Below, piece after piece: positions 1 to 48,803 of a stretch of 48,803 nucleotides of DNA. This DNA is from a virus. Taxonomy: Duplodnaviria; Caudoviricetes. The stretch spans positions 1 to 48,803 of the IMG/VR virus record IMGVR_UViG_3300021408_000008; one strand, given 5' to 3'. The notes below the pieces were generated by a model. It had not been told where the DNA came from, did not search any database, and saw nothing but the letters and a program-made list of their open reading frames with translations. Made by a program: the position numbers and the translations under genes. Within the stretch, counting starts at the first letter, position 1. The number at the start of each line of letters is the position of its first letter.

Positions 1-360
1 CGGAAGCCGGTGCGTATCGACTGGGGCGTCTCACCCTTCGCAACCTTCGTGAGGTCTCGGACCTTGTCTCGTCGATGGATGCCAAGGGGGTCAGACCAGC
101 GCACCCGAGCGGCGCCTTCGAACCTCCCGTTCCAGCGCCGGGTGTAGTCGCGGAAGGCAGCCTTGGAGAGCCCGGTGTCGTACGCCTCCTCCTCGCGCCC
201 GGCGACCCGAGCGTCGAAGCAGGCCCGTTCGTACTCACTCGTGAGGACGTGGCCAATGGACTCCCTGAGACTGTCGAGCAGGTCGAGTCGTTCGATCGGG
301 TCTGGCGTGTTGTAGACCCAGGTGATCAGGCCGTCTAGCGACCGCATGACCTCGCCGTCA

Positions 361-390
361 TCGATATGGGGCATAGGCACATGCTACAGT
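361..390 (+). promoter_or_regulatory. Putative sigma70-type promoter for the recombination operon
   Basis: TCGATA-N18-TACAGT with an extended -10 (TGc TACAGT). The 15-bp palindrome follows at the expected +1, then RBS GAGGAG. Confidence 0.5.
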
Positions 391-396
391 TCACAC

Positions 397-411
397 ATTC
401 AACCGTTGAAT
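397..411 (+). promoter_or_regulatory. 15-bp palindromic site ATTCAACCGTTGAAT (site 1; duplicated at 48419-48433)
   Basis: Exact motif between the putative -10 and the RBS of the Rad52-like gene. Confidence 0.9.
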
Positions 412-424
412 GTTGAGGAGCGGC

Positions 425-991
425 ATGTCGTTCAGCGATGAGCAGGTTGAGTTCCTGCTCCGACCCATCAACCCGCTGCGGGTGCACACCCTGCGAGGCA
501 ACTCTTACCTGAAGGGTTGGGACGTCCGAGCCCACCTGAACCGGGTCTTCGGTTTCGGCAACTGGTCGGTCCAGACCACCGTCGAGGTCCTCTACGCCGA
601 GCAGCGTCCCAACTCCGACGGCAAGGACCAGTGGCACGTCGGGGCCGTGGCCCACGCCAAGCTCACCATCCTTGTCGGGCAGGACGATCTTCCCGACCCG
701 TACTACGAGGACGTGGCCTCCGACGAGGCTGTGCACCCCAACCGTGGGGAAGCCACCGACAACGTCACCAAGTCCGCTGCGTCCGGTGCGTTGAAGCGGT
801 GTGCTGTGAACCTCGGCGACCAGTTCGGTCTCTCCCTCTACAACGACGGGTCGACCGCGCCGAGCGTGCAGACCGTCACCCCTTGGGCGCGTGGACCGGC
901 GGCCCCGGTTGTGGACCAGAAAGAGTCGGACAAGGAGCCGGAGACTGAGACTGAGCCGGAGTCCCCGGCCGAGAGTGGAGCGTTCAAGTGA
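425..991 (+). CDS. Rad52/Rad22-family (Sak-like) single-strand annealing protein
   Basis: Motifs YLKGWDVRAHLNRVFGFGNWS and KSAASGALKRCAVNLGDQFGLSLY; RBS GAGGAG at 415-420; acidic tail. Confidence 0.85.
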   Translation: MSFSDEQVEFLLRPINPLRVHTLRGNSYLKGWDVRAHLNRVFGFGNWSVQTTVEVLYAEQRPNSDGKDQWHVGAVAHAKLTILVGQDDLPDPYYEDVASDEAVHPNRGEATDNVTKSAASGALKRCAVNLGDQFGLSLYNDGSTAPSVQTVTPWARGPAAPVVDQKESDKEPETETEPESPAESGAFK

Positions 992-1206
992 CTGAGATCT
1001 GGGTCCGCCACATCGATGAGCCCGACGGCTTCTACCTGGGTGAGACCTCGGTGGAGAAGGTCGACGACGTCACCAAGATGCTGGTCCGGTGGGGGCTGCA
1101 CGCCTACGACCGCGAGTGGTCTCAGGAGAGCGACTTCACCGGCCAGTTCACCCAGCAGGGCCGTCACATCGTGTTCGAGGTCATCCTGGGGTGGACTGAT
1201 GAGTGA
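988..1206 (+). CDS. Hypothetical protein
   Basis: GTGA overlap with the upstream stop; codon usage fits the genome. Confidence 0.7.
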   Translation: MTEIWVRHIDEPDGFYLGETSVEKVDDVTKMLVRWGLHAYDREWSQESDFTGQFTQQGRHIVFEVILGWTDE

Positions 1207-1324
1207 AGAGAAGGACTTCATCCGCTGCCCCCGCTGTGGTCGGGTCTCCTACCACCCGGAGGACATCAAACAGGGCTACTGCGGCTTCTGCCACGACTGG
1301 ACCCGTGATGATCCCCGACTCTGA
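1199..1324 (+). CDS. Small Zn-finger-like protein (41 aa)
   Basis: MSEEKDFIRCPRCG...YCGFCHDW carries two CxxC motifs and is tightly packed between neighbours. Confidence 0.65.
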   Translation: MSEEKDFIRCPRCGRVSYHPEDIKQGYCGFCHDWTRDDPRL

Positions 1325-2258
1325 TGCGCTGGCGAGGGAGATGCGCGATGCGGTTCACAAGTTCGAGTCCGACCGGGACCGTCAGTCGGTTGAGGGTCGG
1401 TTGGGCATCTCCGACATCGGCTTCTGCCGCCAGTACGCCGCCTACGTGGTCAAGCAGCAGCCCGCGACTGACGATCCCCCCAAGTGGGCCGCCTTCGTCG
1501 GCACTGCCGTGGGTGACCGTGTCGAATACGTCGTCCAGCACATGTTTCCCATTGCCCGCCGCCACCTGGCCGTTGAGGTGGAGCTACCTTCGGGGCTGAA
1601 GCTGCCCGGCCACCCCGACATCGTCACCCCCAGCGGGGTCATCGACATCAAGACCGTGGATGGGTTGGAGGTGGTGAAGTTCACCGGGGCCAGCGTGCAG
1701 CAGCAGTTCCAGAAGCACCTGTATGCCGCGGCCCTCATCCAGTCGGGGGACCTCGACGAGGAGACGGCGTGGGTGGCGAACGCCTGGTTCGACCGGTCCG
1801 GTCGTCAGCCTGAACCTCACGTTGAGATTGAGGCCTACGACCCGATGTGGCTGTTCTGGGCAGACGAGTGGCTTTCGGATGTTACCTACGCGGTCCGACA
1901 CAACGAGGACGCTGCCCAGGACAAGCCCATCCAGTTCTGCGAAGTGGCGTGCCCCTTCTTCACCGTCTGCCGTGCTGACGACGTGGTGAAGGACCGGGAG
2001 GGCGGGGGGCTCCTGGTGGCCCCTGAGCACGTCCAGGCGCTCTCCCTGTACGTGGAGGCCCGCAAGGACAAGAAGGCCGCTGAGCGGGCCATGGAGGACG
2101 CCCAGAGGGCCCTGGCGGGGGTCTCCGGCGTCGCTGAAGGTCACGTTCTGCGATGGACGAGTGTCGGGGAGTCCGATGTCCCCGGCTACACCCGCCGCGG
2201 CTACACCCGCATGGATGTGCGCAAGCTGCCGAAGCCTGTTGAGCGGAGGAAGAAGTGA
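1308..2258 (+). CDS. Cas4-like / PD-(D/E)xK exonuclease
   Basis: ISDIGFCR, GHPD...IDIKT, QKHLY and a C-terminal CEVACPFFTVC (four-Cys Fe-S pattern); close to the annealase gene. Confidence 0.8.
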   Translation: MIPDSDALAREMRDAVHKFESDRDRQSVEGRLGISDIGFCRQYAAYVVKQQPATDDPPKWAAFVGTAVGDRVEYVVQHMFPIARRHLAVEVELPSGLKLPGHPDIVTPSGVIDIKTVDGLEVVKFTGASVQQQFQKHLYAAALIQSGDLDEETAWVANAWFDRSGRQPEPHVEIEAYDPMWLFWADEWLSDVTYAVRHNEDAAQDKPIQFCEVACPFFTVCRADDVVKDREGGGLLVAPEHVQALSLYVEARKDKKAAERAMEDAQRALAGVSGVAEGHVLRWTSVGESDVPGYTRRGYTRMDVRKLPKPVERRKK

Positions 2259-2530
2259 CCGAGTACGGAGCGGGCGGCCCCTACGCCCACTGTGGGGTCT
2301 GCCTGGAGTTCAGGGCCACTGAGGTGGCCGAGTTCCTCGGGATGATCGGTACCGCCGCGCAGGAGAACCACCTCCCGCTGGAGGCCATCAAGATCCGGAT
2401 CGTGGAACTGCGTGACCCGCCGAACCTTCGGATGGGCTGGTACTTGAACACGGAGGAGCGGCATGGATCAGCCGAGTTTGTTCGAGACATCGCCTACACC
2501 CCCGAAGCGAAGAACAGTCTCGAACGGTAG
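2255..2530 (+). CDS. Hypothetical protein
   Basis: GTGA-coupled to the exonuclease gene. Confidence 0.55.
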   Translation: MTEYGAGGPYAHCGVCLEFRATEVAEFLGMIGTAAQENHLPLEAIKIRIVELRDPPNLRMGWYLNTEERHGSAEFVRDIAYTPEAKNSLER

Positions 2531-2759
2531 CCAGCACCCGGTGTGGACGAAGTACCACGCGGAGAAGGCGAAGAAGCCCCACAAGTGCGACTTCTGCATG
2601 CGCAACATGATGGACAACCCAATCGCGCCAGCCGCACGCCTTGCCCGGTTCCAGCGCAAGGCCAAAGGCTTGACCCTCTACCTGTGTGTCCACCACACCA
2701 ACGACCAGCGGGTCGAAGACGGGCTGGGGAAGGTCAAAGAACCCTTCGGCCGGAGTTGA
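2463..2759 (+). CDS. Hypothetical Cys/His protein, last gene of the rightward arm
   Basis: RBS GGAGGAG; CDFC...LCVHH; converges on the leftward arm. Confidence 0.65.
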   Translation: MDQPSLFETSPTPPKRRTVSNGSQHPVWTKYHAEKAKKPHKCDFCMRNMMDNPIAPAARLARFQRKAKGLTLYLCVHHTNDQRVEDGLGKVKEPFGRS

Positions 2760-3900
2760 CCCCAGGCCAGCGGGTCGGGAACGCCTTACTGTCCAAGATC
2801 CCGCGGCGCCTACGGACATCCACCGCCCCGTCAGTGCCCTGACGTTCCAACTCGAACAAGGCCTCAATGGCCGGGAGTGTCGCCTCCAAGAAGGCCGCTC
2901 CCGGCCTTTGCCCGTCCAGGTGGGCTTGAAGTTCCGGGAGCACAGCATCGAACTGGCCCCCGATGGCGTCCGGCTGCTGGCCGATGAACTCCGCCACCAG
3001 GGCGCCCAGCACGATCGTCAGGGCCCCGTCGATGAACTCGACCTCACCGGTGAACGCCCCAGTGATCGGACCCGGCAGAGTCGCAGCGAACGAGGCCTCC
3101 ACCTGCACCTCGCCTGTCCCAGCCCCAGTGAGGGCAGGCAGGGGGGCAGTGAAGTTCCCCGAAGGTTCCGGGACCGGTCGGATCGTGATCAAGCGCAACG
3201 CCCAGTCGCGGGCCGTCCCCAAGGTCGGCTGGTAACGCTGAGACACCTGCGAGGTGGTGATCTTGTAGTCACCTTCGATGGTCATGTTCTCGGCGTGCGC
3301 TGCTGTCCCCGCCGCGAACGCGTGCACCCACACCCCACCGTCAGTGTCGGGGTCGGTGGTGAAGGCGTCAGCCGCGGGACCTTCGATGCCCAGCGCGGTG
3401 AGAATCAGGTACCCGGTAGGGGTGTTCCCGATGATGTCGGAGTCGACGACAGTGGTGTTGTCGCCACGGGCCAGCAGCGAAGTCGCATGGATCTGGTTGC
3501 CGCCAGCTCCTCGCCCAGTGCCCGACCATTCCTCCAGGACACACGCCTTACCGATCACCGACAGGGGTGTGGTCATCCCCGAGCTGGTGAAGAACTGGAG
3601 GGTGAGCACGTCACCGCTCAACAGTGGGGTTTCCTGCAACGAGTACGCCAGCATCGACTCGACCCCGTCATTGACGACACCCTGCCCGTTGGCGACCTGG
3701 AACTTCTCCCAAACGTTCCCCCGCGGGTCGACGATGTTGACGGTGGTGACGGAAGTCCCGGTGCCGTTCGCGTTCGAGATCGCCAACCGCAAAGTGGCCA
3801 GGTTCCACTTCGTCAAGCTGGCCGACACCGTCAGGGTGCTGGACGTGGAACCGCTCAGGGAGGTGAAGCTCCCCCGGTTGGCCAGTCGAGTGATGGCCAT
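2734..3900 (-). CDS. Virion/minor tail protein with C-terminal repeats
   Basis: Thr/Gly/Ala-rich; TGATG coupling and RBS GGAGG; C-terminal half resembles that of 3900-5111. Confidence 0.7.
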   Translation of the reverse strand: MAITRLANRGSFTSLSGSTSSTLTVSASLTKWNLATLRLAISNANGTGTSVTTVNIVDPRGNVWEKFQVANGQGVVNDGVESMLAYSLQETPLLSGDVLTLQFFTSSGMTTPLSVIGKACVLEEWSGTGRGAGGNQIHATSLLARGDNTTVVDSDIIGNTPTGYLILTALGIEGPAADAFTTDPDTDGGVWVHAFAAGTAAHAENMTIEGDYKITTSQVSQRYQPTLGTARDWALRLITIRPVPEPSGNFTAPLPALTGAGTGEVQVEASFAATLPGPITGAFTGEVEFIDGALTIVLGALVAEFIGQQPDAIGGQFDAVLPELQAHLDGQRPGAAFLEATLPAIEALFELERQGTDGAVDVRRRRGILDSKAFPTRWPGVNSGRRVL

Positions 3901-5111
3901 CAGACCCTCCTCCTGCGGTACGGCCACTTGACCGGGAAGGTGGCGTTGGCGCTGTAGATGTACGGCCGCACATCCACTGTCGTCAGCTCAATGAACCCAG
4001 CACCAGTGAACTCCCCCTGAAGCGCGGGGAGGCTCATCAGCAACTCCCCAGTCCCAGGGGTGGCCCCAGTGAACTCGGCCAGCAGGGAACCCAAACTGAT
4101 GGCCAGCTCACCCTCGACCTCCGGCTCTGTGGACTCACCCGTGAGCGCGGCAGTGAGCGCCCCCAACACGATCACGACATCATCAGTGACCGTTACCAAG
4201 CCGTTATCAACAGCGGTGAGGGGAGAGAGCACCACCGACGCTGCGCCAGTTACCTCGATGCCAGCAGTGGCAGCTGCCGTGACCGCAGGGAGGGTGGCAG
4301 CGAAGTCGCCGGTGGTGCTGGGCCGCTGGCCCGTGAAAGCTCCAGAGAGCGCCGGAAGCGTGGCAGTGAAAGAGCCCTCCACCTCGGCTTCGCCCGTCCA
4401 CGCCGAAGTGATCGCACCAAGGGCGGCGGTGAAATCGCCGGTGACGCCTTCCTCTTCCTCGGTGCCCAGGACCTCGATCGCGACGATCGAGTACTTCTGC
4501 GCCACCGGCAAGGTCAGCCCCACCGTCTTCAACCCGGCCGCCCCAACGTCGGGGTAGTAGGCCGCGTAGACGGCGTAGGTGGCACCGCTTCGGAAGTAGG
4601 CTCGCTCGAACCCGTTGCCTGCGGACGGGGCGGTGCCGTTCACTGTCCGCCACGTACGGGTCGCCCCATCAAGAGCGTTCCAGTCAGCAACGATCACCAC
4701 GACCGCGGAGTTCGCCCCCGTGGTGGTGATCCCCAGCGATGGGGCGGAACCGCTGACGTTCGTCTTAGCGGACGCCCCAACACCCGAGCTGGCGGAGAAC
4801 CGCAACGCGATGAAACCCCACGCCTGCACGGAACCTGCGCGAGTGACCGACAGAGTCCACCCGGCCGCAGTGGTGGCAGTGGTGGTCCACCCGTAGGCGG
4901 CACACCAGTCGGAGCTGATCGCGACTGACTGGCGCAGCGTGTAGGTGTGGCTGTTCCCAGTGGGGGTGGCGAGGGTGGTGTCACCGTTCTCCGACGCACC
5001 AAGGACAACCAGCGTGTCACCGGCCGCAGTCGTCGGGGTGACCGTCTTCGGTGTAGACGTCGTCGACCAGCTGGAGGCCTCGTACTCCGCGACGAAAGTG
5101 GGCGCGGCCAC
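3900..5111 (-). CDS. Virion/minor tail protein with C-terminal repeats
   Basis: N-terminal beta-rich domain (TTAAGDTLVVLG) followed by repeated GxFxAxLPA units. Confidence 0.7.
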   Translation of the reverse strand: MAAPTFVAEYEASSWSTTSTPKTVTPTTAAGDTLVVLGASENGDTTLATPTGNSHTYTLRQSVAISSDWCAAYGWTTTATTAAGWTLSVTRAGSVQAWGFIALRFSASSGVGASAKTNVSGSAPSLGITTTGANSAVVVIVADWNALDGATRTWRTVNGTAPSAGNGFERAYFRSGATYAVYAAYYPDVGAAGLKTVGLTLPVAQKYSIVAIEVLGTEEEEGVTGDFTAALGAITSAWTGEAEVEGSFTATLPALSGAFTGQRPSTTGDFAATLPAVTAAATAGIEVTGAASVVLSPLTAVDNGLVTVTDDVVIVLGALTAALTGESTEPEVEGELAISLGSLLAEFTGATPGTGELLMSLPALQGEFTGAGFIELTTVDVRPYIYSANATFPVKWPYRRRRV

Positions 5112-5116
5112 AGGGA

Positions 5117-5548
5117 TTACTCCCCAGACGGCATGGTGACAGTGCCCGACAGGATCTCGAAGGAGACGTTCTCACTGATGGTGGTGGTGTTGACGATGAG
5201 GTCCGAAGCGGACGTGGCCACGTTGCCCTGAAGGACCGCGTTCACGTTGCGGTTGACGATGCGGAAGTACCCGGCAGCGGTACCGGCGCCAGCAGCGGGC
5301 AGGCCCACCGTCGCCAGCGGAACCCCAAGCAGGGTCGCCACGCCGGAGGAGTTGGCCGCACCGAACGACGGGTTCGCCAAGTTCACCTCAGCGAGCAGGG
5401 AACCGGTGGCAGCGTCGTTCGCGGACGCAGGCTTCGAACCGGAGTAGATGCGCAGACGACCCTGCGCGTTCGTGGAACCGACGTCCACCTGGTCGACCGC
5501 CCCATCACAGGCGGCCTGACGGGTGGCCGTGGCGATCTGGATGGTCAC
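5117..5548 (-). CDS. Virion structural protein
   Basis: LRIYSGSKPASANDAATGSLLA and AGYFRI motifs, recalled as typical of small phage tail-associated proteins; position in the late operon. Confidence 0.65.
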   Translation of the reverse strand: MTIQIATATRQAACDGAVDQVDVGSTNAQGRLRIYSGSKPASANDAATGSLLAEVNLANPSFGAANSSGVATLLGVPLATVGLPAAGAGTAAGYFRIVNRNVNAVLQGNVATSASDLIVNTTTISENVSFEILSGTVTMPSGE

Positions 5549-5796
5549 GGGGTCTCCTTAACGGTCTGCTCGGCCTCAGTAAGCGACGGGCCAGGGGTAG
5601 AAGTGATGGCGCTGGAAGCAAGCGACATGAGCACCGACAGAACGAAGCCACCGACAGCGACACCAGCGGCAGCCTCCCAGTCGATGGCGAAGGCATCCAG
5701 CAGGCCGTCACCGACAGCCCACAGCACGATCGGACCCTGGGCAGCTGTCTTGATGGCGCGCTCGGCGGTGGCCTTCCAGAACTCTTTGGTCCACAT
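5545..5796 (-). CDS. Holin, r1t-like family
   Basis: MWTKEFWKATAERAIKTAAQ...VLSVLMSLAS...GPSL; hydrophobic segments; RBS AGGAGG. Confidence 0.85.
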   Translation of the reverse strand: MWTKEFWKATAERAIKTAAQGPIVLWAVGDGLLDAFAIDWEAAAGVAVGGFVLSVLMSLASSAITSTPGPSLTEAEQTVKETP

Positions 5797-5798
5797 GG

Positions 5799-6134
5799 TT
5801 AAACCTCCTGGTCGACAGGGTAGCGGCGGCTGGCCAACCCGAACCGGATCAGCTCCACGGCACGCCAGATCAGCACCAACGGCATCAGTGTGAACGCCCC
5901 CAACAGGACCCAGTCCATGAACCATTCCGGGGTCCCGCCGAGGAACGTGTTGTAGGTCCGGGCCATGGCCCAGGTGCTGAACACGAGAGCTTGGACGCCC
6001 ATGAACGCCATCAGGTGCACGCCCAGCCCGTCACGCCACCAGTGCCCCCGCGAAGACCACTGGTACAGCGGCGGCAAGACCAAGGCGGCGAAGGCCGTCA
6101 CATAGATCAGGACGGTCGTGTAATCCCAGTCCAT
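5799..6134 (-). CDS. Membrane protein, holin-like (about 3 TM segments)
   Basis: Three hydrophobic segments; lies in the lysis cassette. Confidence 0.7.
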   Translation of the reverse strand: MDWDYTTVLIYVTAFAALVLPPLYQWSSRGHWWRDGLGVHLMAFMGVQALVFSTWAMARTYNTFLGGTPEWFMDWVLLGAFTLMPLVLIWRAVELIRFGLASRRYPVDQEV

Positions 6135-6301
6135 CAAATGTCCCCCCTGATGGCCCTAGCCATGCGCTCGGTGAAGTGGTTGCGGTAGCGGTCGCTGTTC
6201 AGCTCCCGCGCCATCATCTCGACTTCCCTCCCCTCCTTCAGCGACTCCTCCTTGGCTCGCTTGGCCTCGTCCAGCTCCTTTCGACGCCACCAGACCTTCA
6301 T
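6134..6301 (-). CDS. Small lysis-cassette protein (55 aa, not in the ORF track)
   Basis: MKVWWRRKELDEAKRAKEESLKEGREVEMMARELNSDRYRNHFTERMARAIRGDI; coupled by ATGA and TGATG overlaps on both sides. Confidence 0.7.
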   Translation of the reverse strand: MKVWWRRKELDEAKRAKEESLKEGREVEMMARELNSDRYRNHFTERMARAIRGDI

Positions 6302-6537
6302 CGGTGGTCACCTTCAATCACCTTGGGAAGGGCCCGGAGAACGTCCTGCGTTACCTTCCCGGCCTCCATCAGGGCCCGCTTCTGGCGCTGCTCCTCGAAG
6401 AAGGCTTCGCGCCAGTACTCCATCTCTCGACCAGGTACCCATTTGCCCTGGTAGATCATTCGGATGAAGCCGGTGACGAGAGCACCGCAAGCGGTAAGGA
6501 AGGCTCCCACTGTCGCGATGAACTGCCAGGGCTCCAC
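6298..6537 (-). CDS. Small membrane protein of the lysis cassette
   Basis: N-terminal TM helix then a charged helix; RBS AAGGAG. Confidence 0.7.
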   Translation of the reverse strand: MEPWQFIATVGAFLTACGALVTGFIRMIYQGKWVPGREMEYWREAFFEEQRQKRALMEAGKVTQDVLRALPKVIEGDHR

Positions 6538-6545
6538 AGTTCTCC

Positions 6546-7415
6546 TTAGCGAGACAGGCCAGGCTTCCCCTGCCCGGACAGCTCAGCGTTGATCGCCTCC
6601 TGCTCCTCAGTCGTGATCAGGTTGTTGTTCTTCAGCGCGAACGACAGGGCACTGAGTCCCGCAGCCACGGACTCCAGCTGCCGGTTGGCCTTCTCGGCCT
6701 TCTCGTACGCGGCCCCAGCGCTCGCCTCAGCCCGGCGCAGACGCGCGAAGGCGTCCTCCTCGCCGAAGCTCTTGTTCGTGTAGCCCCAGACCTCCTGAGC
6801 GCTCACTTCGTCGTCCTCTCCCGTGTCGGGCAACCCCTGTTCGAGGGCCTTCTTCAGCTTCGAGCAGTAGAGCCCACCGGTGTCCCAGTGGTCGTTACCA
6901 CTGGCGTGCATGTGGGCCAGGATGCCCTTGTAGGCGTCGTAGGCGGGGCCGGAGAGCCGCACACCACTGACGTACGTCTTCTGCCCCTCCTTCCACTTCA
7001 CCGAAGAAGTGGGCGGCACACCGTGCTTGCCCAGTTCCAGGATCATCTGCGCGATGTCCGCGAAGTGGGAGGCGGTCAAGTCACCGATCCACAGGCCCCC
7101 GACACGCTTCGCCAGGTTGAAGTCGCTGTAGGCGATGATCTCCAGCTGGAACACGTTGTCCCGGTTCTCCCGCACCGCGGTGCCGCTGGGGTCCCTCAGG
7201 GCCCGGGCAGACATCTCGTTGGGGAAGTGCTGGCGGATCTCACGGCGCAGCGGGTGGTAGGTGGCGGTCGGGGCAGACGCTCCGCCACCGTAACCGGGCC
7301 AAGACCGGGTCTCAGTGGAGTGCAGCAGGAACTTGTCCAGCCGCGACATCGTGCCACCCGGGTAACGATTCGCGTACCACTGAGCTGTGGTGTTGGCCTT
7401 ACTCAGGGTTGTCAT
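6546..7415 (-). CDS. Endolysin, N-acetylmuramoyl-L-alanine amidase
   Basis: LHSTE..SWPGYGGGASAP, QLEI and GILAHMHASGNDHWD Zn-amidase motifs; directly upstream of the holin-like genes. Start codon uncertain. Confidence 0.85.
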   Translation of the reverse strand: MTTLSKANTTAQWYANRYPGGTMSRLDKFLLHSTETRSWPGYGGGASAPTATYHPLRREIRQHFPNEMSARALRDPSGTAVRENRDNVFQLEIIAYSDFNLAKRVGGLWIGDLTASHFADIAQMILELGKHGVPPTSSVKWKEGQKTYVSGVRLSGPAYDAYKGILAHMHASGNDHWDTGGLYCSKLKKALEQGLPDTGEDDEVSAQEVWGYTNKSFGEEDAFARLRRAEASAGAAYEKAEKANRQLESVAAGLSALSFALKNNNLITTEEQEAINAELSGQGKPGLSR

Positions 7416-7533
7416 CAACATCACCCGGCTGCTTGGCGTGCCCCTCCTCCTCCAGATCCTCCCAGTCCACTTCCTCCTGGGGGCCATCGGTCGGCTTGGG
7501 CTCCGGGACGCTCTCGTACGGGTCGGTGGTCAC
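7399..7533 (-). CDS. Small acidic protein (44 aa, not in the ORF track)
   Basis: MTTDPYESVPEPKPTDGPQEEVDWEDLEEEGHAKQPGDVDDNPE; GTGA coupling and RBS GGAGG. Confidence 0.6.
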   Translation of the reverse strand: MTTDPYESVPEPKPTDGPQEEVDWEDLEEEGHAKQPGDVDDNPE

Positions 7534-7694
7534 TTCGACTTCCTCCGCTTCGGGGTGGTCTTGATGATGGGCCTGCCGTTACGCATGACCGGGCCACCAG
7601 TGATGCGGGTGGGCACCCGCATGGGCCCTCGACCGGTACCAGTCCAGTCGATCGGCTTGATGGTCTTCTTCGCGGGGATCCTCTTCTTCGGCAT
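7530..7694 (-). CDS. Small basic protein (54 aa, not in the ORF track)
   Basis: MPKKRIPAKKTIKPIDWTGTGRGPMRVPTRITGGPVMRNGRPIIKTTPKRRKSK; RBS AAGGAGG. Confidence 0.65.
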   Translation of the reverse strand: MPKKRIPAKKTIKPIDWTGTGRGPMRVPTRITGGPVMRNGRPIIKTTPKRRKSK

Positions 7695-7703
7695 CTCTCC
7701 TCC

Positions 7704-8936
7704 TTACGGTCCCAACCAGGACATCGAAACGACCGAGTACCTGGAGTCCACGCCTGCCCCGCCGAAGATCTCCACGTCCTGGCCGATGCTGGAGTTGTTG
7801 TTCACCCTGAAACCGATGATGTCACCCTCATCCAGACGGAACACGTCCGAGATCTCCACCGAGCCACCGAGGATCGGCAGCGCCGGATCGGAGTCGTAGA
7901 TGCAGAACAGCCGGATCGGGCACACCAGGGAACCCACGGTGGCGACGTGGCGGTCCAGGATCAGCTGGAAGTCGCTGGTCGTGTAGTTGTCGGTGCGGAT
8001 GTTCCAGCCCGACGCGACGCTGCTGCCCGAGTACAGGTTCACCCCCACGTAGTCGGGGACCAGCGGCAGTGTGGCCCCGTAGCTGAGCCCGTTGTAGACC
8101 TCGCTGGTCACCCCATCGGAGATGGTGATGGACAGCGAGGTCCGGGTGTGCATCTTCCGTCCCGGCTGAAGGTGGTTGCGGAACTGGGCCTGCGCGATGA
8201 CGGTGCCCAGGTCAGTGATGGGACTGACGGGGGGGTTCAACCCCAGCAGCAGGCGGAAGTCACCCACCGTGTCCGCGTCGTTGGTGACAGCCAGGCGCAG
8301 CCGGTAAGTGATCAGGTACAGGCCCGCCTTGGAGACCTGCTTGTTCGACGAGTGGTAGCCGTCGGGGGTGGTGATGGCCGACGCGTACTCGGTGGTGATG
8401 GTCCCCGGGGTGCCGGAGACACCCGCGTTGATGGTGTTGGGGGACTGCTTGGAGCCACGGAAATGCGGCACCGTCAACCGGTCCACCAGGCCCGTGATGG
8501 CGGACTGCGGGATGGCGCTGAACGTGTTGCTGGCGCCAGACATCGTCTTGTTGGTGAGGGTCTGCGCCTGGGTGCGCCCAGCGAGGTCCCCAGCGATGCC
8601 GTGGATGTTGGTGGTGGCGTTGATGTGCGCGTTCGCGTCATCGGCCTCTTGGGCGGTGAAGACGTGCCGGACGATCTCGGGCGGGTTGTGGGGGACCGCG
8701 ACCGTGTCGTCAGCACCGCGCCCACCGGAAGCCACCGTGAGCGTGTTGCCGGAGCGGGAGGCGCAGAGGATCTTCTCCTCGTTCGCTGTGCCCACCCCGA
8801 TGACGATCCAGAAGGGGCCAGTCACCCCAGTGGGCCACCCGGTGGCATCGAGCACCACGACGGAGACGTCGGAGGAGGAGATGCCCACCGTCAGTTGGGT
8901 GGGCGCCGCCCCGCCTGCGTGTTCATAGCGGACCAT
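7704..8936 (-). CDS. Tail fibre / receptor-binding-type virion protein
   Basis: N-terminal EEKILC...GGRGADDT...H..VRHVFTA and the QTLTNKT motif common in phage fibres; beta-rich C-terminus. Confidence 0.65.
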   Translation of the reverse strand: MVRYEHAGGAAPTQLTVGISSSDVSVVVLDATGWPTGVTGPFWIVIGVGTANEEKILCASRSGNTLTVASGGRGADDTVAVPHNPPEIVRHVFTAQEADDANAHINATTNIHGIAGDLAGRTQAQTLTNKTMSGASNTFSAIPQSAITGLVDRLTVPHFRGSKQSPNTINAGVSGTPGTITTEYASAITTPDGYHSSNKQVSKAGLYLITYRLRLAVTNDADTVGDFRLLLGLNPPVSPITDLGTVIAQAQFRNHLQPGRKMHTRTSLSITISDGVTSEVYNGLSYGATLPLVPDYVGVNLYSGSSVASGWNIRTDNYTTSDFQLILDRHVATVGSLVCPIRLFCIYDSDPALPILGGSVEISDVFRLDEGDIIGFRVNNNSSIGQDVEIFGGAGVDSRYSVVSMSWLGP

Positions 8937-8938
8937 GA

Positions 8939-10792
8939 CTACCTCACAACCTCGGCGGACTTCAGCTTCAACACCATGGTGCCGTTCATGTCTTCACCGT
9001 TGCCGGTGGTGGAGTGGTGCGGAATCCATTCGAAGTCCTCACACACCACCAGTCCCGTCCATCGTCCCTGCTGGAACCGGATGATGCGCTGCGAGGACAC
9101 CAGCTCGAAGAGGAACTGCAACTCCTCCGCCACATCCAGGCCGTAGTCGCGGTCACCGATGTGGATCGTTTCGTGGATCAGCAGCGGCAGGAAGATGTTG
9201 AACGAGCGGTCCGGGGCCACCTGCACGCCGATGGTGACGTTGGTGAGGATGGGGGTTCGGTCACCGATGCCGTTGAGGGTGACCCGCAACTCGTTGTAGA
9301 CGACCTTGTTCTGCGGCAGCGAGAACACCTTCAACGGTCGGGACGTGCCCGCGTGCACGGACTCCCCGACGAACTCGTAGGGACGAGTGTCGGTGCCCAC
9401 TTCCAGCACCACCGTCTCGCCTTCCTGGAGCACCGAGTGGCGAACGTCAGCGAACACGGGGGTCTTCTCGTCAGCGAGGTTGAAGGTGACCCGCCCCGAC
9501 TCCACCTCCCCCGTCTCGACGTAGTCGTCGGTCTGCCGGTAGATGCCAAGCCCGGTGCTAAACCAGCGCCTACCACCGAAGGTGATGACAGCCGTGGTCT
9601 GTCCCACCTCTTGGCTCATCAGGTCACTGGCGAACGCGGGCGCCAAGTTCGCCTCATCGACGAACGTGCGCAGGTCGATCCGTCCCAACCCGGCGGCGTC
9701 AATGAACGTGTTGTCCCAGCCGAACCAGACGAAGTGGTTCTGCGGTTCCAGGCAGCGCACCACTGGGTCGGTCTGCCCGGGGATCTGCCCCACCAGTTCA
9801 CCCATCTGGAGGGCTTGCCCGTTCTGCGTACACACTCGCACTCCGAGGTTGGTCCCGATGAGGACGAGGTTCGTGTAGGCGTAGATGCACAACGGCAGTT
9901 CACCGTCGGGCAGCGGCAGGGCCAGTGTGGGCGGGTTGAGGGTGGTGCCGTCCTCAGCGATGGAGACAGCGAACACGCCGCCCTTGTCGCCCGCGTAGCC
10001 GCAGAAGAACAGCGCCTCCTGCCCGGAGGTGGCGCCCGTCCACTGCCAGCCGTCCAAGTAGTCCAGCGAGATGGGGGTGGCCGCGCCGCCAGCGGCGGGG
10101 AGGTCGTAGATGTCGTCAGCCTTCAGCGCGAACAGCCGGTTCTTGCCGTAGAAGATCAAGTTGGGGGCGGTGACCTCGGTGGAGAAGGACGTGGTCGCCG
10201 TGGCGGAGGTGATGGTGTGCACCCCGGTGTCGTCGCTGACGTAGATGCGCCCACCGGTGCTGGTGACCCAGCAGCGCCCCGTGAGGCCCGCCACGGTGGT
10301 CATGGTGCCGGTGGTGGTGAAAAGCCGCACAGTGCCCGTCCCAGCCACAGCCAGGCGGGTCCCCACGCCACTGACGGAGCCCACAGCCATCGAAGTCCAC
10401 CCGGCGGCGCTGGTGGCCACAGAGGCGGTGTCATGCAGAAGCGACAGCTCCCACTCGTTGAAGACCTCCACCCCACGCGAATGGTAGAAGCGGGTCGCGT
10501 CAGCGTCGTTGCGGTCATACCAGCGCTGCCCCGCACCGGAATGCCAGGTGGATCCGAACCGCTTCCACAGACCCTCCACGGACAGGGTGCCTTCACCTGG
10601 CCGTTCCGAGACGTCCTGCTGGGGGCGCAGAGCGGGCACCGAGGAGTAGCGGAAGCGGTCCGACTCCAGATCCAGTTCGTACCAGTGGTCACCGAGCTGG
10701 GCGACCTTCCCACCGATCGACGAGGAAGTCCCCAGCAGCCCCGTGAAGTAGGTGTGGGGCGGGTCGGTGTACAGCGGAGTGATATCACCCAT
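8939..10792 (-). CDS. Tail protein, probable nozzle/tubular-B-like beta-rich protein
   Basis: 617-aa beta-rich protein following the adaptor candidate; position typical of short-tailed phages. Confidence 0.55.
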   Translation of the reverse strand: MGDITPLYTDPPHTYFTGLLGTSSSIGGKVAQLGDHWYELDLESDRFRYSSVPALRPQQDVSERPGEGTLSVEGLWKRFGSTWHSGAGQRWYDRNDADATRFYHSRGVEVFNEWELSLLHDTASVATSAAGWTSMAVGSVSGVGTRLAVAGTGTVRLFTTTGTMTTVAGLTGRCWVTSTGGRIYVSDDTGVHTITSATATTSFSTEVTAPNLIFYGKNRLFALKADDIYDLPAAGGAATPISLDYLDGWQWTGATSGQEALFFCGYAGDKGGVFAVSIAEDGTTLNPPTLALPLPDGELPLCIYAYTNLVLIGTNLGVRVCTQNGQALQMGELVGQIPGQTDPVVRCLEPQNHFVWFGWDNTFIDAAGLGRIDLRTFVDEANLAPAFASDLMSQEVGQTTAVITFGGRRWFSTGLGIYRQTDDYVETGEVESGRVTFNLADEKTPVFADVRHSVLQEGETVVLEVGTDTRPYEFVGESVHAGTSRPLKVFSLPQNKVVYNELRVTLNGIGDRTPILTNVTIGVQVAPDRSFNIFLPLLIHETIHIGDRDYGLDVAEELQFLFELVSSQRIIRFQQGRWTGLVVCEDFEWIPHHSTTGNGEDMNGTMVLKLKSAEVVR

Positions 10793-11664
10793 CAGTGCAC
10801 CCCAGGGTGGTAGGAGTACCCGTAGCGGCCCAGCAGACGTGCCTCCTCAGCCACCACCCGCGTCTGGCGAAGCGCCGCCATGTTGCGCATCGCGCCCGTG
10901 GGCCCACCCGGGGGGACCTCACCAGCACGACGTGTCTCGCCCTGGTGGTCAATGATGTTGCGCTGGCTCTCAGTGCCCGCCAGGAGCCGCATCGCAGCCC
11001 CCAGCGGGGGGATGTCCTCAGCCATCTGCCAGATCCCTGTCGTGGACACCAGCGCGTCAACGTCCGTGGGCAGCAGATTGAAGGCACAGCCGATGGTGGC
11101 CCGGGTCAGCGTGTCCGGACCGATCAGCACCGGGCCCGTAGCGGACTCGGTGATCTCGTAGTAGGCGGACGGCGTCCGGTGGTCCGTCGAGAGGCCGTCA
11201 CCCCACGTGTCGAGGATCTTCAGCGCCCCATCGGGCAGAGCAATGACACCGTCCTCGTCCGCATCGACGGTAACGATTCGGTAAAGGCCCTCAGCGGAGA
11301 GCTGCTTCAGCTCGTTATTGATCTCAGCGATCACCCGCAGCGCGGTGTAGCGGGGCCGGATCGTCACCAACGTCCCCACCGGGTGGTTGGGAACCGTGCC
11401 CGGCAACTCGGGGATGACAGTGAGGGTCTTCACCGCAGTGTCAGTGTCGACCACCACGTACTCGCTCCACCCGACCTCAACCCGCTGCCCCGCCTGAACA
11501 CCCGACAGCGGGTAGCGAAGGACCATCTGGTCACCACCAACGAAGTCGGCATCGACCACGTTCATCGGCTGCTTGTTGGCCCCCTGGGCGTGGTTCAGCG
11601 CCTCCCGGATCAGGTCCGAGGTGAGCGTGGTGGACGGGACGAAGTCGGGACCGAAGTTCGGCAT
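10792..11664 (-). CDS. Head-tail adaptor / tubular-A-like protein
   Basis: Immediately downstream of the capsid gene; RBS AAGGAGG. Confidence 0.5.
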   Translation of the reverse strand: MPNFGPDFVPSTTLTSDLIREALNHAQGANKQPMNVVDADFVGGDQMVLRYPLSGVQAGQRVEVGWSEYVVVDTDTAVKTLTVIPELPGTVPNHPVGTLVTIRPRYTALRVIAEINNELKQLSAEGLYRIVTVDADEDGVIALPDGALKILDTWGDGLSTDHRTPSAYYEITESATGPVLIGPDTLTRATIGCAFNLLPTDVDALVSTTGIWQMAEDIPPLGAAMRLLAGTESQRNIIDHQGETRRAGEVPPGGPTGAMRNMAALRQTRVVAEEARLLGRYGYSYHPGVH

Positions 11665-11678
11665 GGCTCCTCCTTACC

Positions 11679-11713
11679 TGTGGTGGGGTGCCGTGGGACA
11701 ACACCCCACCACA
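11679..11713 (-). terminator. Stem-loop after the major capsid gene
   Basis: TGTGGTGGGGTG...CACCCCACCACA, 12-bp stem with no U-tract. Confidence 0.65.
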
Positions 11714-11720
11714 AGACCCG

Positions 11721-12638
11721 TCAGGTGCCGACGGCCGAGTCGAGGAAGTCAGCCCAGATGACAGCCTCCGGGCGGAAGACCTTGTACCCGCCGAGCCAGT
11801 ACCAGCCCATCGGGCGGAACCGCCACAGCTTGTCGGTCACCGGACCGGGTCGCACCGTCGGGTACGCGCCGAATCCGGGGGCCGAGGACATCGCCTTCGC
11901 CAGCGCCTCCTGGCCAACGAACACCGCACGGTGCGTGTTCGCCTCAGTGCCAGCGGAGATGGTCTGGTTCACGATGAACCGGAAGCCCTCGTACTCACCG
12001 ATCTCACCACGGTAGATCTCAACGGTGTCCTGGTAGGTGTGCGGGGCACGCCAGTTGTTCAGGTCCGAGCCAGCGGTCTCACGACGAAGGTCACGAGCCA
12101 TGTACGGGGTGATGAAGGCGCGGTAGTAGCCGTCCTCGAAGGGACGCACGACCGCGTTCTCCAGGGTCGCCTTGATGTCCTGGATGTCGTTGGTGTTCAG
12201 CCGGGCGGTACCCGGACCGGCAACAACGAACTCGCTGGAAGCCTCAGCGGTGAGGGCGGTCTGCGCGATCAGGTCGATCGTGCGGCCCGCGTTGTAGCCG
12301 AGCCGGTTCGCAGCGGTCGGGTCGAACTCGATGAACGAGGTGGCCCGCAGCTTCGCGGTGCTGATGGTCGCCCGGCCGTACTCGGTCATGGTGACCGTGA
12401 GCGGGGTGTCCGTCAGGGCGGTGGCCGCGACGTCCGTGTACTCGTCCAGCGGCGTAGTAGAGATGTTGAGGTCGTTCATCTTCGTGAAGATGACCGAAGC
12501 GCCCCGATGGGACTGCTTCGTGGCTCGAACCGTAGCGACCTGGTCGAAGACCGTCAGGGGCCGCAGAGCGTAGTAGACCGCGAGGTTGTACGCCGTGGTG
12601 TCGAGACCCGATTCGACGGTACCGGTTTCACCGGCCAT
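11721..12638 (-). CDS. Major capsid protein (N4-gp56-like family)
   Basis: TVTMTEYG, LGYNAGRTID, GEIGEYEGFRF and VTDKLWRFRPMGWY; strong codon bias; lies downstream of the scaffold gene and the HNH insertion. Confidence 0.85.
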   Translation of the reverse strand: MAGETGTVESGLDTTAYNLAVYYALRPLTVFDQVATVRATKQSHRGASVIFTKMNDLNISTTPLDEYTDVAATALTDTPLTVTMTEYGRATISTAKLRATSFIEFDPTAANRLGYNAGRTIDLIAQTALTAEASSEFVVAGPGTARLNTNDIQDIKATLENAVVRPFEDGYYRAFITPYMARDLRRETAGSDLNNWRAPHTYQDTVEIYRGEIGEYEGFRFIVNQTISAGTEANTHRAVFVGQEALAKAMSSAPGFGAYPTVRPGPVTDKLWRFRPMGWYWLGGYKVFRPEAVIWADFLDSAVGT

Positions 12639-12655
12639 GGGAGTCTCACCAACTT

Positions 12656-13102
12656 TCAGGAGGTGGCGGACTTCCTCTTCCTGCGCTCAGCTTCCTGCTC
12701 ACGGTGACAGATCCTGCACCTGCGCTTCCCGTCGGAGCGGGAGAGCGTGTTCTCCTTCGTGAACGGGTGCCCCTTGGAGCACTTTTCGGCGTTCCCACCC
12801 CAAGTGGGGATGCGCTCGTTGTTCACGGCAGTGGTGACGGGTTCCAGGTGTTCCGGGTTCACGCAGTTGCGGGTGCGGCACAAGTGGTCGAGCGGCAGAT
12901 CGGTGAGTCCGTGTATGAGAGTCCACACCCAGCGGTGCGCCCGCCAGTTGTAGCCCTCCCGGTACACGACGCCGTAGCCGTCGCGATCAATGTCCCCCAC
13001 CCACAGCCAGTGGCCGTTTTCCCGGTCCCGTTGGATCAGTCGCCGAAGATCGGGATCGTCAGCGAAAGGGTTCGGAAGGCCTGCTGTGGAATTGGGGTCC
13101 AC
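12656..13102 (-). CDS. HNH homing endonuclease with C-terminal Zn-binding segment
   Basis: WLW.G...DGYG, RAHR, LDHLCRTRNCVNPEHLEPVT and CSKGH...CRIC. Confidence 0.9.
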   Translation of the reverse strand: MDPNSTAGLPNPFADDPDLRRLIQRDRENGHWLWVGDIDRDGYGVVYREGYNWRAHRWVWTLIHGLTDLPLDHLCRTRNCVNPEHLEPVTTAVNNERIPTWGGNAEKCSKGHPFTKENTLSRSDGKRRCRICHREQEAERRKRKSATS

Positions 13103-13114
13103 GACGACTCCCCG

Positions 13115-13690
13115 TCAGTATTCCTCAGCCACATACATCCCCGGCTGGCCCTTCATCCAATTGGCCAGCGTCTGGGCGTCCCCACCGTTGCGGAAGATCT
13201 TCTCCATCTCCGCCCGCTGGTTCACGCCAGAGGTGTCCTGGCTGGAGGTGGCCTGCGCCATCTGCCCGAACACCCGAGAATCTTCGTGGAGTTGAGTCTG
13301 CTGAGCGGCCGCCAGCTGCTGCGCCTGGATCTGCTCCGGGGTCAACTGCTGGCTGCCCTGCGTCTGGGTCTCAGGAGCCTGCTGTTCGGCCTGCTCGGTC
13401 GACTTCTCCTCGGTGAGGAACCCGGCCTCAGTGGCGGCCTTCCTGATGTCCTCCGCCTTGACCTCGCCGTCGTACCCGTTGACGAAATACTTCATCTTCG
13501 GGTCGTCCAGCTTGATCCCGGCTGTGGAGAACGCCAGAGAGCGCTCCGCCTTAGCGGCACGGGTCTCCGCTTCCTTCGCCTTCTTCTCAAGGTTGTTGAG
13601 CTGACGGCGGGAGACAGTGACCGTTCGGTCCGACTGCTGGCTCTGGTCGTCCAGGCCCTCAGGGTCGTCGTCGTTCAAGTACTGGTTCAT
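13115..13690 (-). CDS. Capsid scaffolding protein
   Basis: Acidic N-terminus, coiled coil, KMKYFVNGYDGE and a Q-rich linker; upstream of the capsid gene. Confidence 0.7.
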   Translation of the reverse strand: MNQYLNDDDPEGLDDQSQQSDRTVTVSRRQLNNLEKKAKEAETRAAKAERSLAFSTAGIKLDDPKMKYFVNGYDGEVKAEDIRKAATEAGFLTEEKSTEQAEQQAPETQTQGSQQLTPEQIQAQQLAAAQQTQLHEDSRVFGQMAQATSSQDTSGVNQRAEMEKIFRNGGDAQTLANWMKGQPGMYVAEEY

Positions 13691-13798
13691 TCCGCACCCC
13701 TTCAGGTGACACATCACGGCGGGGGTTCCGCGATGGACCTCTCATGGTGAACGGCGCACCTCAACCCGAGGGCCGATCTGTTCGCAGCCTACAACGAC

Positions 13799-13813
13799 AT
13801 TCAACGGTTGAAT
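13799..13813 (-). promoter_or_regulatory. 15-bp palindromic site (site 2, leftward orientation)
   Basis: ATTCAACGGTTGAAT on the + strand, extended by GAC/GTC. On the - strand it lies between TTGACA and TAGGCT upstream of scaffold and capsid. Confidence 0.9.
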
Positions 13814-13814
13814 G

Positions 13815-14624
13815 TCAACGACTGGTCGAACCGAGACCCGTGCCGCGTTCAGAGATGGCAGAGCCGCCACCACCGGAGAAGGCGGCCAGACGCTGCTTCA
13901 CCCGGCGCTCGAACTGGCGCGAAGCGTCCCCACCGAGACCCAGGGCACCCGACACGAGCGCGTCGGTGGTGATGCCCGTGGATTCCCCAGGCAGGCGGCG
14001 AGCAAGGTCAGGGGAGGCACTACCGAGGCCCTGGCGGGCCTGCTCGCGGGTGATGCCACCCTCCACGAGGCGCTCCGCCATGCCACGCGAGATCTGCCCC
14101 AAGTTGGCGATGGTGACTTCACCGGCCAACGTGATGGCAGCGAACTGCTTCTCCAGCTCCGGCAGGGTCCGGTCCGTCTCCAGCCACATGGACGTGTACT
14201 GCCCGGGGGTGACGCCGTAAAGGCGGGCAGCTTCACGCCGGTACTCCACCGGGGAAGTGACAGCAGCGGCCTGCGCCAACTGCATCCGCGACTGCGCCTC
14301 TACCAAGGAGATGTCGTTGATCAGCAGGTCCGCGGTGTAGCCACGCGACCCGTACACCTGCATGGGGAGACCGAACTGGGACACCAAGTTGCGAAGGCCC
14401 TGCTCGTAGTTGATGTAGGCGTCTTCACTGAAGGCGAGACCCCGCTGCGACAACTGGGCCATGGCGGGGAAGCGTTCCTTGTATTCGCGGGTGGCGCGCA
14501 TCTCCAGCATGATCTCTTCGATGGAGTCCCCGCCCTTCCAGCGACCCCAAGCCCAAGTGGCCAGCGACTCCAGCCCGTAACGGGCCAGCGACTGGCGCAC
14601 CAACGCGAACGCAGAATCGGCCAT
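13815..14624 (-). CDS. Probable internal virion protein
   Basis: Predicted helical by composition; lies between portal and scaffold; TGATG coupled. Confidence 0.55.
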   Translation of the reverse strand: MADSAFALVRQSLARYGLESLATWAWGRWKGGDSIEEIMLEMRATREYKERFPAMAQLSQRGLAFSEDAYINYEQGLRNLVSQFGLPMQVYGSRGYTADLLINDISLVEAQSRMQLAQAAAVTSPVEYRREAARLYGVTPGQYTSMWLETDRTLPELEKQFAAITLAGEVTIANLGQISRGMAERLVEGGITREQARQGLGSASPDLARRLPGESTGITTDALVSGALGLGGDASRQFERRVKQRLAAFSGGGGSAISERGTGLGSTSR

Positions 14625-15478
14625 CAGCCTTGCCCTCCGAACGCCCGAGCGATCCCATTGACCAGTTCAGCGCCCTGCTTCTGGGCCCCCTGGGTCTTGT
14701 CGTAGCCGTAGCGGGAGTCGGTGCGCATCCGGGCCACCCACTCGTCCTGGCTCATCGCCCGGGCTTCACGCTCACCCTTGGGCACGTACTGCACCGCAGC
14801 GGTCCACAGTCCCGCCTTCGTCAAGTCCAGTGTCGCCGGGTTGACCCCCAGCTCCTGTGCCGCGGTCTGCAAGTACGGCTCCAGGATCTCCCGCAGCGTG
14901 AACCCGGCATCGAAGTCACTGGCCACAGCGCGGTAGTGCTTCTTCGCCTGCTCCTTCAGCACGTTGTCGTAGTCCTCGACTGTGCGCACCCCCTGGAGCA
15001 CCGCCCGGGTCCAGTTGGTGAGGGTGGGGCCGGTGCCGAAGTTGATCCCGTAATCGGAAGCCATCTGCGTGAGGCGCTGCTTCGTCGTACCGATCATGCC
15101 GCCAGCGCCACCCTTCTGGTAGGCGCCACCGACGTAAAGGCGGATCTCGTCCTCACCCCAGCCGTTGCGCACCGCCTGGATGGCGTACTTGCGGGCGACA
15201 GCGGAAGCGGAGTCGGTGGTGTAACCCATTCGGGTGGCCATGGAGCGGATCATCACTTGGGCGGCAGCGATCTTGCGCTGGATCTCGCCCGGGTTCTCCG
15301 CCCGCTCCACATCGAAAGACTTCTGCGCGTCGGAGAGGTTCTTCCACCACTTGGTGGTGCGCACCTCGTCGAGGAACTTGTCCATCGTCCAGCCCGCATC
15401 GGTGGCCTTGTCCACGATGGCCTTGATGTCGGGGCGGGTGGAGAGGAAGACCTCACTGAAACCGAACTCAGCCATCAC
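14624..15478 (-). CDS. Probable internal virion protein
   Basis: Long ORF in the structural operon, coupled to its neighbours. Confidence 0.55.
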   Translation of the reverse strand: MMAEFGFSEVFLSTRPDIKAIVDKATDAGWTMDKFLDEVRTTKWWKNLSDAQKSFDVERAENPGEIQRKIAAAQVMIRSMATRMGYTTDSASAVARKYAIQAVRNGWGEDEIRLYVGGAYQKGGAGGMIGTTKQRLTQMASDYGINFGTGPTLTNWTRAVLQGVRTVEDYDNVLKEQAKKHYRAVASDFDAGFTLREILEPYLQTAAQELGVNPATLDLTKAGLWTAAVQYVPKGEREARAMSQDEWVARMRTDSRYGYDKTQGAQKQGAELVNGIARAFGGQG

Positions 15479-16611
15479 ACCATCTCCGGTTGCAGGGGCG
15501 AACCAGACAGGTCAGGGGAGGTGACCGCACTCTGGCGCGGCTCCTCGCTGGTGTCCTCGCCGACGGTCATGTTGTCCACGATCGGGTTGGTGCCAATGGG
15601 GATGTTGGGGGCGGTCATCATGTCGATCGGGTTCAGGTACATGTAGGGCTTCTGGAGCGACTGCATCGCCTGCATCGTCTTCTGCTGACCCAACAGCAGG
15701 TCAGTGGTGGACATCGGCACCGTGGACTCGAACGACTGGTTCATGGGGCCTTCGACGTACGCGGCGGGAGTGGTGGAACCGTTGAGGTACTGCATCGGGT
15801 CGACGGTGTTGCCGTAAGCGTTAGCACCGCGGCGCACCTCGAAGTGCAGGTGGGGGCCCTCAGAGTTGCCCGAGTTCCCGGACTTGCCGATCAGCATGCC
15901 GGGGGTAACGGTCTGGCCCACCCGCACCGAAGCGGAATTCAGGTGGGCGTAGAGAGTCCACAGCTTGCCACCGTGCTCGATCTCGATGCGAAGCCCGTAC
16001 GCGCCACCCCTGGTGACACTGACGACCTTCCCGCCCGCGGCCGCGTACACGGGGGTGTTCATGGACACCCCGTAGTCCATCCCGGTGTGGTGCCCAGCGG
16101 CGTAGCCAGAGTTACGTCGTCCGAACTCTTGGGTCATCCTCCCGCCACGCACGGGGCGGGTCCAGCTGCCGCCCGAGAGGCTGCCACCCTGCTTGCCCCC
16201 GAGGCTGCCGCCGCCCTTCCCGGGGCCCATTCCGATGAGGGCCCGAGCTTCGTCCTCATACGCCGCGTACCGGCCGGGGAACGCTGACACCTGCACCGCC
16301 TGCGCCGCCTGCCCCAACCCCATGCTGCCGCGGTTGCGCTTGTCGAACAGGCCGGGCTGACCAGCACGGCCGCCGAGGAAGAACATCCGAGCCGACTGGG
16401 CGGGGTCCATCCGCACCGAGCGGGGAGCCCACGCGGCACGCTGCTGGAACAGCCCGAGGGAGTCCCGGTCGCCGTAGTTGACGTTGATGAGGCGCGACTC
16501 CACCAGGGCCGCCATGAGGGCGATGACGATGTCGCGTTGAGACGCACCGAGCTGCCGCCCCACCTGCACGATGACGGCGGCGTTGCGGCGCTGCTCGGAG
16601 CTGAAGGCCAT
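15475..16611 (-). CDS. Virion-associated peptidoglycan hydrolase: lysozyme-like N-domain plus M23 peptidase
   Basis: ALVES...DRDSLGLFQQR...AQAVQVSAFP, then a Gly linker, then HTGMD, LYAHL and GPHLHFEVR. Confidence 0.9.
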   Translation of the reverse strand: MAFSSEQRRNAAVIVQVGRQLGASQRDIVIALMAALVESRLINVNYGDRDSLGLFQQRAAWAPRSVRMDPAQSARMFFLGGRAGQPGLFDKRNRGSMGLGQAAQAVQVSAFPGRYAAYEDEARALIGMGPGKGGGSLGGKQGGSLSGGSWTRPVRGGRMTQEFGRRNSGYAAGHHTGMDYGVSMNTPVYAAAGGKVVSVTRGGAYGLRIEIEHGGKLWTLYAHLNSASVRVGQTVTPGMLIGKSGNSGNSEGPHLHFEVRRGANAYGNTVDPMQYLNGSTTPAAYVEGPMNQSFESTVPMSTTDLLLGQQKTMQAMQSLQKPYMYLNPIDMMTAPNIPIGTNPIVDNMTVGEDTSEEPRQSAVTSPDLSGSPLQPEMV

Positions 16612-17786
16612 CAGACCCCCAGTTCCTGCATGAGCGCGGAGAAGTACCGGTTCGACTGGTATTCGCTGCGCTCCGGGTTGTCTTCCTCGCTTTCGGTGAG
16701 GGCCATCCCAGACGGGTCCACACCGGACGCTTCAGTGGTGGCGGTGGTGTCGGTGGTGCCAGCCATCGGGTCCACGTTCATGACGGTGGTGATGATGGTG
16801 GGGTCGGCACGGAAGGCGGCGTTGACGGCCTTCACGTAACGCGACAGCTCATCCTGGCTGGGGTTGCGCCCGTACTCCTCCAGCCACGACTGGCGAAGCG
16901 CCATCACACCCTGGTCCGGGGACATCTCCTGGTACTGGGTCTCGGTGGTGGTCTGCGTGTACGGCATCATCTCCGCACTCCCAGCACCCTCACCGCCGGT
17001 GACGTCCTCACCCAACGGGTTCAGGTTGCTCGACCCGAGTGCACCCGCCAGCTCACCAGGGGCCAGCACCCCGGAGGTGACGTCAGCTTCAACGCGCTGG
17101 CGAAGCACATCCACTGTCATGCCGCCACCGGGGACACCGTTGGCCATCGTCATGAAGTGGCGCATCGCGTCCTGCTCGAACTGGGACCAGATGCCCGCGT
17201 AGCCGGTCTTGAAGCCCATCGCTTGGAAGAAGGCCTGCCAGTTGCGGATCTGGTCCACCGTCTTGCGGGCAGCGAAGTTGGACTCGTCACCTTCCCGGTA
17301 CACCGGCTTGCCGTAGACGGGGCGTGCGCGCCCCTGGGTGGCGTGGTAGCGAAGCGAAAGGTTGTCCGAGCCGTAGGGGACCGGGACGGTGGTCTGGGAG
17401 ACGTAGTCGTCGCTGTAGCCCCCCAGGTAGCGCCTGCCCTCGTAGGCGGCGAAGTTCTGCCCCTGGTTGTACTTGCCGGGGTTGCGGTTCAGCTCATACA
17501 TGGAGACGCCCCACGGGTTCGCCGTGTACGGGTCCCCGCCCTGCATCTGCCCACCGGGGGTGCCAGCGCGACGCGGGCGGCGCTGCACCTTCCCCGCGGC
17601 CTCGTTGGAGGCACGCGACCGGATCGGGTCCCAGGCGCCGGTGAACGAGCCGATCCGGTTGAAGATCGTGGACAGCGGGTCGTCGTGGTCACCGGGATCG
17701 AACTGACCAGCACCGGGGGTGCGGGACTGCCCCGAGTTGAGCCGCCGGTCCGTCTCCGGGGTGTTCTGCATGTAGTACGCCATCAC
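16611..17786 (-). CDS. Probable internal virion protein
   Basis: 391-aa ORF coupled between the giant protein and the M23 gene. Confidence 0.55.
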   Translation of the reverse strand: MMAYYMQNTPETDRRLNSGQSRTPGAGQFDPGDHDDPLSTIFNRIGSFTGAWDPIRSRASNEAAGKVQRRPRRAGTPGGQMQGGDPYTANPWGVSMYELNRNPGKYNQGQNFAAYEGRRYLGGYSDDYVSQTTVPVPYGSDNLSLRYHATQGRARPVYGKPVYREGDESNFAARKTVDQIRNWQAFFQAMGFKTGYAGIWSQFEQDAMRHFMTMANGVPGGGMTVDVLRQRVEADVTSGVLAPGELAGALGSSNLNPLGEDVTGGEGAGSAEMMPYTQTTTETQYQEMSPDQGVMALRQSWLEEYGRNPSQDELSRYVKAVNAAFRADPTIITTVMNVDPMAGTTDTTATTEASGVDPSGMALTESEEDNPERSEYQSNRYFSALMQELGV

Positions 17787-20700
17787 GACCCCCTGGGTTC
17801 GACCGCATTGACGAACAGCCGGGCGATGTTCTCAACCGACCCTTCGGTGAGGTTCTGACCGCCGTACGTGTTCACGATGTCGTCCACTTCGGAGAGGAAC
17901 TCGGTGCGCAGCGGCTCAGCAGCGAGGCTGGACATCCCCGAGCCGTAGCGGAACTCGCTCATCTCGTTGAACTCGTCGTATGCCTCGAAGAGTAGCTTCG
18001 CTCCCTGCCCACCGCGGGTTTCTGCGAGGTCGTCGAACTGCACGACCGCCCGGCGCACCATGTCGAGGCGGGTGCGGGAATCGATGCCGGTGAACTGGGG
18101 GATGACGCCGCCGTAGCGCGACTTCAACAGCTCCTCGGCTTCCTCCATCTGGTTGACGTCCCAGGATTCGCGGGCGGCGCGACCTTCCAGCTGCGTCTTC
18201 TCCGCGTTGAACATGAACTGGACGACCTTGTCGGTGCGTTCCTCTATGCTCAGGCGCTCCCGGTCACCGGACTCCTGCTGGAACGCGTACGCCTCCAGGC
18301 TCATGTCGCCGGGGAAGAAGTAACCCAGCACCTCCCCGTAGCCTTCAGCTTCAGGGTGCTTCTTGAAGAACTCCCAACCGGGACCGGAGATCGGCGGGTC
18401 GCCTTCGCTGGAACCGACGATCGCGCTGAGCGCCTGCATCCCGTAGGAGTCGATGAACGCCTTCGTGGCCGCTTCGAAGTCACCACCGGACTCGTTCACC
18501 AGGTGCTGCCAGTGGGCGCTGAGGTAGGAGGAGCCGATGAGGCGTCCGTCCTGGTCGGCAGCGTAAATCTCCTGAGTGGGCGCAGCGGGGAGAATGGCGG
18601 CACCGAGGGCGCGGATGAAGGTGAGGATCTTCGCACCCGTTTGGGAGTCGTCGATCAGCTGCTGCTGCACCGACGGGTCGGACTGCAACCCCGGGTACTC
18701 CTTCGTGGACACCAGGTACGCCAGCACCCCCTTGTAGGAGTAGGCGCGCTGGTCCTCGTTGTAGAGCGCACCGGTGAGGCGCCGCATCCAGGAGGGGAAG
18801 AAGGTGGACTCGAAGACACCACTGGCCGGGTCCGGTTCCCCATACGGGAACGCGTAGGAGCGCAGCCAGTCGGGGAACGCGCCGAACCAGTCGTCGGGCA
18901 TCAGCTGACCCAGCGGGATCGACACCAGCGGCCCCACCCCCGGCAGGTAGTCCACGTCACCCTGGAACGCCAGGTTCAAGTTCTGCACGGGGGCGGTCAG
19001 CGACATCGACTCCGCCACGTTGAACCCGGCCGCGGGGGACAGGGCAGCACCGAGGACAGAGCCGATCAGCGGGAAGGTGAACTTGGCCTCACCGGACAGC
19101 GGGTCGGTGTAGATGAACCCTTGGGTGGGGTCAGCGGTTTGGCGTTCAGTGAACGGGTCGATCCAGTCGAAGTCGTCGTAGATGACCGAGGACCCGGGCT
19201 CGGTGAGAGCTTCACCGAGGCGACCGAAGCGCTCCAGCATGTAGGGGCGGGCAGCCATCAGGCGCCCCCAGTGCCACAGCGTGTCAGCGAACGGCTGCGC
19301 GAACGGCATCACCAGGCGCAGGCTGTGGAACAGCTGCTTGCGCTGGCGGGCGTCGTAGAAGAGGTTCTTCACGTGGTCCGACGCCTGCCGGGCAGCGACC
19401 CGCTCAACGTCATCCAGGTTGAGGTAGCCGGGCTCCATCTTCATCGCAGCGTTCGCCTTCATCATCGTTTCTGAAGGCATGAAGCGCCGACCCTCAGCGC
19501 CCTTCACGAAGTCGAAGATCTGCTGGCGAGAAGCGGCATCGAGGGCAGGCATCAGCTGCACCGCGGCGTCGTTGTAGGCGTAGGCGAACTCGGGACCCAT
19601 GGCCCACGCGTTCTCCTTGCGCCCGTTCCAGTCGAAGAACCAGTCCAACACCCGGTTCACGCCCGCCCCGATGCCTTGGCTGCCCTCACGGGGGATCACG
19701 GTGCGCATGTTGAGGATGGTGTCGCTGGGGATCTCATCCAGGTAGGGGCGGATCGCCGACTCCAAGTCGACGACCCGCTGGCCACCCTCACCAGCAGCTC
19801 GGAACACTTGCAGGCCGTCCCGGCTCAACACCCCGGAGCGGATGAACTCCACCAGGTCGGCGTTGCCGCCGATGGTGTACTCCTGCACGCGCTCACGAAT
19901 GGAGCCCTTGCCACGGAAGAGGAAGTTGCGAAGCGCGACCGGGTCGGACCAGATCTCCGCCAGCTCCGTCCCCGTCTCCTGGTATTCGGTGCGCAGCGAC
20001 TTCGCGCCCGGGGCGTTCAGCAGCCAATCGACGACCACGTCGTCGCGGTTCAGGCCCCGCTGGAGCAGCGGCTGGATCTCCGGGGGGTCCCAACCGGCAA
20101 CAATGCGCGCCAGCCGGGAGGCACGCAGGTCCAGCAGCTTCTCCGACCAACCTCTGGCGAACCCGGGCTGGTCCACCCCCACCGGGATGAGGTCGTGGGA
20201 CTGTTCCACCGCCCGCACCGAGCGGGGGTCGTGGTAGGAGCCGGAGCGGCTCATCAGCTCCACGAATTCGCCCACCGAGTTCTCGGTGAGTTCCCCAGCA
20301 TCCGGCGGGGGCACATCGAGCACCTTGCCGGTGGCGGTCTGGTTGTAGGCGGCGAACCGGGCGAAGAGGCCCCTGGAGGTGTTGTTCTTCTTGTTCATCG
20401 CCGACGCCATCGCCAACGCACCCAGCGGGTGGTTGTAAACCGCAGAGTGCCCGGACATGAACATGCGGAACTGCATCTCACCGATGTTGCGCAGAGTGTA
20501 GGCGAAGCGGAACAGGACCGCGGAACGCCAGAAGTCCATCCCCGAGTCCATTAGGTCAAGGGACTTGCCCAGCCACGGGTGCTGCTGCACAGCCTTCCCC
20601 CAGCGACCGATGGCGCGGGTGATGTCGGCCGTGTCGGGGAGGATGAGGCCGCCCCGCACCAGCTCCGCTTCCAGCTGGGGCCCCACGAACGGGATGACGG

Positions 20701-23692
20701 AACCGTCCATGGTCATGAAGCCCATGTTGGCGTCGTTGCCGTACTTCTTCAGCCACCAGTTCATCACGTGCGCGCGCCCGCCCTCGTGCGTGCGGGTGGC
20801 GTGCCCGATGCGGTCCGCGAGCAGCGCAGAGGTGTCAGGGCTGAAATTCCAGCGGTCCGCGTTCACTGCCACCAGTTCGTCGCGCAGCTTGTTGAACCCG
20901 CGCTGAATGGCCCGGCCTCGACCGACCTCAGTGGTCTGGGAGAGGAAGTCCCCCACCAGCTCGTCCTTGAAGCCGGTGTCCAAGTGGGGAACGTTGTTGA
21001 GGTAGTTACGGAACGACTCGGACCCGCCTTGGGGGTCGGAGAAGTTGATGTGGGCGCCGAAGCGGGGGGTGATGGAACCCATCCGCTCCAGCCAGTCGAT
21101 GGCGCGGGTGAAAATGCGGTCGGTGCGCCCACCGGCGATCTGGTTGAGCCGCATCGGCAGCGCGTTGATGACACCGGAGGTGATGGGGCGACTGATACCC
21201 ACCCCAACGGCCGGACCGATGACTTCCAGTACTTCGTCTTCGGTCTTCGCCTGAAGGACACCGCGCAGGATGCTGGGGTCGATCTTGCCGGAGGTGAGCC
21301 GCTGAAGCCGCCCCAAGTTGGCGGGAGTGTCGGTGAGCTTCACCATGGCGTCGAAGACGGCGGTGCGGCTCTTGGTGGCGAACGGTTCCACCAGGCGGCG
21401 GACCCCACGGATGGCCTCCGACGCACCGAGGGTCATCAGGGCGGTGTTGGCGCGGTTCACCGGCTCCAGCCCTTGCGCCAGCGACAACCGGTCCGAGCGT
21501 GCCTGCACGGCCGCATCGAACTCGCGGGTGGGACCGACCAGCCACTGCTTCAGCGCCTCATGGGAGGTGAGCGGCTTCCCACCGAGTTGGCGGCGAACAC
21601 CCATCGAGTAGGCGATGGCGTCGGTGACAGCGACCTGGGAGTCGGCGATGGAGGTGCGCAGGTCGCTGGCCCTCACGAAGGTATCGGAAAGGTTATCAAC
21701 GAGGATCTGCTCGGCGTTTCGCCTGGCCAGGAGCGTCTTCTCTCGGGCGCTCTCGTTACGAATCTGTGACCTGATGGATCGGAGTCGCTCTTGGGCCGAC
21801 CCGACGGTCCCGTCGTACACGCGCCAGGCACCCGTTTCGCCCCACCGCACCCCACGGGCCGCCTCACTGGTCCACCACACTCCGCCTTCACCCCCGGTGA
21901 GGCGGAACATGTCGGTGACACCATCGACGTCACTTCGCCGCAGCGCGGTCAGCAGCTCCGTCTGGCGCCCCGCCTGGATGTAGTTGTCGATCATGTCGCC
22001 GTAGGTGGCGTTGGGGCGGGTGACGAACTCCTCCAACCGGCCCTTCGCCGCAGAGCCGAGGACGTCACTCTCGCCCTTGCGCGCTCGCACCGGAATCAGG
22101 CTGGGGTCGACAGCATCGTCGACACTGACGAGGCGGGGGGCCTGGTCGGAGTTCCACATGACGATCGCGTCGGCGCCACCATCAGAGCCGGGCAGCGCGG
22201 TGCCAGCCTTACGGTTCCCCTTCAGTGGCACGAAGACGGAGTCGGTGAACAGGCCCGGCAGTTCCGGGGAGTCCGCGGACACCTTCGCCATCATCGCGTC
22301 CAGCCCGTCGTCACCGAGCTGCATCGTCAGCAGGTCCACAGCCTCCTGGGCTTCGCCTTGGAAGGAGGCAGCCTCCTCGGCACCTTCAACCCCACGCGCG
22401 CGGGGACGCTCACTGGCGGCCTGTCGGCGGGCCGAAGCGAGGTCCAGCTGGGCGTCCTTCAAGGTGTCGTTCAGCTGGTCGACGTGGGTGCGAAGCGACC
22501 CCAGCTCCTGGTTGCCGTAGGTGCTGGCACCGCGACGCTGAGCTTGGGTGTACATGTTCGCGGAGTCACGAACGATGCCGGTGGCGGTGTCCATGGTGGC
22601 CCGGTTGATCAGCGACGCACGCTGCAACGCCTCACTGGTGCCTTCGCTGATGGTGATGGCTTCGCGGGTGATCGCGGACTCGCCCACCTCGCGGCCCAGG
22701 CGGACCGCTTCAGCGAAGGACTGGCCAGCCCTGATCGACTGACCGGCAGCTGCCCCCACACCGATGAAAATGGTGGGGTCCATCACGATGGCCGCGGTCA
22801 AGTCGATGACACCGGACAGGTTGCGGTAGGCGAGGCTGTTGGGGTCGTCGTAGAACATGGACCCGACCCCGCGCCCCAGCGTCCAATGGTCGTTGAACAC
22901 GAGGGGGGCGGCGTTGCGCATGGCGGCGATGGAGCGGGCTTCGACGTCACCGCGGGGAATCCAACCGCTACCGAGGTCCGCGGACTCACCACCGTAGAGA
23001 CCGGACAGGTACTGCCCACCAGTGGTCTGCTCGATGGGTGTGGGCTGGGTGTTGTTGAACGGGTTACCGAAGATCTGGCCCATCAGCCCGGAGTGTTCCT
23101 GGTCGTAGGCCTGCTGCTGCTCAGGGTCGGTCAGCATGCCCACGGTGTTGCGGATGGCTCCCTGGATGGCTTCAACGGGGATGGACGCGAGCGCGAACAC
23201 GGGCCGCACGATGCCCTTGGCGAGGTTCGACAGGAACCCGCCCTTCTCGCCCTCGGAGCCCTTGTCCGGGTTGCGCCCACCAGTGGTGGCGGCGTCAGCG
23301 GAACGGGCCTCAGCGTCGAGGGTGAGGATTTCCTCCAACTGGGCGGAGGAGAACTGCGCGGACTGGGCGAACTGGGCGAGCCCGGCCGCCACCCCCGGGG
23401 ACACGGTGGGGGAACCGGACATGACCTGGATCATCTGATCGATCATCCCGGGCGCGATCATGGAGCCCTGGGCGGCGATCTGGAGCCTGTTGAACTGGGA
23501 CTCGGTCAGTTCATCCGCACCAGGCCCGGGCAGGGCGATGCTGCGGGCGACGGCAGCGTTCTTGGGGTCCGCGTAGTAGTCGGGGTCCCAGAACATGCGG
23601 GGAAGCTGCTTCTTACGCAGCTCCTCGTAGGCGGCACGGCGCTCAGCAGGGGAGGGGTCTTCGACCCGGTGGGTGATCGTGGTTTCGCTCAT
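17783..23692 (-). CDS. Giant (1969 aa) probable internal virion / DNA ejection protein
   Basis: Longest ORF, Ala/Gly/Arg-rich, in the structural operon after the portal. No catalytic motif recognised. Confidence 0.65.
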   Translation of the reverse strand: MSETTITHRVEDPSPAERRAAYEELRKKQLPRMFWDPDYYADPKNAAVARSIALPGPGADELTESQFNRLQIAAQGSMIAPGMIDQMIQVMSGSPTVSPGVAAGLAQFAQSAQFSSAQLEEILTLDAEARSADAATTGGRNPDKGSEGEKGGFLSNLAKGIVRPVFALASIPVEAIQGAIRNTVGMLTDPEQQQAYDQEHSGLMGQIFGNPFNNTQPTPIEQTTGGQYLSGLYGGESADLGSGWIPRGDVEARSIAAMRNAAPLVFNDHWTLGRGVGSMFYDDPNSLAYRNLSGVIDLTAAIVMDPTIFIGVGAAAGQSIRAGQSFAEAVRLGREVGESAITREAITISEGTSEALQRASLINRATMDTATGIVRDSANMYTQAQRRGASTYGNQELGSLRTHVDQLNDTLKDAQLDLASARRQAASERPRARGVEGAEEAASFQGEAQEAVDLLTMQLGDDGLDAMMAKVSADSPELPGLFTDSVFVPLKGNRKAGTALPGSDGGADAIVMWNSDQAPRLVSVDDAVDPSLIPVRARKGESDVLGSAAKGRLEEFVTRPNATYGDMIDNYIQAGRQTELLTALRRSDVDGVTDMFRLTGGEGGVWWTSEAARGVRWGETGAWRVYDGTVGSAQERLRSIRSQIRNESAREKTLLARRNAEQILVDNLSDTFVRASDLRTSIADSQVAVTDAIAYSMGVRRQLGGKPLTSHEALKQWLVGPTREFDAAVQARSDRLSLAQGLEPVNRANTALMTLGASEAIRGVRRLVEPFATKSRTAVFDAMVKLTDTPANLGRLQRLTSGKIDPSILRGVLQAKTEDEVLEVIGPAVGVGISRPITSGVINALPMRLNQIAGGRTDRIFTRAIDWLERMGSITPRFGAHINFSDPQGGSESFRNYLNNVPHLDTGFKDELVGDFLSQTTEVGRGRAIQRGFNKLRDELVAVNADRWNFSPDTSALLADRIGHATRTHEGGRAHVMNWWLKKYGNDANMGFMTMDGSVIPFVGPQLEAELVRGGLILPDTADITRAIGRWGKAVQQHPWLGKSLDLMDSGMDFWRSAVLFRFAYTLRNIGEMQFRMFMSGHSAVYNHPLGALAMASAMNKKNNTSRGLFARFAAYNQTATGKVLDVPPPDAGELTENSVGEFVELMSRSGSYHDPRSVRAVEQSHDLIPVGVDQPGFARGWSEKLLDLRASRLARIVAGWDPPEIQPLLQRGLNRDDVVVDWLLNAPGAKSLRTEYQETGTELAEIWSDPVALRNFLFRGKGSIRERVQEYTIGGNADLVEFIRSGVLSRDGLQVFRAAGEGGQRVVDLESAIRPYLDEIPSDTILNMRTVIPREGSQGIGAGVNRVLDWFFDWNGRKENAWAMGPEFAYAYNDAAVQLMPALDAASRQQIFDFVKGAEGRRFMPSETMMKANAAMKMEPGYLNLDDVERVAARQASDHVKNLFYDARQRKQLFHSLRLVMPFAQPFADTLWHWGRLMAARPYMLERFGRLGEALTEPGSSVIYDDFDWIDPFTERQTADPTQGFIYTDPLSGEAKFTFPLIGSVLGAALSPAAGFNVAESMSLTAPVQNLNLAFQGDVDYLPGVGPLVSIPLGQLMPDDWFGAFPDWLRSYAFPYGEPDPASGVFESTFFPSWMRRLTGALYNEDQRAYSYKGVLAYLVSTKEYPGLQSDPSVQQQLIDDSQTGAKILTFIRALGAAILPAAPTQEIYAADQDGRLIGSSYLSAHWQHLVNESGGDFEAATKAFIDSYGMQALSAIVGSSEGDPPISGPGWEFFKKHPEAEGYGEVLGYFFPGDMSLEAYAFQQESGDRERLSIEERTDKVVQFMFNAEKTQLEGRAARESWDVNQMEEAEELLKSRYGGVIPQFTGIDSRTRLDMVRRAVVQFDDLAETRGGQGAKLLFEAYDEFNEMSEFRYGSGMSSLAAEPLRTEFLSEVDDIVNTYGGQNLTEGSVENIARLFVNAVEPRGS

Positions 23693-23695
23693 CCA

Positions 23696-24010
23696 TCACC
23701 GCCCCTGAATGTCGAGCATGTCGATGAGCCGCATGATGTCGTTGGACGGGTGCGCCACCAGCATCGCCTGGAGCAGCCTGCGGGTGGGGTCCGTTTCACC
23801 CATCGCACCGAGAGCTTCCGGCCCAGGCCCGGGGCCCATGGGAAGCCCAGCGGTGAGGGGCTCGTTGGGGCGCCCCGTCTGGTCGGACAGGTTGGGAACC
23901 TCATCCATCCCCACCATGGGGACTTGGGAGAGGGACTCATTCATGGCCGCTTCGGCCCCGTACTGGGGGGAGGGTCCAGCGTCGGGGGCGGGCTTGCGGG
24001 CACGCACCAT
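23696..24010 (-). CDS. Small Pro/Gly-rich virion protein
   Basis: TGRPNEPLTAGLPMGPGPGPEAL; directly after the portal gene. Confidence 0.6.
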   Translation of the reverse strand: MVRARKPAPDAGPSPQYGAEAAMNESLSQVPMVGMDEVPNLSDQTGRPNEPLTAGLPMGPGPGPEALGAMGETDPTRRLLQAMLVAHPSNDIMRLIDMLDIQGR

Positions 24011-25908
24011 CAGTAACCACCCCCCATCGCCTGGTTACCGGCGGAGCGGGTGTTGGTCTGGCGCAGGTCCTGGAACAGCCCCGCCAGGTTCGACAGCGAC
24101 TGCCCCGACTCGGGGACGGTGGGGATGCCCGCCACACCGCCGGTGGCTTCAGCGGACTCGGCCGCCATCATTTCCTCCATCCCGGTGGGGGCGGCGGCCT
24201 GCTCCTGCTGGGCTTGGGCGCGTTCGGCTTCCTCAGCCATCGCCTTGTCCATGGCGGCAGCCAGTTCCAGGCGGTCCGACTTGACCAGCTCAGCGATGCG
24301 GGCAACGACCCGCGGGGACAGGGTCCCTTCACTGGCGGCCTGCTGCACGCTGGCCAGCATCGCCATCTCCAGCGCTTCAGAGGTGATCCGGTCCTTCTCC
24401 AGTTCCGGGTCCTCGATGATGGGGTCCAGTTCGGCGGCGGACTGCTTGCTCATGATGCCCAGACCGATGCGCTGCCCCATCCCCACCACGAGCCCGTTGA
24501 GGTCCGCTCCCGCGAGCGGGTAGGAGACGACGTGGCGGCATTCGGAGTCGAAGAGGGCGTTGGGGGCGTACTCGCCGGACTTGGCCTTGCGTCCCGAATA
24601 CATGTAGAAGGACGTCTTGGTGTTTCCCCACCAGCCCTTCGCGATGTCAATGGCGAGATGGTTCTCGTACTCCATGGAGCAGGCCAGCTGCTCCTGGGCT
24701 TCCTTGATGGGGTGGTCGATGATCGCCGAAAGGATGGCATCACCGCGCCGTCCCGTCCTCACGTTCTGGGTGGATTCGCCGCCGAACTCGGCGGGGATAC
24801 CACCAGCGATACGGGTGCCGCGTTCCAGCCGGTCGATGGTGGGTTCGGTCTGGTACCCGGCGGGGGAGGTGAGGTTCTGCACGTCACCGCCCTGCACCAC
24901 GTTCACCATGCCGGTGCGCCCGTCGTAGGGGCCCTTCACGAACTTCGGGTTCTCGCCGGGGCGCCCAACGAGGTAGGTGTCGGGGAAGACGTCACGTTCG
25001 ACGGCAGCGATTTGCAGCGCCATCAGCTTCGCCTGCGCCCCATACATGCCGATCATCTGGTCGAACTCGCCGGTGAGGCGGTCCAGGGTGATGCGCTGCG
25101 GGATGACGCCGAGGGTGCGACCGGCCCGGTTGGGGGTCTGGTGCAGGAACTCCGCGACCCCACCCCAGGTGTTGTTGTCCCACTGCAACGTCTGATACCC
25201 GGGCTCCCACGTGGGGTCCACCCCGGCGTAGATGACGCTGACCTGCTCCGGGTCGGAGTACTCCAACAGCACCACTTGGCTGAAGTCATCGATCTCCTCA
25301 GCGGAGTGGTAGCGCGAAGCGACCTCGGGGTAGTGGCGGCGGAACCAGCCGTAGGTCTTGTTGTAGGCGGTGATCATGTCGCTAGGACACATCTCACCGC
25401 TGAGGTCCTCAGACGGATAGCAGCCCAACGGATTGCGGGCATCCCATTCGGGCATCCGCTTGTGCGGGTTCGGCTTGATGACGATGGGCGCGGAACCGTA
25501 AGCGACCAGGTAGCGGGCGCGCTGGCGCATGATCTGGTTCATCTTGTTCGAGTCCCACCAGGCCAGCACCGCGTCACGGCGCTCCAGCGCCTTCTTCTCG
25601 CTCGCCTGCACGCCCGGCTTCTCCGGCGGGAACCACACCTGCGGGGCGGTGGAGGCGATACGCATCGCCTTCTGGTCGATGCCCACCATGATGAGGTTCG
25701 CGACCGCGGGCTCGGTTTCCTCATCGAAAGGCAACACCAGGTCACCGTTGTAGACGTCACGGATGCGACGCATGCGACCGGTGATGCCGGTGGAGCGGTC
25801 CCTGCGGTAACGCCAGATGGCGACGATGTCGTCAGCGTCGCGCTGGTAGGTGGGCTTCAAGGTGGCGAGTTCATCGCCGACCCCGAACGCGGACAGGTAG
25901 TTCATCAT
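24010..25908 (-). CDS. Portal protein
   Basis: 632 aa directly after the terminase; PAVANLI, RQRARYLVAYG; Q/A/E-rich C-terminus. Confidence 0.75.
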   Translation of the reverse strand: MMNYLSAFGVGDELATLKPTYQRDADDIVAIWRYRRDRSTGITGRMRRIRDVYNGDLVLPFDEETEPAVANLIMVGIDQKAMRIASTAPQVWFPPEKPGVQASEKKALERRDAVLAWWDSNKMNQIMRQRARYLVAYGSAPIVIKPNPHKRMPEWDARNPLGCYPSEDLSGEMCPSDMITAYNKTYGWFRRHYPEVASRYHSAEEIDDFSQVVLLEYSDPEQVSVIYAGVDPTWEPGYQTLQWDNNTWGGVAEFLHQTPNRAGRTLGVIPQRITLDRLTGEFDQMIGMYGAQAKLMALQIAAVERDVFPDTYLVGRPGENPKFVKGPYDGRTGMVNVVQGGDVQNLTSPAGYQTEPTIDRLERGTRIAGGIPAEFGGESTQNVRTGRRGDAILSAIIDHPIKEAQEQLACSMEYENHLAIDIAKGWWGNTKTSFYMYSGRKAKSGEYAPNALFDSECRHVVSYPLAGADLNGLVVGMGQRIGLGIMSKQSAAELDPIIEDPELEKDRITSEALEMAMLASVQQAASEGTLSPRVVARIAELVKSDRLELAAAMDKAMAEEAERAQAQQEQAAAPTGMEEMMAAESAEATGGVAGIPTVPESGQSLSNLAGLFQDLRQTNTRSAGNQAMGGGY

Positions 25909-27770
25909 TGACCCCCGTACACCGAAGCCAACCCACGCCTGGAGTCCTTCATCCAGGAAGGGCGATCGAACCGCGGGGCAGGCGTGTCAGGAGAAGCGTA
26001 AGTCATTTGCACTGCTCGCAGCCCGAACCACGCGCTCATGACCAGGTCATCGGTCTTGCCTTCGGGCCACGTGGTCAGTTCGTGGCGCAGCTGGTTGGCG
26101 CTCACGCGTGCGCGCGCGTCACCGAAAGGAATACGCACCGCACCTTGGCGGTAGAAGTCCGCAGTCCCAGTGACCCCGTACTGCGGGTCGGCCTTGTTGA
26201 TGGTGGTGGAGTGGGGCAGGAAATCCACGGTGTAGATGTCGCTCCAGCGCTGAACGTGCGGCTGCGCCAACAGGAACCGTTGGGCGGCGTTGATTTCCAC
26301 AATGACGGCACTGAGGGGGTGACCTTCGCTGTCGGCGCGGTCGCGGATGTCTTCGAGCAGCCCGGAGAAGGCGCCGGTGTCCAAGTCGATGGAGAGGAAC
26401 TCTTCGGCACCCAGGTGTTGGCGGTGCACTTCCACGATCTCGTAGCGGTGCTGTTCGGGCACCATCACCCACCAGATGATCCCCCACCAGTTGACCGGGG
26501 AGGGGTCGACGGTGACGACGGACCAGCCGGTGTGCTTCTCAAACGAGGACTTGCCCCAGGAGCGGTCCATGTCCAGGCACCCGGGGCGCAGCACGCCGTG
26601 GGAGTCCTTCTTGTCCCCGGTGATCCAGGCGTCTTCGACGAGGATCGCCGACCCGGCGCCGTCGTTCTGCTGGTAGGAGATGTCGTAGAGGCGGGGTGTG
26701 TTGGCCGCCACCTGGGAGAGGAAGCGCCAGTTGAGCCGGTTGGGGTCGAGCAGGCACCCGGCGGGGTAGGGGGGCACCGTTTCGTGTTCCCCGGTGCAGC
26801 GGTCCTCCGAGTGCGCCTGATACAGGATCTGCGTGTATTTGCGGTTCCCATCGAGGTCCATGATGTTGATGGCCTCGTGATACAGGTCGTCGGGGGCGAT
26901 TCGCTGGCCCTGAAGGATGAGGAGACCACCGGGTTCGAGCCGGGTTTCGGCTTCGGTGATCCACCATTCCCACAGGTTCTGGCCCGCCTCCAAGCCGAGG
27001 GTGTTCTTCCGGTCGACGAGGTCGTCCCAGATGATGAAGTCGCATCGCACACCGAGGAAGCCGGAGTCTTGCCCCCACGCGGAGACGGTGGGTTCCTTGT
27101 CGTCGGTGGCTTGGCCGAACTGCCTCACGACGAGGGCGTCGGCGCGCCACAGGTCGGTTCTGCCTTCGGGGCGGAAGGCACCGTAGTCCCCGCCCAGCGT
27201 GGCGGCCCCGTCCCAGGCGGTCCCCTTCTCCTTCTCCTCCGCACCGGCGATGACGGGGTAGGCGCGCTCGAAGGTCTTCTTCAGCCGCCCCACGTACTGG
27301 CGGGCGAGCTTCTCCGTTCTGGATCCGATCTGCATGCGGATGGTGCGGTCACGCGCGATCAGCCAGGCGGGGATGTCGTGGGTGAAGAGGGTGGACTTAC
27401 CCGAACCGGGGGGGCAGTTGATGACGAGGTATTCGCGGTCGGGGGAGGACAGGTGGTTCAGCGCCACGTAGGCGGCGTTCTCCTGCCAGGGGAGACTGGC
27501 GCGGCCCATGTAGCGCATCCGGAAGTAGCCGAAGTCGTCGAGGGCCCGCTTCGCGTCAGTGGTGAGGTCGGGGGCCACTTCCATGCCGCCGACGAAGACG
27601 ACACCGAGGATCTCGGCGGCCTGAAGCCCAGTGGAGCCGGGATCGTTCTTCTCGAACTTCCAGGCGGTGTGGGAGTCGATCTTGGCGCCGCGGGCGGCTT
27701 TCTCAACGGAGTGGCCTTCGTCACGCAGCTGAAAGTAGCGCTCCCAGCGGGTCAGGTCGATCTGCCTCAC
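25905..27770 (-). CDS. terL: Terminase large subunit with N-terminal HTH extension
   Basis: Walker A INCPPGSGKST, Walker B FIIWDD, nuclease VTVDPS, IVEINAAQ and TDDLVMS. Confidence 0.88.
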   Translation of the reverse strand: MRQIDLTRWERYFQLRDEGHSVEKAARGAKIDSHTAWKFEKNDPGSTGLQAAEILGVVFVGGMEVAPDLTTDAKRALDDFGYFRMRYMGRASLPWQENAAYVALNHLSSPDREYLVINCPPGSGKSTLFTHDIPAWLIARDRTIRMQIGSRTEKLARQYVGRLKKTFERAYPVIAGAEEKEKGTAWDGAATLGGDYGAFRPEGRTDLWRADALVVRQFGQATDDKEPTVSAWGQDSGFLGVRCDFIIWDDLVDRKNTLGLEAGQNLWEWWITEAETRLEPGGLLILQGQRIAPDDLYHEAINIMDLDGNRKYTQILYQAHSEDRCTGEHETVPPYPAGCLLDPNRLNWRFLSQVAANTPRLYDISYQQNDGAGSAILVEDAWITGDKKDSHGVLRPGCLDMDRSWGKSSFEKHTGWSVVTVDPSPVNWWGIIWWVMVPEQHRYEIVEVHRQHLGAEEFLSIDLDTGAFSGLLEDIRDRADSEGHPLSAVIVEINAAQRFLLAQPHVQRWSDIYTVDFLPHSTTINKADPQYGVTGTADFYRQGAVRIPFGDARARVSANQLRHELTTWPEGKTDDLVMSAWFGLRAVQMTYASPDTPAPRFDRPSWMKDSRRGLASVYGGQ

Positions 27771-28000
27771 TCTTCGTCCTCCCACCCGAGCAGCGACTTC
27801 TGTTCGCAGCGCAGCAGCGCCATCCGCACCATCCCCAACTGGAGGGTGGGGCCGAGGCCGTCGGAGTGGTCGAGGTACGTGCGCGCGTGGTCTTCATCCA
27901 TGTGGTGCACCTGAAGGATGACAACGGCGCTGGTGATGATGGCGTCCTCGGGGATGTCGTCGAGGTCGATCCCGATCTGCTTCAGACGGTCGAGGCTCAT
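27767..28000 (-). CDS. Hypothetical protein
   Basis: Coupled to terL by a GTGA overlap. Confidence 0.6.
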   Translation of the reverse strand: MSLDRLKQIGIDLDDIPEDAIITSAVVILQVHHMDEDHARTYLDHSDGLGPTLQLGMVRMALLRCEQKSLLGWEDEE

Positions 28001-28015
28001 GGCCTCAGTGTGGCA

Positions 28016-28087
28016 CTAGGCCAACCACCAGATGAGGAAGGCGAGCAAGAACAGGAAGATGAGGACGTCAGTGAGCGTGACTCGCAT
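28016..28087 (-). CDS. 23-aa hydrophobic peptide
   Basis: MRVTLTDVLIFLFLLAFLIWWLA preceded by RBS AAGGAG. Confidence 0.5.
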   Translation of the reverse strand: MRVTLTDVLIFLFLLAFLIWWLA

Positions 28088-28226
28088 GGGTCTTCTCCTT
28101 ACGTTCCTGCGCGTACGCGGCGGCACAGTGGGGGTGCCAAAGGCGGCCATAGACCCTGACGGCGATGTCGCCACGGCCCATGACCACCTTGCACCTCTCA
28201 CAGATGGTGGTCCACCGGACGCGCAT
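28068..28226 (-). CDS. Small Zn-finger-like protein (52 aa, not in the ORF track)
   Basis: MRVRWTTICERC...LWHPHC; a TACATT -10-like hexamer 6 nt before the ATG suggests a leaderless mRNA. Confidence 0.55.
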   Translation of the reverse strand: MRVRWTTICERCKVVMGRGDIAVRVYGRLWHPHCAAAYAQERKEKTHASHAH

Positions 28227-28241
28227 GTAGCAAATGTAACA

Positions 28242-28388
28242 CTACGAGTTGGGAGCCCACCGGTAGAAGCGGGTCCCCATCACGTGTCGATAGCCGCCAC
28301 CGACTTCGATGAACTCCGGCCACGGTTCAGACGAGTCCAGTTGCTCCCCGTCATGCGGTCCCCCCACCAACTCCAGGGGACCAGACAT
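28242..28388 (-). CDS. Small protein (48 aa, not in the ORF track)
   Basis: MSGPLELVGGPHDGEQ...FYRW; TGATG coupling. Confidence 0.55.
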   Translation of the reverse strand: MSGPLELVGGPHDGEQLDSSEPWPEFIEVGGGYRHVMGTRFYRWAPNS

Positions 28389-28852
28389 CAGAGCCTCTTG
28401 CGCTTGTCCTCAGCCTCCGGCGGGCTCTCCACAACGACGTTGCCGTCACTGTCCAGCTGCTGACCGAGGTCGTTGTACAGCGGCTTCCCGTCGTCGTCGA
28501 ACTGCGGCGAAGAGGCGACGTGCACCCGGTGCAGGGCCTCCTGGGCTTCCGCTTCGGCTTCGCGGGCGTGACGGCGGCGCTCGTCGTCGGAGCGCTGACG
28601 CTTCGCCTCGTCGGCAGCAGCCTCCTCGTGGTCAACGACGGGGGCGGCCCCATCGAGGCCAGCGAGGGTGGTTTCGCGGGTCCCCGTGACACCCATCTCC
28701 TTGGCACGGACCTCGTCGCTGGACTCCTGGATGTTGCGTCCACTGACCGAACCGGGCCCACCGCGGTGCTCGATGGGGGTGGCGTTGTCGTTCTTCTCGG
28801 CGTTCTCGCTGACGGCCACTTCCGGGCTGTCCTCAGTCTTCTTGGCGCTCAC
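28388..28852 (-). CDS. Acidic, probably disordered hypothetical protein
   Basis: GTG start just after the upstream stop; E/D-rich. Confidence 0.6.
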   Translation of the reverse strand: MSAKKTEDSPEVAVSENAEKNDNATPIEHRGGPGSVSGRNIQESSDEVRAKEMGVTGTRETTLAGLDGAAPVVDHEEAAADEAKRQRSDDERRRHAREAEAEAQEALHRVHVASSPQFDDDGKPLYNDLGQQLDSDGNVVVESPPEAEDKRKRL

Positions 28853-28853
28853 T

Positions 28854-29222
28854 TCAGTCTCCGATCCTGGTTGCGGTGATGGAGGCGACGTAAACCACCG
28901 AAGCGGTCCCGGCGCCGTTGGTGTTGACGGACAGGTTCTGGGTGCCGTCGACACGGATGTTGGTTTCACAGCTGTACTGCTGGCCCGCGATGCGGGTGGT
29001 GGCCATCCTCTTAATGGCGACTGCGGCGCGGCGAAGGACGAAGTTCCCGTCCTCGCCAGCTCCGGGGGTCCCAGCGGCGTGGCAACACTCGACCCGCACC
29101 TTATACATGCCCGCAGCGGGGGTGGTGAGGGTGACAAGCGCAGCGCCGGACGCGGGGGCGGTGGCGGTACCGAAGTTGTTGAGGCTCTCGGTATCGACTT
29201 CATCTGTGGAGAGGGGCATCAC
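28854..29222 (-). CDS. Hypothetical beta-rich protein (possibly virion-associated)
   Basis: RBS AAGGAGG; T/A/G-rich with a TPAAGMYKVRV motif. Confidence 0.6.
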   Translation of the reverse strand: MMPLSTDEVDTESLNNFGTATAPASGAALVTLTTPAAGMYKVRVECCHAAGTPGAGEDGNFVLRRAAVAIKRMATTRIAGQQYSCETNIRVDGTQNLSVNTNGAGTASVVYVASITATRIGD

Positions 29223-29479
29223 TCCTCCTTGTTCTCAGGTGTACCCAGCGTAGACAGCTCATGCAGCTCGCGACACACCCCGCACCGGGGGCCGTCGAGG
29301 AGCCGGGTGGGCCACCCGCAGCCTTCACAGTCCACTTCCGCTGTCTCGGCGGGTCCTTCGAACCCCATGTCCCAGGCGATCTTCTGCGCGTAGGCGTAAG
29401 CGATCTGCGCGTCAGTGAAGCGCCCCATGGTGTCTCTCACCGCTGCACCGTTCGGGTGACCAGCTTCCCGCATTCGCAT
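29219..29479 (-). CDS. Hypothetical protein with two CxxC motifs
   Basis: CEGC...CGVC; start codon uncertain. Confidence 0.55.
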   Translation of the reverse strand: MRMREAGHPNGAAVRDTMGRFTDAQIAYAYAQKIAWDMGFEGPAETAEVDCEGCGWPTRLLDGPRCGVCRELHELSTLGTPENKEE

Positions 29480-29952
29480 TCGAACTCGCCGAACTCGTCG
29501 CCCTTGTCGAACCAGAGCCGCTTCGCGTCGGCGGGCTTGCGAGAGTTGATGCGGTGCCAGTGCCGCTGGGTGGGGCTGATGAACGCCTCCTCCTCACTGG
29601 GGGTCAGGGCCGCCTCTTCCTCCACCTTGCGAAGGGCCTCGTTCTCGTCGGCGATCTCGTCTTCGGTCATCTCATGTCCGGCGTAGGGCATCAGGTCCAC
29701 CTCCTCCTTCGGCTTGGAGGTGACCTCATTTTCGATCGGGAGCTTCGGCTGCACCAGCTTCGGCGGGTAGGCGGCGGCCTCAGCCTTGGTGTAGGTGGTT
29801 TCCAACATCCGCTGGCCGTACAGCAGCGCCAACTGGGCGACAGAGGTCCTAGTGGACCCCGCCTTCTGCGCGAGGGAGTCCATGCGCGCTACCAGGGCCG
29901 CAGGAACCCTCACCTTCAGCTGGACCTGATCGGTCCCTTCTAGGTTCTCCAT
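29437..29952 (-). CDS. Ribbon-helix-helix (CopG/Arc-like) DNA-binding protein
   Basis: QVQLKVRVPAALVARMDSLAQKAGSTRTSVAQLAL fits the RHH pattern; first gene of the leftward arm. Confidence 0.7.
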   Translation of the reverse strand: MENLEGTDQVQLKVRVPAALVARMDSLAQKAGSTRTSVAQLALLYGQRMLETTYTKAEAAAYPPKLVQPKLPIENEVTSKPKEEVDLMPYAGHEMTEDEIADENEALRKVEEEAALTPSEEEAFISPTQRHWHRINSRKPADAKRLWFDKGDEFGEFECECGKLVTRTVQR

Positions 29953-30112
29953 GGTTCCAGCCTACTCCTAGGGAGGGACCAGATAGGTGACGATCAGGTA
30001 CCGGTTCCAGAGACCATATTCGGACCTACATACATACTCCACGGGCCCCCCACGCGGCACACCCCCCCTTACTGACCTGCACTTATGCACCTGTATGCGA
30101 GTGAATGCTCAC

Positions 30113-30127
30113 ATTCAACGGTTGAAT
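30113..30127 (-). promoter_or_regulatory. 15-bp palindromic site (site 3, leftward orientation)
   Basis: ATTCAACGGTTGAAT on the + strand, in the divergent control region. Confidence 0.9.
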
Positions 30128-30320
30128 GACATAGATGACAGGACCATTGGTCTAGAAAGGGAAACTTCCCCTCTTCTTGGGTGTGTGTGTATGCAGGTCA
30201 CCGCGTATGGCACGCACCCTTGTACGAGCCTGGCACTATTGACACGACCGATAGGCTGGAACTAGTTCCACCGCACAGACAAGGCAAGACACCAGGCGCA
30301 GGACGCGCAAGGTGAGGTTG

Positions 30321-30349
30321 ACCAGCCATTCAACCGTTGAATGGCTGGT
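30321..30349 (+). promoter_or_regulatory. 15-bp palindromic site (site 4, core 30328-30342) extended to 14-bp arms
   Basis: ACCAGCCATTCAAC-C-GTTGAATGGCTGGT, just upstream of the HTH gene. Confidence 0.9.
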
Positions 30350-30369
30350 GAGCAGGAAGGTAGAGAGCA

Positions 30370-31284
30370 ATGACGAAGAGCAACCGCAAGGCCACCAGCG
30401 CAACCAGCAGCAAGGCGCACGCGAACCAGCCGCGCCAGCTCACCGCAGTGGACAAGGCCGTGGCGGCCATCGTCGCTGCGAGCAAGGCGACACAGCCGGG
30501 CAACATCCCCACCACGGACGAGCAGCGTCGTGCCGCCGTCCTCACCGTCACCAACCTCGCATCGGGTCAGGTCACCGACACCATGCGCGAGTTCGTGAAG
30601 GCGAACGCGCACCTCGTGCGTGAGTCCTCCACCAGCGCGGCCGTCAACGCGACGAAGGCCGAGGATGCGTTCAAGGTGGCGGAGAAGACTCTCGCCGACC
30701 GCAAGGCAGCGCGGGCCGAGGCCATCAAGCTGGCGAAGGCGCGCACCGCCGATGAGGTGCGCTTCGTGCACCGCAGCGTCACCGTGCACAAGATCTTCAC
30801 TCAGCGTGAGCTGATGGACCTGTGGGAGCTGCGTCAGTCGCAGGCCTCCAACATCGGGCGCGCGGGCAAGATGGCCGACAAGCTGGGTGTTCTCGGCAAC
30901 AACGAGGCTGTCGGGTTCCTGCTGACCAACATCAGCAAGAACAGCAAGACACTCACCAGCGCGGTCGACAAGCCGGGCGCGACCCTCACCACGGTGCGTG
31001 AGGCCATCACCGGTGCGACCGCCGCGAAGGCGAGCAAGCCGAGCGAGTCGCTGTCCGTTCAGGCGCACAAGGATGTCGCGAAGGTGATCAACGACCTTCG
31101 TGTCCTCATGGCCAACGGGCACCAGGTCGCCGACATCGGCGACGTGAAGGGGACGGCGCTGGTGGGTGAGCTGCACACTCAGCTCGCTCTCTACGCGCGC
31201 AAGTACGACATCGCGGGCCTGCCGCTGGTCATCGACGGTCCGACCGACGATGAGCTGGCCGACATCGAGCAGGCCAACGCCTGA
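30370..31284 (+). CDS. Ala/Lys-rich protein with a central HTH; candidate binder of the 15-bp sites
   Basis: FTQRELMDLWELRQSQASNIGR resembles the ParB/Xre-type HTH; apparently monocistronic, strong codon bias, a palindrome on each side. Confidence 0.6.
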   Translation: MTKSNRKATSATSSKAHANQPRQLTAVDKAVAAIVAASKATQPGNIPTTDEQRRAAVLTVTNLASGQVTDTMREFVKANAHLVRESSTSAAVNATKAEDAFKVAEKTLADRKAARAEAIKLAKARTADEVRFVHRSVTVHKIFTQRELMDLWELRQSQASNIGRAGKMADKLGVLGNNEAVGFLLTNISKNSKTLTSAVDKPGATLTTVREAITGATAAKASKPSESLSVQAHKDVAKVINDLRVLMANGHQVADIGDVKGTALVGELHTQLALYARKYDIAGLPLVIDGPTDDELADIEQANA

Positions 31285-31294
31285 CCGACACACA

Positions 31295-31331
31295 AGCGCC
31301 GCGCTCCCCGATGTGGGAAGCGCGGCGCTTT
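31295..31331 (+). terminator. Intrinsic terminator
   Basis: AAGCGCCGCGCT-CCC...GGGA-AGCGCGGCGCTT followed by TCGTGT. Confidence 0.8.
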
Positions 31332-31342
31332 CGTGTGCCCAC

Positions 31343-31357
31343 ATTCAACCGTTGAAT
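31343..31357 (+). promoter_or_regulatory. 15-bp palindromic site (site 5)
   Basis: Exact motif just after the terminator. Confidence 0.9.
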
Positions 31358-31613
31358 GATCATGCTTCCCCGCGCCCGCCGCCGGGATGAAGGGGACGCG
31401 GGGAAGGGTGCACCGCGAGATGCGTATCCGACCCTAGTGCGTGGTGTGGGCCGGTGCACCGAGATGTCGGGGTTGTTGCACGAACAATGGACTTGGTGTG
31501 TACACAGTGGCACGTATGCCATGGGTACCCCCGTGACCTTGCTGTGACCTTGACGTGGCAGTGCTGCATATACAGTGCTCACCCACACTATGTTCATAGT
31601 GGTGTTAGGCCCA

Positions 31614-31642
31614 TTGACATAATGTATCAAACGTGGTATACT
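31614..31642 (+). promoter_or_regulatory. Strong sigma70/HrdB-type early promoter
   Basis: TTGACA-N17-TATACT with extended -10 TG. Confidence 0.85.
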
Positions 31643-31688
31643 CAGAGGGTAAGTGGGCTTTCTGCCCCAGGCACCGAAGGAGCAGGGG

Positions 31689-31703
31689 ATTCAACCGTTG
31701 AAT
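31689..31703 (+). promoter_or_regulatory. 15-bp palindromic site (site 6)
   Basis: Exact motif in the 5' leader, about 40 nt downstream of the predicted start site. Confidence 0.9.
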
Positions 31704-31728
31704 CTCCCATCACAGCGAGGAGCGGAAC

Positions 31729-32160
31729 ATGTGCGGTGGCTACACCAGCAACGTCAGCGACGACAGTCAGTTCGTCGAGGCGCCCAGCACGCGGCCCGAG
31801 ACGATCGTGAAGGACGACCGCCCCAACCACACCACCTACGTCAGCGGCCCCGGTGTGGCGTTCCACACCATCCGTGACACCGCCCCCAGCGTGGAGCTGT
31901 TCGGCGCGCTCGTCGGCGGCGACAACGGCACGCTGGTGCACAACCAGGACGGCTCCGGCTGCACGGTCGTGCTGTGGGACGAGGCCAGTCAGGTCTTCAA
32001 CCTCCTCACGACCGCGTTCGGGCCCGAGGAGCAGGCCCTCTACCACGCGTCGAAGGACGAGTGGGAGGACTACCTCTCCGACCCGGCGATCCAGGACGAG
32101 GCGCAGTCCGGCGTGTCGCGTCGCGCGCGTCAGGAGCTGACTGACGCCTTCACCCGCTGA
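31729..32160 (+). CDS. Early hypothetical protein
   Basis: RBS GAGGAG; strong GC3 bias. Confidence 0.75.
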   Translation: MCGGYTSNVSDDSQFVEAPSTRPETIVKDDRPNHTTYVSGPGVAFHTIRDTAPSVELFGALVGGDNGTLVHNQDGSGCTVVLWDEASQVFNLLTTAFGPEEQALYHASKDEWEDYLSDPAIQDEAQSGVSRRARQELTDAFTR

Positions 32161-32163
32161 GGC

Positions 32164-32430
32164 ATGCTCAACATTCGCTACGTGCCCACGAAGGACGAGT
32201 TCCTGCGCTTCGTGGAGCGGATGTATGTGTGCAAGGTGTCGTATCCGACCCGCAAGGCGGACGCGCCATCGTATGCGTCGTATGACGACTGCATGATCCC
32301 TGGGTGGGTTGTCGCCACACGTGACGAGGGGCACTGTTACGTGGAGCGCAACAACACCGACTGGGACATCGTCATCTGCACAGATGGCGAGAAGGACCCG
32401 CGTGAGGATTGGGAGTTCATCGAACCCTGA
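32164..32430 (+). CDS. Hypothetical protein
   Basis: Starts 3 nt after the upstream stop. Confidence 0.65.
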   Translation: MLNIRYVPTKDEFLRFVERMYVCKVSYPTRKADAPSYASYDDCMIPGWVVATRDEGHCYVERNNTDWDIVICTDGEKDPREDWEFIEP

Positions 32431-32435
32431 CCCAC

Positions 32436-32576
32436 GCGGAAGGGTGGACCCAATCACCCCCCGAGGGGGTCCGCCAGGGGGCCCGGCTGTTCCTGCTGAA
32501 GGGATGGTCGGGTCCCCGCTCGGGGTGCCATGGCAGGGGCCAATCAGGCCGAGAGGTTCGATCCCTCTCCACCCCA
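32436..32576 (+). ncRNA. Structured RNA candidate ending in a 55-nt tRNA-like element (32522-32576)
   Basis: Branched hairpin, then a long G-U-rich hairpin, then an acceptor-like stem GGGGTG/CACCCC and a T-arm GAGAGG-TTCGATC-CCTCTC. Confidence 0.55.
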
Positions 32577-32583
32577 CTTCGGT

Positions 32584-32598
32584 ATTCAACCGTTGAAT
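32584..32598 (+). promoter_or_regulatory. 15-bp palindromic site (site 7)
   Basis: Exact motif 7 nt after the tRNA-like element. Confidence 0.9.
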
Positions 32599-32620
32599 GC
32601 CAATCACCGAGGAGCAGCCC

Positions 32621-32998
32621 ATGAGCATCACCGTCAGCGACATCACGATCACGTCACGAGTGTGTGTTGTCGAGGATGAAGCACACATCTGCATGCAGGT
32701 CACGACCCCCAACGGGCTGGTGCGCTTCGAGCGCTCCATGTTCGACCCGAAGGAGATCCCGGCCACGCTGCCCGATCACGAGGCGGACCTGCTGAACCTG
32801 GCACTGGTGCACAACATCGTGCACGAGATCGACCAGGACCCCGCGTGGGTGCAGCAGTGGAACGAGCTGCTCCAGCCCGACCTGGTCAACCTGTACTTCC
32901 TGGTCAAGGCCAGCGGCACGCTGGCGCTGTGCAAGGCCCTCAACGAGCACCAGCGCGAGGTGAACGCGATCCTCACTCGTCTGGGGGTGCTCACCTGA
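32621..32998 (+). CDS. Hypothetical protein
   Basis: RBS GAGGAG. Confidence 0.7.
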   Translation: MSITVSDITITSRVCVVEDEAHICMQVTTPNGLVRFERSMFDPKEIPATLPDHEADLLNLALVHNIVHEIDQDPAWVQQWNELLQPDLVNLYFLVKASGTLALCKALNEHQREVNAILTRLGVLT

Positions 32999-33354
32999 TG
33001 GGCCGGTCCACCGGGCTGGCTCCAGAGGTCTTCGATGACGTAGTGGTCACACCGGACATCGAGGCGTGGCTGAGGGGCGAGGTGGAGATGCCTTGCACTG
33101 TCGTCAAGATCTTCTTCTTCATGGGCATGGAGTACGAGCGCAAGCCCTGCAAGCGCAAGGCCAACTGGATGGCGCTGTGGCGAATGTTCTGCCGCCACCC
33201 GGGTGGTCCCGAGTTCCTGTGCAACAGGCACAAGAGGGACGCCGAGAGAGGACGAATCTCCTGCGCATACTCTCCCGGACCGGGGCGCCCAGGAGGGTGC
33301 CCAGCCCCTCAGGTCACCTACATCGAGCGCATCACGAAGAGGTGGTGGCAGTGA
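32998..33354 (+). CDS. Cys-rich hypothetical protein (paralog A1)
   Basis: TGATG coupling; DIEAWLRGEVEMPC...TYIERI. Confidence 0.7.
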   Translation: MGRSTGLAPEVFDDVVVTPDIEAWLRGEVEMPCTVVKIFFFMGMEYERKPCKRKANWMALWRMFCRHPGGPEFLCNRHKRDAERGRISCAYSPGPGRPGGCPAPQVTYIERITKRWWQ

Positions 33355-33665
33355 CGTTCACTGTGGCTGAGCCTGAGGTCATCCTGCCTGACCTGTCGGG
33401 TGTGGAGGACCTGGAAGCGTGGCTGAAGGGCGAGATCGAGAAGCCCTGCGAGCTGACCAAGTTCGGGATCAAATGTGGTCACCCCGCGAGCTGGCTCGCC
33501 GTGTTCGACCTGGTCTGCTGTGGGCGCGGGGGGATGCACCGGTTCATCTGTGACGGGTGCAAGGCGCTGATCGAGAGCGACGGAGACCTACCCCCCGGTG
33601 CCGCTTTCCACACCATCTGCGGGGGTCACGCCAAGATGACGTTCATCGAACGGATCAAGGAGTAG
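33351..33665 (+). CDS. Cys-rich hypothetical protein (paralog A2)
   Basis: GTGA coupling; DLEAWLKGEIEKPC...TFIERI. Confidence 0.7.
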   Translation: MTFTVAEPEVILPDLSGVEDLEAWLKGEIEKPCELTKFGIKCGHPASWLAVFDLVCCGRGGMHRFICDGCKALIESDGDLPPGAAFHTICGGHAKMTFIERIKE

Positions 33666-33668
33666 TTG

Positions 33669-33899
33669 ATGCCGAAGAGTCAGGGCGGCAAGGGCAACCC
33701 CGCTGCGCACCGCATGGGGAACATGGGGCGCAAGGTGGGGCGTGCTCTTGCCTACAAGAGGGGTGAGGAGCGCAAGGAGGCGCGTCGTAAGGCGCAGCGT
33801 GAGCGTGAGGCAGCGAACCGCGCCCTGCGTGCTCTGGGCCTCCCCACCCCGTGGGAAGAGGCCAAGGCGAAGGCCAAGGCGAAGAAGGAGGCGAAGTGA
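33669..33899 (+). CDS. Small, highly basic protein
   Basis: K/R/A-rich; RBS AAGGAG. Confidence 0.7.
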   Translation: MPKSQGGKGNPAAHRMGNMGRKVGRALAYKRGEERKEARRKAQREREAANRALRALGLPTPWEEAKAKAKAKKEAK

Positions 33900-34423
33900 A
33901 CGACGCAACGAAGTTGGAACACCCGTCGTGGCTGCACCTGGTGTCGGGGTGGGCGAGCGTCAAGGGGACCCGTGTGCACGGGTACTTCTTCCAGACCGAC
34001 GACAACCGCACGGTGTGGTTCTACTCCGACCAGCCGGTCGATGGCATGCACACCCACCAGGCGTCAACGGCTGTGGGCTTCGAGAAGGACGGTGGGACCA
34101 AGGAGGATTCAACTGTTGAATCCCCAACCCTCTCGATCGAGGACGGTTGGAAGCAGCTCCAAGAGCTGAAGACCATGGTCGTCAGGGAACTCCGCAAGAT
34201 CAACGACTGGACGACCCTGAAAGAACTGGACCTGGCTCGTGAGTACAACATCACCACCGACGTGCGCCACGTCCACTCGAAGGTGCTCGCCACCGATGAG
34301 GAGGACGCGAAGAAGACGGTGCTGGCGAAGATGCAGCTGAAGACGGGGAAGAGCAACGACTTCCTCTCCCACCGCACCGTCGAGGTCGTGCGTCAGGTCG
34401 CGCAGGAGGTGACGGAGAAGTGA
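33896..34423 (+). CDS. Hypothetical protein
   Basis: RBS AAGGAGG; contains palindrome site 8. Confidence 0.7.
   Translation: MNDATKLEHPSWLHLVSGWASVKGTRVHGYFFQTDDNRTVWFYSDQPVDGMHTHQASTAVGFEKDGGTKEDSTVESPTLSIEDGWKQLQELKTMVVRELRKINDWTTLKELDLAREYNITTDVRHVHSKVLATDEEDAKKTVLAKMQLKTGKSNDFLSHRTVEVVRQVAQEVTEK
34107..34121 (+). promoter_or_regulatory. 15-bp palindromic site variant ATTCAACTGTTGAAT (site 8, intragenic)
   Basis: Central base is T; encodes DSTVES. Confidence 0.85.
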
Positions 34424-34644
34424 AGTCCCGAGACGCTGCCCTGATCCTGTTCCTCACCATCGTCATCGCCGTCCTCTCCTACCTGGTTGGGGTGCGTGAC
34501 GGCGAGAACAACGACACCGGCAAGGCACCGGATGGCCCCGTGTCCAAGCTGGTGCCGTTGCACGAGTTCTACGGGCCGCTCGATCCGCACGCTGAGGACG
34601 ACGCTGGCTGGAACTGCCTCACGCAGGGCGGAAGGTCCTGCTGA
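34420..34644 (+). CDS. Small membrane-anchored protein
   Basis: N-terminal TM segment; C-terminal EDDAGWNCLTQG. Confidence 0.65.
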   Translation: MKSRDAALILFLTIVIAVLSYLVGVRDGENNDTGKAPDGPVSKLVPLHEFYGPLDPHAEDDAGWNCLTQGGRSC

Positions 34645-34859
34645 TGCAGGCCGACAAGCGAATCATCAAGAACATCCGCCACGAGTGGGTGCTGAAGGCA
34701 CCGGCCCACTACACCGAGGTGGAGAAGGCTGTTGCTGCGGCCATCAACCAGAGCCAGCTCCAGCTGCCTGGGGCACGTGTCGGTGACATCTTCATCAGCT
34801 CCGAGGACGATGAGCTGATCATCGTCTCGTTCACCGTCGAGACGGGCATGGACCGGTGA
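34644..34859 (+). CDS. Hypothetical protein
   Basis: TGATG coupling. Confidence 0.65.
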   Translation: MQADKRIIKNIRHEWVLKAPAHYTEVEKAVAAAINQSQLQLPGARVGDIFISSEDDELIIVSFTVETGMDR

Positions 34860-34888
34860 ACCGAGGAAAGTCCAGATAGCCCATGTAC

Positions 34889-34931
34889 CTCAGTGGGGCG
34901 GGGTGGTGGCTGCTTCCCCCGCCCCACTGAG
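34889..34931 (+). terminator. Intergenic stem-loop
   Basis: CTCAGTGGGGCGGGG...CCCCGCCCCACTGAG, 15-bp stem. Confidence 0.65.
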
Positions 34932-34954
34932 AGCCACCGAAGGGAGTGTGCACC

Positions 34955-35242
34955 ATGGAAGTACAGGACCCACGTGGGGACACCTGGTCTCTGCGCACTG
35001 CATTCATGCTCGAACTGATCGGGACGTCCCTGGTCGCGTTGAGCTGGAGCGCCACCGTGTTGTGGCTGCTCTGGAACGAGTCCGCTGGCTGGGCCGCGCT
35101 CACGTTCATCTGCCCGCCGCTGGTCGTCTTCACCGCATGGATGACTGAGGGCACCGGCGCGATGGCAGCTGAGTGGGGGCTGGTGTTCGGCGTCCTCGCG
35201 TGCCTGCTCGGCTTCTTCATCTCGGCCGGGAGGCGCAAGTGA
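34955..35242 (+). CDS. Membrane protein (about 3 TM segments)
   Basis: Hydrophobic segments; RBS AAGGGAG. Confidence 0.65.
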   Translation: MEVQDPRGDTWSLRTAFMLELIGTSLVALSWSATVLWLLWNESAGWAALTFICPPLVVFTAWMTEGTGAMAAEWGLVFGVLACLLGFFISAGRRK

Positions 35243-35721
35243 GCAGCGAGACACTGACGATCATCATCCTCGGAGTCACCTGGGCGACTGCCAACACAGT
35301 CGTTATCTACCTGACCAACCGGGGCGTCAAGTTCCAGGTCAGCGAGCTGCTGCGGGTAGCGCAGCTGGATCAGATCACCTGGTCGTGGCGAGACGACGTC
35401 AAGGGCCCACTGCTGGACTTGAAGCAGAAGATCGATGTGGCTGACTTCGACGCCAAGGTGGGGATGGATTCAACCGTTGAATCCCAGCCCATCGGTGGCT
35501 GGACCCCCAAAGGGTGGGAGTGGAAGTTCTGCTACCTGAAGGTGGGCGGCACCGTCATTCATCGTGTCGACTGTCGCCGTGCGCCGCACATGGACCGCCG
35601 AGCTGACGTGTGGGCGTACACCGAGGAGGAGGCGGCCCTGTTCGCCCGGGAGGCGGACATGCGTCCCTGTGACATCTGCAAGCCGTTCGCGTGGCCGGTG
35701 AAGGAGGCAGTCGATGGGTGA
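35239..35721 (+). CDS. Membrane-anchored protein with a C-terminal Ada-like metal-binding motif
   Basis: N-terminal TM; VIHRVDCRR...EEEA...MRPCDICKP. Confidence 0.6.
   Translation: MSSETLTIIILGVTWATANTVVIYLTNRGVKFQVSELLRVAQLDQITWSWRDDVKGPLLDLKQKIDVADFDAKVGMDSTVESQPIGGWTPKGWEWKFCYLKVGGTVIHRVDCRRAPHMDRRADVWAYTEEEAALFAREADMRPCDICKPFAWPVKEAVDG
35468..35482 (+). promoter_or_regulatory. 15-bp palindromic site (site 9, intragenic)
   Basis: Exact motif; encodes DSTVES. Confidence 0.9.
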
Positions 35722-36274
35722 GCTACCTAAGGGCATGAAGGTCGAGATGAGCGATGGGCCTTCGCTGGCCTATGACCTGCTCTACTCGATGAACCACCAC
35801 GATTACCCGTGGGATGGCCCACCGGTGGTGGTGCCGTTCTTCGACCTGGATGGTTCGCCGCATCCGCTGGGTGCCATCCCACTCATCAAGGCCCGCTACG
35901 AAGAGGGCGGTGAGGTGGAGTTGGAGCCCATCACCATCGATGAGCTGGCCGAGTTCCTTGTCAGCCGGGACATCGAGCGTCCACCGGATCCCATCACCGC
36001 TGTGGCTTGGGTGAACGAGCTGTACATCGGTTCGCGGGACGAGATCTCCGACACCATCGGTGACAACCCCGGGGATGCAGAGGCGCGCTGTGCGATGGTG
36101 CGTTTCGTCGGCGGGGGCGTCCAGGCTGGGCTGCACATCCGGGGGATGGAGCCCGCCATGTGGTCGTCGTGGGAGCAGTCGGAGGCAGTGCCTGGTCAGA
36201 TGACGAACCGGGAAATCCTGGATTCGTTGGACTTGGTGTTGCGTGCGCTCAACACCGGGACGCTCGATGAGTGA
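35714..36274 (+). CDS. Hypothetical protein
   Basis: RBS AAGGAGG. Confidence 0.7.
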   Translation: MGELPKGMKVEMSDGPSLAYDLLYSMNHHDYPWDGPPVVVPFFDLDGSPHPLGAIPLIKARYEEGGEVELEPITIDELAEFLVSRDIERPPDPITAVAWVNELYIGSRDEISDTIGDNPGDAEARCAMVRFVGGGVQAGLHIRGMEPAMWSSWEQSEAVPGQMTNREILDSLDLVLRALNTGTLDE

Positions 36275-36575
36275 GCGTGCCATCGCGGTCACCCTGCTGG
36301 TGGGGCTCTGCTGCCTCACTGCGGGGTGGTCGCTGCATGCCCGGTGGATGTTCCACCGGGTCCGGATTCATGCCGTCTGGGGCCAATCTGGGCCCGTTGA
36401 GTGGCTGGTGACGCTTGGGCGTCCCATCGTCGGCAAGTTCGGGACCCGTGAGGAGGCCACCCACCACGCAGACCGCATCCGCAACGCCCTCATCGGGAGG
36501 GCTGAGGAAAGGAGGCAACGTGAGTCTCACGAAGGACAAAGCAACAGCGGAGGCGCTGAGGGCCCTCAGTCGTGA
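36267..36575 (+). CDS. Hypothetical membrane-anchored protein
   Basis: N-terminal hydrophobic helix; overlaps both neighbours. Confidence 0.55.
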   Translation: MSERAIAVTLLVGLCCLTAGWSLHARWMFHRVRIHAVWGQSGPVEWLVTLGRPIVGKFGTREEATHHADRIRNALIGRAEERRQRESHEGQSNSGGAEGPQS

Positions 36576-37548
36576 GCTGTTGGAGCTGGTCCAGGACGCC
36601 ACCCGACTGGGTTGGCGAGTAAACCTGGCCAACAACAAGGTCCTGTCACTGCATGCACCACGGCTGTCAGGCCAGGATGGCCGCCTGCAAGCGATCACCA
36701 TCCCACGCAGTGAACGGTCCATCAACGACAAGATCATGAACCAGTGGCACCGCAAGATCCGCACTTACGGTGACCCGGCCAAGCTGATGGACGATGACCG
36801 TCTGTTCGTGGAGGCCGAACGTGCCCACGATGAGCCGTGGCCTGGTCCGAAGGCGCAACCGAAGCGCAAAGTCGAGGATGTCCAGCTGCCTGACCCCCGT
36901 CCCGCTCCTCTGCCCACGGCCGTGGCTGAGGCGTTCGATCGGGCCCGCAAGGCACAGCAGGCCATCAACGACCTGGGTGCTGGTCCGCCCGGCACTGGGC
37001 CGGTCGACCGGGATGCTCCAGAGATGCCGGTCGAGGAAGGTTTCCCGTGCGAGGAGTGTGGGAAGGTCCTGCCTTCGCAGCGTGCCCTGCAAGGCCACGT
37101 CACCTGGACTCACAGTAAGGCGATCGAGATGCGTTACAAGGGTGGCCGCGGCACTGGCACCAAGAACGTCCGCAAGAAGTGCCCCATCTGCGGACACATG
37201 TCGGGCCTGCTGCCTCATCACCTGAGCGCGCACGCGCGCCGGGGGGAGACGAAGGAGAACTACGTCCCCGGCACGTACGAGAAGCGCAAGGCCCGGCTGA
37301 AGGAGGCCTACCCGAAGAAGGAGGGGGCAAAGATGGCGGAGTTGAACCAAGCCATGGCAGCACAGGAGGCTCTGGAGCTGGTCGTGGAGACGTTGCAGGA
37401 AGCCGGGGTCATCCCCGGGACAACTGCCCGGCTCCAGGAGCTGGAGGCGGAGAACGAGAAGCTGCGCACGCAGCTCGCCGAGTCGGGAGTGGCGCAGGAG
37501 GAGCTGCGTCAGCGCATCAAGGCAGTCAAGGACCTCTTCGGGTCTTGA
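36520..37548 (+). CDS. Multidomain protein with two C2H2-type Zn fingers and a C-terminal coiled coil
   Basis: FPCEECGKVLPSQRALQGHVTWTH and CPICGHMSGLLPHHLSAH; RBS AAAGGAGG. Confidence 0.75.
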   Translation: MSLTKDKATAEALRALSRELLELVQDATRLGWRVNLANNKVLSLHAPRLSGQDGRLQAITIPRSERSINDKIMNQWHRKIRTYGDPAKLMDDDRLFVEAERAHDEPWPGPKAQPKRKVEDVQLPDPRPAPLPTAVAEAFDRARKAQQAINDLGAGPPGTGPVDRDAPEMPVEEGFPCEECGKVLPSQRALQGHVTWTHSKAIEMRYKGGRGTGTKNVRKKCPICGHMSGLLPHHLSAHARRGETKENYVPGTYEKRKARLKEAYPKKEGAKMAELNQAMAAQEALELVVETLQEAGVIPGTTARLQELEAENEKLRTQLAESGVAQEELRQRIKAVKDLFGS

Positions 37549-37574
37549 CATAGATGCCATACATGTGCTATACT
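37545..37574 (+). promoter_or_regulatory. Strong sigma70/HrdB-type promoter
   Basis: TTGACA-N18-TATACT with extended -10 TG. Confidence 0.85.
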
Positions 37575-37643
37575 GTATGACAGGTGGGTCTCCGCGAGCC
37601 CGACGTAAGGGAGCGGAGGCCCATCTCTCACCGGAGGAGCAGC

Positions 37644-37658
37644 ATTCAACCGTTGAAT
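37644..37658 (+). promoter_or_regulatory. 15-bp palindromic site (site 10)
   Basis: Exact motif extended by CAGC/GCTG, in the leader of the AAA gene. Confidence 0.9.
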
Positions 37659-37682
37659 GCTGACGAGAGAAGAAGGAGCCAC

Positions 37683-39172
37683 GTGGCTACCAGCAGCAAG
37701 GACCTCGACAAGGTGACGCAGGCGAAGATCCTCGCCAACCTCGCCGTCCTCGGTGGACAGCGCGTCCAGGACGACGCTGTCGTCTACGAAGGGACCAAGC
37801 TCATCCTGCCTGAGCAGTACCAGGGGCAGCCGATGCAGAAGGTCGTCAACTTCCTGGTCGAGTACGAGGAGGAGCAGGAGAACAAGTTCAACATCTCCCG
37901 CAACTTCCAGTACCACCCGTTCGACGTGGCCAACGCATTCCAGCTGGTGCTGAAGGACGTGTTCGGCACCACCGGCTTCGGCCAGACCACGTACGACATG
38001 TTCGGTGGGGAGCACCCGCCGGAGTTCAAGACCGTCAGCATCGGCGCCGGGCAGACCGTTCAGGTGCCGTGGGGGCACTTCAAGCTCCCCATCCTCAACG
38101 CCACCTTCGTCATCGACGTGACCCGTGACCGCACCGGGCAGCTCGTGGGCTACCTGGTGTGCGAGGCCCCGAAGAAGTTCCGCTCCCAAGTGGATGGTGT
38201 CTTCAAGGCGGTGGAGCAGCGCCTCACCGAGGTGTCGCTGTTCCGGGGCAAGGCCATCGACGCCAACTGGATGGAGCCGGAGTTCCTGGACCTCACCGGG
38301 GTCGACGAGTCCAAGGTGGCCTACTCCGCGGAGACCATCCGCCAGATCGACGCCAACATCTGGACCGTGGTCGAGCACACCGCTGCCGTTCAGGCTGCGG
38401 GCATGAAGCTGAAGCGGGCCGTCCTGCTGGAAGGCCCCTACGGCACCGGTAAGTCCCTCACCGGCCTGCTGACGGCGAAGAAGGCCGTCGCCAACGGCTG
38501 GACCTTCGTCTACTGCCGCCCCGGCCAGGACCTGGCGCAGGCGCTGCACGCGGCGAAGCTGCTCGCTCCGTCGGTGGTGTTCTTCGAGGACCTCGACGTC
38601 ATCGCCGAGCCGGGCGCTGGGCAGGACCAGGACCGGGTGTCGAAGCTGCTGGACCAGTTCGACGGCATCAGCAACAAGACCAGCCCGGTACTGGCTGTGC
38701 TCACCACCAACCACGTCGACCGGCTGCACCGGGGCATGCTGCGCCCGGGGCGTCTCGACGCGGTCGTGCACATCGGTGAGCTGGACGCTGCCGGGGTGCG
38801 GGTGCTGATCGACTCGGTGCTGCCGGAGCGGCTGCGGGGACGATCAACTACGACGAGGTCTTCATCGAGATGGAGGGCTTCCTTCCCGCGTTCATCAAGG
38901 AGGCTGCGGAGCGTGCTCTGCGCTACTCCATCGCCCGCACGAAGGGCCGCCCGGAGCCGGTGAGCACCGTGGACCTGGTCGCTGCTGCGACTGGTCTGCG
39001 ACCGCAGCTGGACCTCATGAACGGGGCTGGGGAGAAGAAGGACCGGCCCTCGCTGGACGAGGCGCTGGGCGACCTCGTCGACGGGCGCCTGGGCAAGGTC
39101 GTCGTGGTCGACAACGACAACCCGGACTACGTCGAGTCCCGGCTGAAGATCCAGGAGACCTCCACGAAGTAA
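37683..39172 (+). CDS. AAA+ ATPase, split by a -1 frameshift near 38838
   Basis: VLLEGPYGTGKS, VVFFEDLD, TTNHVDRL and LRPGRLD; the lid region (INYDEV...EGFLPAFIKEAAERA) continues in the -1 frame to 39172. Confidence 0.85.
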
Positions 39173-39177
39173 CGGAC

Positions 39178-39214
39178 CAGGGTGGGGCTCGCATTTCGGG
39201 CGAACCCCACCCTG
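39178..39214 (+). terminator. Stem-loop after the AAA gene
   Basis: CAGGGTGGGG-CTCGC...GCGAA-CCCCACCCTG. Confidence 0.7.
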
Positions 39215-39261
39215 ATGCCATATGCTGCCACTGTGTGGCAGACCGACGCTAGGGATGCCAC

Positions 39262-39510
39262 ATGACCCAGTACAAGGCCCTCGTCGGCCCACAAGGCACC
39301 GAGTCTTCTACCTGGCCAAACAGGGACAAGGCGAGGTTGGCGGTCCTGCACGGGTTGTCCGTCGCCGCGGACGTGAACCCCGTTGATGCGGCGGTGATCG
39401 AACAGGTGATGAACCACCTGAACGAGGCCCGTGAGTCCTTCGTTGACTACTTCCTGTTCGACGGCGAGGAATGGACGGCCCAGTACTGGCCGGATTCAAC
39501 CGTTGAATGA
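39262..39510 (+). CDS. Hypothetical protein
   Basis: ORF ends within palindrome site 11 (DSTVE*). Confidence 0.65.
   Translation: MTQYKALVGPQGTESSTWPNRDKARLAVLHGLSVAADVNPVDAAVIEQVMNHLNEARESFVDYFLFDGEEWTAQYWPDSTVE
39494..39508 (+). promoter_or_regulatory. 15-bp palindromic site (site 11)
   Basis: Exact motif overlapping the ATGA gene junction. Confidence 0.9.
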
Positions 39511-39842
39511 AGGAGGGACCAGCGGTGGTGGAGTTCCTGCGTGACCTGCCCAAGACCAAGCAACCCCCGGCCCGGTCGAAGTACGACTGGGAAGCCATTG
39601 CCCGGGCACTGAAGCGCGAACCAGGGGAGTGGGCGGTCGTGGCACGAGATGTGCCTCGCTCGCACGCCGCGCAGATCCGTGCCGGGGCCAAGAGGGCTTT
39701 CCGTCCCGCCGAGCACTACCTGTGCACCACGGTCGGCCCGGCTGGTCCCCGGGCTGACCTGTACATGGCCTACATCGGGTCACCTGGTGCTCGGCTGGTG
39801 GCGGAGAAGCGACACCCGAGAAAGAGAGATGAAGATGAGTGA
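39507..39842 (+). CDS. Hypothetical protein
   Basis: YDWEAIARALKREPGEWAVV; ATGA coupling. Confidence 0.7.
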   Translation: MKEGPAVVEFLRDLPKTKQPPARSKYDWEAIARALKREPGEWAVVARDVPRSHAAQIRAGAKRAFRPAEHYLCTTVGPAGPRADLYMAYIGSPGARLVAEKRHPRKRDEDE

Positions 39843-40080
39843 GTCCAAAGACGTCATCGAGATCGACCAGACCGGCGAGAAGCAGATCCACCTCACCTTC
39901 GAGGAGCTGGAGGCGCTGCTCGACAGCGCCGCCGGGGTGGGCTGGGCGGTGGGCGCCGCCGGTGACCCGGCCCCGAAGATCCAGCTGAGGGACATGCGCG
40001 AGCCGGGGCAGCGTGGCAGCGAGACCAGCGCCCCGCTGAGCGACATCGGCCTCAGCGTCTCCCCCAAGGGCGATGACTGA
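39835..40080 (+). CDS. Hypothetical protein
   Basis: Packed ORF with good codon usage. Confidence 0.6.
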   Translation: MSESKDVIEIDQTGEKQIHLTFEELEALLDSAAGVGWAVGAAGDPAPKIQLRDMREPGQRGSETSAPLSDIGLSVSPKGDD

Positions 40081-40480
40081 CGAAACGGTCTCGGCCAACC
40101 GCCGCCGACTGATGGTCGCCCGCGCCGTGCTGAACGAGCTGGCTGGCGCGGGCGTCCTGTCGGGGAAGGTGATCAACCGCAAGGACCCCGACGACTGGCA
40201 CGTCACCGACTTGCCGTTGGATGGGCGGCTGATCTGGACGGGGTCGAAGAACCCGGCGAGGATCACCGAACTGTGGCGCTGGGTGCGTGATCACCGACAG
40301 CGCAAGAAGTGGGGGGCGCTGGCGTCCCCTGCATGGGGGGTTGGTGCGGGGATCGAGATCCGAATCCCGCTGGAAGACTTCGCCACCTTGCTGGGGAAGT
40401 TGGACATGCTCCTGAGGGAGCAGGAGAGGTGGCTCAATGGCCCTGCCAGTGGCGACGTTCCAGGGAAACCTGACCGCTGA
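40073..40480 (+). CDS. Hypothetical protein
   Basis: Packed ORF upstream of ssb. Confidence 0.6.
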   Translation: MTDETVSANRRRLMVARAVLNELAGAGVLSGKVINRKDPDDWHVTDLPLDGRLIWTGSKNPARITELWRWVRDHRQRKKWGALASPAWGVGAGIEIRIPLEDFATLLGKLDMLLREQERWLNGPASGDVPGKPDR

Positions 40481-40853
40481 CCCGGAGCTGAAGTTCACTC
40501 CCAACGGTCAGGCGGTGGCGAACTTCCGCCTCGCCATGACGAACCGTCAGAAGACCGACGACGGGAAGTGGGAGGACAAGGACCAGCTGTTCATCGGCGT
40601 CTCGGCGTGGGAGCAGCTGGCCGAGAACGTGGTCGAGACCCTGAAGAAGGGGATGGCCGTGATCGTGGTGGGTCAGCTGAAGCAGCGCTCCTACGAGAAC
40701 AAGGAAGGCGTCACGGTCACCGTGACGGAGCTGCGTGCCTACGACGTGGGTCCGTCGCTTCGCTACGCGGCCGCGGACGTGAAGAAGGTGTCACGTCAGC
40801 AGGCTGGTGAGCAGCCCGCGAAGCCGAAGGTCCCCGATGCCCCGCCGTTCTGA
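40437..40853 (+). CDS. ssb: Single-stranded DNA-binding protein
   Basis: GNLTADPELKFTPNGQAVANFRLA, WEQLAENV, GQLKQRSYE, VGPSLRYA and C-terminal DAPPF. Confidence 0.95.
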   Translation: MALPVATFQGNLTADPELKFTPNGQAVANFRLAMTNRQKTDDGKWEDKDQLFIGVSAWEQLAENVVETLKKGMAVIVVGQLKQRSYENKEGVTVTVTELRAYDVGPSLRYAAADVKKVSRQQAGEQPAKPKVPDAPPF

Positions 40854-41049
40854 GGTTGCCCGGCAGGTCGCTGACTTCGCCCACGACGAGGACGAGGCGC
40901 TGCTGATCAAGCGCCAGTACGACAAGGCGATCGAAGGGTTCACCCTGCCGGAGGAGAGAGATCGTTGGGGCTCGACGGTGGAGTGGGACAACGAGAAGGC
41001 GGTCTGGAACATCATCGTAATCGAGTACGAGGAGGATGCAGATGAGTGA
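40837..41049 (+). CDS. Hypothetical protein
   Basis: Fills the gap after ssb; acidic. Confidence 0.55.
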   Translation: MPRRSEVARQVADFAHDEDEALLIKRQYDKAIEGFTLPEERDRWGSTVEWDNEKAVWNIIVIEYEEDADE

Positions 41050-41467
41050 CGAAGAGTCCAATGGCGAGGAGGAGGTCAAGGACATCCTGGAGCAGCTGTT
41101 GGGTGCGCTCCCACCGGAGATCAAGAAGGACCTGGCGATGAAGTTGCGTGAGCGGCTGCGCCAGGCCGCCTGGATCCGCACCGGCATCCCGCAGGAGTAC
41201 ATCGAGGACAAGGTCGACACGGGCATGATCGCCTCGTTCGCCTACATCGACCTCGGCATCCAAGTGGGCCTGCTCGCTGCTCTGGAGTACGTGCAGAACG
41301 GCGAGCCACCGACGCAGGAGTGGCAGTACCCGGACTTCAAGGGCACTGCTGACGAGGCGGCGGCCCGGAAGCTGAAGACGGACCCCCAGTTCGCCGCGAA
41401 GGTCCAGGAGCAGCAGAGGAAGTATCGCCAGGTAGGGATGCTCTACCCCCCGAAGGAGGGCGAGTGA
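41042..41467 (+). CDS. Hypothetical protein
   Basis: RBS GAGGAGG. Confidence 0.7.
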   Translation: MSDEESNGEEEVKDILEQLLGALPPEIKKDLAMKLRERLRQAAWIRTGIPQEYIEDKVDTGMIASFAYIDLGIQVGLLAALEYVQNGEPPTQEWQYPDFKGTADEAAARKLKTDPQFAAKVQEQQRKYRQVGMLYPPKEGE

Positions 41468-42069
41468 TCATCAAGCTCAGGGTCCACGAGGACACTATCC
41501 ACGCGCACGTGGACGTGTCCGTGGGGGTGGACCGGAACCACCTGCAACTGTCCGGCTACCTGACCATGGGCCGTGATCAGTGGGCGCAGTTCGAGTCCAC
41601 GATGGTGACCGGCTCCGGTAGCGGGGTGACGCTGGTGGTGGAGCAAGACCACAGAGAGGAAAGGGTCTATGGCGAAGAAGGAAGAGCCGGAGCTGACGAG
41701 GGAGCAGAAGTTCTCGGCAGCGAGGAACACGGCGCTGCGGCACTTGCGGGAGAAGTACCGCAAGGAGTGGAACGCGCTGCTGAAACTGGAGCTGGCGAAG
41801 GCGGGGATCACCGACTGGACGCCCCCGCTGACGGAGGAGGAGAGGGCACAGCAGACGATCATCGGGCTGCTGGAGCAGTTCCCGAGCCTTCGCCGGAGCT
41901 GGCTGCCGAGCCCCGGTACTCCCCTGGCGGGGGAATCCCCGGGAAGGACCGGGTGGCCGAACGTGCAGCAGACGAACAGCCCGGAGCTGCCGCCGGACCC
42001 GGACAGCCTCCCCGTAAGCGAGCCGCCCGCAAGCGCGCCGCCGGACCCCGTTCTCACGAAGAAGGGTGA
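41464..42069 (+). CDS. Hypothetical protein whose C-terminal part overlaps 41669-42112
   Basis: RBS AAGGAGG and GTGA coupling. Confidence 0.5.
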   Translation: MIIKLRVHEDTIHAHVDVSVGVDRNHLQLSGYLTMGRDQWAQFESTMVTGSGSGVTLVVEQDHREERVYGEEGRAGADEGAEVLGSEEHGAAALAGEVPQGVERAAETGAGEGGDHRLDAPADGGGEGTADDHRAAGAVPEPSPELAAEPRYSPGGGIPGKDRVAERAADEQPGAAAGPGQPPRKRAARKRAAGPRSHEEG

Positions 42070-42112
42070 GCCTGACCCTGCTGAGGACGTCACCCGCAAC
42101 GACTACGCCTGA
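41669..42112 (+). CDS. Hypothetical protein with basic N-terminus and Pro-rich tail
   Basis: RBS GGAAAGG; ARNTALRHLREKYRKEW. Confidence 0.65.
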   Translation: MAKKEEPELTREQKFSAARNTALRHLREKYRKEWNALLKLELAKAGITDWTPPLTEEERAQQTIIGLLEQFPSLRRSWLPSPGTPLAGESPGRTGWPNVQQTNSPELPPDPDSLPVSEPPASAPPDPVLTKKGEPDPAEDVTRNDYA

Positions 42113-42122
42113 GGGAGGCGTC

Positions 42123-42287
42123 ATGAACGAGGAGGAGCGCCAGCGCATCGAGCGTGGCGACTCGGAGTCCTCGGTCCCGCTGGTCGTGGCTGCGGCGCTG
42201 CTCGCGCTGCTGCTGCTGTGGGTGGCTGGGTCGTGTGACACCGATGACGGTTCGTGGCGTGACCCCACCACGTGGGTGGGGAAGTGA
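42123..42287 (+). CDS. Small membrane protein
   Basis: RBS GGGAGG; a single TM segment. Confidence 0.6.
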   Translation: MNEEERQRIERGDSESSVPLVVAAALLALLLLWVAGSCDTDDGSWRDPTTWVGK

Positions 42288-42288
42288 C

Positions 42289-42303
42289 ATTCAACCGTTG
42301 AAT
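42289..42303 (+). promoter_or_regulatory. 15-bp palindromic site (site 12)
   Basis: Exact motif at the start of a long structured intergenic region. Confidence 0.9.
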
Positions 42304-42790
42304 GGTGAAGCCCCCGGGGAGCGTGCAGTCTCAACCCGGGGGCCATTCACCGAAGAAAGGAGCGGAGCAGCTCCAACCAACATCCCCGAGTGTAGCGGGT
42401 GTAGCGTGTGTGCCACCGAAGGAGCCGGAGCGACCCCCACTCACGGGAAAGGAGGCCCAACCAACATGGCTCGCCGCGTGCAGCGGCAGGGCTTCCAGCA
42501 GAAAGAAATCTCGGCCCATGTGGGCCTGCTGAAGCCTTGTCCCCCCTGACCGCCGCTGTAGGCGGCATACGAGACTGCGCCTCGGATCATCAAGTCGTCT
42601 CGGGCTCCTAGCCGGGCTGGGGAGGTAACGCCGGTTGAGCTTCGCGCATGGCGCAGGTGGGTGGACTCTGTTCGAACCGCAACCCGAGGTCTGTAGATGA
42701 AGAACCACAGCAAGACGGCGATGAGGTTGCGGCGTCAGACAGCAGCGTGGCATCGCCGAAACGGTCCGGTTGAGACCCGTACGAGCGAGG
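42304..42790 (+). ncRNA. Structured non-coding region with an embedded 27-aa ORF (42466-42549)
   Basis: Several inverted repeats and no convincing long ORF; RBS GAAAGGAGG before the small ORF. Confidence 0.4.
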
Positions 42791-42798
42791 AGAGAGCA

Positions 42799-43080
42799 GT
42801 GAGTGAAGAGAAGATCCAGTCCTACGGTTCGACGTTCTCCGGTGACCTGATGGTCCCGCTCCCCCCTCCGGGGGTGCACATGTGGGTGGTCCCGGCGTAC
42901 TTCCTGGTCAACATGGACGAGGACAGGGAAGACCTCCCCGACGGCGACTACGGGATGCACCTGACGTTCGGGAAGGACACTCTCGCCGAGATCGGCTCCC
43001 CCGGGTGCAACCTCTGCGAACACGCCTACGAGGACGCGAAGGACATCCCGTGCCCGGGGAAGCCCCAGGAGGACGCGTGA
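42799..43080 (+). CDS. Cys/His hypothetical protein (paralog B1)
   Basis: GDLMVPLPPPGVHMW...GCNLC...PCPG. Confidence 0.7.
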   Translation: MSEEKIQSYGSTFSGDLMVPLPPPGVHMWVVPAYFLVNMDEDREDLPDGDYGMHLTFGKDTLAEIGSPGCNLCEHAYEDAKDIPCPGKPQEDA

Positions 43081-43382
43081 GCGACGAGGAACGCCGGGAG
43101 GAACAGGAGGTCTTCCAAAACATCGGCATGAGCGTTGCTGGCGAACTGATGATGCAGCGGCCTCCCACCGGTGAGCACATGTGGACGGTCCCGGTCTGGT
43201 ATCGGGTGGACCCGTCGACGATGGAGAAGAGTGACGACGGGTTCGAGAACCTGTTCATGGACATGACCAGGGCGACGATGGTGGTCACCGGCGAGTTGGG
43301 GTGTGTCCTTTGCCGCCGCTCCTACACCTACGGCAAGTACCTGCCGTGTGAGGGCTCCTACGAGGCCAGGACGGACCTTTGA
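43077..43382 (+). CDS. Cys/His hypothetical protein (paralog B2)
   Basis: GELMMQRPPTGEHMW...GCVLC...PCEG. Confidence 0.7.
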   Translation: MSDEERREEQEVFQNIGMSVAGELMMQRPPTGEHMWTVPVWYRVDPSTMEKSDDGFENLFMDMTRATMVVTGELGCVLCRRSYTYGKYLPCEGSYEARTDL

Positions 43383-44569
43383 GCGAGGTCGTCTACCGGA
43401 GTGAGATGGCCCTGCTGGGGATGCTGCTGGAGCAGCGGGGTCTCTCGGTAGATAACGTTTTCGTAACGCTGCCTCCTTCGGAGTGGTCCTCCGCGCACAT
43501 CCTCATAGCTGAGGTTCTTCAAGGGATGAACGACGCTGGTGAAGAGATCAACCTCCTCACGGTGATGCAGAAGCTCACCGAGACCGGGATGTTGAACCGC
43601 ATCGGTGGTGCTCCGAAGCTGTATGAGCTGGTCAGACACTCCTACGACTACGGTCACGACCGGCTGCTGGAGTTCCTCGTAGCCAACGCCACCAGGCGCA
43701 AACTGAACGAGATCGGGCACCGTGCGCAGCTGATGGCACAAGACCCGGAGATCGAACCTGAGACCATCCGGCAGCGGATGACCGAGGATCTCGGACAAGT
43801 GGGGGTTTATAACGGTGAGGTAACGACCCTGGGCTGGCCTGGGGAAACAACCGACCCGGAACCCAACTTCGTCATCCCGGCACTGCTCGCCGAGGACGAC
43901 CGGGTCATGATCACCGGCTACGAAGGCGGCGGGAAAACGGTGCTGTGCCGTCAGCTCGTAGCTGCCGTAGTTGTCGGTAGGCACCCGTTCCTCTTCAGCG
44001 AGTTCGAACCGCAACCGGCGCTACACGTGGACCTGGAGAACCCGCAGTACCTGTCCGACAACGCCTACCGGGGCATCCGCAACCGGCTGATGGCCGAGAA
44101 CGTGCACGTGCCGGACCTGCTGCACCGGCTGTCGCCGCGGGTCTTCAGTGTCTTCGAGGAACGCGACGTGGCGTGGCTGCTGCGGGCGGTGCGCAAGGTG
44201 CAGCCGAAGCTCATCGCCATCGGTCCCCTGAAGAACATGGTCGGCGGCAACGACCTCAACGAGGAGCGGGTGGCGGTAAAGGTCTGTGACCTTCTGAACC
44301 GCATCAGGGCCGAGACGGGCGCGGCCCTCGTGGTGGAGGCCCACGCCTCCTGGGAGTCCCGCAAGACCGACTGGCGCCCTCGTGGAAGCAGTGCGCTGGT
44401 CGGTTGGCCCGAGTTCGGGTTCGGCATGAAGCCGCTGTCAGTGACGACCCCACGGGCAGCTGAACTGGTGTCCTGGCGTGGGTCACGAGTCGATAACAGG
44501 TACTGGCCGCAATTCCTCGCCGAAGGGACCGTGTGGCCGTGGGTCGAAGACCCCAGGTTGGAGAGGTAG
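43379..44569 (+). CDS. Replicative helicase: DnaB-like N-domain plus RecA-fold (AAA_25/RepA-type) ATPase
   Basis: EMALLGMLL...INLLTV...IGGAPKLYEL (DnaB N-domain); ITGYEGGGKT, LHVDLEN and PRGSSAL. Confidence 0.8.
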   Translation: MSEVVYRSEMALLGMLLEQRGLSVDNVFVTLPPSEWSSAHILIAEVLQGMNDAGEEINLLTVMQKLTETGMLNRIGGAPKLYELVRHSYDYGHDRLLEFLVANATRRKLNEIGHRAQLMAQDPEIEPETIRQRMTEDLGQVGVYNGEVTTLGWPGETTDPEPNFVIPALLAEDDRVMITGYEGGGKTVLCRQLVAAVVVGRHPFLFSEFEPQPALHVDLENPQYLSDNAYRGIRNRLMAENVHVPDLLHRLSPRVFSVFEERDVAWLLRAVRKVQPKLIAIGPLKNMVGGNDLNEERVAVKVCDLLNRIRAETGAALVVEAHASWESRKTDWRPRGSSALVGWPEFGFGMKPLSVTTPRAAELVSWRGSRVDNRYWPQFLAEGTVWPWVEDPRLER

Positions 44570-44573
44570 AGGA

Positions 44574-44786
44574 ATGGAACATCCACGGCACGGAGCAGAG
44601 GATCGGTTCGGCAACCCGGTACCTCCCATCGAGGCCACCGACCTGTGGCTGCGGTTCAAGGTGCGAAGGCAGTGCCGTCAACGAGGAGGTCACTGGTGGC
44701 ACTCCAGTGACGCGATGATCGGCTGGGCCTGCTGTCAGTGCGGCAAGGGAACTGACGGGATGCCAAGGGACGGGACGAGTGGATGA
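44574..44786 (+). CDS. Small Cys-rich protein
   Basis: C..RGGHWW...CCQCG; RBS AGAGG. Confidence 0.55.
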   Translation: MEHPRHGAEDRFGNPVPPIEATDLWLRFKVRRQCRQRGGHWWHSSDAMIGWACCQCGKGTDGMPRDGTSG

Positions 44787-44914
44787 CCAGTGTCAGCGAC
44801 AGGCCGATGCGGCAGTGCCCCGAATGCAGAGCGTGGGTGCTGTCGCTGCGCATCAGGGCAGGACACAAGATGACCTGCTCGCAGCCGAACCGACAGGACG
44901 AGGAGCAGAACTGA
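44783..44914 (+). CDS. Small protein (43 aa, CxxC...HxxxC; not in the ORF track)
   Basis: ATGA and TGATG coupling on both sides. Confidence 0.5.
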   Translation: MTSVSDRPMRQCPECRAWVLSLRIRAGHKMTCSQPNRQDEEQN

Positions 44915-45168
44915 TGGACATCAACCCCAACCAGGTCGAGCGCATGATCAGGGCGTTCGAACGCATCGGCACCGCTCTGAAAGAGCAGGCCGCGGCGACG
45001 AAGCAGAACGCGGAGGCGGCAGAGAAGCTGGCCGCTGCCGCCCAGTTCCAGGCGCAGGTGTCCGACGCCTCCTCGCAGATCATGGAGCGCGGCACCGGCC
45101 TCCAGCAGCAGATGCTGGACCTTCAGAAGGAGCAGATGCAGGACATGCGTCGCCTGCACGGGGGGTGA
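44914..45168 (+). CDS. Coiled-coil hypothetical protein
   Basis: RBS GAGGAG; Q/A-rich. Confidence 0.65.
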   Translation: MDINPNQVERMIRAFERIGTALKEQAAATKQNAEAAEKLAAAAQFQAQVSDASSQIMERGTGLQQQMLDLQKEQMQDMRRLHGG

Positions 45169-45171
45169 GCC

Positions 45172-45561
45172 GTGGATGACCTCTGGTACACCCGCGAGGG
45201 AGACCGGGTTCCCCTGGAGGAGTGGGTGCGGCTCAGTGAGGAAGCCCAGGCTGCCGGTTACGAGTACCGCCGGGTCGGGCAGGACGTGGTCGGGGAGTAC
45301 CGGATCTCCACCGTGCTGCTGGGCATCGACCACAGCTGGGGTGGCAAGGGCCCGCCACTGATCTTCGAAACGATGGTGTTCTCGACCATCGACAGGACGG
45401 TGGACTTCTTCGGCCGGGAGCACACCGTCAACGACGCCTACGACCAGTTCACTGAGCGCTACACCACTGTCGACGAGGCTCAGCGTGGTCACGAGTTGAT
45501 AACGGAGAACATCCGTCAGCTGGTCAACAGCATTCAACCGTTGAATGAGGAGGAGCGATGA
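45172..45561 (+). CDS. Conserved-looking phage hypothetical protein
   Basis: ISTVLLGIDHSW...PLIFETMVF...RYTT..EA..GH. Confidence 0.75.
   Translation: MDDLWYTREGDRVPLEEWVRLSEEAQAAGYEYRRVGQDVVGEYRISTVLLGIDHSWGGKGPPLIFETMVFSTIDRTVDFFGREHTVNDAYDQFTERYTTVDEAQRGHELITENIRQLVNSIQPLNEEER
45532..45546 (+). promoter_or_regulatory. 15-bp palindromic site (site 13, intragenic, at the 3' end of an ORF)
   Basis: Exact motif (IQPLN) directly before the RBS GAGGAGG of the next gene. Confidence 0.9.
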
Positions 45562-45779
45562 AGGGACCGCCACCAGCGGAACAGAAGGTCCGGGCGTGGC
45601 TCTACAACGCCGAGGTGGAGTGGCGCTTCCACTACTACCGGATGCTGCGCCGCCAGACGCTGTGCCGCCTCGGGTGGCACCAGGACAACGAGACCGTGAA
45701 CTTCCACCTCGACGGACGCATCACCCGCGGGAAGGGCTGCTGGCACTGCCTGCGCGACAAGGAGGACGCAAGTGGATGA
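45558..45779 (+). CDS. Hypothetical protein
   Basis: LCRLGWH...CWHC; strong RBS. Confidence 0.6.
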   Translation: MKGPPPAEQKVRAWLYNAEVEWRFHYYRMLRRQTLCRLGWHQDNETVNFHLDGRITRGKGCWHCLRDKEDASG

Positions 45780-45966
45780 CGAGGAACCCGTGCAGCACGA
45801 GACGTGCCGCTGCGGCGAGGAGCACCCGGTCGTCGACCAGTACAGCCAGACCTCTGGGCAGACGTACAGCTTCATCGACTGCCCCACGAGGGAAACCAGC
45901 TACCTGGTGGCCATCAACGGGGAACCGCTGAAGGGGTACCAGGATGCGGTACACGCCGATGGCTGA
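45772..45966 (+). CDS. Hypothetical protein
   Basis: RBS AAGGAGG. Confidence 0.6.
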   Translation: MDDEEPVQHETCRCGEEHPVVDQYSQTSGQTYSFIDCPTRETSYLVAINGEPLKGYQDAVHADG

Positions 45967-46456
45967 CAACCAGGCCAAGTTCGAGGCGCTGGCCAAGAAG
46001 GCGATGAGGGAACTCCTAGAGGACACGAGGCGGCAGATGGCGAAACCGGCACAACCGACCGACGCCGACAAGGCGATCCTGGCGGAACGCAAAGCTATGA
46101 AGGACCCCAGGAAGAAGGTCTTCAACCCGCGACTTCGGGAGCGGCTTTCGAAGCAGCTCCTCGCCAACCTCCCCCCGGTCCACTACCTGAGCGAGAGCGA
46201 GCGGACCAAGCTCTACGAGCTGGTCGAGGAGTGGCACCACGATGAGGTCAATGACCTCCAGGAGCGGTTCGAAAGACTGGCGAAAAGCGCCAGGGACCGG
46301 GCGAGCAAGCTGCAAATGATCCAGTTCATGGCCCAGGAGGCGATGCAGCAGCCCGACCCGTACCCGGGGCTGCACTACGGGGGCTGTTACGTCAACCACG
46401 CCCGCTGCATGGCTGAGGAGATCCTGAAGGTGGTGAACACGCGTGAGCCAAGATGA
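45959..46456 (+). CDS. Hypothetical protein
   Basis: Packed ORF; C-terminal H..GCYVNHARC. Confidence 0.65.
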   Translation: MADNQAKFEALAKKAMRELLEDTRRQMAKPAQPTDADKAILAERKAMKDPRKKVFNPRLRERLSKQLLANLPPVHYLSESERTKLYELVEEWHHDEVNDLQERFERLAKSARDRASKLQMIQFMAQEAMQQPDPYPGLHYGGCYVNHARCMAEEILKVVNTREPR

Positions 46457-46835
46457 GGCGGTCAGGAAGATCCGCGACATCCTGCTGGCCCACAAGGGCG
46501 ATGTGGCCACCCGGGAGGTGGGTGGCACTGAGCGGATGCTGGCGCAGCACATCTACGACGAGTTCGTCGGCCCCGAGGAAGCCCACTGGAAGTCGCGCCT
46601 GGAGGCGGCCGGGGAACGCCCCAAGGACGTGGAGATCGCGACCGTGCTGCTGCGTCTCGTCGAACAGCACGCGACCGTTCTGGGGATGGCGAACACGATC
46701 CTGGCGAGGGACAACGGGCGTGCGTCCACACACTCGCAGGAGTGCTGGATGTGGCACGTCACGTGCTTCGCGAAGACGATCAAGGAGGTCCTGAGTGTTC
46801 AGGAGGAGGCGACGGAACCGGGAGAGGCTGAATAG
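46443..46835 (+). CDS. Hypothetical protein
   Basis: C-terminal THSQECWMWHVTC, similar in pattern to the C-terminus of the upstream ORF. Confidence 0.65.
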   Translation: MSQDEAVRKIRDILLAHKGDVATREVGGTERMLAQHIYDEFVGPEEAHWKSRLEAAGERPKDVEIATVLLRLVEQHATVLGMANTILARDNGRASTHSQECWMWHVTCFAKTIKEVLSVQEEATEPGEAE

Positions 46836-47023
46836 CGACGCCTGGGAGCAGCACTGGCGCTCCCTCATAGAGGACAAGCTGCGAGAGGAGGGCAGAGACA
46901 TGGGGCAGTTCAGCAACGGTGACGGTGGCATGAGCACCGTGCGCAAGGAGTACCAGGACAACAACTGGCAGGAGCGTCGGGACAACCCGATGCCCAACGA
47001 CTGGGCCTGACGAGGGAGTGGGC

Positions 47024-47215
47024 ATGGAGCAGGAACGACGGGTCAGCTTCCTCTCCCAGGGGAAGGACGCGTGGCACCATGCCCACCCTCCTTTCTCCAT
47101 GGAGGAGTGGACCGAGTTTTACCGGCAGAAGGTTGCGCTGGAGATCCGCATGCACGTCGCGGTCCTCTACGACCAGATGCCGCTGCAACGACCGAAGGAG
47201 GAGCGTAGTGAGTGA
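47024..47215 (+). CDS. Hypothetical protein
   Basis: RBS GAGGGAG. Confidence 0.5.
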   Translation: MEQERRVSFLSQGKDAWHHAHPPFSMEEWTEFYRQKVALEIRMHVAVLYDQMPLQRPKEERSE

Positions 47216-47603
47216 CCCGAAGGACAACCTGGTCGCCGCAATGGCGAACATCGCCATGCACCCGGAGACCCACCAGCAGGCGGCGTGGCGCTGCGGTACC
47301 GGCATGTGCATCGCCGGGCACGTCGCCGAAGTCGCCAACGAGGTGGAGTGGATGACCATGAAGGACTCGAATCTGGAGTCCTACAGCATGGAGATGGTCG
47401 AAGTGAAGGCCACCGGCGAGGTGGTTCACGTCAGCCACTGGGCTCAGAACCACCTGGGCCTGAGCGGGGAGGCGCGCGAGATCCTCTTCCACGGCAACCG
47501 CACCCGTGACGAGCTGGAGGGGCTGGTGAACGCCTACAAGAACGGCGAGGAGATCACCTTCCAGGTCCTGGACCGGGTCCAGGACGACATCCTCGAAGGC
47601 TGA
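47208..47603 (+). CDS. Hypothetical protein with a CGTxxCIAGH motif
   Basis: RBS AAGGAGG; HQQAAWRCGTGMCIAGH. Confidence 0.7.
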   Translation: MSDPKDNLVAAMANIAMHPETHQQAAWRCGTGMCIAGHVAEVANEVEWMTMKDSNLESYSMEMVEVKATGEVVHVSHWAQNHLGLSGEAREILFHGNRTRDELEGLVNAYKNGEEITFQVLDRVQDDILEG

Positions 47604-47721
47604 CCAGTATGGCCAAGCACGCTCACTCCATCTGGTGTGTCATCAGCTGCCCGGAGAAGAAGCCGAAGCCGCCGAAGAAGACCGCGACGCAGAAGCAGTT
47701 CCCCAACAAGCGGTTCCAACC

Positions 47722-48360
47722 ATGAACAACATCCCCACCCGCACCCGAGTGCTCGTCACCAGGCGATCACTCGGGTGCTGTGAGCGTTGCGGGGGTGCTG
47801 GTGGTGAAGTCCATCACCGGCGCCCCCGCGCCCTCGGGGGAGGGGGACCCTGGATGCACTCCCCCTCGAACTGCGTGCGGCTGTGCCACGCGTGCCATCA
47901 CTGGGCCACCAACCGGCCCCTGCTGGCCTCGCAGAGCGGTTGGGTACTCCCGCACCGCTACCGGCTTCTGAGCCCTTCCACGGCCCCGCTAGCGGTCTTA
48001 GGGCGTGTCGCCCTTACTCTCACGGAAGCCGGTGCGTATCGACTGGGGCGTCTCACCCTTCGCAACCTTCGTGAGGTCTCGGACCTTGTCTCGTCGATGG
48101 ATGCCAAGGGGGTCAGACCAGCGCACCCGAGCGGCGCCTTCGAACCTCCCGTTCCAGCGCCGGGTGTAGTCGCGGAAGGCAGCCTTGGAGAGCCCGGTGT
48201 CGTACGCCTCCTCCTCGCGCCCGGCGACCCGAGCGTCGAAGCAGGCCCGTTCGTACTCACTCGTGAGGACGTGGCCAATGGACTCCCTGAGACTGTCGAG
48301 CAGGTCGAGTCGTTCGATCGGGTCTGGCGTGTTGTAGACCCAGGTGATCAGGCCGTCTAG
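47722..48360 (+). CDS. HNH endonuclease; the C-terminal part overlaps an antisense gene
   Basis: CERCGG...EVHHRRPR..GGG...SNCVRLCHACHHW. Confidence 0.75.
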   Translation: MNNIPTRTRVLVTRRSLGCCERCGGAGGEVHHRRPRALGGGGPWMHSPSNCVRLCHACHHWATNRPLLASQSGWVLPHRYRLLSPSTAPLAVLGRVALTLTEAGAYRLGRLTLRNLREVSDLVSSMDAKGVRPAHPSGAFEPPVPAPGVVAEGSLGEPGVVRLLLAPGDPSVEAGPFVLTREDVANGLPETVEQVESFDRVWRVVDPGDQAV

Positions 48361-48396
48361 CGACCGCATGACCTCGCCGTCATCGATATGGGGCAT
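47998..48396 (-). CDS. Lone leftward gene in the rightward arm; possible HTH-like regulator
   Basis: Protein-like composition (PDPIERLDLLDSL...GLSKAAFRDYTRRWN); divergent from the Rad52 promoter. The start may be 48369. Confidence 0.55.
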   Translation of the reverse strand: MPHIDDGEVMRSLDGLITWVYNTPDPIERLDLLDSLRESIGHVLTSEYERACFDARVAGREEEAYDTGLSKAAFRDYTRRWNGRFEGAARVRWSDPLGIHRRDKVRDLTKVAKGETPQSIRTGFRESKGDTP

Positions 48397-48797
48397 AGGC
48401 ACATGCTACAGTTCACACATTCAACCGTTGAATGTTGAGGAGCGGCATGTCGTTCAGCGATGAGCAGGTTGAGTTCCTGCTCCGACCCATCAACCCGCTG
48501 CGGGTGCACACCCTGCGAGGCAACTCTTACCTGAAGGGTTGGGACGTCCGAGCCCACCTGAACCGGGTCTTCGGTTTCGGCAACTGGTCGGTCCAGACCA
48601 CCGTCGAGGTCCTCTACGCCGAGCAGCGTCCCAACTCCGACGGCAAGGACCAGTGGCACGTCGGGGCCGTGGCCCACGCCAAGCTCACCATCCTTGTCGG
48701 GCAGGACGATCTTCCCGACCCGTACTACGAGGACGTGGCCTCCGACGAGGCTGTGCACCCCAACCGTGGGGAAGCCACCGACAACGTCACCAAGTCC
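48023..48797. repeat. Terminal direct repeat, copy 2
   Basis: Matches 1-775. Confidence 0.95.
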
Positions 48798-48803
48798 TCG
48801 TAG

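Follow-up and report, generated by a model that had tools for sequence, protein, structure and literature searches.

Dispersed palindromes of a soil phage, exchanged for a related palindrome at the corresponding places of its close relative, are candidate operators of a phage-encoded repressor

What reads a 15-bp palindrome scattered in many copies over a phage genome, and to what end? The question is raised by the genome of a soil phage that holds 14 exact matches to a palindrome of the type ATTCAAC-C-GTTGAAT, at 13 distinct sites. The window (the whole stretch of DNA analysed, 48,803 nucleotides) contains a 48,022-bp genome of a podovirus-like phage, a distant relative of Streptomyces cluster BF (31-33% capsid identity). 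The palindromes had been noticed in an earlier reading of the letters alone, here called the original prediction, and all 14 of its coordinates proved exact on rescan. The copy at 48419 is the duplicate it had been taken for: it repeats site 397 within the 775-nt terminal overlap of the 48,022-bp unit, so that 13 sites remain. The palindrome had no match in 100 shuffles (chance expectation 0.00 for exact matches and 0.04 at up to 2 mismatches). The scan with up to 2 mismatches that had been proposed returned no additional sites in the genome; variants at 1-3 mismatches are absent genome-wide, and at 4 mismatches there is a single match. Every copy of either 7-mer arm is part of a full palindrome, and the arms are invariant and two-fold symmetric at 13/13 sites. 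Chance or an assembly artefact as the source of the palindromes was rejected on the shuffles, the mismatch scan and the terminal-overlap analysis. The one identical record in metagenome data (L129) repeats this sequence and adds no support.

The sites and the genes and promoters discussed with them are as follows; counterparts are given for G001, the single close relative (capsid 93% identity).

397..411, + strand: palindrome flanked by the Sak/Rad52 gene and the divergently oriented gene of the 132-aa protein, centre C; rightward TANNNT 6 nt before, leftward TANNNT 10 nt after; counterpart G001:45930
13786..13791, - strand: candidate -10 hexamer of a capsid operon promoter, a consensus match only
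13799..13813, - strand: palindrome abutting the stop of 13815-14624, before the scaffold/capsid genes, centre C on the - strand; counterpart G001:10971 at equal offset, with a symmetric double change
29437..29952, - strand: gene of a 171-aa ribbon-helix-helix (RHH) protein, the leading candidate binder
30113..30127, no strand: hub palindrome between the divergent arms; counterpart G001:26926, flipped
30252..30257, + strand: putative -10 hexamer for the first early promoter, within a conserved block that G001 shares
30328..30342, + strand: palindrome with the first early gene 27 nt downstream and 7 bp of extra symmetry; counterpart G001:27150
30370..31284, + strand: gene of the 304-aa first early protein, second candidate binder
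31343..31357, + strand: palindrome beyond a hairpin 3' of the first early gene, without G001 counterpart
31614..31642, + strand: sigma-70-type promoter match, 11/12
31689..31703, + strand: palindrome in the leader of 31729-32160; either this site or 32584 pairs with G001:28483
32584..32598, + strand: palindrome 5' of the next gene's ribosome-binding site
34107..34121, + strand: palindrome within ORF 33851-34423, reading DSTVES, its central T at the Thr wobble position; counterpart G001:30092 (VSTVET)
35468..35482, + strand: palindrome within ORF 35173-35721 (DSTVES); counterpart G001:31664
37545..37574, + strand: sigma-70-type promoter match, 11/12
37644..37658, + strand: palindrome in the leader of an AAA ATPase gene; counterpart G001:33980
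39494..39508, + strand: palindrome in the last codons of ORF 39262-39510, reaching into the stop; counterpart G001:35846
42289..42303, + strand: intergenic palindrome 3' of 42066-42287; counterpart G001:38658
45532..45546, + strand: palindrome at the 3' end of ORF 45172-45561, abutting the next ribosome-binding site; nearest counterpart G001:42787, intergenic in G001
47998..48396, - strand: gene of a 132-aa protein, transcribed away from the Sak gene; weak candidate binder, the third of three
48419..48433, + strand: palindrome, duplicate of 397 in the terminal overlap

The hub and the early arm, which make up 43% of the genome, hold 12/13 sites (p 0.0003), and the regions described as free of palindromes (14-30 kb and 2.7-13.7 kb) are both real. 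Coding sequence contains 4/13 sites. The original prediction had put several at gene starts or junctions; 30328 and 32584 sit there, while 39494 and 45532 actually lie inside the 3' ends of their ORFs. Many palindromes are found in leaders, right before a ribosome-binding site. On the strands examined, a TANNNT hexamer occurs within -120..+60 of only 5/13 palindromes, and a candidate -10 hexamer is absent nearby at the other 8. The capsid-operon palindrome is 7 nt upstream of such a hexamer in this phage and in G001 alike, a position in the promoter spacer, outside the transcript of that candidate promoter; four others are 6-76 nt downstream of candidate -10 hexamers. The assignment of 30113 to the leftward unit is unsupported, since the nearest conserved leftward -10-like hexamer is about 95 nt further downstream and the G001 counterpart of this site is flipped.

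G001 lacks the palindrome of this genome and carries instead 11 copies of GTTTCTAC-S-GTAGAAAC, all 11 with a positional counterpart here (6 by flank similarity, 5 by gene order), a comparison that rests on G001 as the sole close relative with DNA available. Its arms are invariant and two-fold symmetric at 10/11 sites, and 5/7 half-site bases are kept between the two phages. Over the 24 sites of both phages no asymmetric arm change occurs, and the single symmetric double change is that of G001:10971. The palindromes have been replaced wholesale by a related palindrome at matching places. These places retain a palindrome even where the surrounding protein is only 26% identical, a persistence which supports the phage-wide control system originally proposed.

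The central base had been taken as oriented with transcription. Its readings are as stated: on the + strand 10 sites have a central C, 13799 and 30113 a G, and 34107 a T. In this genome the sense strand has C at 11/11 non-hub G:C centres, and at 8/8 of the non-coding, non-hub sites (p 0.008). The G001 centre follows transcription at 7/10 non-hub sites only (p 0.34), so strict polarity fails and the orientation stands as a bias of this genome. The centre base differs between the phages at 4/11 matching positions, and 23/24 sites keep the central G:C pair, which in G001 occurs both ways round, as a symmetric binder would permit. The argument drawn from centre polarity against a symmetric dimer is thereby weakened.

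Beyond G001 the palindrome set is hard to follow. Protein-based scans of viral, metagenome and genome data gave G001 and the window's own record as the only close matches; the relatives from Logan (P0003, P0006, P0007, P0020-P0022) are known as proteins only, and megablast found no cultured relatives. Among the Logan proteins, P0006/P0021 come from a 47,433-bp contig and P0007/P0020 from one of 14,802 bp; these relatives differ from G001 in the RHH strand and have nearly its helix-turn-helix recognition helices. Two cluster BF genomes scanned showed no comparable palindrome set. The palindrome as a widespread viral repeat was rejected: at least 117 loci were found in 21/64 parts of viral_contigs, one with two copies and the others with single ones. 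The G001 motif gave 19 stretches in the viral search, 9 from G001 and 10 single hits. Eleven distant relatives were scanned, whole or in part. One of them (G006) has a 7-copy set of 8+1+8 palindromes and no detectable homolog of the RHH or the 304-aa protein; G005 has a non-palindromic 14-mer before ribosome-binding sites and G002 a tandem array, and the other 8/11 showed nothing clear. Three or more copies of one palindrome were found in 0/77 capsid-centred loci, which mostly cover the late arm. N4-like virion RNA polymerase promoters were rejected as an identity, the 1,969-aa protein being without the catalytic aspartate motif or a family match. The literature searched, with few subscription papers and without supplements, gave no description of this motif or system.

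We consider that the palindromes are probably operators for a dimeric or tetrameric repressor that the phage itself encodes. It is likely that a protein binds them, that it does so symmetrically and that binding represses; it is likewise likely that site and binder shifted specificity together between the two phages. The original prediction had named three proteins to assay, and DNA-binding folds are predicted in 2/3. If a repressor is at work, the RHH protein is the leading candidate, at somewhat less than even odds, followed not far behind by the 304-aa protein; something else is less probable again, and the 132-aa protein, a weak candidate, comes last.

The 171-aa product of 29437-29952 is composed of an N-terminal RHH (residues 7-58), an acidic linker and a C-terminal His2-Cys2 domain with no family match. 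Its model (extended 8-17, helices 18-31 and 35-53; pLDDT 80-92 over residues 11-50) shows the strand-helix-helix expected of an RHH N-terminus. The best structural matches, with Z of 5-6, are RHH proteins including PutA52, CopASO, TraM, SvtR and NikR (Arc 4.6; rmsd 1.7-3.9 over 43-54 residues); for small domains the search tool sets its bar at 8, above these Z values, which say nothing about function. Pfam RHH_1 gave E 0.02-0.2 only, short of the cut-off. The strand differs modestly between the two phages (QLKVRVP to QVRFRIP), much as their palindromes do, and in other relatives it is most variable at alternate positions, with R15 invariant in 11/11 aligned. The hub palindrome is about 95 nt upstream of the gene's likely -10, and autoregulation is therefore not evident. 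Mnt of phage P22 has a C-terminal tetramer domain and acts on one odd-centred operator. As described in the accessible parts of two reports, it is an RHH protein whose tetramer binds a palindrome made of 7-base half-sites (PMC2726951, PMC3413123). Both Mnt and the protein here are phage RHH proteins with an extra C-terminal domain, and Mnt's half-site GTGGACC (PMC2726951) matches that of each phage at 4/7 bases, and 4/5 of the shared bases, a likeness picked after the fact. In contrast to Mnt's one operator, each of the two phages has 11-13 candidate sites genome-wide, and the His2-Cys2 domain belongs to no matched family.

For the 304-aa protein, homodimer prediction gave a score of 0.70 versus 0.00 for the best control (pLDDT 81), with runs sharing at least 90% of contacts; the score mark is one reached by 20/30 solved homodimers and 1/23 single-chain proteins. 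In the predicted dimer, residues 80-132 meet in an antiparallel coiled coil and the C-terminal domain at 227-284 makes further contacts; residues 153-226 stay free. On a 15-bp site, the two helix-turn-helix units of such a dimer would have to stand about 30 A apart. A helix-turn-helix is likely at 143-165: these residues align with the ParB HTH of 29 ParB proteins (score 27, with none of 39 block shuffles scoring above 19; probability 7%), and the HigA2 HTH gave E 0.13. The ParB alignment is limited to the 23 HTH columns, and the following helices do not align. The monomer model, from 2 sequences, is poor (mean pLDDT 43), and Foldseek gave nothing significant. A Pfam search of the 304-aa protein gave no hit to the ParB N-terminal CTPase domain, and HTH_ParB was not found in G000, G001 or G006. 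The parS/KorB option raised originally thus finds neither a CTPase domain nor a ParB family match. The first early protein of G006 was plausible by eye as a homolog of the 304-aa protein and was rejected on alignment tests.

Some observations fit other readings better. A phage protein could recognise the palindromes as hairpins, formed in RNA, in cruciform DNA or in DNA single strands, with a role in processing, antitermination or the control of translation; we find this quite unlikely. Their flanks do pair copy by copy outside the shared core, with 25 extra pairs here versus 10.6 permuted (p 0.0007; p 0.02 without the two longest cases) and offset 8 paired at 11/13 sites versus 7.1 (p 0.013). 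Independent reading of half-sites fails to predict this copy-specific symmetry, and equally the double change at G001:10971 or the 8/8 sense-strand C. Hairpins would also suit the absence of asymmetric arm changes, the C bias of the sense strand, the many sites in leaders just 5' of a ribosome-binding site, and a core stem which, with its flanks, has a predicted probability >0.9 on the sense strand at 11/13 sites. But any palindrome folds on both strands, and the antisense prediction is similar; the bare core folds weakly as RNA (-1.0 kcal/mol). Neither G001 (13 versus 9.4, p 0.17) nor G006 (4 versus 3.3, p 0.41) has a significant flank excess, the sense-strand loop base varies (C, G or T), a hairpin alone requires no arm invariance, the capsid-operon site is upstream of its candidate -10, and Rfam gave no match at E up to 0.5 in 29400-48803. 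Template switching can copy one palindrome arm onto the other, and such copying would yield the same flanks, changes and centre flips without any hairpin function. As points of recombination or module exchange, for the Sak/exonuclease system or a site-specific recombinase, the palindromes are a highly improbable case. The phage encodes Sak/Rad52 and an exonuclease, and RYYYAAC / GTTRRRY, the core consensus of integrons, is matched by the arms here; in integron attC sites this consensus goes with a long imperfect stem and an integrase. Identity with attC was rejected on the 1-bp spacer, the consensus broken by the G001 arms and the lack of a tyrosine recombinase; among 70 ORFs scanned there is no site-specific recombinase, and sites lie mid-gene and in a promoter spacer. 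The 895-bp stretch 31689-32584 holds genes without G001 match where G001 has one site, which resembles the outcome of inter-repeat recombination in cluster O phages, as far as the text at hand describes it (PMC4351075), but the flank scores of G001:28483 versus 31689 and 32584 (22 and 34), compared to see whether it is a hybrid of those two sites, are near background.

The spacing of the sites raises a further reading. Gaps grow steadily away from the hub, starting at 215 bp and reaching about 3,000 bp, with rho 0.945 in this genome and 0.95 in G001; a Poisson process of the same gradient would space the sites less regularly (p about 0.003). The palindromes might therefore be architectural docking points, bridged or looped by the 304-aa dimer or an RHH tetramer that organises or paces the early arm during cell entry or replication start, like KorB/OB or MatP/matS, with repression as a side effect. 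Promoters are distant from 8/13 sites, a long antiparallel coiled coil forms part of the dimer interface predicted for the first early product, and the KorB OB is likewise an odd-centred palindrome (PMC11790492, in part). Against this, the gradient was noticed post hoc, the sites of the two phages are orthologous so that their gradients are not independent, it may track gene size and promoter density, and the 7 sites of G006 show none; a ParB CTPase domain is absent, and the ParB match is confined to the HTH columns. We judge docking about as improbable as hairpins. A further, unlikely reading would make the palindromes a ruler, set at widening intervals from the first-entering genome end and read by the first-early coiled-coil dimer, which would meter entry or shut-off; template-switched arms would let the set change in step with its binder, the symmetric flanks and flipped centres being scars.

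Published systems resemble parts of this arrangement. Cluster O mycobacteriophages have 34 copies of a 17-bp dyad, TGTTCGG-NNN-CCGAACA, identical in all five siphoviruses, and the portion of the report available shares with our case invariant 7-bp arms, intergenic and coding dispersal, a denser non-structural arm, a weak centre bias, a proposed dimeric phage protein and occasional inter-site indels (PMC4351075). Here, by contrast, there are 13 copies, a 1-bp centre, wholesale replacement in the sister phage, graded spacing and a podovirus-like genome; the palindromes work like the cluster O repeats and are not members, since arms and spacer differ. In the sections consulted, Reg576 of plasmid p576 places two dimers per operator and lets establishment genes be expressed in a transient burst once the plasmid has entered (PMC6294495); with ArtA of pSK41 (PMC2777438) it is an RHH regulator of a mobile element with dispersed operators, as proposed here. 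Theirs are plasmids, with promoter operators of paired heptamers, and those sections report no mid-gene sites. Cluster A stoperators number 20-30 dispersed sites, most off promoters, which block elongation and whose motif varies between related phages, as the motif does here (PMC6550527, in part). According to the same text these sites are not dyad-symmetric, bind a monomer, follow the direction of transcription and function in prophage immunity, whereas the palindromes here are perfect, their polarity is loose and lysogeny genes were not found among the 70 ORFs scanned. An asymmetric 13-14-bp monomer site of cluster A type was rejected accordingly. KorB of RK2, from what is accessible of PMC11790492, belongs to the ParB family and acts as a CTPase clamp together with an ATPase partner; OB is dispersed and odd-centred with a G:C centre, as are the palindromes, and neither such a clamp nor its partner was found here.

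Taking up the repressor again, one phage-made protein, most likely the RHH protein, would act on double-stranded palindromes as two dimers, one per arm, in the manner of the P22 Mnt tetramer. On or just behind promoters it would damp transcription, and at intragenic palindromes it would block elongating polymerase. Its likely purpose would be a timed shut-off of early genes after an entry burst, or keeping out a second infecting phage that shares its specificity. Comparison of 70 of the 351 listed ORFs with PHROGs and Pfam revealed neither an integrase nor parAB, which makes classical prophage immunity less likely.

Dispersed phage palindromes without assigned binder or function have been described in cluster O, and precedents are published in those repeats, KorB and Reg576. 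In this pair of phages nature has already made a swap: 11 shared places carry one or the other of two site sequences, and each candidate protein exists in two versions. An RHH protein confirmed as the binder would be a phage counterpart of plasmid establishment repressors and would provide an orthogonal repressor-operator pair for actinobacteria. Should graded spacing and symmetric flanks hold in more relatives, they would bear on how a dozen sites change in concert, and the spacing on site position as timing information.

The original prediction of a near-invariant palindrome set is borne out: the window holds 14 exact matches to the 15-bp motif (two 7-mer arms around a 1-bp centre), 13 of them unique, for 0.00 expected. 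No copy with 1–3 mismatches occurs in the window, and each 7-mer arm is found there nowhere outside the full sites. Twelve of the 13 sites lie in the early arm or in the hub, the region near 30100 between the divergent arms (p 0.0003). Four of the 13 are coding; in three of them the reading is DSTVE and the centre falls on the wobble position of Thr. Among the viral contigs scanned the motif is private to the window phage. The sites are a real, selected, phage-specific set.

A different sequence occupies these positions in the close relative G001 (48,349 bp; ~70–75% nucleotide identity in aligned blocks, 93% for the capsid). G001 has no match to the window motif, even allowing 2 mismatches; it carries GTTTCTAC-S-GTAGAAAC instead, exact in 10 copies and with one base altered symmetrically in both arms in an eleventh. 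All 11 have counterparts in the window, 6 by flank similarity or alignment and 5 by gene order (one of the latter is ambiguous between 31689 and 32584), and the window has two sites more. Three of the 8 half-site positions differ between the two phages, in every copy and in both arms. The in-gene copies read VSTVET in G001, and one in-gene site is kept although the surrounding protein is only 26% identical between the two phages. This site therefore outlasted the protein around it.

The centre base had been described as strictly oriented with transcription, the main argument against a symmetric dimer. In the window the sense-strand centre is indeed C at all 11 non-hub sites with a G:C centre, but in G001 this holds for 7 of 10 non-hub sites, and the centre differs between the phages at 4 of 11 matching positions, hub site included. 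Strict polarity therefore fails. The centre is a G:C pair in 23 of the 24 sites of both phages. A sense-strand C bias remains at non-coding, non-hub sites (8/8 in the window and 6/7 in G001, the two sets being orthologous and not independent); a similar slight centre bias is described for cluster O repeats (PMC4351075).

Sites 31689 and 37644 each have a strong sigma-70-type match (both 11/12) upstream, at distances of 46 and 69 nt respectively; these are the 2 matches found, for 1.8 expected in shuffles. TANNNT hexamers lie upstream of sites 30328 and 397, and another 7 nt downstream of the capsid-operon site (13799) in both phages. No candidate promoter element is found near 8 of the 13 sites. 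The same mix of operator-like and roadblock-like positions is described for the cluster A stoperators, which are asymmetric, unlike the window palindromes (PMC6550527).

The record that makes up the window is complete and circular, 48,022 bp long with a further 775 nt of overlap, and its G+C content is 62–69%. The two sequencing runs in which this DNA occurs come from a single soil sample, its possible source. Gene content was scanned on 70 of the 351 listed ORFs, picked as likely genes. On the - strand, between 29952 and 2734, are the genes for terminase, portal, large internal virion proteins, scaffold, major capsid, tail and lysis; the + strand, which continues from 30370 across the circle junction to ~2530, carries small genes of unknown function together with those for an AAA ATPase, SSB, a DnaB-N/AAA helicase-like protein, Sak/Rad52 and an exonuclease. 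No integrase, parAB or RNA polymerase was found in the 70 scanned ORFs, nor any tRNA in a search of the window. Among cultured phages, Streptomyces cluster BF podoviruses come closest (capsid identity 31–33%), from which we infer an actinobacterial host. In BF phages gene 1 is the terminase and the early genes finish at the opposite terminus; by analogy with this layout the hub near 30100 is probably a genome end. Other features of the window are:
30258-30269 and 30053-30070, hub: a second perfect 12-bp palindrome and a G-run block, both conserved with G001, which may mark a promoter element and a genome end or packaging site
28854-29222, - strand: 122-aa ORF of no known family between the ribbon-helix-helix (RHH) gene and terminase, 94% identical in G001, exceeding capsid conservation
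12656-13102, - strand: HNH endonuclease between the scaffold and capsid genes, 83% identity in G001
32420-32585: G+C-rich non-coding stretch immediately before site 32584, containing several hairpins and a motif that resembles a tRNA T-arm; no match with ARAGORN or Rfam
32991-33665: two tandem paralogous Cys/His-rich small proteins, likewise paired in G001
36415-37548: protein with a C2H2-like zinc finger, its N-terminal part HicA-like by eye, 34% identity in G001
38771-38963: break in the AAA ATPase ORF (459 aa), whose similarity to the 490-aa G001 protein ends near residue 420 and whose tail resumes in another frame (38870-39172, 69% identity to G001); it is a frameshift or a sequence error

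Three proteins were considered as binders of the sites:
29437-29952, - strand: RHH protein
30370-31284, + strand: 304-aa first early protein
47998-48396, - strand: 132-aa protein starting 22 nt from site 48419, with a weak feature-level hint of a sigma-region-4-like fold (0.81, a lead only)

The RHH domain of 29437-29952 appears in its predicted structure and structural matches, with weak sequence matches to RHH families. Its strand reads QLKVRVP in the window, QVRFRIP in G001, and GITLRVP and YVRVRLP in two Logan relatives. The C-terminal His2-Cys2 domain is conserved across a family of roughly a dozen proteins (14 matches at E up to 0.001, 11 aligned); one relative of the RHH protein, P0009, has two RHH domains in tandem. 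Mnt of P22 binds a palindrome as a tetramer, and its half-site GTGGACC (PMC2726951), a comparison chosen post hoc, is identical at 4 of 7 positions to the half-site of each phage. Other RHH proteins, such as Reg576 (PMC6294495) and ArtA (PMC2777438), regulate operators dispersed over mobile elements. Against this candidate, the hub site (30113) is not on the likely promoter of its gene.

For 30370-31284, a site lies 27 nt before the start, with a matching site in G001. An alignment to a helix-turn-helix covers residues 143-165 (score 27, vs a maximum of 19 for shuffles); outside them there is no alignment with the rest of ParB. A homodimer is predicted (0.70 vs 0.00 for the best control; pLDDT 81), with at least 90% of contacts shared by three runs; for comparison, 20 of the 30 homodimers with solved structures reached this mark, as did 1 of the 23 single-chain proteins. 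The recognition helix differs sharply, RQSQASNIGR in the window and AKSGISKMTA in G001. At the position aligned to ParB 173 the window has Q and G001 has K, which recalls residue 173 of Noc and ParB, where Q173 reads adenine and R173 guanine (PMC7383237). This change parallels that of the outermost fixed site base (A in the window, G in G001), one position apart. Against this candidate, so large a helix change fits poorly with a site keeping 5 of 7 bases, and the predicted antiparallel coiled coil, judged by residue counts, may place too great a distance between the two units.

G006, a distant freshwater-type relative (capsid 34%), has in its early arm its own 8+1+8 palindrome in 7 copies, and no detectable homolog of 29437-29952 or 30370-31284. 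These copies (L217:418-5845) are 17 bp long and A+T-rich, with a 1-bp centre, and contain a -10-like hexamer. No such palindrome set was seen in 10 other distant genomes, scanned wholly or partly. Two distant relatives hold other repeats: the early genes of G005 (L214:8281-12625) are preceded by ~10 copies of a non-palindromic 14-mer, which takes in the ribosome-binding site and resembles start-associated sequences, and G002:41548-41880 is a tandem array of ~22 degenerate 15-bp units.

An operator reading gives no explanation for the widening gaps between sites or for the copy-by-copy pairing of their flanks. From the hub outward the gaps are 215, 1015, 346, 895, 1523, 1361, 2176, 1850, 2795, 3243 and 2887 in the window (rho 0.945) and 224, 1333, 1609, 1572, 2316, 1866, 2812, 4129 and 3143 in G001 (rho 0.95), a trend spotted post hoc. 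For this pattern p is <0.0001 when tested against uniform placement and ~0.003 when the null is a Poisson process given the same gradient; the 7 sites of G006 show no gap gradient.

The window flanks pair beyond the shared core, with 25 extra contiguous pairs vs 10.6 permuted (p 0.0007), and 14 vs 7.7 (p 0.02) without the two longest; the values are 13 vs 9.4 in G001 (p 0.17) and 4 vs 3.3 in G006 (p 0.41). No asymmetric arm change occurs in the 24 sites of the window and G001. Together with the symmetric double change in G001, these observations point to one of two causes, a hairpin under selection or template-switch copying between arms, a known mechanism. The latter would also flip the centre C/G and would explain how a dozen sites change together; our literature search found nothing on such copying with operators and phages.

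On balance the sites are quite likely operators of a phage-encoded repressor, and 29437-29952 and 30370-31284 are the candidate binders. In the way it would work the set resembles cluster O repeats, stoperators, KorB/OB and Reg576, but it belongs to none of them; no paper on this palindrome system was found in the literature searched. New here are the replacement of the whole site set in a sister phage, the gradient in site spacing and the symmetry of the flanks.
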